Source: a virus
Reading direction: 5' to 3' (one strand)
Length of the DNA: 31,886 nucleotides
Virus record (IMG/VR): IMGVR_UViG_3300045988_006552
Coordinates: 1-31,886 of that record
Shown here: piece by piece, positions 1-31,886 of the stretch
How positions within the stretch are numbered: position 1 is the stretch's first letter
How the letters are laid out: every line of letters begins with the position of its first letter
Notes under the pieces: model-generated
Database searches by the model: none
Told to the model about the DNA's origin: nothing
Seen by the model: only the letters and a program-made list of their open reading frames with translations
Position numbers and translations under genes: made by a program

Positions 1-360
1 TCACTCCGCAAGCAGTTCGGAAACCGCATTGTCAAACTCTTCGGATAACAGCCAAGTACGGTAGAAAACCTCAAGTGCTTCAGGATTATCGAGGGGCGCG
101 TCGTATGCGTAATCGCTAGCGACGAACCTATCCCAATCATCCGAGAACATGACGTTCTGCATATTCACGGAACTCTTGCTGGCGTTGCACGTCCAGGAAC
201 CATTATCGTTGCCGGTAACCGGAAGTCCAACGTCGTCATACCGATCCCAGCACCATTGCTTGGTTGGCGTAATGCCGTCCGCATAATCCTTGAGGGTTTC
301 GACAATTTCATCCCGCAAATCGGAACGATATGCTGCTGCGAAAGTATTTTCATCAAACAT
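1..360 (-). CDS. hypothetical small, strongly acidic protein (119 aa)
   Basis: ORF track 1..360(-). The stop codon lies inside the terminal overlap. Hand count: 16 D + 9 E versus 8 K/R. A consensus promoter with operator sits just upstream (388..428). Confidence 0.6.
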   Translation of the reverse strand: MFDENTFAAAYRSDLRDEIVETLKDYADGITPTKQWCWDRYDDVGLPVTGNDNGSWTCNASKSSVNMQNVMFSDDWDRFVASDYAYDAPLDNPEALEVFYRTWLLSEEFDNAVSELLAE

Positions 361-387
361 TTCAGATACTCCTTGTTTGCTAATTGA

Positions 388-428
388 TGTGATATATTTA
401 TTATATCATATTGTGTCTTGTGGTGCAA
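388..428 (-). promoter_or_regulatory. early promoter PA with 23-bp palindromic operator (tgtgatata-tttat-tatatcata, 388..410)
   Basis: On the minus strand: TTGCAC (428..423), 17-nt spacer, TGATATAAT extended -10 (-10 hexamer = 405..400). The palindrome overlaps the -10 and the predicted start site. Confidence 0.6.
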
Positions 429-455
429 ACAAAAAGGCCGGGACTCGCCCGGCCT
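426..455 (-). terminator. rho-independent terminator after the ParB-like gene
   Basis: 8-bp GC stem aggccggg/cccggcct (435..442 and 448..455) with a 5-nt loop, followed on the minus strand by TTTTTGTTTG. Confidence 0.6.
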
Positions 456-459
456 GTAA

Positions 460-1170
460 TCACTCTTCCTCGGCGTCCCTCCTTGCTATCTCGATGATCT
501 TGGATACCGCAGCGGCCATATTCTTGATTCCGTTACGTGAAGCGAACTCCGTCACCTGATGAACGAACTCGTCGTACAATTCCATAGGCACCAACCCGAG
601 CATGTCCGCGTTGCAATCATCCACGAACTGTTCAAGTTCCTCGTATTCGCGGGTCAGAAACAAAAACTCAACGGTCTTATATTCGTACTTCACATTCAAA
701 CCGTTCAGGTTGACCTGCTGCGGTTCCACATGTGGAAGATTATCCTGATCGAGTCCGCTCAACAACAAATCGTCCACGCTATCCATTTGCGTCACCAATT
801 GTGCCAACAGCTTTTCATCTGCATGGCCGGTGAGTTCGTTGGCGGCAATCTGCTTAGCCGTTATGGTTGAACGTGTCATAGGTTTCGTGTCCACGATAAC
901 CGGGATACGTTGGATACCGGCGCGGGCGGCAGCTCTTGTACGATGATGGCCGGAAACGATGCTTATCGGCCCTTCTCCGTTCGGTTGCGAACAGTACGGC
1001 AATGACTCCAGCATCCCTCGTAGCTTGATGTTCTGTGTCAGAGCGTCGAACTTACGCGGTTCCATGACTTGCGCGTTCAGGTCTTGTTCCTTGAGGTTTA
1101 CCACGTCAACCCATTTGATTACCAAACCGTCTGCTATGGTCATTTCTTGCGACGTGTCGATATCAGACAT
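460..1170 (-). CDS. ParB N-terminal (ParB/Srx nuclease-like) domain protein
   Basis: Motif ISIVSGHHRTRAAARAGIQRIPVIV. I chose the ATG at 1170 (RBS GGAGGA 5 nt upstream; TAATG overlap with the upstream gene) over the ORF-track start at 1239. Confidence 0.7.
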   Translation of the reverse strand: MSDIDTSQEMTIADGLVIKWVDVVNLKEQDLNAQVMEPRKFDALTQNIKLRGMLESLPYCSQPNGEGPISIVSGHHRTRAAARAGIQRIPVIVDTKPMTRSTITAKQIAANELTGHADEKLLAQLVTQMDSVDDLLLSGLDQDNLPHVEPQQVNLNGLNVKYEYKTVEFLFLTREYEELEQFVDDCNADMLGLVPMELYDEFVHQVTEFASRNGIKNMAAAVSKIIEIARRDAEEE

Positions 1171-2576
1171 TATTTCCTCCTGTTCTCCTTGGCTAGGAAC
1201 TGTCCGAGAATGTTCCTTAAGCCGATTTCGTCGTGCCAAGCGCTCTTATACTGCAATTGGTACTGTCCGTTCTTACGGTCGCGTCTGTCCAGCTTCATCA
1301 GGCCGCGAAGTCCCTTCGCTTCTGGGTATCGCGTGTACTCGACGGTTGCCAGCGCATCGCATGAATCGATGATGATCTGCGACTTTGGCGTAGCGCAGAG
1401 CTGGAACGTGGAACGACGTAACGCTATCATCGTGACCAGCTTCGTAAGCCGATACCGTTCGTGGGATACCCCGAACGCTTGACGCAATACCGCGTAGTGA
1501 CTCTTGTACATAAAGTTCGGCAAGCCATAGCCGATGATCCCTGCAACGTAACCGTCGATTAGTACGAGAACACACATGGGACTTACGTTTCCTGATATCC
1601 GATGCCGCATGACTTGCAGGTACGAATCTTGGGCCGCGCTATCGTGCAACGGTACGACCTCGATTTTAGAACGTTCGGTAATCGGATGATCTCTCGGTAA
1701 TATCGGTATAGGTATATCCGCCGATTTCGAAGACGCCACAGTCACCATGTTCCCGCCGACAAGACGTTTGACCTCGTTCGGACGGTTGGAATTCATGTAA
1801 ATCACACTGTCAAGCCCAAGACGCCTAGCATATACCGGGCTGGCCGTCGCAGCGTTCCCGGGCGTTTGCTGTTGCTGGCAGACAAGCAGCGCCTTACGTC
1901 CATCGAACATTTTGCAGAGCTTGGGGATATCGACGGGAGCGTTGAATACGTTGTATTCAGGTTCCGCCCATTGGAATCTACCACCGGTGTCGAAGAACTT
2001 TTCATAAGCGCCCGGATACGTAGGAGGATTTGCGAACACGATGGTGTTCGGGTCGTCCATGATGCGTTCCGCGTATTTCATCGGGTCGGTGGCCTCGTAT
2101 CTCAGCCCCTCAAGTCTGACCATATTCGCTGCGATTCGTTCCCGTAACTGTCCGACGTGTTCCGAATCGTTGATGTCAAGATCGGCCAGAAGTTCACGGT
2201 AGTAATCGACATCTTCGTGCTTGCTGAGCCGCATACGGTATTGCGCCATGATTACGGTAGCCGCATCGTCCGCCGCGTTTCCGGAGAGAGGTAGTGGTGC
2301 ATCGTCAACCGTCGCCTGCATTTCGGTGAGAGGCTTACCGCTGTACGCATATCCGAGCGCTGCGGTGTACGCCCACACGTCGCACGCTTCGATCTGTTCC
2401 GGTTTCCAGCCGTTCTCTATGGCGACCATGCAGTTTGCGAAGGCTCCGGCGTACAGTTCGACGTATCGCGTATACCCTGATGCGAGTGCCTGCCTGAACA
2501 GATTCCCGTTCCAATCGCGTTCGGGTTTATCCCAAGTGTTGAGGAACAGGATGGACGGTGAGTTGAAACCTGCCAT
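1170..2576 (-). CDS. putative Dam-like (alpha-class) DNA N6-adenine methyltransferase with an uncharacterised C-terminal region of about 200 aa
   Basis: N-terminal YVELYAGAFANCMV (motif I-like) and VFANPPTYPG (motif IV-like, non-canonical NPP-T-Y). The start is set at the ATG at 2576 because the longer ORF (to 2624) would run through the tRNA gene. Confidence 0.55.
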   Translation of the reverse strand: MAGFNSPSILFLNTWDKPERDWNGNLFRQALASGYTRYVELYAGAFANCMVAIENGWKPEQIEACDVWAYTAALGYAYSGKPLTEMQATVDDAPLPLSGNAADDAATVIMAQYRMRLSKHEDVDYYRELLADLDINDSEHVGQLRERIAANMVRLEGLRYEATDPMKYAERIMDDPNTIVFANPPTYPGAYEKFFDTGGRFQWAEPEYNVFNAPVDIPKLCKMFDGRKALLVCQQQQTPGNAATASPVYARRLGLDSVIYMNSNRPNEVKRLVGGNMVTVASSKSADIPIPILPRDHPITERSKIEVVPLHDSAAQDSYLQVMRHRISGNVSPMCVLVLIDGYVAGIIGYGLPNFMYKSHYAVLRQAFGVSHERYRLTKLVTMIALRRSTFQLCATPKSQIIIDSCDALATVEYTRYPEAKGLRGLMKLDRRDRKNGQYQLQYKSAWHDEIGLRNILGQFLAKENRRK

Positions 2577-2579
2577 CAG

Positions 2580-2652
2580 ACCGCCCCCCAAGAGTCGAAC
2601 TTGGTGCCTCCCTGTTCGAGACAAGGCGCTCTATCCGGTGAGCTAGGGGCGG
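2580..2652 (-). tRNA. tRNA, most simply read as tRNA-Arg(UCG), with an atypical C at position 33
   Basis: Hand-folded 73-nt cloverleaf. Acceptor CCGCCCC/GGGGCGG. D arm GCTC-ACCGGATA-GAGC. Anticodon arm CCTTG-TCTCGAA-CAGGG. Variable loop AGGCA. T arm CCAAG-TTCGACT-CTTGG. Discriminator T; no encoded CCA. Confidence 0.75.
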
Positions 2653-2660
2653 AACAGTTA

Positions 2661-3059
2661 TCAGAATAGCACATTTTGGTCGGCCTCCAAACCTTTTTGT
2701 AATTCCTTGACTTCTTCACCGGTCTTTTCCTGCCACCATTGGGCGAAAATCGTCCGGTGGCACAAGCATTTGCTTACGTCATCGAAGCATAGAAGCACGA
2801 TGTCTTTTCCGCTGTTGAGTTGCGATATTGTTTCAAGTTCCGTTCTGATGCGAGCGACCCCGTGCGAGTCCAGCATGGAACGATACCGTTCGGTGAATTC
2901 TTCGTCTGTTCCTTCCATGAACCATCGGCCCGGCGTTACTGTTTTCGCCGATGCTGCGATCGTGTATGGCAGACGCCATCGTGGCGAACCGTATGTTATG
3001 CGTACCGGTATGCCTTGTGCCGGGGTGAAGTCGCGGTATCGGTTTGTGTAGATCTTCAT
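2661..3059 (-). CDS. DUF488 family protein
   Basis: Pattern KIYT..YR....PV.IT.G.PRW.LPY...P..W, then IVLLCF.D...CHR..FA.WW.E.TGEEV.EL, typical of DUF488. Start at the ATG at 3059 (MKIYT). Confidence 0.6.
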   Translation of the reverse strand: MKIYTNRYRDFTPAQGIPVRITYGSPRWRLPYTIAASAKTVTPGRWFMEGTDEEFTERYRSMLDSHGVARIRTELETISQLNSGKDIVLLCFDDVSKCLCHRTIFAQWWQEKTGEEVKELQKGLEADQNVLF

Positions 3060-3080
3060 GTGTATCCTTTCTATGCAATG

Positions 3081-3122
3081 TGTGATATACATATTATATC
3101 ACATTGTTGGTTCTTGTTGCAA
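3081..3122 (-). promoter_or_regulatory. early promoter PB with 23-bp palindromic operator (tgtgatata-catat-tatatcaca, 3081..3103)
   Basis: On the minus strand: TTGCAA (3122..3117), 18-nt spacer, TGATATAAT (-10 = 3098..3093). It lies in the 3' end of the initiator gene. Confidence 0.6.
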
Positions 3123-4007
3123 ATTGACCCCATTCTTAACTTCGTCTGGAAAGAATTCCTTTTCCAGCGCCTCCACACCACCGGTGGCACCCCAATACGC
3201 ACGCCTCGCCCTCAGAACGGTCGACACATCAGCAGACATGGAATCAGGAAGCCTATTGGCCATCCAATGCGTTAACTGCGCTTCGCTCCGCTGCTCCTGC
3301 TTCTGGGCTCTCCAATTAATCGGGTTGGCCAGCCACACGGGGAGAGTCCGCACGTACTGCAATGGCGTACCCTCGCACGACTCCACGAAACGTTTCGCCG
3401 CCCTCATAAGCGCATCGGCACCAACCTCATCGAACGCCTGATTGAAATACCTGATGAATTCATTGGACACCCTGCACTTCTTCGGCCACAATCCCATAAG
3501 CGACTTGAGCGTATCCACTGAATGGCAGGCGACTGTTATTTTTTCTTCGCCGCGCGAGTATTGTTCTTGGGTTTTGTTCTCTTGGGTATTGTTAGTCAAA
3601 ACCTCGTTTTGGGGTAGGTCAAAAGCACGTTTTGAGGGGTCAAAAGCACGTTTTGAGGTCGAAACAGGGTCAAAAGCACGTTTTGAGGTCGAAACAGGGT
3701 CAAAAGCAGATTCCGGTGTCGGCTTCCACAGTGAGACGTGATACCGGTTGGCCCTGCCATCGGACTTGACCCGTCGAATGTAACCCAATTGCTCAAGCAC
3801 GTTGAGGCTCTTGGATACCGTGGGCTGTGAGCAACGCGCGATCTTCGCCAACCGCTCCAGACTGGGCCAACATACGCCGGTGTTGTCGGCGTGGCGTATC
3901 AGCGCCATGTACACCAGCAGGTCATAGCCGCCCAGCCGGTCATCGTCCACCGCCCAATTCGGCAGCATCGAAAAACCAGAGTTCTGTGCTATACTCGTAT
4001 CGGACAT
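3099..4007 (-). CDS. replication initiator / replisome organiser-like protein with an N-terminal winged HTH
   Basis: N-terminus LLVYMALIRHADNTGVCWPSLERLAKIARCSQPTVSKSLNVLEQLGYIRR, then a central repeat linker encoded by the iterons. ATG at 4007 has RBS AAGGTGG 5 nt upstream (the GTG at 4016 is an alternative). Confidence 0.55.
   Translation of the reverse strand: MSDTSIAQNSGFSMLPNWAVDDDRLGGYDLLVYMALIRHADNTGVCWPSLERLAKIARCSQPTVSKSLNVLEQLGYIRRVKSDGRANRYHVSLWKPTPESAFDPVSTSKRAFDPVSTSKRAFDPSKRAFDLPQNEVLTNNTQENKTQEQYSRGEEKITVACHSVDTLKSLMGLWPKKCRVSNEFIRYFNQAFDEVGADALMRAAKRFVESCEGTPLQYVRTLPVWLANPINWRAQKQEQRSEAQLTHWMANRLPDSMSADVSTVLRARRAYWGATGGVEALEKEFFPDEVKNGVNLQQEPTM
3595..3710. repeat. iteron array (putative origin of replication) inside the initiator gene
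   Basis: The exact 21-mer ggtcaaaagcacgttttgagg occurs at 3617..3637, 3638..3658 and 3668..3688. An identical 30-mer occurs at 3638..3667 and 3668..3697. A degenerate copy is at 3595..3614 and a partial copy at 3698..3708. Each unit has inverted arms TCAAAA-N5-TTTTGA. Confidence 0.6.
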
Positions 4008-4121
4008 ATTTTCCACCTTTCTGTTAGCGCCTTCCTTCAGTTCTCTAGGGGAGGCGCTTACTTTATTCCTGTTCCTATCTTATTGATGTCGGTGCGCACG
4101 ATTTCCAATGCTCATATATAT

Positions 4122-4150
4122 ATTATATAACTAGAACATGCTGCTTGCAA
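4122..4150 (-). promoter_or_regulatory. leftward promoter for the replication initiator gene
   Basis: On the minus strand: TTGCAA (4150..4145), 17 nt, TATAAT (4127..4122). This leaves a leader of about 100 nt to the ATG at 4007. Confidence 0.55.
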
Positions 4151-4173
4151 TCAAGAATAATCTGACGTATACT
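4145..4173 (+). promoter_or_regulatory. rightward promoter giving a leaderless HTH mRNA
   Basis: TTGCAA (4145..4150), 17 nt, TATACT (4168..4173). The ATG at 4180 lies 7 nt after the -10, and there is no room for an SD. Confidence 0.55.
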
Positions 4174-4179
4174 TGAATC

Positions 4180-4362
4180 ATGTACGCTAAAGACTACACC
4201 GCAACGACGGAACAGTACGCTGAACGCTGGCACCTCAACATCCAAACAGTCCGACGATACTGCCGCGAGAAACGACTGCCATACATCAAGGTAGGCAACC
4301 GCTACTACTTCAACCCCGACATCACACCACTACCAGTAGGAGAAACGATCAACGATGAATGA
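4180..4362 (+). CDS. excisionase-family / MerR-like HTH DNA-binding protein (60 aa)
   Basis: TTEQYAERWHLNIQTVRRYCREKRLPYIKVGNRYYF matches the HTH_17 pattern. Confidence 0.65.
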   Translation: MYAKDYTATTEQYAERWHLNIQTVRRYCREKRLPYIKVGNRYYFNPDITPLPVGETINDE

Positions 4363-4810
4363 CCCAAGAATCACGCTACCGCTCGCACGCTTGGCGGCAG
4401 ATCCAGAACGCAAACAGACCCGCAACGGCACCCAATACATGCTTATCCGAGTCGCCGCCACAGGCGGACACATGGACAAAGACACTAAACAGTGGGTGGA
4501 CCACGACACCATGTGGGCGACCATCTTCGAATATGACATGAGACTTGCCGAAACTTACGAACGCATGTTGCGCAAGGGTACACCGGTACATGTCGAGGGA
4601 GTCCTGAAATGGAAGACCGGCACCGACAATCATGGTCAGCCTCGCACCGATTTCATCATCGAACACGCGACCATCAGTCTGGCCATGCTCAAGGCGAAGA
4701 GCCAGCAGGCTCAGCAAGCCCAACAGTCCAGCAACCAATGGCAGGGAACAGACCCGTTCGGCCCGACCGACTCATCCAACCAGATCGACAACGAATGGAA
4801 AGAATTCTGA
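4355..4810 (+). CDS. ssb: single-stranded DNA-binding protein
   Basis: OB-fold N-terminus (ITLPLARLAADPERKQTRNGTQYMLIRVAA), a Q-rich linker and an acidic/aromatic tail DNEWKEF. Confidence 0.75.
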   Translation: MNDPRITLPLARLAADPERKQTRNGTQYMLIRVAATGGHMDKDTKQWVDHDTMWATIFEYDMRLAETYERMLRKGTPVHVEGVLKWKTGTDNHGQPRTDFIIEHATISLAMLKAKSQQAQQAQQSSNQWQGTDPFGPTDSSNQIDNEWKEF

Positions 4811-5091
4811 TGGCAATAAACATGACCGAGAAAGACAAGACGCTCAACGAGATTATCGACTGGTGCGAACAGATGGAAGCGGAAGGCTTGAGACTGGCGA
4901 GCGCTCTTCTGATGCAGCATGACACGGCAGCATACGGTGTCATGCAGGGACAAATCAACGCATACGAAAAGACGGCCGACCACTGCCGTTCCTTGCTCGT
5001 CTATTCCGTCTCAATGCCGTCCGAGATGCCGAATCAAAGCGAAGACGCGACGAAGAAACCGCACAGGCAGACGAAAAAGCCTGCGAATTAG
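4810..5091 (+). CDS. hypothetical protein (93 aa)
   Basis: The ATG overlaps the ssb stop (TGATG). It is an in-frame part of track ORF 4609..5091. Confidence 0.5.
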   Translation: MAINMTEKDKTLNEIIDWCEQMEAEGLRLASALLMQHDTAAYGVMQGQINAYEKTADHCRSLLVYSVSMPSEMPNQSEDATKKPHRQTKKPAN

Positions 5092-5116
5092 CCGACAAAC
5101 TCAACAAGGAGAAATC

Positions 5117-5299
5117 ATGAAACACGACGAACAGATAACCATGTACAGCTTGGAATCGGAAACCATGTGCAGCTTGGAATGGTTGGAACACGAACGCCGC
5201 AAGGCATGGCAGGAAGGTTACGCGGCCGGTTGGAAAGACCAGGAATGCGATTTTCCGCCACACACCACCGAAAACCCGTATAAGGAGTCCGTTGAATGA
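5117..5299 (+). CDS. hypothetical protein (60 aa)
   Basis: RBS AAGGAG at 5107..5112, then the ATG at 5117. In frame within track ORF 4919..5299. Confidence 0.5.
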   Translation: MKHDEQITMYSLESETMCSLEWLEHERRKAWQEGYAAGWKDQECDFPPHTTENPYKESVE

Positions 5300-5385
5300 A
5301 ACGCAACCCGTTTGAAATCCTGTTCGCGGTCACGTTGACCGTCTGCCTGTGCGTCGCCCCGATCATCATATTCGCAATCAGTTAA
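5296..5385 (+). CDS. possible small membrane peptide (29 aa, MKRNPFEILFAVTLTVCLCVAPIIIFAIS)
   Basis: ATGA overlap with the upstream stop and a single hydrophobic helix. It is below the ORF-track size cutoff. Confidence 0.3.
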   Translation: MKRNPFEILFAVTLTVCLCVAPIIIFAIS

Positions 5386-5445
5386 GGAACCGACCATCTC
5401 AAGACGGAAAACGCAACCAACATTCGACTTGGCGGAGGTCAACCA

Positions 5446-5895
5446 ATGATCGACGAACCATTCTCGTTCAGCTTGTTCATTCCCGGCATACCAGCCAGTA
5501 AAGGCTCCTACCGTCCAATCACCGGCAGAAGCCGCACCACAGGCAAACCAGTAACCCGACTCATACCAATGGACAAGAAGGAACGCCCGTGGCGCGACCA
5601 CGTGCGCGACACCATCCTCAGCCACAAACACCCAACCATCCCACACGACTCATACGTGACAGTAGAAACAACGTTCTACCTGCCCCGCCCCAAAACCATC
5701 CCACCCAGAAAACGAAAACACCCAACAGTCAAACCAGACATAGACAAACTCCAACGCGCCCTATACGACGCCATAACCGAAACCCACATCTGGCACGACG
5801 ACTGCCAGATCACCGACGTAACCAGCCACAAACGCTACGCCGACAACACCCCCACCGGCGTATTCCTCACAATCACATGGGAGCCAAACCAATGA
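5446..5895 (+). CDS. rusA: RusA-family Holliday junction resolvase
   Basis: GIPASKGS... then KPDIDKLQRALYDAITETHIWHDDCQI, the RusA signature. RBS GGAGG upstream. Confidence 0.8.
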   Translation: MIDEPFSFSLFIPGIPASKGSYRPITGRSRTTGKPVTRLIPMDKKERPWRDHVRDTILSHKHPTIPHDSYVTVETTFYLPRPKTIPPRKRKHPTVKPDIDKLQRALYDAITETHIWHDDCQITDVTSHKRYADNTPTGVFLTITWEPNQ

Positions 5896-6068
5896 AAAAC
5901 CACAGCGAATTCGACTACTTCCGCAACAACAACAAGCCGGAGAAAAACACTTTCAGCTACAAAATAGGCCGCATACTCGGACTCCTACTACTCACCCTAG
6001 CAGTCCTACTCGTCACCACATGCACCATAGCCCTACTCAAACTCCTCATAACCTACATCCTCGCCTGA
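5892..6068 (+). CDS. small membrane protein (58 aa)
   Basis: ATGA overlap with the rusA stop. C-terminal TM segment ILGLLLLTLAVLLVTTCTIALL. Confidence 0.45.
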   Translation: MKNHSEFDYFRNNNKPEKNTFSYKIGRILGLLLLTLAVLLVTTCTIALLKLLITYILA

Positions 6069-6096
6069 AGACGTCGAATACTACTAGGAGACCCCA

Positions 6097-6756
6097 GTGA
6101 ACACTGAAATACAACAGTTCTACTTCCATAACGCTGCATTGCGTACCCTGACCGACGAAGCAGGGGAGCCTTGGTCCGTCGCCAAGGACGTGTGCGACAT
6201 CCTCGGCCACTCAAACGTGAGCATGGCGCTTGATCGTCTCGATGATGACGAACGGCCTAAGTTCAAATTAGGGCGTCAAGGTGAGACCAACATCGTCAAC
6301 GAAGCCGGTCTCTACAGCCTCGTGCTCGGATCCCGCAAGCCTGAGGCCCACGAGCTCAAACGTTGGGTGACTCACGAGGAGCTGCCGTCCATCCGCAAGC
6401 ATGGCGCATACATGACCCAGCAGACTCTAAACAAGGCACTCACCAGCCCAGACTTCCTTATCCAGCTCGCCACCAAGTCGAAAGAGGAACAGGAGAAAGT
6501 CAAGGAACTGGAACCGAAAACACGGTTCGCCGACGCAGTGGCCACGTCGGACGGCACCCGCCTGATCGGAAAACTGGCGAAGATGCCGCGCCAGAACGGT
6601 TTGGACATCGGCCAGAACCGCCTTCTCGAGATTCCCCGACATGACGGCTACTTGGGTAAGACCGGCTCGAACCGCAACATGCCAACACAACGCGCGATGG
6701 ACTTGGGACGTTCCGAATCAAGGAAACCGCCATCACCCATTCGGACGGCCACGTGA
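6097..6756 (+). CDS. Bro-N / KilAC phage antirepressor, apparently frameshifted near 6711
   Basis: GTG start with RBS AGGAG. Bro-N motifs (FHNAALRTL..GEPWSVAKDVCDILGH) and KilAC motifs (NMPTQRAMDLG). The conserved KilAC C-terminus FRIKETAITHSDGHVTINRTAKVTGKGQTYFINRY is read in the -1 frame at 6711..6845. Confidence 0.7.
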   Translation: MNTEIQQFYFHNAALRTLTDEAGEPWSVAKDVCDILGHSNVSMALDRLDDDERPKFKLGRQGETNIVNEAGLYSLVLGSRKPEAHELKRWVTHEELPSIRKHGAYMTQQTLNKALTSPDFLIQLATKSKEEQEKVKELEPKTRFADAVATSDGTRLIGKLAKMPRQNGLDIGQNRLLEIPRHDGYLGKTGSNRNMPTQRAMDLGRSESRKPPSPIRTAT

Positions 6757-6854
6757 CCATCAACCGCACCGCGAAAGTAACCGGCAAAGGCCAGACATAC
6801 TTCATCAACCGCTACTGCACACAAACTAAACCCAAGAAAGCATAAAATACCCTT

Positions 6855-7229
6855 ATGAGCAACGTAACCCGAGACGCCCACGGCAGAATCACCGGAGGCG
6901 TCAACAATCCAACAGGTAAAGGCGGCTTCCAAGAACGCCCACAAGACCGTAGCCGCAAATGGACAAAACGCGGCAGCGTGAAATACAACCTCCAACAATT
7001 CCTTGAACTCACGAACGAGGAACTAGCGGAATGGGTGCAGCGCATGGACGAACTGACCCAAGCAGAACAGATCGCCCTACGCCGTGTACTCGAATCGAAG
7101 AAAGACGGTGAAAAAGCATTCCGCGCCTATCAGGACATCGCCAACCGTACCGAAGGAATGCCCCGCCAGCAGGTTGACCAGACGGTGCAGATGTACGAGC
7201 CGCCAACAATCAACGTCACGGTGAAGTGA
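6855..7229 (+). CDS. terS: terminase small subunit (putative)
   Basis: Sits immediately upstream of terL. N-terminal GGVNNPTGKGGFQERP motif, typical of small terminases and DUF5681. Confidence 0.5.
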   Translation: MSNVTRDAHGRITGGVNNPTGKGGFQERPQDRSRKWTKRGSVKYNLQQFLELTNEELAEWVQRMDELTQAEQIALRRVLESKKDGEKAFRAYQDIANRTEGMPRQQVDQTVQMYEPPTINVTVK

Positions 7230-8608
7230 ACAAACCCGAGCCTACTATTCTCAATAAGGCTCGGGTTTCCTCGGGTGAAGACCAGACTATTGAGAATCGC
7301 GCGAACATTATGGAACAAAACGGAACATTCAACCTCGTAATCCCCAAAGCATACGAAGATCTATTGTTCTTCCTCCATGACCGTGACAACCCGCCATACC
7401 GCTACTACGACTACAGCGGAGGACGTTCAAGCGCAAAAAGCACCAGCGTAGCCCTAGCACTAGCACTCGAAGCCAGCATGTACCCAACCCGCATCCTATG
7501 CACCCGCGAATTCCAGAACAGCATTCAGGAAAGCGTCAAACAGCTCCTAGCCGACATCATCAGCCGTTATCAGCTTCCCGGTTTCACCATCACCCGCGAA
7601 CAGATAACCCACGTGAACGGAAGCGTGTTCTGGTTCAAAGGCTTGCACGAAGACCCGGAAAGCACACTAAAAGGCATCGAAGGCGTAGACCGGTGCTGGA
7701 TCGAAGAAGCCCAGTTCATCACCGACCACAGCCTAGACGTGTTGCTCCCGACCATCCGAAAGAACGGCAGCACCATCATCTTCACCCGCAACCCCCTGAC
7801 CCCGGAGGATGCGATAACCACCCGTTTCGTCACACACCCCAGCCAGCTCACCCAACAGCGCACCACCCACCATCACACCACATGGCGGGACGCGGAACAG
7901 GCCGGGATCCTTCCAGAGGAAATCAAACGGCAGGTCGAGGAATCACGAAACAACCCAGACTTCGCGCACATCTGGGAGGGAATGCCATACGAGAAAACCA
8001 TCAACCAGATCATAAGCTGGCAGCAACTCGCAGACGCGACCGAACGCCAACCGCAAACAGACGGAGGCGTAAGCTTCGGCGTTGACGTGGCACGATACGG
8101 AGCCGACCGAACCGCCGTAGCCATCGTAAAAGGACGCCACCTAGTAGATCTCGTGAGCTGGAACAAAACAAGTCTCGTGGAAACAGCGGAACGCATAATC
8201 ACCCTTGCCGGAACACATCACCCAAACATCATCAACGTGGACGATACCGGCGTGGGCGGAGGCGTGACAGACATCCTCCGCAGCCGAAGCCAACCCGTGA
8301 ACGGCGTCAACTTCGGAGCCAAACCCAAACACCCCGACCGTTACCCGGCAGTCAGTTCGGAACTATGGTTCGAGTTCGCTGAACAGCTTCCTGAAATCAC
8401 CATCAACCCGAGTCTGGAACACCGTGCCGAACTGTTTCAGGAACTCAGCACCCGCGAATGGACGATCAACAACCGGAATCTACGCGAAGTGCAGCGGAAG
8501 AAAGACTACAAAACAGAGAACCAGACCGGAAGCCCCGATCTGGCCGATAGCGTCCTTCTCGCCTACTACAAGCCGCTCCAACTCCCATCATGGGATGTTG
8601 CTGTTTGA
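7226..8608 (+). CDS. terL: terminase large subunit (PBSX-like family)
   Basis: Walker A-like YSGGRSSAKSTS and Walker B-like DRCWIEEAQF, with a C-terminal nuclease region. The GTG at 7226 overlaps the terS stop; the ATG at 7310 is an alternative start. Confidence 0.85.
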   Translation: MNKPEPTILNKARVSSGEDQTIENRANIMEQNGTFNLVIPKAYEDLLFFLHDRDNPPYRYYDYSGGRSSAKSTSVALALALEASMYPTRILCTREFQNSIQESVKQLLADIISRYQLPGFTITREQITHVNGSVFWFKGLHEDPESTLKGIEGVDRCWIEEAQFITDHSLDVLLPTIRKNGSTIIFTRNPLTPEDAITTRFVTHPSQLTQQRTTHHHTTWRDAEQAGILPEEIKRQVEESRNNPDFAHIWEGMPYEKTINQIISWQQLADATERQPQTDGGVSFGVDVARYGADRTAVAIVKGRHLVDLVSWNKTSLVETAERIITLAGTHHPNIINVDDTGVGGGVTDILRSRSQPVNGVNFGAKPKHPDRYPAVSSELWFEFAEQLPEITINPSLEHRAELFQELSTREWTINNRNLREVQRKKDYKTENQTGSPDLADSVLLAYYKPLQLPSWDVAV

Positions 8609-8701
8609 GAGGTTTTAAACCATGCACAAGGTAAACTGGACACAGGTCTTCCGACGAATCGAGGAAAAGTGAGCCTGCTGAACAATCTCCGTGAAGGTTT
8701 T

Positions 8702-10756
8702 ATGAGCGCTTTCGACCGTAACCATGCGCCAAGCTCAACCCCCACACCAATGGGCGGGAACATTTGGCAGCCGATGGGCGGCAACACCATCCCCATGCAC
8801 GACACCTACGACAACGTGTTCCCATACGTGAACGCAATCGCACAACGGTTCAGCACGGTAATCCCCTACGCCGTGGACTCGGAGAACCGGCGTATTGAAC
8901 CGGCTCCCGCACCGTTGGCCGCACTCTACGCGCCAAACGACACTTATAGCTGCCTCGAATTTCTGAAACTTATCTCCGTCAGTATCCTCACTCAATCTCA
9001 TGTGGACGTGCTGATCTGGACGACGAACGGCCCCGGTGGAGACATCACCCCAACGAACATCATCGGGTACACGCTTCTGCCGTCGAACAGTCGCCAATAC
9101 AATTCCTCCCGCTCGGACTGGTATCACCGCGTCACAATGGACTTGGGCGACGGCGAACGAGTCTACGAATTCTCCCGAAACGAAACCATCGCCCTCAGCT
9201 ACAGCAAGCACCCCAACGACCCGACGCGCGGCATCGCCCCAGCTATGACCGTGAAGAAGTGGGCCAACGTGGACGACATGATTGCCGACTATGAGCGTGG
9301 CTTCTTCGGCAACAACGCTGTCCCGGCTGGAATGCTCGGCATCGTTTCCGAGAACACTGAGGACTTCCAACGTAACCGCGACCGTCTCGAAAGCACGTTC
9401 CGAGGCGCAGGCAACAACAACGGGATCGTGTACAACATGATTCCGGTTGACCCGATGACCCATAAGCCCAGCACCACCAGCAAACTCGTGTGGGTTCCGT
9501 TCCAGAACGCCAACGACAGTCTGGACTTGCAGACCGTGAACGACGTGGTGAACAACAGGTTGTCGAACGCGCTCGCCGTCCCGGACATCATTCGAGGCAT
9601 CGACAACGGGCAGACCTACGCCAACGCCGAACAGGCGGAACGCGCGTTTATAGAGAACACTCTCAAGCCGTTGTGTATGACGGTATGGGATAAATGGCAG
9701 TTCGAACTTGACCGCATCACAGGAGGCTTAGGCTACGGCATCACGTTCGACCTCGACCTGCCTTCGCAGACTGATGTGGAGAAGGTGCAGGCCGACACCC
9801 AGAAAGTTCGTATAGACTCGCTGACCCAGCTCCTGAACATGGGAGCCAGTCTGGAATCCGCCGTGGACGCGCTCGGACTCCCCGACTCGTACAAGCGTCT
9901 TGACCTGCACCAGCAGGCCCCGACACTGACTATCCCAGTAACCGCAAAACGGTATAGCCGTAATATCAAACCGCAGGAAACAGCAGTCGAAAACCGTATC
10001 CTCCCAGCCACGCGAACCTACGTGAACAGAGTCATCCGAATGGCCCGACGATCCCAAAACGGGCTGCGCGACGACTTGGAAGCCATCGGAGACCAGTGGA
10101 TAAACGACGTGAAAGACGACTTGAAGGACAACCTCGCCGCCTACGCCCGCCGTACCGGCTACGAGTTGGAACAGGTCATCACCGTGTGGGCGGAACTCCA
10201 TCCCGAAAGCTCTATTGCCGTGGATATCGAGGGATACACCGCCGATGATTGGCGGCAACTCTACTTCTGGACTGAACTCCCCGCAACCGTCAGCGAAGCC
10301 TACGCGGAACACTTGCGGAGCATCGCCAAGTCCACCAGCAAGACCATTACCAACGACGTGCTCGAACTGCTGAACCGGGCCGACGTGGAACAGTGGGACG
10401 CCGAACGCCTACGCGAAGCGCTCGACCGTATGGGCAACGATCACGCCGAACTGATTGCCCGCTGCGAAACGGTGCAATCCCAGAGGATCGGCAGCTTGTA
10501 CAGCGCCCGCAACCTCAGCGAAACGCTCGGCGTCCGACTGGACAAAGTATGGCGTACCAGCGGCGACGAAAAAGTGTGCGAATTCTGCCGCCACATGGAA
10601 GGCAAACGAATCGCATTGGATGACACGTATATGGCGGAGAACGCCAGCGTAGAGATAGGCGACAAAACCTACGTGAACAACTTCGAGAGTATGCAAACAC
10701 CGAACGGACACCCCAACTGCCGATGCTACGAGGATTACGAGGTGGTCGAATCATGA
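8702..10756 (+). CDS. portal protein fused to a MuF / SPP1 gp7-like head morphogenesis domain
   Basis: The size and position fit a portal. The C-terminus has the MuF hallmarks CEFCRHMEGKRIALDD ... NGHPNCRCYEDYEV. The ATG at 8702 has RBS GAAGG; the track start is the GTG at 8669. Confidence 0.75.
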   Translation: MSAFDRNHAPSSTPTPMGGNIWQPMGGNTIPMHDTYDNVFPYVNAIAQRFSTVIPYAVDSENRRIEPAPAPLAALYAPNDTYSCLEFLKLISVSILTQSHVDVLIWTTNGPGGDITPTNIIGYTLLPSNSRQYNSSRSDWYHRVTMDLGDGERVYEFSRNETIALSYSKHPNDPTRGIAPAMTVKKWANVDDMIADYERGFFGNNAVPAGMLGIVSENTEDFQRNRDRLESTFRGAGNNNGIVYNMIPVDPMTHKPSTTSKLVWVPFQNANDSLDLQTVNDVVNNRLSNALAVPDIIRGIDNGQTYANAEQAERAFIENTLKPLCMTVWDKWQFELDRITGGLGYGITFDLDLPSQTDVEKVQADTQKVRIDSLTQLLNMGASLESAVDALGLPDSYKRLDLHQQAPTLTIPVTAKRYSRNIKPQETAVENRILPATRTYVNRVIRMARRSQNGLRDDLEAIGDQWINDVKDDLKDNLAAYARRTGYELEQVITVWAELHPESSIAVDIEGYTADDWRQLYFWTELPATVSEAYAEHLRSIAKSTSKTITNDVLELLNRADVEQWDAERLREALDRMGNDHAELIARCETVQSQRIGSLYSARNLSETLGVRLDKVWRTSGDEKVCEFCRHMEGKRIALDDTYMAENASVEIGDKTYVNNFESMQTPNGHPNCRCYEDYEVVES

Positions 10757-10893
10757 CGTATGACATCCATTGCAAACGCTGCGGACGATACCTAGGCTCC
10801 TGCACCCGCGACACGATAGTGACGCTCAAGTGTCCGAACTGCAAAGGTTTGGACACGTATCGCATCGTGCTACTATGGGGTACAGAACATTAA
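10753..10893 (+). CDS. small zinc-ribbon protein (46 aa, Com-like CxxC...CxxC)
   Basis: ATGA overlap with the portal stop. Sequence MTYDIHCKRCGRYLGSCTRDTIVTLKCPNCKGLDTYRIV. Confidence 0.45.
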   Translation: MTYDIHCKRCGRYLGSCTRDTIVTLKCPNCKGLDTYRIVLLWGTEH

Positions 10894-10941
10894 GCCCATT
10901 AAGGACGTTCGACCGCACCACTACCTATTGAAAGGTCCAAG

Positions 10942-12774
10942 ATGAAGACTCGTAAGAGCTTCGCCAACAGCGGTGCCCCAGAAACCAATGGTCGTACCCT
11001 TACCTTCCTTGCTAACAGCGGCAAAGTAATGTGCGACGGACTCACCGTAGACCTGAAGACACTGAAAGCGCCGTTAATCGACGGCACCCTGAAACTCGTG
11101 TCCGACCTCACCGAGTCCGACAAACTATCCCTACCGTTGCTAATCGACCACATGCCCAGCATCGAATGCCAAGCAGGCGCAATCACCAGACTTTGGATGA
11201 CCGATGATGGACTAATGGCCGAAGCGAAACTCAGCGAGGTAGATCAAGGCGAACGTATCCGCCAGCTTGCCGCAGACGGATGCCTGACCAACAGTTTCAG
11301 CATCACCGTTGAATTCAACAAGCGTCCCGGCAAGGACGGCATCATCCACGATGGCGAACTACTGGAAATCAGCGTCGTCTATCGTGGTGCCGACCCAAGG
11401 GCCGCTTTCACCGCAATCAACAGCCGCAACAACAACACGAATGGAGACACCATGAACCCGGAACTCCTGAAGAAACTGGCGCGTACCATCGCCCAGTTCA
11501 AACTCACGCCGGACGAGGCGGAACAGCTCACCAACAGCATCGGTGACATCATGCAGGGAGCTCTCGATGACATCACCGAAGCCATCGGAGAACAGTCCGA
11601 CTCGAACAATCAGGAAAACACTCCGGCACCGGAGGAACCCGTGCAGACTTCCAACGGCCGCCAGACCATCATCATCAACAAGGCCAACCACGCCGCCCAC
11701 CAGTCGGGTACCGTGAAGTTCTCCCACGACCGTAAGACATGGCTCGACTCCGACGATGCCATGATCGCGTTCGAGCGTGCCCTAATCGACACTGACAACA
11801 AGGGTGTCGAAGCGTTCCAACGTGAGTGGGCTGACACCGTGAACCGTAACATGTCGGACACCGCATCGTTCGGCGTTGACGCCACCGACGTGACCAAGTT
11901 CATCCCGACCGAAGCCATCACCACAATCTCGGACGCTTTGAACACGCGCGGCTCCGGCCTGTGGAACATGCTGCGCAAGACCGGCATGGATCGCCTCACC
12001 ATCGGCGGCAATATCGCCGGTCTGACCGAACAGACCCGCGCACACGGCTATCCGGTGGCCTCCTACGGCACGAAGAAGAAGGAACAGGTGCTTTCGTTCG
12101 TGAAGCGTGAGCTTCAGGCCGACTACACCTACAAGTACATCACCCTGAACAAGGGTGACATCCGCCGCACCCAGCGTCCGGGCGCTCTGCTCCGCTACGT
12201 GCTTCAGGAACTCCCGAACTACATCGTCCAGACCATCGAACGTCAGATTACGCTCGGCGGTTACACGGATATGGCGCACTTCCGTAGCGTCGTGACCGAC
12301 GCGGGAGACAATTCGTCCGATTGGAAGGGCAACCGTTTCGCGCTCTCCTACACCATGACGGACGCGTCTCCGCTGATGGACTTCGTGCGTGCCTCCCACA
12401 TGGTTCGAGCGCAGGGCAACAAGGTGCTGCTGTGCAACGCTGACACTGTAGCCGACCTGCTGATGTCCGCGAACGCGAACGGCAACACGTACATCGCTCT
12501 CGGCGGTGACGATACTCTGGCCCGCGCTCTCGGCGTCCAGCAGATCATCACCCCTGAATGGTGGACGGATACGGACGATACCACCACTATGGGTGTCATC
12601 ATGTCCGCGTCCCACTATGCGGTGGTCGGTGATACGTCCATCGAAGCGTTCACGAACTTCGCGCTGTCCACGAACACCAACGAGTATCTTCAGGAGATCT
12701 ATGCTGGTGGTGGTCTGGACGCGGAGAAGTCCGCCGTGGTCATCAAGCCGAAGGGTAAGAGTGATGAACGCTGA
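10942..12774 (+). CDS. prohead protease - scaffold-like linker - HK97-fold major capsid protein fusion
   Basis: The N-terminal ~160 aa look like an HK97/S78 prohead protease (LLIDHMPS..., NSFSITVEF, EISVVYRGADP). A helical acidic linker follows, then a C-terminal ~330 aa of capsid-like sequence. It lies between the portal and head-tail joining genes. Confidence 0.7.
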   Translation: MKTRKSFANSGAPETNGRTLTFLANSGKVMCDGLTVDLKTLKAPLIDGTLKLVSDLTESDKLSLPLLIDHMPSIECQAGAITRLWMTDDGLMAEAKLSEVDQGERIRQLAADGCLTNSFSITVEFNKRPGKDGIIHDGELLEISVVYRGADPRAAFTAINSRNNNTNGDTMNPELLKKLARTIAQFKLTPDEAEQLTNSIGDIMQGALDDITEAIGEQSDSNNQENTPAPEEPVQTSNGRQTIIINKANHAAHQSGTVKFSHDRKTWLDSDDAMIAFERALIDTDNKGVEAFQREWADTVNRNMSDTASFGVDATDVTKFIPTEAITTISDALNTRGSGLWNMLRKTGMDRLTIGGNIAGLTEQTRAHGYPVASYGTKKKEQVLSFVKRELQADYTYKYITLNKGDIRRTQRPGALLRYVLQELPNYIVQTIERQITLGGYTDMAHFRSVVTDAGDNSSDWKGNRFALSYTMTDASPLMDFVRASHMVRAQGNKVLLCNADTVADLLMSANANGNTYIALGGDDTLARALGVQQIITPEWWTDTDDTTTMGVIMSASHYAVVGDTSIEAFTNFALSTNTNEYLQEIYAGGGLDAEKSAVVIKPKGKSDER

Positions 12775-12958
12775 AATGTACGCACGAGTCGGCGGCAAGG
12801 CGCTGTCCGAAGACAACCTGAACACGGTTAAGACCATCAACTTTGTGGATGAAGAGGGTCAGCCTATCGGTAAGGCCGCTCACGTTGACCCGTCGTCCGG
12901 CACAGTAACGCAAGTGGTGAACGCTCTGATCGCCGCAGGCTTGATGGCGTCCTCCTGA
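12764..12958 (+). CDS. hypothetical head-associated protein (64 aa)
   Basis: The ATG at 12764 overlaps the capsid gene end. In frame within track ORF 12506..12958. Confidence 0.45.
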   Translation: MNAEMYARVGGKALSEDNLNTVKTINFVDEEGQPIGKAAHVDPSSGTVTQVVNALIAAGLMASS

Positions 12959-12993
12959 CCGACTATCCTAAAAGTAGCGGGACTGCACCGCAA

Positions 12994-13025
12994 AGGCCCT
13001 ATCTCCTACAATGGAGGTAGGGCCT
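12994..13025 (+). terminator. stem-loop after the capsid module (possible terminator or attenuator)
   Basis: aggccctatctcc - tacaat - ggaggtagggcct, a 13-bp stem with one G-U pair. There is no strong T tract. Confidence 0.4.
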
Positions 13026-13049
13026 AACTCATTTCCGGAAGGATCAGAC

Positions 13050-13712
13050 ATGGACATCGACGCCAGTGTAATCAAACAAATTGAAGACGCCAACTACGCA
13101 CGGTGGAAGGATGCCGCGCTCGCAGACCTCGCCAACATTCTATGCCAAAAAGCCCTGTCCCAGCTTACTGATGATTACGTGGGAATCGTCGTAGGAGATG
13201 GCCGTCACATAGCCCTTTTGGCATGGTATTCGGAGGTGACCAACGTGCAGACCACCGACGGAGTGAAACTCGATTTCCATGTGAACTATAATATGGGCGA
13301 CGGGTGGAAGCCAGAAACCAAGTACGCGAACTATCTGACCATCACGGAACGTCTTAATGTCGGCACGGTAGTAACCGTGACGGGAACGCACGGGTTCGCC
13401 AAGCTCCCCGCCCCATTATCTTCAGTCTTGACGGCGATCATCGAGGCAGACCAGAACATTCTTGAACAGACCGACCGTATCACCTCGAAGAGTATCGAGG
13501 ATGTGAGCGTGAGTTACGCAACGGTCAACGAGACCGCAATTGAACGTGCGTTGACCCCTTACCAGTCTCTTATCAGCCAATGGAGCCTATGCCATAACGG
13601 CGTAGATAGCGGCGGTATCCTCTCCATGCCTCGCAAACACCATAATCTGCCGTGGTGGTTGAACGCTCAGGATTACGTGGGAGGTGACTACGCTTATGGC
13701 AACGCTCTGTGA
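13050..13712 (+). CDS. head-tail adaptor/connector (putative, by position)
   Basis: RBS GGAAGGA, then the ATG at 13050 (MDIDASV). The track start at 13011 lies inside the hairpin. Confidence 0.4.
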   Translation: MDIDASVIKQIEDANYARWKDAALADLANILCQKALSQLTDDYVGIVVGDGRHIALLAWYSEVTNVQTTDGVKLDFHVNYNMGDGWKPETKYANYLTITERLNVGTVVTVTGTHGFAKLPAPLSSVLTAIIEADQNILEQTDRITSKSIEDVSVSYATVNETAIERALTPYQSLISQWSLCHNGVDSGGILSMPRKHHNLPWWLNAQDYVGGDYAYGNAL

Positions 13713-14067
13713 CCCGTTCCGCTTGTTCCCTAACCAAGTACAGACGGCGACGCTTTGGCGGTACACTGCTCCCGGTCTGCCGAACGAACGACTGGCCGAC
13801 TTGCAGGTGATTGTGAAGCACTCCACCCAGTCCGACCAGCCGACTGAATACGGTTCGCGTATCAGCAGCAGACGCTTCCACATCCAAACTGACACGGTTC
13901 CCGAAAGTCTGCTGGGAAACATGGAACTATGGCCCGACCTGATGCTGGAACTGTCCGATGGCAGAGTGTACCAAGTCACGCAAGCCAGTCGCGGCGATGA
14001 CATGGACATGGGTGAGACCCGGTTCATAACCGTGTATGGGAACCCGTATGGCAGGGACAGCATATGA
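13696..14067 (+). CDS. head closure / head-tail joining protein (putative)
   Basis: Size, position and overlapping gene ends. ATG at 13696 (the track GTG at 13684 is an alternative). Confidence 0.45.
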   Translation: MATLCDPFRLFPNQVQTATLWRYTAPGLPNERLADLQVIVKHSTQSDQPTEYGSRISSRRFHIQTDTVPESLLGNMELWPDLMLELSDGRVYQVTQASRGDDMDMGETRFITVYGNPYGRDSI

Positions 14068-14387
14068 GCTACCGGTTACAGTTGTCCTCTGATTGGGCGC
14101 GTAAGCTCTCCACCCAACAGTTGAACAAGGGTGGCGTGAGAATGATGACGGACATCCTAAAGATGGCCCGTCAGAACGCTCCCGTACTCACCGGCGCTTT
14201 GCGTAACAGTGGCCGTTTCCAACAAGTGTCCACGCTCAAGTGGCGTATCACGTTCGGCAACAGTCGCGTGCCTTACGCGCGTATCCGCGAACATATGAAC
14301 CGGTTGCATCCGAACACGGTACGCTACCTCCAGCGGGCGCGGAACACTGCCGCAAGCCGTGTGAAATCGTATTTCAACCTAGGATAG
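14064..14387 (+). CDS. HK97 gp10-like tail-head joining protein
   Basis: Motif APVLTGALRNSG. ATGA overlap with the upstream gene. Confidence 0.6.
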   Translation: MSYRLQLSSDWARKLSTQQLNKGGVRMMTDILKMARQNAPVLTGALRNSGRFQQVSTLKWRITFGNSRVPYARIREHMNRLHPNTVRYLQRARNTAASRVKSYFNLG

Positions 14388-14397
14388 GAGCGACATC

Positions 14398-14826
14398 ATG
14401 ATTGATCTGGCCATGTGCATGACCCTACAAAACGAGGGTTTCGGCACTTACGGCAAAACACTGTTCTTCGGCACTAGTCCCGTATTGGACACTGGTAGCG
14501 TCACGAACGCCGAGGGAATCTGGGTTAACGCGAACACCGTGGACATCAACGGCGACCTATACACCGACCAGCTCACAGTCAGCAGCCGATACTTCGACGT
14601 GATCGAACAAGGGCGTCTGATGCTCCGACTCCTGCACTTCATTAACAATCGTCTGCATGACTATTGCCGACTCACCTGCAACCCCATTGCTGATATTGAC
14701 TTTGTATCAATCCGCGTGCATCCGGCGACCGCGATAGACATGGACGCCATCGACGGTGAAGGGCGCTGGGTGAAAAGCATCCGATTCAATATTGATTACA
14801 AGCTCCCCATCGAAACGGTAGAATAG
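14398..14826 (+). CDS. tail terminator / minor capsid-like protein (putative)
   Basis: Sits directly upstream of the major tail gene. RBS TAGGAG. Confidence 0.4.
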   Translation: MIDLAMCMTLQNEGFGTYGKTLFFGTSPVLDTGSVTNAEGIWVNANTVDINGDLYTDQLTVSSRYFDVIEQGRLMLRLLHFINNRLHDYCRLTCNPIADIDFVSIRVHPATAIDMDAIDGEGRWVKSIRFNIDYKLPIETVE

Positions 14827-14878
14827 GAACCGTCCATTAGTCGCGCGTGTGCAGTCCCGCCCGACGAAAGGACAAACA

Positions 14879-15700
14879 ATGGCATCCTACCCACTCATCG
14901 GCAAGAAGACAGTATACATTGACGATTTGGTTATTTCACCCGACTTCGTGCAGGATGAAGTAGGCAATATCACCCTTACCCCCGGCACGACCGAGGTGGC
15001 TTCACAGTCCGGCACCATCAACGTGCCGAACGGCTCCTACGAGGAAATGAGTTTTGAGCTGAACATCATCTGCCCGAGCGTCCGCTTCCTTGGCATGTTG
15101 TTCCCCGAGCTGTATCATAACGCGAAGTTCAAGCGTGTTATCTCCGGTTCGATGTCCGAAACCGGTCAGGTACGTTTCGGCGGCAACGAATGCGTATCGA
15201 ACACTCCGCGTGACATCATCATTCATAACGTGTGCGATGGCCATTCCTCCGCTCAGGACTTCCGTATCCCGCAGGCGCTTATCAGCGCTGGCGGCGAGTT
15301 CACCGTGAGCCTGTCCGACCCGTTCGTGGTCACGCTCTCCGGTTCGATGACTCCCGGGGCGAACGGTGCCGTGGTCATGGGCGAACTTGATCTGGATAAC
15401 CCGTCGTATTATGACGAGGATTCCGGCACCATCAAGACGGAAGACGTTCAGATCGCAGCGCTTACCGCGTCCCCGACAAACATTTCCGGCAAAGTCAACG
15501 ATCATGTGACGGTCAATGTGGTGGCCTCCCCGAACGGTGCGACTGGCAGCATCACCGCCACCGTGGATGAAACCGCTAAAGCTTCCGCTAAGGACAATGG
15601 TGATGGCACTTGGGATATTCAGCTGAAGCAGACCGGTAATGGTACCGTCACGTTCAAGAGCGGCAGTGTGCAGACCGTGGTTAACTTCAATATCAAGTAA
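14879..15700 (+). CDS. major tail protein with a C-terminal Ig-like domain
   Basis: RBS GAAAGGA, then ATG at 14879. The C-terminus VTVNVVASPNGATGSITATVDETAKASAKDNGDGTWDIQLKQTGNGTVTFKSGSVQ is Big_2-like. A strong hairpin follows. Confidence 0.65.
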   Translation: MASYPLIGKKTVYIDDLVISPDFVQDEVGNITLTPGTTEVASQSGTINVPNGSYEEMSFELNIICPSVRFLGMLFPELYHNAKFKRVISGSMSETGQVRFGGNECVSNTPRDIIIHNVCDGHSSAQDFRIPQALISAGGEFTVSLSDPFVVTLSGSMTPGANGAVVMGELDLDNPSYYDEDSGTIKTEDVQIAALTASPTNISGKVNDHVTVNVVASPNGATGSITATVDETAKASAKDNGDGTWDIQLKQTGNGTVTFKSGSVQTVVNFNIK

Positions 15701-15715
15701 GTGAGCCATAAGTAA

Positions 15716-15745
15716 CGCCCGCCACCAGAATTGTGGTGGCGGGCG
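15716..15745 (+). terminator. strong stem-loop after the major tail gene
   Basis: cgcccgccacca - gaattg - tggtggcgggcg, a perfect 12-bp stem. The T tract is weak. Confidence 0.55.
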
Positions 15746-15810
15746 CATGAGAGAATAGATCCCTACAAGGGGAACATGATCAATGATATCACACGATTGG
15801 AGCAAAGATA

Positions 15811-16164
15811 ATGACTAACCCGGTTTTGAGCATCGACACCCGAGAAGCGTTCCGCACCCTCACCGTGAAAATCGACGGCACCGTGTACACCATGAGACCG
15901 TTAGGCTCGAAAGACATGCTCACGATCTTGGATAACGCTGAAACAATCGACAAGCTGAACGCTGGCGTAACGAACCGTGAGACTTTGGAAACCGCCGAAA
16001 AGATTATCTTCCCACTGGTCGAATCACTTATGAGTCCAGCCGATAAATTCTCCGAGTGGACTGAACAGACTCGTAAGCGTAGTGATCTCGCCTATCAGCG
16101 TGCCATGACCGCGTTGTGCGGGCTTATGGCGAAGAACATCACGGTTGACATCAAGGGCGAATAA
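15811..16164 (+). CDS. tail assembly chaperone (gpG-like, by position)
   Basis: 117-aa acidic ORF between the major tail and tape measure genes. Confidence 0.6.
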   Translation: MTNPVLSIDTREAFRTLTVKIDGTVYTMRPLGSKDMLTILDNAETIDKLNAGVTNRETLETAEKIIFPLVESLMSPADKFSEWTEQTRKRSDLAYQRAMTALCGLMAKNITVDIKGE

Positions 16165-16494
16165 ATGAAGTCGTGGGATAGCCTGCTTACTCCCGCCGAG
16201 CGGGAGGCGATGAAGAGTTACAAGCAGAAGGAGGCGGCTCGCAAGCCGCTTCCGAGCGTTCATATCCTCGCCGAATTGGGTGACTTGTATGGGTGGCAGG
16301 CTATCCGCGACGTGTTGGAAAACAATGTTGATTCCTCTCTGATGATGAACCTGCTTAGGGAGGGACGTCGTATCCGATGGCGTCGACTGGCGGAACAATA
16401 TCTCATGACGTTCGATTGCATCGCCGCCGCGTTCAGCAAGCATGGCGACCGCAGGATTAACACGATTATCGAAAAACTCGGGAAGGACGTGTGA
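16165..16494 (+). CDS. second tail assembly chaperone ORF (gpT-like position), in the same frame as the previous ORF
   Basis: Its ATG directly follows the TAA at 16162..16164. Both start coordinates are 1 mod 3. Confidence 0.55.
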   Translation: MKSWDSLLTPAEREAMKSYKQKEAARKPLPSVHILAELGDLYGWQAIRDVLENNVDSSLMMNLLREGRRIRWRRLAEQYLMTFDCIAAAFSKHGDRRINTIIEKLGKDV

Positions 16495-18539
16495 TGGCAG
16501 ACTCGACACTAACCCTAGACGCCGAGATCAACACCGGCGATTGGAACGCTGGCGTCAAGGATATTCAATCGGGTAGCCGTCAAATCGAAGAGTCGGCACG
16601 GCAGGCTGATGGAGCGTTGGGTGACGTTGACAAGTCGGCTGGCAAGTCTTCCAGCGGGTTCGGGAAGTTCGGTGCCGCCGCCGGTGCCGTTGGCGGTCTC
16701 GTCTCTTCGGGTATCGGCATGGCTGTGGACGCCATCGGTGATCTTACCGGAGACATTATCGAAGCCTCCGACTCTGCGGACAAGTTCAAAAGCACGCTGA
16801 ACTTCGCCGGACTGGATACGGGTACGATTGACGCGCTCACCGCCAGCACGCAAGCTTACGCCGACCAGACGGTTTATAGTATCAGCGATATCCGTAACGT
16901 GACCGCTCAGCTTGCCGCGAACGGAGTACAGGGCTTCGACAAACTAGCCGAAGCGGCAGGTAATTTGAACGCTGTCGCCGGTGGCAACGCTGAAACTTTC
17001 AGCTCGGTTGGTATGGTGCTTACGCAGACCGCTGGCGCTGGCAAGCTCACAACCGAGAACTGGAACCAGTTGGCCGACGCCATCCCCGGTGCATCCGGCA
17101 AACTTCAAGAGGCGATGCTCAAGAACGGCGCTTACACTGGGAACTTCCGCGACGCGATGGAGAAGGGCGAGATCAGCGCGGAGGAATTCAACCAAGCCAT
17201 AATGGACTTGGGTATGACGGACGCCGCGAAGGAAGCCGCTACCAGCACCAGCACTATCGAAGGAGCGATGGGTAATCTAGAAGCGTCCATTGTTGGCGTG
17301 GGCACGACGATTCTTAACCAGTTCAAAGGCCCGTTGACCTCCGGTATCAGCATGTTAGCGCAAGGCATCAGTGGTCTTAGCGGCGTGTTTACTGGACTGG
17401 TGCAGACTATCGGCCCGATTCTCTCACAGATCGGCACAACGTTCCAGACAGCGTTCCAGCCGGTTGTAGGAATCGTTCAATCTCAGTTACTCCCGGCGCT
17501 CCAACCGCTTATGAGTGCCTTACAGAATCTCGGCAACGCGGTCATGCCAGTCATCACGGCCGCAATTCAAACAGTCGCCCCAGTGTTGGCAACCGTGGTG
17601 AGCAACGTCATCCAAACCATGAGCGTTATCGCTACTGCTGTAACACCGGTGATTAATAACATCGCTGCGTTGATTCAGGCGGTGCTTCCGGTGATTCAGT
17701 CAGTGTTTCAATCGTGGGGTTCCGCGATTCAGGGTGTCATTAACGCGGTTTTTCCATTTATCCAAACGGTTGTCACATCCGTTATGAACGTTATCAACGC
17801 GATAATCAGCACCGTATTGGCCGCGATTAACGGTGACTGGTCTGGAGTCTGGGAGGGAATCCAGAATATCGTTTCTAGTGTTTGGAACGGTATCAAAAGT
17901 ATCGTTTCTGGTGCCATAAATGCAGTGTCGGGCGTCATCTCAAGCGTGTTGAACAATATCAGCGGTATTTTCAGCAGTGTGTGGAACGGTATCAGGGGAG
18001 CGGTAAGCAGTGCATGGAGTGGTATTACCAGTGCTGTCAGCAGTGGCGTTAGCAGCATGATGAGCTTCATCACCAGTATTCCGAGCCGTATCATGGGCGT
18101 GTTCAGCGGAGCCGGATCATGGCTTCTCAGCGCAGGCAGCAACATCATTCAAGGTCTGATTAACGGCATCACCGGCGCCATCGGCGGTGCCATTTCCGCG
18201 GTCAAGGACGCGGTTAGCGGTATCATCGACGGTGCAAAGAGCATGTTGGGTATTCATTCCCCGTCGAAGGTGTTCGACCGTGAGATCGGTCGAATGATTC
18301 CGGCTGGTCTTGGCCGTGGCGTATCGGAGAACGAGCGTGCGGCCATTCGTCCGGTGGAAGAGATGGTGAACTCTCTTCTGCCGTCGTCCATTGTGACTCC
18401 CGTGCAGGTAGTGTCTAGCCCGGTGCCTATGAACGCGAACAATGGCCCGCGTGTGAGCGCGCCTATCACGGTGAACGCGCTTGACCCGAACGCGGCAGCT
18501 CAAGAGACGGTGCGAGTAATTAATTTCCACTACGTGTGA
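16491..18539 (+). CDS. tape measure protein
   Basis: 682 aa, Ala/Gly/Ser/Val-rich with internal repeats (e.g. SVWNGIKSIVSGAINAVSGVISSVLNNISGIFSSVWNGIRGAVSSAWSGI). Canonical position. Start at the GTG at 16491 or the ATG at 16494. Confidence 0.85.
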   Translation: MMADSTLTLDAEINTGDWNAGVKDIQSGSRQIEESARQADGALGDVDKSAGKSSSGFGKFGAAAGAVGGLVSSGIGMAVDAIGDLTGDIIEASDSADKFKSTLNFAGLDTGTIDALTASTQAYADQTVYSISDIRNVTAQLAANGVQGFDKLAEAAGNLNAVAGGNAETFSSVGMVLTQTAGAGKLTTENWNQLADAIPGASGKLQEAMLKNGAYTGNFRDAMEKGEISAEEFNQAIMDLGMTDAAKEAATSTSTIEGAMGNLEASIVGVGTTILNQFKGPLTSGISMLAQGISGLSGVFTGLVQTIGPILSQIGTTFQTAFQPVVGIVQSQLLPALQPLMSALQNLGNAVMPVITAAIQTVAPVLATVVSNVIQTMSVIATAVTPVINNIAALIQAVLPVIQSVFQSWGSAIQGVINAVFPFIQTVVTSVMNVINAIISTVLAAINGDWSGVWEGIQNIVSSVWNGIKSIVSGAINAVSGVISSVLNNISGIFSSVWNGIRGAVSSAWSGITSAVSSGVSSMMSFITSIPSRIMGVFSGAGSWLLSAGSNIIQGLINGITGAIGGAISAVKDAVSGIIDGAKSMLGIHSPSKVFDREIGRMIPAGLGRGVSENERAAIRPVEEMVNSLLPSSIVTPVQVVSSPVPMNANNGPRVSAPITVNALDPNAAAQETVRVINFHYV

Positions 18540-18564
18540 CAAGTCGCGAGGGTAGACTGAAGGT

Positions 18565-19458
18565 ATGGCTATCTTCACTCTTGACCCGCGCGACGTTCGT
18601 CTGACCCTGAACGGGTTCCCCTTGTATGGGACTGACCAGTACGGGTGCGAGTGGCATGTGACGTTCCAGAACGTGTCAGGCCTATTCGACGGGGTGGGTT
18701 CGACCTTGCAGACCAATGATAAAGCGTGGTCGGACGGTTGGTTTAGCAATATTCCCGTGGCTCATGGCCGTTCGATCGCTATTGAGGGTCATATCATCGG
18801 CAAATGCACGGAAAACTGCATCAACGCTTGGGACGCGTTCAAACGCTCGTTCAACATCACAAGTCAGTCACTGATTGTTAAGTTGGGGAATATCAGCCGT
18901 CAGGTGCAGGTCATGCAATCGTCTTCCGCTCCATTGGTGGAGTGGGCTGGCGTCAACATTCTCAAATTCAGCATCGGCCTGACCGCTTTGGACTCGTATC
19001 TGTACGATACGCAGTCGGTGAACGGGAATACTGGTCTGCCAAACAGTCAGGGCTGTATGACGTTCCCCTATCATTTCGAGGACATCGATACGGGCAAGGG
19101 GTCTACATGGGTGTGGTCTGAAACAACCGTGTCGGGTAGCGTGTCCCTCACGAACACGGGTAGTGCTCCGAGTCCGGTGGCTATTCGTATCGATGGGCCT
19201 GTGGTCAATCCACAGGTTGAGCATAGCCCAAGCGGGCACATCATGGCGTTCGATATCACGTTGGGTATGGGTCATTACATTCTTATCAACGGTGCCACGC
19301 ATGAGATTCTTATCGATGGCACGGATCCGGCGCGTGGCAGTGTGACCCGACGTGAATGGAGCTACGCGCAGGTCGGTGAGAATATTTGGATGTTCAGCGC
19401 CGAGGAACCATCGGATAACGCGCGTATGACGGTCACATTCAATCCGGCTTACATTTAA
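18565..19458 (+). CDS. distal tail protein (Dit-like)
   Basis: First gene after the tape measure gene; size about 300 aa. Confidence 0.6.
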   Translation: MAIFTLDPRDVRLTLNGFPLYGTDQYGCEWHVTFQNVSGLFDGVGSTLQTNDKAWSDGWFSNIPVAHGRSIAIEGHIIGKCTENCINAWDAFKRSFNITSQSLIVKLGNISRQVQVMQSSSAPLVEWAGVNILKFSIGLTALDSYLYDTQSVNGNTGLPNSQGCMTFPYHFEDIDTGKGSTWVWSETTVSGSVSLTNTGSAPSPVAIRIDGPVVNPQVEHSPSGHIMAFDITLGMGHYILINGATHEILIDGTDPARGSVTRREWSYAQVGENIWMFSAEEPSDNARMTVTFNPAYI

Positions 19459-19470
19459 GGAGGCGTCTGA

Positions 19471-20631
19471 ATGCCTTTACTTGCGAATCGAGTGTCGCAG
19501 TCGAACGGCTTATATTCGGATACGGTGCGCGTGTTGTGGCAGCGTTCCGGTTTGCAATTCGTTTCCGTCACGTTGGATGACGGTACGGTGATAGCCGAAC
19601 TCCCCGACCTGCAACTGACCCATTTGACGTACCGTTTCGAGGAAACGACCAGCGAGACGGCCACACTCCCGTGGCACAACGCTCCCCGCAATTGGGATGA
19701 AGCAACCACCCCGTATCAGGCCGCCATACTTCTTGTGCGCGAGTCAACTGTCCTGTGGGGCGGTATCGTGGTCAAACGCGAGTGTGCAATGCGCGGAGAC
19801 GGACTGACACTGACATTGGCAACCGTCGAACACTACCTCGATAACGTGTACGTGCAGGATCACACGTACACTAATCGTGACCAGTGCGAGATAGTGAAAG
19901 ACCTCGTAACCAGTACGCTTGAAAACCATCATTTCAATATTGTTGTCGAAACGTCCCCTAGTAGCATTAAACGTGACCGCACATATGAGGCGGAAAGCGA
20001 CAAGACCCTGTTAAGCGTATTGCAGGAGCTTGCAAACGTGTTGAACGGGCCGGAATGGTGTACATCATGGCGGGCCATCAACGACGGCCATTATGAACCG
20101 GTAATGACGGTAGCCGACCATATCGGTTCCACCACGCCAAGCACAACATTCGATGAAAGCGTCATGACCACGTTCACCCTGTTGGAGGATTACACGAACG
20201 GGTACGGCGCTAACGCTGTCATGGCAGTGAGTACGGCTGACGCTGGCGACCGTCCCCAGTCCGATTGGATGATAGCAGACCAGCCCCACCGGCCTCGACT
20301 CGAATATGTGTTCCAACCGTCTACAAGCATCAAGAACAAGAGTACGTTGAACGAACATGCCAAGTTCTCGTTGTTGCAGATGCAGAACGGTACCCAGACC
20401 ATCACAATGGGCTTGAGTCTGCTGTCCGCTCCAATGGTGTATGAGGAGTGGAAGCCGGGCGACCTTATCGCATGGACTGTGGAGGAAGACGCCGAGCATT
20501 TCCCCAACCATAATCACGGTACCGCCCGTATCATCGGCTACGAGATTGATTTCAGTCAGTCGTGGACTATCACACCTACATTGCAACAGGAGGACGATAA
20601 TGCCGAGCAAATTCAAGTTCAGTCTCGATAG
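19471..20631 (+). CDS. tail-associated protein (Tal-like, short form)
   Basis: Second gene after the tape measure gene. RBS AAGGAGG. Confidence 0.55.
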   Translation: MPLLANRVSQSNGLYSDTVRVLWQRSGLQFVSVTLDDGTVIAELPDLQLTHLTYRFEETTSETATLPWHNAPRNWDEATTPYQAAILLVRESTVLWGGIVVKRECAMRGDGLTLTLATVEHYLDNVYVQDHTYTNRDQCEIVKDLVTSTLENHHFNIVVETSPSSIKRDRTYEAESDKTLLSVLQELANVLNGPEWCTSWRAINDGHYEPVMTVADHIGSTTPSTTFDESVMTTFTLLEDYTNGYGANAVMAVSTADAGDRPQSDWMIADQPHRPRLEYVFQPSTSIKNKSTLNEHAKFSLLQMQNGTQTITMGLSLLSAPMVYEEWKPGDLIAWTVEEDAEHFPNHNHGTARIIGYEIDFSQSWTITPTLQQEDDNAEQIQVQSR

Positions 20632-21328
20632 CGCGGACGCGACCGCCCGCCAGTTCGCGGACATCAAACGCCAGTTGCAGGAGCTTCCGCCGAGCATCGT
20701 CAACAGCGTTAAACCTATGGTCGATCAGATCACGGCCATGTATGAGGAAGTGCAGACGCTAACGAACAATCTTGACCAGCGTGTACAGGAAAGCATCACC
20801 CGCAACAGTTACACACGTTCCGAGATTGACGTTAAAACTCAGACGTGGAACTGGGGAGTATTGGCTCCCAATCGTGGTGGTACGGGTATCGCCAACGCTT
20901 ATAACAATGTGTTTACTTCCGGTCCTTGGCGCGCGGTGTGGGTGTTGTCTGACGGCACTATGGGCACGGCTCAGTCGATTCGTGCGTCGAAGACCGATAT
21001 CGTGGATGCCGACGACTACATTCCCGTTGACGCTCTCCGCAAGGTGAAGTGGCGCGTCTATCGGATGAATGATGACAAGAATCAGCATCTTGATGATTCT
21101 CAGCCGTTGGTTGGTATGATTGCCGACGATTTGGATGAAAACGGGCTGGGGTTCTTCTGCGAATACGATGAAGACGGTACGCTGGTCGGTATCAACTACC
21201 CCATGCTCGGTGTGGCGGCGCTTCGACTTGCTCAGCAGGTGGCGGATGACTTGGACGCGCTCAAAGCTAAGGTTGAAGATCTATCCACAAGCGAAGATAA
21301 AATAGGTGTAGACGATTCGGAGGATTGA
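20600..21328 (+). CDS. short tail fibre with a C-terminal intramolecular chaperone (Peptidase_S74-like) domain
   Basis: RBS AGGAGG, then ATG at 20600. C-terminal SIRASKTDIVDADDYIPVDALRKVKWRVYRM...LVGMIADDLDE...GINYPMLGVAALRLAQQV...LKAKVEDL matches the auto-cleaving chaperone pattern. Confidence 0.6.
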   Translation: MPSKFKFSLDSADATARQFADIKRQLQELPPSIVNSVKPMVDQITAMYEEVQTLTNNLDQRVQESITRNSYTRSEIDVKTQTWNWGVLAPNRGGTGIANAYNNVFTSGPWRAVWVLSDGTMGTAQSIRASKTDIVDADDYIPVDALRKVKWRVYRMNDDKNQHLDDSQPLVGMIADDLDENGLGFFCEYDEDGTLVGINYPMLGVAALRLAQQVADDLDALKAKVEDLSTSEDKIGVDDSED

Positions 21329-21330
21329 TT

Positions 21331-22230
21331 ATGGATATTATCATGCACCCGCTTACCGCGAAGAACGGTTCCCCGACGTATACGGCTGACGATTACAGGC
21401 ACGCCATTAATCCTCTATTGGTACCGTCCGATGGTACCGTGTTCAACGGTTTGTCTGGCATTCGTTACGGTTCACCGGTTCCTCTGGTCACGGTGAGCGG
21501 TCTGACTGTTACGGTCAAACCTCATTGCGGTACCATCAGCCCGTGGGATGGTTTGGGCGCGTACACTTACGCCATAACCACCTATACGAAAGTGCAGTTG
21601 GCGGATTCCACCAACAGTTACAAGATCGCGGTGACGGTGGAAGATCCTTCGCAGTCGCATGGTACGACTCCGCGCGGCAAACTCGAAGTGTTCACCGCTG
21701 GCACTCCTGACTCGAATATCAATGGTCTGGTGATTGCCGAGGTTAACGCCGGTGTCGCGTCGGACGTGGCTCCGATTATTCGTAATAACGCGGTGCTGAT
21801 GGCGCGTGATCTTGAGCAGCTTAACACTATTACCGCGATGGACGGGCAGGAGGCTGTAACGATTGCCGATAATGCTCATTATGTCATGGAGCTCGGCACA
21901 TGGAAGCCGGTTTTTGAAACCGTGAGTGAGTCATGGAGTAGCGGAAGGATAACCGTCATCTACGGAGAGTCCTCGTGCGCGGTTCAGGTGACTTCCGTGA
22001 AAATCGGCTCAGGGTCATGGGATTCGGCAAACTGGGGCAAGAAGATTAAGAAGGGGTACTGTCCGCAATACGAGATGTCGAATCCGATGTTGGTGTCTAA
22101 CGGCGCAAGCCATACTGGTTTTCTCGTGGTATTACCTGACGGGACTGTCAGTGTGAAGAATATGGGTGCGAGCGGTTCTAACGATGCTCGTAGCGGTAGC
22201 GTGTGCTGGCCGGTGCAGAGGCCGTACTGA
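21331..22230 (+). CDS. minor tail / receptor-binding candidate
   Basis: RBS GGAGGA, then ATG at 21331 (the track TTG at 21325 is an alternative). It is the last gene of the tail operon. Confidence 0.45.
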   Translation: MDIIMHPLTAKNGSPTYTADDYRHAINPLLVPSDGTVFNGLSGIRYGSPVPLVTVSGLTVTVKPHCGTISPWDGLGAYTYAITTYTKVQLADSTNSYKIAVTVEDPSQSHGTTPRGKLEVFTAGTPDSNINGLVIAEVNAGVASDVAPIIRNNAVLMARDLEQLNTITAMDGQEAVTIADNAHYVMELGTWKPVFETVSESWSSGRITVIYGESSCAVQVTSVKIGSGSWDSANWGKKIKKGYCPQYEMSNPMLVSNGASHTGFLVVLPDGTVSVKNMGASGSNDARSGSVCWPVQRPY

Positions 22231-22407
22231 GTTGCGCCGATACCGCAGGCATCACGTATCCAATTAAGTATGATGGCTAATACTCCCAGCAAATTGTGAG
22301 GCGCGCGCTCTGCAACGTGTTTTCGGAACCGTACAGCATGATAATCTGTCCAGAGGTGTTGATGCTGAACATAATGAGTCTTATCGGCATTGTCTAAAAT
22401 AGAGACT

Positions 22408-22776
22408 ATGACTGATATTCTCACTGCAATCATCGGCGTAGGCGGCGTAGCACTCGGAGGCATCATAACATGGCTAGCCAACCGTAGGACAGACCTCACC
22501 AGCGCATATCAAGCATTAGTCTCAGCGCAGGGAGACATGAAACGGCTAATTGACGCGCAAGACCAGAAAATAAGCGCTTTAATCACGAACCGTGATGCGA
22601 TGCAGTACACGATTGATCTTGAGACGGGTTATATTCGTGCGTTGGGCCACTGGTTGGCACAATTCTGCGAGATTATCGAACCTGAATTTTTGGAGAATCA
22701 TCCTAAACCGTCGTTGCCTGATGATCTACGCGACCGTATCGCGTCCCTTGATGAACTGGTCGGAGACAATGACTAG
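22408..22776 (+). CDS. membrane protein with an N-terminal TM helix and coiled-coil tail (lysis-associated?)
   Basis: ATG at 22408. TM segment ILTAIIGVGGVALGGIITWLA. Confidence 0.45.
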   Translation: MTDILTAIIGVGGVALGGIITWLANRRTDLTSAYQALVSAQGDMKRLIDAQDQKISALITNRDAMQYTIDLETGYIRALGHWLAQFCEIIEPEFLENHPKPSLPDDLRDRIASLDELVGDND

Positions 22777-22815
22777 CCTGTCCACGCACATGAACCAGCG
22801 ATGTAAGATGATTCT

Positions 22816-22947
22816 ATGAGACGTTTCAAACGGTGTGTGATTCTTGTGTTGTTGCTCGCCGTCGTCTCGTTGATAGTCCACGTCTTGATGACGGTTTACG
22901 CCGTTTTATACATGGCGTGGCTGTTCTTCTACATAATCAGCCTATAG
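22816..22947 (+). CDS. small two-TM peptide (43 aa), holin-like candidate
   Basis: [43 protein letters not shown]. It ends 11 nt before the endolysin ATG and is below the ORF-track cutoff. Confidence 0.35.
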
Positions 22948-22958
22948 GAGGAGTTTCG

Positions 22959-24116
22959 ATGGCTCTGAACGGTATCGACATCAGCAATTGGCAGGCTGGT
23001 ATCGACTTGTCTGCCGTACCGTGTGATTTCGTCATCAGCAAGGCGACGGAGGGATGCTGGTACGTGTCCGAGGATTGCGCTCGTCAGGTGGAGCAGGCGT
23101 TGAGTCTGGGAAAATGCGTTGGCGTATACCATTACGCCAACGGCGGTAACGCCGTCTCCGAAGCTGACTATTTCGTGAACAATTGCGCGAATTGGGTCGG
23201 CAAGGTCGTATGGTGCTTGGACTGGGAGGCACAGGGTAACGGACTGTTCGGGTCTGGCGCGTCCGCTCAACAGTGGATTAGGTCGTTCTGCGACCGCGTG
23301 TACGAGCGTACAGGCTCCCAGCCTATCGTCTACGTGCAAGCGTCCATGCTTAACGACGTGCAGAACATTGGTGATCGTGGGTTGTGGATCGCGCAGTACG
23401 CGGACATGAACGCTATTGGGTATCAGGATACGCCGTGGAACGAGGGCGCGTATGGGTGCGCGATCCGACAGTATTCGTCTAATGGTCGTCTGCCCGGATA
23501 TTCAGGCGGTCTTGACCTTGACAAGTTCTATGGTGATGTGAATGCTTGGAACGCTTATAAGGCGGGTCATTCGAGTGTGACCAACGCGCCGACACCTTCC
23601 GCTCCTGCTCCTTCCACTCCCGCATCCGGCACGTATACTGTGCGCTCCGGTGACACGCTGAGCGGTATCGCGTCGATGTATGGGACTAGCTGGCAGGCGT
23701 TGGCGCAGATCAATAATCTGTCTGACCCGAATCTGATTTATCCGGGTCAGGTGTTGAAAATCAACGGTACTGCCAATAATGTGCAGTCCGGTAGCTGCAC
23801 GTATACGGTTCAGTCGGGGGACACGTTGAGTGGTATCGCCGCTAAGTATGGTACTTCGTGGCAGACTCTCCAGCAGCTTAACGGCATTGCCAACCCGAAT
23901 CTGATCTATCCCGGTCAGGTGTTGAAGCTGCCGGGCGAAGCACCGTCACCGTCACCGTCACCGTCACCGTCCGTTACGACGTACACTATCCAGCCCGGTG
24001 ACACATTGAGTGGTATCGCCGCCCAGTACGGTACCAGTGTTTCCAGTCTGGTGGCGTTGAACGGTATCGCCAACCCTGACGTGATCTACGCTGGCCAGAC
24101 TATCCGTATCAAGTAG
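22959..24116 (+). CDS. endolysin: GH25 muramidase plus three LysM repeats
   Basis: [26 protein letters not shown]...VGVYHY (GH25). Three copies of [17 protein letters not shown]...N......LIYPGQVL (LysM). RBS AGGAGG, then ATG at 22959. Confidence 0.9.
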
Positions 24117-24137
24117 ACTATTCGAAGGAGGTTTCTT

Positions 24138-24413
24138 ATGGACATGAATACTGGTGAGCCGACCAAGGACACCGCGATCAATAACGAGGTGCCGGACGGT
24201 AATGATGATTATGTGCCTACGTTCAACGCCGCGACTCGAAGGTGGGCGTATCTGGTTTCCGGTCTGGTCGGTATCGTCGGCGCGGTGTTGAGTTTCGTGA
24301 GCGCCGTGCCGGACGCGCCGTCTTGGGTGGCCGTGATGGGTGGCGCTTTCGCTCTGGTCGGCTCCGGCGTGGCGGGAATGTTCGGCGTCCACTACGCAGG
24401 CATTTCCAAGTGA
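24138..24413 (+). CDS. holin candidate (91 aa, two TM helices)
   Basis: RBS AAGGAGG. TM helices WAYLVSGLVGIVGAVLSFVSAV and WVAVMGGAFALVGSGVAGMFGV. Confidence 0.55.
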   Translation: MDMNTGEPTKDTAINNEVPDGNDDYVPTFNAATRRWAYLVSGLVGIVGAVLSFVSAVPDAPSWVAVMGGAFALVGSGVAGMFGVHYAGISK

Positions 24414-24422
24414 GGTAAATAA

Positions 24423-25910
24423 ATGACAATCGCATCCGACTTGTTCCGCACCGTCAAGATCAACGATATCAGTCAGTAGCTCCCGTATATTGTTGTCAAT
24501 CAGGCGGACGATAACGGCAAAATCATTCGTTTCGTCCCAATTGATCACGGGCAGAAGGTCACTGGGTTCACTGGCGCTCGCCTGTATTATCCACCGCGAT
24601 CTGACGCCCAGTATGGTGATTACGTGACCGGTGTCGAGTCTGACGGTGCTTGGGACTTCACGATTCCAGTGGGAGTCTTGAGTGTGGGACGGGTCGGGTG
24701 CAATCTCGCTTTCATTGATGGGGATGGCGAAACGTATTCCCGTAATGTCGTGTTTTTGGTCGAACCGGCGGTGTCTGGGGTTTCGACCCGCAGGACGGTC
24801 AGCAGACTCGTTTGGACAAGGTTGTCGGCACCGTGCAGAATGTCGCGGATACGGCTATCGACAGCATCAACAAGACCGCTAGTGACGCGGTGGAGAACAT
24901 CGGTAAGGCCGAGGAATCCATTAACGAGAGTGTGACGGAGGCGCGTGGTTCCGCTGATGCCGCCGCGAACAGCGCCACACAGGCGGCTTCTTCCGCCAGC
25001 GCTGCTCAAACCAGTGAACGGAACGCCGCCAATAGTGCCACGCAAGCCTCGCAGTCCGCCACAGCGGCGAAACAGAGCGAGACTAATGCTGCGTCGAGCG
25101 CACAGACCGCAGCGTCGAGTGAACGTAACGCCGCGTCTAACGCCGAACAGGCGGCGGATAGTGCGAGCAAGGCCGGTGAGAGTGCGTCCGCTGCGGGAGT
25201 CTCGGAGCGTAACGCCGCTTCGAGTGCTGTTCAGGCCGCTCAGAGCGCCACAGCGGCAGCACAATCCGCTTCCGAGGCCCAGAATGCCGTGGAGGGTTTC
25301 GGCTTGAAGGCCGGTACGACGATCACGGGCGAACCCGGAAGCGATGCCGCGGTCTCTATCTCCAAACAGGGGACGAAGTATGTAGCTGATTTCACCATTC
25401 CACGAGGCACGCAAGGCATACAAGGCCTCAAGGGAGACCCCGGCGAACTGTGTCGCATGATGACACTTTAGATGGAGATGGAACTAATTCCAGTCCATTG
25501 AAAGTCGTAAAACACCGGGAGTAACATTATATAAAGGATGGCAAGACCCAGCTGAGATCGGAACTGATCTAAACAACGGTGACCTTTGGTTAAAAACGCC
25601 ACGCTATTTAACCGACATCGACCCGGACAATCAGACCGAAGGCGCATCGACCGCTGAATACTACACGTATGCTCAGGGAGCGGCGAACAATTCACCAAGT
25701 GTGCTTGTGCGAACCGGTCAGATCATCACAGACATGTTTGAATACTCGAATGGCGTATGGTGGTCGCTTATCTGGCGAGTGGATTCGAGTCTAACCCCGG
25801 GCAAGGAGACGACTCAGGTTGCGGCGGCGCGCACGTTGTCCGATACTGAATTGCTTACTCGCATCGAAGCGCTTGAAGCGGAAGTGAAAAGTCTGAAAGG
25901 AGCTGAATAA
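24423..25910 (+). pseudogene. BppU-like tail fibre / baseplate upper protein gene, disrupted (or recoded): one in-frame TAG and three -1 frame changes
   Basis: Collinear pieces: ATG 24423 to TAG 24477..24479; the same frame continues to about 24780 (BppU_N-like); the -1 frame runs to about 25443 (Ala/Ser coiled coil plus G-X-Y triplets); the next -1 frame covers about 25447..25521 (TVSHDDTLDGDGTNSSPLKV); the next -1 frame covers about 25512..25910. Confidence 0.65.
24812..25471 (+). CDS. largest intact fragment of the disrupted fibre gene (coiled-coil plus collagen-like G-X-Y region)
   Basis: Track ORF 24812..25471. Repeats of the SERNAA.SA.QA.QSATAA type end in GTQGIQGLKGDPG. The track's first codon is TTG with no convincing RBS, so this is probably not an independent gene. 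Confidence 0.4.
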   Translation: MDKVVGTVQNVADTAIDSINKTASDAVENIGKAEESINESVTEARGSADAAANSATQAASSASAAQTSERNAANSATQASQSATAAKQSETNAASSAQTAASSERNAASNAEQAADSASKAGESASAAGVSERNAASSAVQAAQSATAAAQSASEAQNAVEGFGLKAGTTITGEPGSDAAVSISKQGTKYVADFTIPRGTQGIQGLKGDPGELCRMMTL

Positions 25911-26374
25911 TGAATAAATTCATAACGAATTATACTTCCGTAAAAGAATTTAAAGGACTCTCTACTCCTGCTACAGTGGTAACAGAAATTGACACTCCTT
26001 ACGGTAAAGGTCACAGATTTACAAGTGGTGGGCCTAACTGGCAGTGGGCTTATATAAAGATTAACTCATTCTTAAATTCAGGTGTTTTGCGATTTATTGC
26101 ACGAGCTAGCGTAGATTGTTTATTAAATATTCATAATGATCAAAATAAAATTGGTCAATTAAGTATTACAACTGATTGGTCGGTAATTGAATCTGAAGTT
26201 TTAAAAAAACCTGATAAAATTATTTCGTTTTACGGACTTGATGAAGGAGTATGGGTCGATATCTGTGATGCCGTCGTTTTGTCAGACCGTGACAGCTTGA
26301 ATCAACTCGATGCCATCAATGTGCCGATTTTCAAAGCCGATACCATGCCAATCTCAATCAACCAAGGAGCATAA
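25910..26374 (+). CDS. hypothetical protein; the N-terminal two thirds are encoded by a low-GC segment (receptor-binding/carbohydrate-binding candidate by context)
   Basis: TAATG overlap with the fibre gene end. ORF track 154 aa. Confidence 0.55.
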   Translation: MNKFITNYTSVKEFKGLSTPATVVTEIDTPYGKGHRFTSGGPNWQWAYIKINSFLNSGVLRFIARASVDCLLNIHNDQNKIGQLSITTDWSVIESEVLKKPDKIISFYGLDEGVWVDICDAVVLSDRDSLNQLDAINVPIFKADTMPISINQGA

Positions 26375-26377
26375 CCA

Positions 26378-26803
26378 ATGTTTGAAACCGTACAGACCAT
26401 CATCAACGGAGGCGATTATAACCTCACAGACCTCATCCAGCGCATCAAGACCCTGTATGCGATTGGCGAGCTGTCTGATGATGAGATGAAGCAGCTCCTC
26501 GAACAGGCGCAGGCGAACGCCAAGCCCGACGATTCCTACGCCCCGTTGGCCGACCGTGTGAAGGCAATCGAGGAATGGGAGACGACAATCGAGGAACGTT
26601 TAAGCAAGCTGGAAACCGGCTCATCGACTGAACCCACGGAACCAACAGACAAGTGGCCGGAATACAAGCAGCCGACGGGCGCGCACGACGCCTATCATGT
26701 GGGAGACAAAATCACTTACAACGGCAAACACTATACGTGCTTGATGGACGGTTGCGTGTGGACTCCAGACGCTTACCCGCAGGGATGGCGTGAGGAAGCA
26801 TAA
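26378..26803 (+). CDS. hypothetical protein with a C-terminal CBM5/12-like carbohydrate-binding motif
   Basis: C-terminal WPEYKQPTGAHDAYHVGDKITYNGKHYTCLMDGCVWTPDAYPQGW. RBS AAGGAG upstream. Confidence 0.5.
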   Translation: MFETVQTIINGGDYNLTDLIQRIKTLYAIGELSDDEMKQLLEQAQANAKPDDSYAPLADRVKAIEEWETTIEERLSKLETGSSTEPTEPTDKWPEYKQPTGAHDAYHVGDKITYNGKHYTCLMDGCVWTPDAYPQGWREEA

Positions 26804-26880
26804 GCCACATCTACACTGGTGTTTCCCAGTGGTAGACTGGTGTTGCTCCTTTCGAGCGATGGTGTGATGACCAAATGAAT

Positions 26881-26931
26881 TAGCCCGGCACTGGTCTTGA
26901 TGACTAGTGCCGGGCTATTCTTTCTTTTTTT
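26881..26931 (+). terminator. rho-independent terminator at the convergence of the late (+) and early (-) blocks
   Basis: tagcccggcactggtc - ttgat - gactagtgccgggcta, a 16-bp stem with one G-U pair, followed by ttctttcttttttt. Confidence 0.75.
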
Positions 26932-27260
26932 CAGTTGCTCAAGATGAAGTTTCGATTTCGGTATTCGCTGAATACTGGAACTTCCTCTGGGTGATCGTTG
27001 TAGGCGCTGACCAGCCAACCCTTCTCGTATGATTCTTTGGGGTGGGCGTGGATACGCCCGTGGCATCCCATAGTACCCGACCCGCATACGGTAATCAGGT
27101 TGCTGGGCAGGTTCAGCCCTTCCCAAGCGTGGGAGCGCATACGCCGGTGATGCAGGTTGAACGCGGATGAGCTTAACGTTCTCCCGCAGATGAAGCATCT
27201 GCCGTGGTCACGGTTGAACACCTTCATACGGGTTTCGATGTCAGGATCGGTTTTGCTCAT
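26931..27260 (-). CDS. HNH endonuclease
   Basis: CFICGRTL...FNLHHRRMRS....NLITVCGSGTMGCHGRIHAHP. Confidence 0.8.
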   Translation of the reverse strand: MSKTDPDIETRMKVFNRDHGRCFICGRTLSSSAFNLHHRRMRSHAWEGLNLPSNLITVCGSGTMGCHGRIHAHPKESYEKGWLVSAYNDHPEEVPVFSEYRNRNFILSN

Positions 27261-27549
27261 TGAATACTCCCGTGCAGTGGAAGAAATACAGATTAATTGG
27301 AGCGACCAGACTGAACGTGTATTGTTTCGTATTCTTGAATTCTATTTCGCGTATTGGCGTGGTTTCCACTCCTTCGATGCTGTTGAGGATTTCGTGGACT
27401 CGTAGGAGCGAGTCGGGGTCTTTGAAGCCTATCTGTCCGAACGTGAGTTCTTGCCCGAGTCCTTGGTTGTCGATGATTCTTTGGAGTTCCGGTTTCTTCA
27501 GTAGGAGGTTGATGATCGAGGTCAGGTAGTGGACGGTGTCGTTTTCCAT
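27241..27549 (-). CDS. hypothetical protein (102 aa), visibly more AT-rich than its neighbours
   Basis: RBS AAGGAG 4 nt upstream of the ATG at 27549. Overlaps the HNH start by 20 nt. Confidence 0.55.
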   Translation of the reverse strand: MENDTVHYLTSIINLLLKKPELQRIIDNQGLGQELTFGQIGFKDPDSLLRVHEILNSIEGVETTPIREIEFKNTKQYTFSLVAPINLYFFHCTGVFNEQNRS

Positions 27550-27590
27550 TGTTGCTCCTTTGGTGTGATGATGATTGGACTGACTGTCTT

Positions 27591-27920
27591 CTAGTCTTTG
27601 GTTAGGATGTCATAGCCGAGGTGTTCGGCCAACCGCAACCGGTATTGTTTCTGTGGTTTGCGGCGTCCGTTTTCCCACATGGCTATGACGTTCGGACTGG
27701 CGACGCCGATTCGTTCGGCTAGTTCCGATTGTGAGTATCCGTGGCGTAGCCTCCAGTATTTGATGCACTGGCCGATGGTTACTCGGTCGCTGATGGTCTC
27801 GTAGTCAATGAGGATGTTGCCGATGTTCTGTCGGGTGAAGAACTGGCCTGTCTGGCTGTCCTGTTCCACGGTGACTTCTTGACCGTTGATTACTGTCTTG
27901 ATCTTGTTTAGCTTGCGCAT
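27591..27920 (-). CDS. XRE-family HTH regulator with an N-terminal extension of about 45 aa
   Basis: IGQCIKYWRLRHGYSQSELAERIGVASPNVIAMWENGRRKP. RBS GGGAGG. It is the first gene behind promoter PC. Confidence 0.75.
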   Translation of the reverse strand: MRKLNKIKTVINGQEVTVEQDSQTGQFFTRQNIGNILIDYETISDRVTIGQCIKYWRLRHGYSQSELAERIGVASPNVIAMWENGRRKPQKQYRLRLAEHLGYDILTKD

Positions 27921-27934
27921 GTTTTACCTCCCTA

Positions 27935-27975
27935 TGTGATATATAAATTATATCACATTGTTTGTGTTTCGCCAA
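27935..27975 (-). promoter_or_regulatory. early promoter PC with 23-bp palindromic operator (tgtgatata-taaat-tatatcaca, 27935..27957)
   Basis: On the minus strand: TTGGCG (27975..27970), 17 nt, TGATATAAT (-10 = 27952..27947). Confidence 0.6.
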
Positions 27976-28231
27976 ACAGCTCACTAATGGCTTCACGCCC
28001 GGCGTCGGTCAACGCGAACCGCCAGCAATGACGATGCCGACTGTTCACACCCTCACGATCGACACGGCACACATGACCGGAGCGCTCAAGCTCGATCATG
28101 CGCGACCTCAAGCCCTGCGGAGTGTCGTCATACTTCGCTAAGACCGCCATCCGTTCGATTTCCTCGTGGGTCAGCGGTCGTTTCGCCATCCAAAGAATCA
28201 GCAGCACATGCACCTGTTGTTCGCTGAACAT
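27953..28231 (-). CDS. winged-helix (MarR/PadR-like) DNA-binding protein
   Basis: LILWMAKRPLTHEEIERMA....LRSRMIELERSGHVCRV. TAATG overlap with the upstream gene. Confidence 0.5.
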   Translation of the reverse strand: MFSEQQVHVLLILWMAKRPLTHEEIERMAVLAKYDDTPQGLRSRMIELERSGHVCRVDREGVNSRHRHCWRFALTDAGREAISELFGETQTM

Positions 28232-28596
28232 TACGCCACCGCCGTTTCAGCGGAGTGGCGGAGGAACGCGGCCACGCCAGCAGCCACGATCCACCCGGCA
28301 ACCCACTTGATTCCGAACCGTACCCTGTTGATCTTGGCTGCCATCGCCCACACCGGAAGCGACACCCACGGGCTAAGACACCAGCCACAGTAGGCGAGTT
28401 CGCCAAGACTATCCACGTAATCCTTCGCCCATGTTGGCAGCGAACTTGGAAGATTTTCGGTCTTTACGGTCAGCTTGTGGCGGAACGCTGAGAACACGTA
28501 GCCGGGGCCGGGCGAGAGCTGCACGACGGTGGTCGCGTATCCAGCCGTGATTCCAGCGGAAAGCACCGCGGTCCACCAATTGCCATCAGTTTTCAT
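28231..28596 (-). CDS. membrane protein (DUF1360-like)
   Basis: ELAYCGWCLSPWVSLPVWAMA motif plus flanking hydrophobic segments. Confidence 0.5.
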   Translation of the reverse strand: MKTDGNWWTAVLSAGITAGYATTVVQLSPGPGYVFSAFRHKLTVKTENLPSSLPTWAKDYVDSLGELAYCGWCLSPWVSLPVWAMAAKINRVRFGIKWVAGWIVAAGVAAFLRHSAETAVA

Positions 28597-28925
28597 CGGT
28601 CTTCCTTTTCCTTGTGGCGACGCCAGCAGTTATACCGCTTGTCATAATCCGCGTACATGGTTTCGTAAAGATGCTTTGCCTCTTTGGTGGCTTCCTCGTA
28701 TTCAAACCCGTGGTGTTCCAAGACGTATTGCGCGGCACCGACCCAGACGGAGCGGCGAACGTGTTGATACCAGCGGTCGAACAGTTTGCCACACGTCTTG
28801 TCGTGTTTGTCGTCTCCGAGGAAGTCGGCAACGCTCTCCACCACGAATGTACGCAACGAGTTCACCGTGATACGGTTACGGTCGAACAGCTCCAGCACAT
28901 CATTGGTCAAAGTATCAGGCTTCAT
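28593..28925 (-). CDS. hypothetical protein (110 aa)
   Basis: ORF track; overlapping start and stop signals with both neighbours. Confidence 0.55.
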   Translation of the reverse strand: MKPDTLTNDVLELFDRNRITVNSLRTFVVESVADFLGDDKHDKTCGKLFDRWYQHVRRSVWVGAAQYVLEHHGFEYEEATKEAKHLYETMYADYDKRYNCWRRHKEKEDR

Positions 28926-29236
28926 CAGTTTCCTCCTCTTTTTTCGGTGTCTTCATCGACTAGATAATCGGCTAGGCTGATGTCTTGCGGCTGCAAGTAG
29001 ATCAATCCGTCCAGCAAGATCATCGGATAACGCACGGTTACTTCTTGGTCTTTGGCGATGGTGCGTATCGCTCTGGCGGTGGGGCTCCCCGACGGCACGA
29101 TACGGAGCCTCCGACCCGTCTGCTGTGCGTACACGCGGCACGCCATCAGATAACCGGCGTCCTGCCACTTGCACGTCGGGCACCCGTCAAACAGTACGAA
29201 CATGTCATGGCTTTCGAGAATCGTTGCGGTCTTCAT
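28925..29236 (-). CDS. glutaredoxin/thioredoxin-fold protein (CPTC motif)
   Basis: FVLFDGCPTCKW ... RYPMILLDG pattern. Confidence 0.45.
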   Translation of the reverse strand: MKTATILESHDMFVLFDGCPTCKWQDAGYLMACRVYAQQTGRRLRIVPSGSPTARAIRTIAKDQEVTVRYPMILLDGLIYLQPQDISLADYLVDEDTEKRGGN

Positions 29237-30144
29237 CAGAACGTCACTCCCAGAGCGTCGGCCAGAACATCGGAGATATGGAGCGTGGCTAACTGGCGAC
29301 TCTTATGCTCCGCGATCTGTTCGGTGATGTCCTTGCGGTACACGGGGATGACCTGATGGCGTGCGTCTCCGGCCACGCGCGGGTCGTACATCGAGAAATA
29401 CAGGACGTCCAGCGAATCGCACACGACGAAGTATTGGAGTACCTGCGCCTTGTACTGGTCGGGGATGAAGTCGAAACCGGTCGCCTTGCTATCGAGCGTG
29501 TATTCCGGAAGAATCTGCTCAATAACGTCCACGAGTTCAGGTTTCAGGTTGGCGACGTGGGTTCGCATGGCGTCGGTGTGCATCATCCACGGTACGACGG
29601 CCTGCAAGTGGTAGGCGGAGCCGATCGACTTGCATTCGATGGCCCACGTCGGCTTCTCGCTGTTCTCGTAGGCGTCTGGACTGCACGCGATACGGTCGTC
29701 ATCCTCGCTCTCCCAGATACCGCAGTCAGTGACGCAACTACCAGAGTCGAAGCCGAGTGCGCGAAGCGTGATCTGGATGTTCTCGGGTTCGAGACGGTGG
29801 CCGCGTTCCATCGGCGGTTCACCGTCCGCTGGTTCGGCCCCCAGTTCCGCGAGGAACTTCCAGAAGTCCACACCGACCTTCATCCGCTTGTTCTTCGCTT
29901 CGGCGTCCACGATCTTCTCGTCGTAGTTCTGAGCCTTCGCGTAATACTCATTGGCCTTGTCAGGCGTCTTAGCCTTCTTCGCCTGTTCCAACGCCTTGTC
30001 ACGATACTCTTTGAGTTTCGCCACGTCGGTCTGTGCGTAGTGTTCCAATGCGAGTCCTCCGCTTTTAGTGCCGGTGATACGGCCCATACGTTCGTCGAGC
30101 CATGCTTCGGTTTCGGTGGCTTGCGATACATTGATGATCTTCAT
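29236..30144 (-). CDS. YqaJ-like (lambda Exo-type, PD-(D/E)xK) recombination exonuclease
   Basis: EAWLDERMGRITGTKSG ... ACSPDAY ... WAIECKS. ATG at 30144 with RBS AAAGGA (the track start is 30204). Confidence 0.75.
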   Translation of the reverse strand: MKIINVSQATETEAWLDERMGRITGTKSGGLALEHYAQTDVAKLKEYRDKALEQAKKAKTPDKANEYYAKAQNYDEKIVDAEAKNKRMKVGVDFWKFLAELGAEPADGEPPMERGHRLEPENIQITLRALGFDSGSCVTDCGIWESEDDDRIACSPDAYENSEKPTWAIECKSIGSAYHLQAVVPWMMHTDAMRTHVANLKPELVDVIEQILPEYTLDSKATGFDFIPDQYKAQVLQYFVVCDSLDVLYFSMYDPRVAGDARHQVIPVYRKDITEQIAEHKSRQLATLHISDVLADALGVTF

Positions 30145-30353
30145 TGTGGTTGTCCTTTCTGTTGGGTGTGGGCGGGTGATGAGTCCCGCCCAACCCAATT
30201 CCACGACAGAATGGTGTATGTAAACGCCGTGGCGGATTTATTGTTTGTCGATATTCAGTTATGGTTCCCTCCAGTCGACATGGTGAACGTGGATGTCCTC
30301 GAAAACGTCCCAATTGGTTTGTTTTGTTGGACTGTCGGCTGGCGGGAAGTCTT

Positions 30354-30578
30354 TTAGTCGCGTGGGGCGAACCGCACGATCAGCCATAGGCCGGTCAACA
30401 GGTAGATGACGCTCACAAGGACGGTGGCCGTCTGCGAGTCCGCCGTCCGCCACGTGAACAGCAGGGTCATGCTGCTCACGAATCCGATGATGGCGGCTGC
30501 GAACTTCAGACGGCGGAGCGTGTAGTTCGGCTTCGTTGCTTCAGGTTTGCTGTCGTGGTTGTTCTTCTGTTGATTCAT
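30354..30578 (-). CDS. small membrane protein
   Basis: Two hydrophobic segments. ATG at 30578 with RBS GGAGGA 6 nt upstream (the track start is 30605). Confidence 0.45.
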   Translation of the reverse strand: MNQQKNNHDSKPEATKPNYTLRRLKFAAAIIGFVSSMTLLFTWRTADSQTATVLVSVIYLLTGLWLIVRFAPRD

Positions 30579-30606
30579 TTCAGATCCTCCAATTCCTTGG
30601 TTCATT

Positions 30607-31200
30607 TCACATTCGGTTGATGGCGTTCATCAGATTCCGGAAATCGGTTTGGGTGAGTCCACGCCATCCCCTGACCTGACGGTTCAGAGTGCCGTTGATG
30701 AACTCGCCGCGCGCCTCGGACGGTATGTTGTGGACGTCCATCACCTTGACCAGCTCGGCATACTGTTCGGAGCTGATGGTACGGTCGGCAGTATCGTAAC
30801 GCTGTTTCGCATACGCGCCGTCGTCGTCCTTGTCGGGGAAGATGCCCAATACCGCGTAGAGACTGTAGCGGCGTGCGTAGGTGATCGCGCTGCCGACCTG
30901 CTGGGGGTCGCCGGTCACGAAGAACGGGTAGGAGCAGGCCACCATCTGTTCTTCATCGTCGAAGATGATGGTTTCTACTGTTCCGATGACCTGTCGCGCT
31001 TCTCCAGTGTTGTCGAACGTGACGCGCTGGCTGAATGCCAGTCCGTGCTTCTCGAAAACCGGTTTGATGGTTTTGAGGATCGTGGCGAGGTTGAGGTATT
31101 TGTAAGTCTTTTTGCCTGCCTGTGCGGTTTCGTCGGTGACGAAGTTGGGGACTTCGTTGAGGACTTTCATGAACTTGTTGCTGAGGTTGTTGGTTGCCAT
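30607..31200 (-). CDS. Erf-family single-strand annealing protein
   Basis: KKTYKYLNLATILKTIKPVFEKHGLAFSQ ... GSAITYARRYSLYAVLGI. Confidence 0.8.
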   Translation of the reverse strand: MATNNLSNKFMKVLNEVPNFVTDETAQAGKKTYKYLNLATILKTIKPVFEKHGLAFSQRVTFDNTGEARQVIGTVETIIFDDEEQMVACSYPFFVTGDPQQVGSAITYARRYSLYAVLGIFPDKDDDGAYAKQRYDTADRTISSEQYAELVKVMDVHNIPSEARGEFINGTLNRQVRGWRGLTQTDFRNLMNAINRM

Positions 31201-31240
31201 CTCAATGTTCCTTTCTGATAGTGTGATGACATATAAGGTA

Positions 31241-31263
31241 CCTCGCGGCTGCTGGCCGCGAGG
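31241..31263 (-). other. intergenic GC stem-loop between the first early gene and erf
   Basis: cctcgcggc - tgctg - gccgcgagg, 9-bp stem. No clear T tract. Confidence 0.35.
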
Positions 31264-31272
31264 CGAGTGTGA

Positions 31273-31734
31273 TTACTTGAGTTTGTGGACTAGGACCCTC
31301 ACATGGAGGCACTGGATGTTGTATCCTCCCGCGAAAATGCTCTTGATCGAGAAGCGGCCTTTGGGTCCGGAGATGATGCCGTTGATTCTTCCATCGGGGC
31401 CGATGTAGGTCCACTCGACTTCATCTATGCCTCCGGCCTTGGCGTTGCAACGGTCGATGATGTCGGCCTTCTTGCAGGCTGCTTCCTTGTCGAGGAACGT
31501 GGCGAACTTTACGGGGTCGTAAACGGAGTCGTATCCATGTTCTACGACTATCTTGCCATAGGCGCTTTTAAGGTCGGCCTGAGCCTCAAGCTTGCCATAG
31601 CTGTCGAGCTCGGGATCGTGCCAGATGGCTCCACGCTTTTCCTTGTACTGCTTGTAGAGGGCCGGGACTTGTTCGATGATGTTGGCTTTCCAGTTGTCAA
31701 GCAGTTGGTCGATGGGTTTCAGGTTGTTGTTCAT
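31273..31734 (-). CDS. hypothetical protein (153 aa), first gene behind promoter PD
   Basis: RBS AAGGAGG. ORF track. Confidence 0.6.
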   Translation of the reverse strand: MNNNLKPIDQLLDNWKANIIEQVPALYKQYKEKRGAIWHDPELDSYGKLEAQADLKSAYGKIVVEHGYDSVYDPVKFATFLDKEAACKKADIIDRCNAKAGGIDEVEWTYIGPDGRINGIISGPKGRFSIKSIFAGGYNIQCLHVRVLVHKLK

Positions 31735-31770
31735 TGTGGACCTCCTTGGGGTATAAGATCAGGCTGTTTG

Positions 31771-31811
31771 CCTGATATATCCATTATATCACATGTTGTG
31801 TGATATTACAA
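31771..31811 (-). promoter_or_regulatory. early promoter PD with 23-bp operator (cctgatata-tccat-tatatcaca, 31771..31793)
   Basis: On the minus strand: TTGTAA (31811..31806), 17 nt, TGATATAAT (-10 = 31788..31783). Confidence 0.55.
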
Positions 31812-31831
31812 ACTGATGTCTGTATTTCTCA

Positions 31832-31886
31832 TCACTCCGCAAGCAGTTCGGAAACCGCATTGTCAAACTCTTCGGATAACAGCCAA
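31832..31886. repeat. 55-bp terminal overlap identical to 1..55 (circular-contig signature)
   Basis: Direct comparison of both ends: tcactccgcaagcagttcggaaaccgcattgtcaaactcttcggataacagccaa. Confidence 0.95.

Follow-up and report, generated by a model that had tools for sequence, protein, structure and literature searches.

A conserved dyad in four predicted early promoters of a small gut phage is a candidate operator for an XRE-family repressor

Genome organization and early gene block

The window analysed here is the whole 31,886-nucleotide virus record IMGVR_UViG_3300045988_006552. As bases 1-55 are identical to bases 31832-31886, the window represents a circular genome of 31,831 bp. The source is a small gut siphophage, probably with a Bifidobacterium host. 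No integrase gene was found in this 31.8-kb phage, and neither a phage RNA polymerase nor a ParA-type ATPase was seen among the scanned open reading frames. Because the genome is circular, the five predicted leftward promoters (P_L1 to P_L5) all lie in one leftward gene block of approximately 9 kb. A rightward promoter, P_R, precedes a unit containing the genes for the HTH_17 protein, single-stranded DNA-binding protein (SSB), RusA and terminase together with structural and lysis genes. Features are listed in Table 1. P_L5 overlaps the stop codon of the 92-aa gene, and the terminator between P_L2 and P_L3 is kept in relatives (clusters 4, 6 and 9).

Table 1. Predicted promoters, regulators and associated elements of the early region
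Feature	Positions	Strand	Description
P_L2 promoter-operator	3081..3103	-	Core 3083-3101; -10 at 3098-3093; -35 TTGCAA at 3122-3117; TTGCAA-18-TATAAT; perfect palindrome; precedes DUF488 gene, tRNA-Arg, DAM-like/GNAT gene and ParB_N gene
P_L3 promoter-operator	388..410	-	Core 390-408; -10 at 405-400; -35 TTGCAC at 428-423; TTGCAC-17-TATAAT; TGA before -10; precedes 119-aa gene (360-1)
P_L4 promoter-operator	31771..31793	-	Core 31773-31791; -10 at 31788-31783; -35 TTGTAA at 31811-31806; TTGTAA-17-TATAAT; precedes 153-aa gene, ERF, YqaJ exonuclease and genes beyond
P_L5 promoter-operator	27935..27957	-	Core 27937-27955; -10 TATAAT at 27952-27947; -35 TTGGCG at 27975-27970; TTGGCG-17-TATAAT; perfect 9-5-9 palindrome; precedes XRE gene
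P_L1, replication-initiator (HTH_36) promoter	4112..4150	-	TTGCAA-17-TATAAT-ATA-TATATGA; -35 to -10 at 4150-4122; TTA before -10
P_R, rightward promoter	4145..4173	+	TTGCAA-17-TATACT; without dyad
Intrinsic terminator	435..455	-	Ends P_L2 transcription unit; immediately upstream of P_L3 -35
Hairpin AUCAGGC-AAACA-GCCUGAU	31758..31776	-	Predicted 5' end of P_L4 transcript
XRE-family protein, 109 aa	27591..27920	-	N-terminal extension of ~50 aa; C-terminal HTH_3
92-aa protein, possible winged-helix	27953..28231	-	Pfam matches sub-threshold only
HTH_17 protein, 60 aa	4180..4362	+	First gene of rightward operon
ParB_N gene	460-1239		Weak ParB_N match

Four predicted promoters share an exact 6-7-6 dyad

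An earlier note on this DNA had described a palindrome with 9-bp arms and a 5-bp centre at four sites, each within a near-consensus extended -10 promoter facing minus-strand genes. Scanning the window for TGTGATATA-N5-TATATCACA with up to three mismatches returned exactly these four sites (one mismatch at 388-410, none at 3081-3103 or 27935-27957, and two at 31771-31793), compared with no matches in 100 dinucleotide-preserving shuffles. TGnTATAAT boxes likewise numbered four against 0.30 expected, and the four sites account for all of them. The 9-5-9 description itself required revision, as the mismatches fall in the outermost 2 bp and the conserved dyad is TGATAT-N7-ATATCA (6-7-6), without a mismatch in any copy.

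The promoter assignment was borne out by the surrounding sequence: -35 boxes lie 17-18 nt upstream of all four -10 boxes, and a Shine-Dalgarno sequence and ATG of a minus-strand gene follow 20-50 nt downstream of each site. Among the sigma-70-type sites of both early regions, these four score highest (10 of 12 matches). The TGTG upstream is most simply read as the Gram-positive -16 'TRTG' promoter motif, and TGTGnTATAAT equals the Gram-positive -16/-10 consensus. The extended -10 element (TGn plus TAT) itself serves as the left arm of the dyad, and a mirror image of it, the right arm, falls at about -2 to +4 of the predicted start. This position supports the earlier proposal that a dimer on the dyad would cover both the -10 box and the start site. 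TATA within both arms is self-complementary and of low complexity, which leaves TG(A)...(T)CA as the only informative symmetric positions.

At several sites, bases that form a 5' RNA hairpin take the place of the right arm's outer CA. The hairpin predicted for P_L4 (-11.9 kcal/mol, z = -2.1) takes up the last right-arm bases, which explains the two apparent mismatches of this copy; in relatives the same stem position shows A-U, G.U and G-C variants.

P_L1 and P_R lack the specificity bases

The divergent region at 4122..4173 had been said to lack the palindrome and to imply a second control point. The first statement holds for the specificity bases, which are absent here and in 57 relatives (TGA...TCA determinants at P_L1, 0/57). 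It does not hold for the element as a whole: a degenerate copy is present at 4122-4150, with an AT-rich resemblance to the dyad and without the G/C positions of either arm. As the specificity bases are missing, separate control of this region is reasonable. P_R and P_L1 have a palindromic -35 hexamer in common, and both are good promoters without the right arm, also in the 57 relatives. The HTH_17 start codon lies 6 nt past the P_R -10 box, and this mRNA is therefore predicted to be leaderless; BlindBasel1, a phage described below, has the same leaderless rightward arrangement.

Conservation of the dyad among close relatives

The suggested motif scan of genome and relatives showed conservation of the dyad, with three to six such promoters, all co-oriented with genes, in each of more than 70 related phage genomes of approximately 31 kb. 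Across 67 viral loci, the orientation of every site at a locus matched that of the genes, and TATATCA followed exactly 3 nt downstream in 86 of 95 unique TGnTATAAT contexts. When regions upstream of the XRE gene were anchored on the gene start, the TATATCA right arm was kept in 56 of 61 unique sequences, and the -10 hexamer in these regions drifts (TATGAT, TAGAAT, TATTAT). P_L2-type upstream regions retained the exact core in 37 of 40 unique sequences. Per-column diversity at orthologous sites was 0.006 in the right arm and 0.035 in the left arm, against 0.24 in the centre, 0.20 in the spacer and 0.31 in the leader, although these close relatives share 83-97% protein identity and much of the conservation thus reflects common ancestry.

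The right arm was invariant at sites with and without a hairpin. As it lies in the transcript, and at some sites in the 5' hairpin, part of its conservation may act through RNA. The -35 box and a CA-rich spacer are partly conserved too. Overall, the comparison supports the view that the dyad is conserved more than promoter function would require.

A compensated dyad in bee-gut phages and its apparent transfer to an unrelated phage

The bee-gut Bifidobacterium phages BlindBasel1 and BlindUri1 (62% TerL identity to the window phage) and the 35.6-kb relatives L381 and L382 carry TGTTAT-N7-ATAACA in the same 6-7-6 register, with three copies in each Blind phage and four to five near-perfect copies in L381 and L382. 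Only the n of TGn is free to vary in the left arm; it has changed between the lineages, and the right arm shows the matching complementary change. This compensatory change, which is one evolutionary contrast only, argues for a factor that reads the dyad as a dyad.

In the window phage and the bee lineages alike, the early block has near its end, ahead of an HNH gene, a gene for an XRE protein whose HTH_3 domain is C-terminal and preceded by an N-terminal extension. Each class has its own recognition helix, SPNVIAMWENG in the window family and xQAIRYWESG in the bee type. Identity between the two XRE clades is 36% over 50 residues, a level generic for HTH_3 domains, so the case for orthology is built on synteny and domain layout. 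No palindromic promoter was found for the BlindBasel1 XRE gene itself.

A 112-kb phage contig, L383 (42% GC), encodes an XRE protein 70% identical to that of the Blind phages among different flanking genes. This gene adjoins a single perfect TGTTATGCTGATAATAACA promoter, predicted to drive a homologue of a Blind gene that itself lies behind such a site. The XRE gene and operator promoter thus appear to have been acquired together by an unrelated phage, which again argues for a dyad-reading factor. A 121-aa protein travels with XRE in L383 and could be the real partner.

The XRE protein as the candidate repressor

Three proteins encoded in the window had been put forward as binders, and the comparison favours one of them. 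The XRE protein matched Pfam HTH_3 with 44.7 bits (cut-off 23), its PHROG families are those of repressors or regulators, and its nearest solved structures are SinR and the 434-type dimeric repressors. It is the best candidate for an operator-binding repressor.

We propose, with somewhat better than even confidence in the whole, that the four sites are early promoters of the host sigma-A type and that their dyad is the operator of a dimeric, autoregulated XRE repressor that shuts off early genes together. A phage-encoded dimeric helix-turn-helix repressor, likeliest the XRE protein, would bind TGATAT-N7-ATATCA, cover the -10 box and start site, and so exclude RNA polymerase. Four leftward units would be switched off together: DUF488/tRNA/DAM-GNAT/ParB_N, the 119-aa gene, ERF/exonuclease and XRE/HNH. 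As the XRE gene lies directly behind a perfect copy, negative autoregulation is proposed. P_L1 and P_R, without the operator, would escape repression. We infer the start positions, protein binding, repression and timing in this scheme from the observed sequence anatomy and its conservation, the compensatory change between lineages and the occurrence of the XRE gene together with the operator.

Alternative explanations

The dyad may be a real operator with a different binder, namely the 92-aa protein, the HTH_17 protein, another small early protein or a host Bifidobacterium factor. We regard this as unlikely. The 92-aa and HTH_17 genes are present in every window-family member checked, but the former has no bee-phage homologue, none being detected even at E < 0.1 in four lineages with the same architecture, and its Pfam matches are sub-threshold. 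The HTH_17 protein (Pfam 32.1 bits, cut-off 27) is 28.6% identical to an ORF of BlindBasel1, which is again predicted to be leaderless and has ATAACA-N11-TGTTAT in its promoter. Against this, its weak resemblance is to lambda Xis and not to a dimer that binds palindromes, and no HTH_17 homologue occurs within 20 kb around the L383 cassette. Lambda Xis-type proteins typically bind direct repeats. That the operator is nearly identical across lineages could fit a conserved host protein, but this would leave the lineage-specific A/T versus T/A change unexplained, and the motif was in no related bacterial locus among the matches listed.

It is also rather doubtful that no dedicated regulator exists and that a strong-promoter cassette has spread, or been maintained, in the early block with the palindrome as a TATA-rich by-product. 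The -16/-10 consensus match, the self-complementary TATA and the partly conserved -35 and spacer fit such a cassette, as does an unrelated Firmicutes prophage fragment that holds two copies of the same 19-bp core. The right arm also spans the predicted +1, and at several sites it supplies the 5' side of an RNA hairpin; however, it is invariant with or without the hairpin, and bee-type leaders show no such hairpin. Moreover, two lineages show it as the reverse complement of the left arm at 6/6 positions, with compensation at the free base, and the element moves with the XRE gene into an unrelated phage. Good promoters that have no right arm also exist, namely P_L1 and P_R in all relatives examined.

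A function as nucleic-acid structure, either an RNA hairpin in transcripts reading through from promoters upstream (processing, stability or attenuation) or a DNA cruciform or hairpin, seems very improbable. Perfect copies do fold as RNA (-8.5 to -9.8 kcal/mol, z down to -5.9), read-through is possible as three sites lie inside a co-directional block, and the compensatory change fits base pairing as well. However, the terminator before P_L3 leaves little read-through there, the 6-bp stem that all sites have in common is weak and AU-rich, the dyad is not followed by a U-tract, and this model leaves unexplained why the dyad is in exact register with the -10 box. The lack of a phage RNA polymerase among the scanned open reading frames argues against an N4-type hairpin promoter.

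Finally, the palindromes could scarcely be dispersed parS-like centromere or silencing sites for the ParB_N protein, as in the plasmid-prophage N15: the weak ParB_N match (24.8 bits, cut-off 26.3), the several dispersed palindromes and the missing integrase would suit this, but the gene belongs to a mobile DNA-modification module with DAM-like/GNAT, no ParA-type ATPase was seen among the scanned open reading frames, and this reading is effectively refuted by L260 and L261, which carry five to six sites but lack the ParB_N/DAM-GNAT/DUF488 module, their contiguous early region being free of a ParB_N gene.

Comparison with known systems

Read as the operator of the XRE protein, the four-promoter dyad would be a clean, well-conserved example of a familiar type of phage switch. 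It resembles the operators of lambdoid, 434 and P22 Cro/CI and of SinR/Xre in that the HTH_3 candidate is nearest SinR and 434, the dyad lies over the -10 box and start site, one operator sequence serves several promoters, and the regulator gene stands behind its own site, suggesting autoregulation. Unlike in Cro/CI systems, there is no integrase, no divergent CI/Cro pair and no tandem OR1-3 array; a single site is found per promoter, spread over about 9 kb, and its left half-site is the extended -10 element. The candidate lacks a C-terminal dimerisation or peptidase domain and has about 50 additional residues at its N terminus instead.

The temperate Streptomyces phage phiC31 has conserved inverted repeats at many of its early promoters, to which the c repressor binds; these promoters are not sigma-70-like. 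The likeness is that of an actinobacterial phage with one palindromic operator at many early promoters and a one-repressor regulon. The phiC31 repressor is of a different family. The operator here is built from the sigma-A -10 element itself. CRP/FNR-type sites (TGTGA-N6-TCACA) have identical outer pentamers, but the pentamers are 13 bp apart here versus 6 bp, many sites do not keep the outer CA, and a position over the -10 box and +1 misfits activation.

The stoperators of mycobacteriophage L5 and Cluster A are asymmetric 13-14 bp sites, largely outside promoters, for a monomeric two-domain repressor (PMC9283540). They are similar (PMC9283540, PMC6550527) in placing many copies of a repressor site across co-directional units of an actinobacteriophage, and a repressor bound at internal sites could likewise block elongation here; our sites differ in being symmetric and each a promoter. 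Cluster O mycobacteriophages contain a 17-bp dyad, TGTTCGG-N3-CCGAACA, in more than 30 copies, many inside genes and with no consistent relation to promoters or orientation, and their genomes also have divergent SigA-like promoters with leaderless mRNAs and a ParB-like gene (PMC4351075). That repeat shares with the present one an invariant inverted repeat (7 bp in Cluster O) around a variable centre, repeated through the genome, but the four to six copies found here are all promoters and have one orientation.

Putative promoter-operators of the early block

An earlier note had described one palindrome with 9-bp arms and a 5-bp centre (9-5-9) at four places in the window, each within a near-consensus extended -10 promoter. 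We scanned the window for TGTGATATA-N5-TATATCACA, allowing up to three mismatches, and recovered exactly these four copies (P_L2 to P_L5 in the Table). The pattern was matched in none of 100 dinucleotide-preserving shuffles of the window. Moreover, the window holds four TGnTATAAT boxes, all at these sites, compared with 0.30 expected. On both counts the four-site observation is confirmed and is far beyond chance. Read on the minus strand, each site consists of a -35 hexamer of the form TTGNNN, a 17-18 bp spacer (within the usual 17±1 bp), TG-A-TATAAT, three variable bases and TATATCA, with a Shine-Dalgarno sequence and ATG 20-50 nt downstream. The promoter assignment was thus upheld for all four. 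In a consensus scan, the best minus-strand promoter matches were these sites and P_L1, the promoter of the HTH_36 gene, each agreeing at 10 of 12 hexamer positions. The sites are oriented as their downstream genes, consistently across more than 60 viral loci.

Table. Positions of promoters, candidate regulators and associated features
Feature	Position	Strand	Details
P_L3 promoter-operator	388-410 (TGATAT start 408)	-	1 mismatch to 9-5-9; -35 TTGCAC; spacer 17
P_L2 promoter-operator	3081-3103 (TGATAT start 3101)	-	0 mismatches; -35 TTGCAA; spacer 18
P_L5 promoter-operator	27935-27957 (TGATAT start 27955)	-	0 mismatches; -35 TTGGCG; spacer 17
P_L4 promoter-operator	31771-31793 (TGATAT start 31791)	-	2 mismatches; -35 TTGTAA; spacer 17
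P_L1 promoter	4150-4122	-	before initiator gene; TTGCAA-17-TATAAT-ATA-TATATGA, preceded by TTA
P_R promoter	4145-4173	+	TTGCAA-17-TATACT
HTH_17 gene	4180-4362	+
XRE gene	27591-27920	-	109-aa candidate repressor
92-aa protein gene	27953-28231	-	winged-helix-like candidate
Iterons	3593-3721		five, ~21-30 bp (GGTCAAAAGCACGTTTTGAGG); inside HTH_36 gene (3099-4007, minus strand)
HNH endonuclease gene	26931-27260	-	50% identical to unannotated BlindBasel1 ORF
Terminator	26881-26917		16-bp stem; between HNH gene and convergent CBM_5_12-domain gene (26378-26803, plus strand)
Island in 112 kb contig L383	9430-10414		palindromic promoter, 121-aa gene, terminator, XRE gene; homologous to parts of bee Bifidobacterium phages

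Genome organization and probable host

Bases 1-55 are identical to bases 31832-31886, and the window is therefore circularly closed, with a genome of 31,831 bp. The early block occupies the minus strand from 4007 down past position 1 and then from 31831 to 26931. It encodes, in order, the HTH_36 protein, DUF488, tRNA-Arg, DAM-like/GNAT, ParB_N, and 119-aa and 153-aa proteins, followed by ERF, a YqaJ exonuclease, several small proteins, the 92-aa protein, XRE and the HNH endonuclease. The 119-aa gene (360-1, minus strand) ends where the P_L4 promoter region begins. On the plus strand, 4180 to approximately 26800 encodes HTH_17, SSB, RusA, a Bro-N/ANT protein, large terminase, portal, capsid protein, tape measure, Dit, a GH25+LysM endolysin and a CBM_5_12-domain protein. 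At the end of the early block, a longer ORF (26773-27198) overlaps the HNH gene; we rejected it as the real gene. The HTH_36 protein is probably a replication initiator with its own origin, marked by iterons, inside its gene; the lambda O gene likewise has the origin embedded in it.

The nearest isolates were the Bifidobacterium phages BlindBasel1 and BlindUri1 of the bee gut (62% identity in the large terminase), and the nearest named endolysin homologue was from an uncultured Bifidobacterium (59% identity). Because both are linked to Bifidobacterium, this genus is probably the host.

The genes at 460-3059 together with the 119-aa gene, all on the minus strand, form a probable DNA-modification module of DUF488-N3a, DAM-like-phage1 plus GNAT-phage-like and ParB_N (sub-threshold) proteins; the 119-aa protein has a weak TAGT-like match. 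L382, a 35.6 kb relative that ends before any DUF488 position, carries the DAM-like/GNAT and ParB_N genes, and the more diverged L260 and L261 lack the module entirely, indicating that it is mobile. tRNA-Arg(TCG) at 2579-2652 was called by ARAGORN and went unreported by Rfam at the gathering score; Rfam returned no matches in either the window or BlindBasel1. In BlindBasel1, approximately 600 bp (28500-29090) between an HTH_17-like ORF and the ERF promoter carry no annotated gene and no Rfam match.

The antirepressor-like Bro-N + KilAC (ANT) gene at 6097-6756 was essentially absent from about 70 relatives (one 40% match) and hence appears to be an acquired accessory. In two relatives, TnpB/IS605 (Cas12f-like) genes adjoin the XRE end of the early block (L256, 13627-20276; L259, 1058-1435), followed in L256 by a DivIVA-domain gene. 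Such an arrangement may have arisen by insertion or through chimeric assembly, or it may represent an integrated form. The larger contigs L232 and L256 were checked for an integrated form, and no clear attachment site was found in either; they show either a joint to the terminase and portal of another phage or the TnpB/IS605 copies and DivIVA gene.

Conservation in related phages

A scan of related phages had been named beforehand as a check, and the motif proved to be kept: 67 viral loci matched the 9-5-9 pattern, most of them from contigs of ~30-32 kb encoding proteins 83-97% identical to those of the window. Loci carried up to six copies, nearly all oriented as the genes. When sites were chosen on TGnTATAAT alone, an exact TATATCA lay 3 nt downstream in 86 of 95 unique contexts. 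Eight of the other nine had more than one mismatch to the right arm, in AT-rich surroundings that are apparently unrelated.

We also picked upstream regions by gene start, without use of the motif. TATATCA was kept in 56 of 61 unique regions upstream of XRE genes. The -10 hexamer drifts in these regions (TATGAT, TAGAAT, TATTAT and others), and in two variants the promoter is missing altogether. At the DUF488 site, the exact core was kept in 37 of 40 regions. Across orthologous sites, column diversity was 0.006 for the right arm and 0.035 for the left, and it rose to 0.20 in the spacer, 0.24 in the centre (three bases) and 0.31 in the leader, a contrast owed in part to the way sites were selected. 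In this evolutionarily shallow close family, conservation is stronger in the right arm than in the -10 hexamer.

Wider searches yielded little beyond the close family. A nucleotide search of GenBank phages found no close relative (one 245-bp match), and a search of them with the XRE protein found no match. Homologues of the window XRE came from the close family only (at least 75% identity), besides fragments and one frameshifted copy, and an exonuclease-profile search of viral contigs gave 69 loci, all of the close family. In genome contigs, a 21-bp form of the motif occurred in at least 120 stretches, mostly single matches in Clostridia; none of the stretches among the matches listed encodes any window protein, so no prophage or host information was gained. 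Nothing was found in the literature on this phage group or motif.

A side observation concerns L317, a fragment of an unrelated prophage of low GC that encodes an integrase, a CI-like repressor and a RelE-like toxin. It holds two copies of the 19-bp core TGATATAAT-NNN-TATATCA (2405-2423 and 2925-2943) with identical downstream leaders, which may have arisen by chance or may reflect a promoter type of wider occurrence.

A shorter dyad with compensatory change

The symmetric element is real, but its invariant part is shorter than the 9-5-9 dyad first proposed. The outer CA of the right arm becomes AAG, ATC or AGG at several orthologous sites, and the diverged L260 and L261 restrict the invariant part to 6-7-6, TGATAT-N7-ATATCA, which all four window copies match without mismatch. 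The upstream TGTG matches the Gram-positive -16 promoter motif ('TRTG') and needs no further explanation. The two apparent mismatches of the P_L4 copy fall within a hairpin, AUCAGGC-AAACA-GCCUGAU, that runs from the predicted +1 (31776-31758; -11.9 kcal/mol). One stem position is A-U, G.U or G-C in relatives, which argues for pairing at the RNA level. Hairpins at the predicted +1 of several sites indirectly support a transcription start 6-8 nt downstream of the -10 box, inside the right arm.

The same geometry and register were found in the bee-type lineages. BlindBasel1 and BlindUri1 each have three early promoters with TTGACA or TTGCAA, a 17-bp spacer and TGT-TATACT-GATG-ATAACA, and two 35.6 kb relatives, found via the Blind XRE homologue P0041, hold four to five copies of TTGACT-17-TGTTATAATGATAATAACA. 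Here, too, the left arm is the TGn and TAT of the extended -10. Promoter consensus leaves a single left-arm base free, the n of TGn. The window family has A at this base and T at its right-arm partner, and the bee-type lineages have T and A, respectively. A generic pattern, TGNTATAATNNNTATANCA, was also run on viral contigs as a complementarity test of this base pair, and among the matches listed chance ones in AT-rich phages dominate.

The right arm is the exact reverse complement of the left arm in both lineages and has changed in a compensatory manner (a single contrast between lineages), which is not expected of a plain promoter. Together with the conservation of the right arm, this shows the dyad to be conserved beyond promoter needs. 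The symmetry points to recognition by a dimeric protein; a nucleic-acid stem is less likely. A sigma-dependent pause element, for which the right arm would be read as a -10-like TATATC, was rejected: T-7 is missing from this hexamer, and the right arm of the bee type does not resemble a -10 box. We also rejected a second, opposite-strand promoter, because the bottom-strand hexamers (TATATA, TATACA, TATATC) miss the final T at most sites and because it would point into the top-strand promoter. An N4-type hairpin promoter, where a phage RNA polymerase recognises an extruded hairpin with a 5-7 bp stem and 3 nt loop, does not fit: the window loop is 5-7 nt and no RNA polymerase domain was found among the scanned ORFs.

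A fifth near-match to the 6-7-6 core (TGATATTGACTTTGTATCA, one mismatch) lies at 14691-14709 inside a late structural gene, without a -10 box, and is identical in L052, the sole relative covering the region. This match may have arisen by chance, or it may act as a lone operator or roadblock.

Candidate binding proteins

Three binders had been put forward: XRE, the 92-aa protein and HTH_17. Synteny and co-transfer favour XRE, and the other two are less supported. The XRE protein matches Pfam HTH_3 at 44.7 bits (cut-off 23; residues 53-105) and is nearest to SinR and 434-type repressors, which are dimeric palindrome binders. A perfect copy of the dyad immediately precedes its gene. The gene was found in the window family, in L260 and L261, in BlindBasel1 (3509-3922) and BlindUri1 (as a homologue), and in L381-L383, the last three having been retrieved through their XRE homologues. 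This co-occurrence suggests a link between XRE and the sites. The layout, an N-terminal extension and C-terminal HTH_3, and the position, near the end of the early block and followed by the HNH gene, are alike in all lineages. Synteny and domain layout are the grounds for taking the two XRE clades as orthologous; over the HTH region they share 36% identity, and their recognition helices differ by class.

L383, a 112 kb phage contig of 42% GC with different flanking genes, is the most informative case. Its XRE is 70% identical to the Blind protein, and a single perfect TGTTATGCTGATAATAACA promoter lies ~550 bp upstream of the XRE gene. This promoter drives a 121-aa gene whose product is 67% identical to that of BlindBasel1 gene 2, itself behind a palindromic promoter. 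Regulator, operator-promoter and target gene therefore seem to have travelled as a unit, suggesting horizontal transfer of a regulator-operator-target cassette; the 121-aa protein accompanies XRE and may instead be the partner of the site.

The 92-aa protein has sub-threshold family matches only, and no homologue was found in bee-type loci. HTH_17 is 28.6% identical to its BlindBasel1 counterpart and bears a weak likeness to lambda Xis. ParB_N was excluded as binder because L260 and L261 keep five to six sites without the entire DUF488/DAM-GNAT/ParB_N module. ParB/parS partition or silencing sites were rejected likewise, the ParB_N match in the window also being below the gathering score.

Proposed mode of action and comparison with known systems

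The functional steps that follow are all inferred. Upon infection, host sigma-A RNA polymerase would fire all leftward promoters. XRE would build up from P_L5, with read-through from P_L4, and dimerise; the dimer on TGATAT-N7-ATATCA, covering about -15 to +4, would exclude polymerase. The DNA-modification, recombination and regulator units would then be shut off, and XRE would limit its own synthesis. The model predicts that the replication initiator gene and the rightward operon, which continues into the late genes, escape repression and remain on. At internal sites, the repressor could also roadblock elongation. The overlap of the site with the -10 box and +1 argues against activation.

XRE repressors of the Cro/CI and SinR class act on promoter-overlapping operators, and we propose that this one works alike. 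The regulon logic resembles that of the conserved inverted repeats of phiC31. The 17-bp dyads of Cluster O phages have no link to promoters (PMC4351075), whereas each window site is a promoter. PMC9283540 describes L5 stoperators as asymmetric 13-14 bp sites for a monomeric repressor, largely outside promoters; the window sites are symmetric and every one coincides with a promoter, so we rejected that type. A temperate-phage immunity system of CI and integrase, which calls for a divergent repressor/Cro pair as well, was rejected, as no integrase family was found in any large ORF scanned and the sole divergent pair is HTH_36/HTH_17. A CRP site needs TGTGA-N6-TCACA and was rejected on spacing, which is N13 in the window. 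The window system stands apart in having the extended -10 element as one of its half-sites.

The system is solid, widely conserved and unsurprising in principle, and it leaves the understanding of phage regulation in principle unaltered. For the abundant, uncultivated gut phages of ~31 kb, the model yields a predicted map of five leftward promoters, of which four share one operator, with one candidate repressor. Two operator classes occur naturally, A/T and T/A, each matched by a separate XRE clade, and would permit an operator/repressor swap. The promoter-operator (~45 bp) and 109-aa candidate repressor could be used for regulated expression in Bifidobacterium, where such parts are scarce.

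We consider rather improbable the broader reading that Bifidobacterium phages have, in XRE and its 'mirror-image -10' operator, a regulatory cassette that is portable and tunable by lineage. One half-site of the repressor would be the extended -10 (TGnTAT), with a reversed copy at the start site, and lineage specificity would be set essentially by the free base and its partner, A/T in the human-gut family versus T/A in the bee-gut lineages. If true, the two classes would define distinct regulatory (immunity-like) groups, and L383 suggests that transfer of the cassette between unrelated phages could also occur.

Promoters without the putative operator

The divergent region between HTH_36 and HTH_17 had been proposed as a separate control point. 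This is reasonable, since neither arm of P_L1 has its G and C positions, in the window or in any of 57 relatives, but the region is not wholly element-free. P_L1 and P_R stand back to back and have in common a palindromic -35 hexamer, TTGCAA (4145-4150). The HTH_17 ATG lies 6 nt after the P_R -10 box, and the mRNA is therefore predicted to be leaderless. This arrangement (4145-4182) is conserved in 57 relatives and in BlindBasel1.

In the HTH_36 5' UTR (~4030-4066, minus strand), just upstream of the Shine-Dalgarno sequence, we observed a conserved hairpin, AGCGCCTCCCC...GGGAGGCGCT, with seemingly compensatory variants in relatives (GCGCCTTCC/GGAAGGCGC and GCGCCTCCC/GGGAGGCGC). This hairpin may control the initiator gene at the level of translation or by attenuation.

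Follow-up and report, generated by a model that had tools for sequence, protein, structure and literature searches.

Organization of the locus

The window analysed here is the whole of IMG/VR virus record IMGVR_UViG_3300045988_006552, a stretch of 31,886 nt whose 55-nt terminal direct repeat indicates a circular assembly of a 31,831-bp genome. Positions 24423–25910 hold a fibre gene that follows the endolysin and holin genes and is spread over four frame segments in five pieces (Table 1). Three-frame translation of 24423–25913 reads these pieces as one protein, 496 aa long when conceptually repaired. The gene starts with an ATG 8 nt after a GAGG (Shine–Dalgarno) motif that overlaps the holin stop; 18 codons are read before the in-frame TAG. 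At the other end, its TAA stop and the ATG of the following gene overlap (TAATG). Beyond the TAG, no in-frame start codon occurs before a GTG at 24624, so no useful N-terminal fibre product can arise.

The fibre gene sits 5 kb from the Dit gene, outside the Dit/Tal module. The principal genes of the tail tip, all intact, encode Dit, a 386-aa protein, an S74-like chaperone-domain protein, and a 301-aa protein. In relatives, the holin-like gene usually adjoins the gene for the CBM (CBM_5_12) protein directly.

Table 1. Coordinates of the fibre pseudogene, its neighbours, and the Dit gene in the window
Feature	Position	Strand	Remarks
Dit	18565..19458		intact
Endolysin, GH25 and three LysM repeats	22959..24116	+	intact, upstream; 385-aa call in identical contig
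Holin-like gene, 91 aa	24138..24413	+	intact
Fibre pseudogene, piece 1	24423..24479	+	start codon, MTIASD..DISQ, TAG at 24477-24479; relatives TVTVK..DISQQLPY
Fibre pseudogene, piece 2	24480..24783	+	frame unchanged; LPYIVVN..EPAVSGV; BppU_N-like, predicted all-beta N-terminal domain; ends at T3 24781-24783
Fibre pseudogene, piece 3	24784..25446	+	frame -1; (G)FDPQDG..GLKGDPG; ends at 7-nt deletion 25446/25447
Fibre pseudogene, piece 4	25447..25512	+	frame -1 again; TVSHDDTLDGDGTNSSPLKVVK, conserved shaft-to-head junction motif; ends at A4 25509-25512
Fibre pseudogene, piece 5	25513..25910	+	frame -1 again; TPGVTLYKGW..KSLKGAE; C-terminal head domain and terminal coiled coil
154-aa ORF	25910..26374	+	intact; low GC (about 34-36%)
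141-aa coiled-coil and CBM_5_12 protein	26378..26803	+	intact

The intact orthologue and the lesions

The repaired protein has 438 matches in a large protein collection. The best is P0001 (499 aa, 84% identity over 99% of the query), which is encoded as a single ORF on L001, a 32.5-kb Logan contig of SRR5866558. The gene order of L001 is that of the window: endolysin, 91-aa holin, fibre, 154-aa ORF, CBM_5_12 protein, and leftward arm. In tblastn, P0001 matches the four frame segments of the window in order, at 73–93% identity, and a five-piece collinearity of this kind is far beyond chance. The earlier note, made from the letters of the window, had proposed five collinear pieces of one fibre of about 495 aa; three-frame translation and tblastn with P0001 confirm this, and the closest relative indeed carries the gene as one ORF. 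Intact single-ORF orthologues are also present in L003, L010, and L013, which places the gene in a functional family.

The lesions were defined by DNA alignment to L001 and by a 20-genome alignment of the first 560 nt. One lesion, absent from the earlier list of four, is in frame: one unit of a tandem ACCGTC-ACCGTC repeat is lost at about 24450–24455 (6 nt; TVTVK to TVK). The nonsense codon at 24477 was read correctly before, and it replaces a Gln codon that is CAA or CAG in relatives. The first shift is borne out near 24780, as proposed; its site is not the GGGG run named earlier but the adjoining T run, where T4 has become T3 at 24781–24783 (GGnGTTTTC in relatives, GGGGTTTC in the window). 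The second shift is borne out as well, and the slip in a CCCC run to which it had been ascribed is replaced by a 7-nt deletion between 25446 and 25447 (L001 GGCGACTTGACGACTGTG, window GGCGAACTGTG). The third lies where it had been placed, in the A run at 25509–25512, which is A5 in L001 and A4 in the window (TAAAAAC to TAAAAC). A further 1-nt A-run difference between the window and L001, just upstream of the stop, changes the last residues only (KRS* vs KGAE*). All four deletions (6, 1, 7, and 1 nt) are of the replication-slippage type.

Nature of the encoded protein

Profile searches bear out the assignment of the repaired protein as a fibre. PHROG tail-fibre families match its Ala/Ser shaft (phrog_3279, tail fiber, E 6e-22), and a PDB profile search finds the T5 L-shaped fibre 8hqz (E 7e-4), on the low-complexity Ala/Ser shaft. 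Besides this helical Ala/Ser-rich shaft, piece 3 contains a short beta segment and the Gly-X-Y stretch GTQGIQGLKGDPG. The repaired protein matches no Pfam family at E <= 0.1, BppU_N included.

An AlphaFold model was built on the intact orthologue P0001 from a 39-sequence alignment; its overall confidence is modest (mean pLDDT 56). It predicts an all-beta N-domain at residues about 25–116 (pLDDT about 50–84 in 10-residue blocks), followed by helices at 132–294. In a Foldseek search of the PDB with this model, the eight best matches are all BppU of phage TP901-1: chains of 4v96 at E 2e-6 to 2e-5, and the isolated BppU N-domain 3uh8 at E 2.5e-4, with a TM score of 0.55 over 118 columns. The description of the N-terminal region as BppU_N-like therefore stands at the level of predicted fold and fails at the level of the Pfam HMM. 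The comparison supports a common fold for the modelled N-terminal domain and that of TP901-1 ORF48. In TP901-1, the N-terminal domain of BppU docks the protein on the tail-tip Dit ring. By analogy, the N-domain of the present fibre might dock on the Dit ring as well, and the model suggests that the product would be attached to the virion. Judged from the orthologues, the intact protein comprises a BppU-like N-domain, a long helical shaft rich in Ala/Ser, a short collagen-like stretch bearing the HDDTLxGDGT junction motif, and an exchangeable C-terminal head.

Restriction of the damage to the fibre gene

All window reference genes that were tested are full length against the relatives' loci in tblastn, and the portal (695 aa), tape measure (682 aa), and capsid (610 aa) of the window are intact. 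When the whole window is compared with the ORFs of relatives, breaks inside genes are supported at about 24780 only, plus 25450 and 25510 through L001; other frame-change signals cluster at gene boundaries. Flags raised on the endolysin have two sources: LysM-repeat alignments that overrun the stop, and an upstream GTG start that makes the ORF over-long; identical contigs call a protein of 385 aa from 22959. The stop-codon part of this comparison, made with all six-frame ORFs of relatives, was too noisy to use, and its frameshift part and the reference-gene tests are relied on here.

A control set points the same way. Among about 700 instances of 16 other genes, from 66 portal-anchored relatives in the same data sets, there are one in-frame stop and no frameshifts. 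The earlier remark that the other long genes are intact and the damage specific to this gene is borne out by the reference-gene tests and the control instances. The DNA identity of the fibre gene to its nearest relatives, about 90–91%, equals that of neighbouring genes, which speaks against hypermutation; the substitution rate is not visibly raised, and this explanation was rejected.

Distribution and damage across the phage family

The presence of the gene was surveyed by an IMG/VR scan anchored on the holin, which is unbiased regarding the fibre and yielded 73 loci. The fibre N-domain is present in 18 of the 73, and the gene is absent from about 52 of the 70 that could be assessed, roughly three quarters. 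At about 43 loci the CBM gene follows within about 50–65 nt of the holin with no fibre between them; at nine further loci without a fibre, the CBM gene is missing too. A gene carried by 18 of 73 relatives is optional and dispensable.

Carriers number 20 when the 18 IMG/VR genomes are counted together with L001 and the window. Five to six of these are judged intact (L001, L003, L010, L013, and, with a short form, L006 and L015), and 14 are damaged, in different ways, by TAG, TAA, or TGA stops, +1 or -1 indels, or large deletions. Nonsense codons occur at various sites (L004, L005, L008, L009, L012, L014, L017, and the window), +1 insertions in L018 and L019, other frameshifts in L002, L005, L011, L012, and L016, and deletions that fuse a fibre remnant to the CBM gene in L007 and L008. 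Several lesions in one allele are found in L005, L008, and L012.

Two coincidences are recorded separately. The nonsense codon of the window (TAG) falls at the position of a TAA in the diverged genome L005, and L004 and L017 both have TAG at one codon despite 81–89% identity nearby; both are unexplained.

Most relatives in the comparison come from one IMG data set (3300045988). Off-frame tails or late starts also occur in about 12–18 of the best 120 homologues in the databases (from Logan and ENA), so the damage pattern extends beyond a single data set.

Two phages of Bifidobacterium asteroides, BlindUri1 and BlindBasel1, are the closest in culture, at only 49% portal identity. Two GTDB genome scans, one queried with the fibre N-part and the other with the endolysin, yielded generic LysM matches and no prophage relative that would point to the host of the family. 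Among cultured phages, tblastn gives no match to the fibre N-domain and, for the head domain, a single weak match to an unannotated faecal contig; a near-identity DNA search of GenBank phages with 24100–26900 gives no match, and a protein scan of JGI metagenomes gives none to the head domain.

Selection, timing, and module exchange

Across the family, the 100 codons of the fibre N-domain are under strong purifying selection (median dN/dS 0.064). The N-domain of the window, with a dN/dS of 0.07 against relatives, is not an outlier; a value at the family median implies that inactivation was recent relative to the divergence of the genomes (dS 0.3–0.6).

The C-terminal part has a different history. 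The head type of the window is seen only in the window and in L001, and the 154-aa ORF is found only alongside this head. Against L001, the head has a dS of 0.038, a dN of 0.033, and a dN/dS of 0.86, and the 154-aa ORF a dN/dS of 2.5. Both lie at dS 0.04–0.05 from L001, as against 0.41 for Dit, and this much greater closeness indicates a recently shared, exchanged module. The fibre gene as a whole is a recombination mosaic across the family. Mechanisms of programmed variation were considered and rejected: no convincing inverted repeats bracket the gene and Pfam detects no invertase or integrase in the ORFs examined, as a shufflon would require, nor is any reverse transcriptase domain of a diversity-generating retroelement detected by Pfam in the ORFs examined.

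Authenticity of the lesions

Exact-protein look-ups with the 154-aa ORF and a 219-aa fragment ORF gave three further assemblies with the identical broken sequence. A Logan contig of run ERR414306 (L021) is 100% identical to the window over 2.9 kb. A MEGAHIT contig (L022; record name ERR414306.PRJEB5224...human.gut.metagenome) is 99.99% identical over 11.3 kb, and contig ULXA01041093.1 of NCBI assembly GCA_900524525.1 (L020/L023) is 99.99% identical over 9.3 kb. Each includes every lesion within its coverage. At least two of the three (Logan and MEGAHIT) come from the one human-gut run ERR414306, and the sample of GCA_900524525.1 is unstated. Four assemblies made by different programs give one sequence, which makes an assembler artefact very unlikely. 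Exact-pattern searches of IMG/VR and JGI metagenomes did not find the lesion junctions.

Probable inactivation of the gene and competing explanations

The stretch 24423–25910 is very probably a pseudogene, recently inactivated, whose parent was an optional accessory gene for a tail fibre or receptor-binding protein. Decay of such an accessory gene was the first explanation listed in the earlier note, and it is supported by the intact orthologues, the absence of the gene from about three quarters of relatives, the independent breaks, and the recurrence of the lesions in several assemblies. The gene has taken on a nonsense substitution together with four slippage-type deletions (6, 1, 7, and 1 nt). 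With these lesions, translation halts at codon 19 without yielding a fibre; the tail module keeps its main adsorption genes intact, so the phage should still be viable.

A minor share of probability goes to a consensus that merges co-existing haplotypes. The lesions would then be real and lie on different variants, an intact or singly hit allele might co-exist, and the five-piece gene would overstate the damage in any single genome. The lesion combination is read from assembly consensus sequences and not from reads; the lesions at 24477, 24782, and 25446 lie 300–660 nt apart, beyond k-mer phasing (55–127), and the mosaic structure of the gene across the family fits co-existing variants. The assemblies disagree at one site within the gene (SNP 25566, G/A), which indicates some heterogeneity, with at least two variants among these assemblies. 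Against merging, the four assemblies agree on the lesion combination although their assemblers differ, the 7-nt and A-run lesions, 64 nt apart, are joined in the 100% identical Logan contig, and the multi-lesion alleles of three relatives show that such combinations also occur elsewhere.

Sequencing or assembly errors in an intact gene are a still weaker candidate, and a quite improbable one. In its favour, two of the lesions remove a single nucleotide from a short homopolymer (T4, A5), a classic error of some platforms. Against it, both fall in the fibre gene, to which just 10 of the 227 homopolymer runs (at least 4 bases) in the window belong; the rest of the 31.9 kb is unaffected although it holds the other 217. 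The remaining lesions (the TAG and the 6-nt and 7-nt deletions) are not homopolymer changes. Moreover, the ERR414306 contigs come from short-read k-mer assemblers, several assemblers agree, and relatives share the gene-specific pattern while the control genes are essentially clean.

Programmed recoding, in which read-through or reassignment of the TAG and three -1 ribosomal frameshifts would yield a full-length fibre, had been ranked least likely and can be set aside almost entirely on the shift sites, the frame of relatives, the tRNA content, and the mixed stops: the pieces are perfectly collinear and all three shifts are -1, as recoding would have it, yet no zero-frame X XXY YYZ heptamer is present at TCT GGG GTT TCG, GGC GAA CTG TGT, or GTA AAA CAC, the first site is read in a single frame in L001 and 18 IMG/VR relatives and the second and third in L001, the only relative with the head type of the window, and four low-efficiency events in series would be expected to give a negligible yield. 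Reassignment of TAG to Gln, the residue of relatives at this position, was likewise rejected: the window's genes hold this one in-frame stop only, the window encodes no suppressor tRNA and only a tRNA-Arg(tcg), and in relatives in-frame TAG, TAA, and TGA at unrelated codons replace Q, Y, L, G, and R, which excludes codon reassignment.

Accepting the gene as a recently inactivated pseudogene, the cause of its loss is a separate matter. It is conceivable, though doubtful, that the loss is not passive decay but recurrently selected, the fibre being kept over the long term and repeatedly knocked out within individual guts. Such a course would comprise a constrained N-domain (dN/dS about 0.06), heads swapped by recombination, and then repeated knock-out; fast or mis-targeted adsorption might be costly in a dense community, or the fibre might trigger host defence. 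Five lesions alongside few N-domain amino-acid changes are somewhat above a simple neutral clock, with numbers too small to reject it. Neutral decay after a host change and positive selection for loss are not separated by the evidence here; two features lean somewhat toward fluctuating selection, namely that the N-domain has been constrained over the long term and that lesions are concentrated in single genomes.

Relation to known fibres

Laboratory phage lambda offers the closest parallel. Ur-lambda carries an intact side tail fibre gene, stf, which a frameshift divides in the laboratory strain lambda PaPa (Hendrix and Duda 1992, as cited in PMC12617516); with this frameshift, laboratory lambda lost its side tail fibres and kept its viability (PMC12617516). 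Adsorption is accelerated by side fibres, and in dense, structured, biofilm-like habitats such speed can lower fitness (PMC2762979). The side fibres of T5 are dispensable accessory fibres as well (PMC12617516). In both lambda and the window, a non-essential accessory fibre gene of a siphophage carries small frameshifting damage while the central adsorption apparatus is intact, and the present locus may be regarded as a natural analogue of the laboratory stf frameshift. There are also differences. The loss described here occurs in natural gut metagenomes, whereas that of lambda belongs to laboratory stocks, and many lineages have undergone it independently, frequently through several lesions or deletion of the whole gene. 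The present gene follows the lysis cassette instead of lying within the tail module, and it has no sequence similarity to Stf.

The likeness to BppU (ORF48) of TP901-1 (3uh8, 4v96; PF10651) consists of the predicted all-beta N-domain followed by a long helical segment, and may point to a shared tail-tip docking role. Sequence identity is 13–19%, and the Pfam family is not matched at the threshold given above. In TP901-1 the receptor-binding trimers held by BppU are a separate protein, BppL; in the present fibre the head is part of the same chain, and the fibre gene lies apart from the Dit/Tal module. With T5 pb1 (8hqz) and PHROG 3279 the protein has in common an Ala/Ser-rich helical shaft; this likeness is confined to the low-complexity shaft, and the N-terminal and head domains are unrelated.

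Significance

The locus is a further case of a known phenomenon, the pseudogenised accessory fibre, to which a family-wide, gene-specific, and recurrent loss adds weight. For annotation, a single label, fibre pseudogene, should cover all five fragments, in place of four to five small hypothetical ORFs or a recoded gene. The family to which the window belongs comprises abundant, uncultured human-gut siphophages of about 30–33 kb, in which one optional adhesin gene is gained, swapped, broken, and deleted far faster than any other gene. If its loss is selected rather than neutral, the family would offer a natural, source–sink counterpart of the transition from Ur-lambda to lambda PaPa and a testable case of adsorption speed or host range traded against fitness where the habitat is dense; the fibre would then be a variable host-range determinant to examine when these phages are brought into culture.

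Genome ends, completeness and relatives

The first 55 nt of the window are repeated exactly at its end (1-55 = 31832-31886), a terminal direct repeat, and the window is a complete, circularly assembled genome of 31,831 bp. No integrase was detected among the window ORFs scanned. Among the IMG/VR relatives, loci L184-L197 form a second clade from the same data sets, with portal identity of about 74% and genomes of similar size (29-30.7 kb).

Gene content and candidate regulatory elements

Near the left end lies a gene set that includes a phage DAM-like methylase domain fused to a phage GNAT-like domain (PF22555 + PF22559). This fusion adjoins two further genes, one for a ParB_N protein and one for a DUF488 protein, and the set is suggestive of base modification or hypermodification of the DNA. 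Two kinds of intergenic element were recorded as well. A hairpin separates the late arm, which reads rightward, from the convergent leftward arm, and is likely a bidirectional terminator; a 41-nt repeat in the leftward arm, with an internal palindrome (TGATATAT..ATTATATCA), is a candidate operator or promoter element. Also on the leftward strand, ORFs of relatives, more than 100 in number, switch frame relative to the window at the junction of two small genes (~28590), where an indel polymorphism changes how one of the genes ends at its C-terminus and how it overlaps the next one.

Features of the window and counterpart positions in relatives
Feature	Location	Strand	Details
Putative DNA-modification gene set	window 460-1239, 1170-2624, 2661-3092	-	
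Fibre-gene stop, first pair	L004 10766; L017 8927		both TAG, in ..SSAE*AANIV
Fibre-gene stop, second pair	window 24477; L005 9874		TAG and TAA, at DISQ*LPY
154-aa ORF	window 25910-26374; L001 8381-8845	+ (window)	
Hairpin	window 26881-26917		16-nt stem, 5-nt loop, 94% complementary; TAGCCCGGCACTGGTC / GACTAGTGCCGGGCTA
41-nt repeat	window 27937-27977; 31773-31813		two copies, 76% identical; both intergenic
Small leftward genes	window 28231-28596; 28593-28925	-	

Variation of the fibre gene

A common short form of the fibre gene encodes about 210-311 aa, and is represented by three IMG/VR loci (L006, L015 and L016) together with the homologous proteins P0095-P0120. Its terminal domain is similar to the CBM_5_12 protein's C-terminus (..ERVFYAYPYPPDPGCCVIEYPAFLGYNGNTGVYINLETEE). 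A second fibre gene, with the N-terminus MADISTG, comes next; in L015 this second gene is a 70-aa in-frame fusion with the CBM C-terminus.

In two pairs of diverged genomes (L004/L017 and the window/L005), an in-frame stop occupies the same fibre-gene codon; near their common TAG, L004 and L017 are just 81-89% identical. Such coincident stops could be chance events at mutable Gln codons, the product of a short recombination tract, or stops that are tolerated.

A possibly diversifying ORF downstream of the fibre gene

The 154-aa ORF downstream of the fibre gene is confined to the two genomes having this fibre head type, the window and L001 (the Logan contig with an intact fibre orthologue), and has no match in Pfam or PHROG. 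Its GC content is ~34-36%, against 54% for the genome, and the two copies differ by ~41 non-synonymous and ~5 synonymous changes (dN/dS ~2.5). It may have been acquired horizontally and may be diversifying fast as a partner of the fibre head, e.g. as an assembly factor or as another adhesin.
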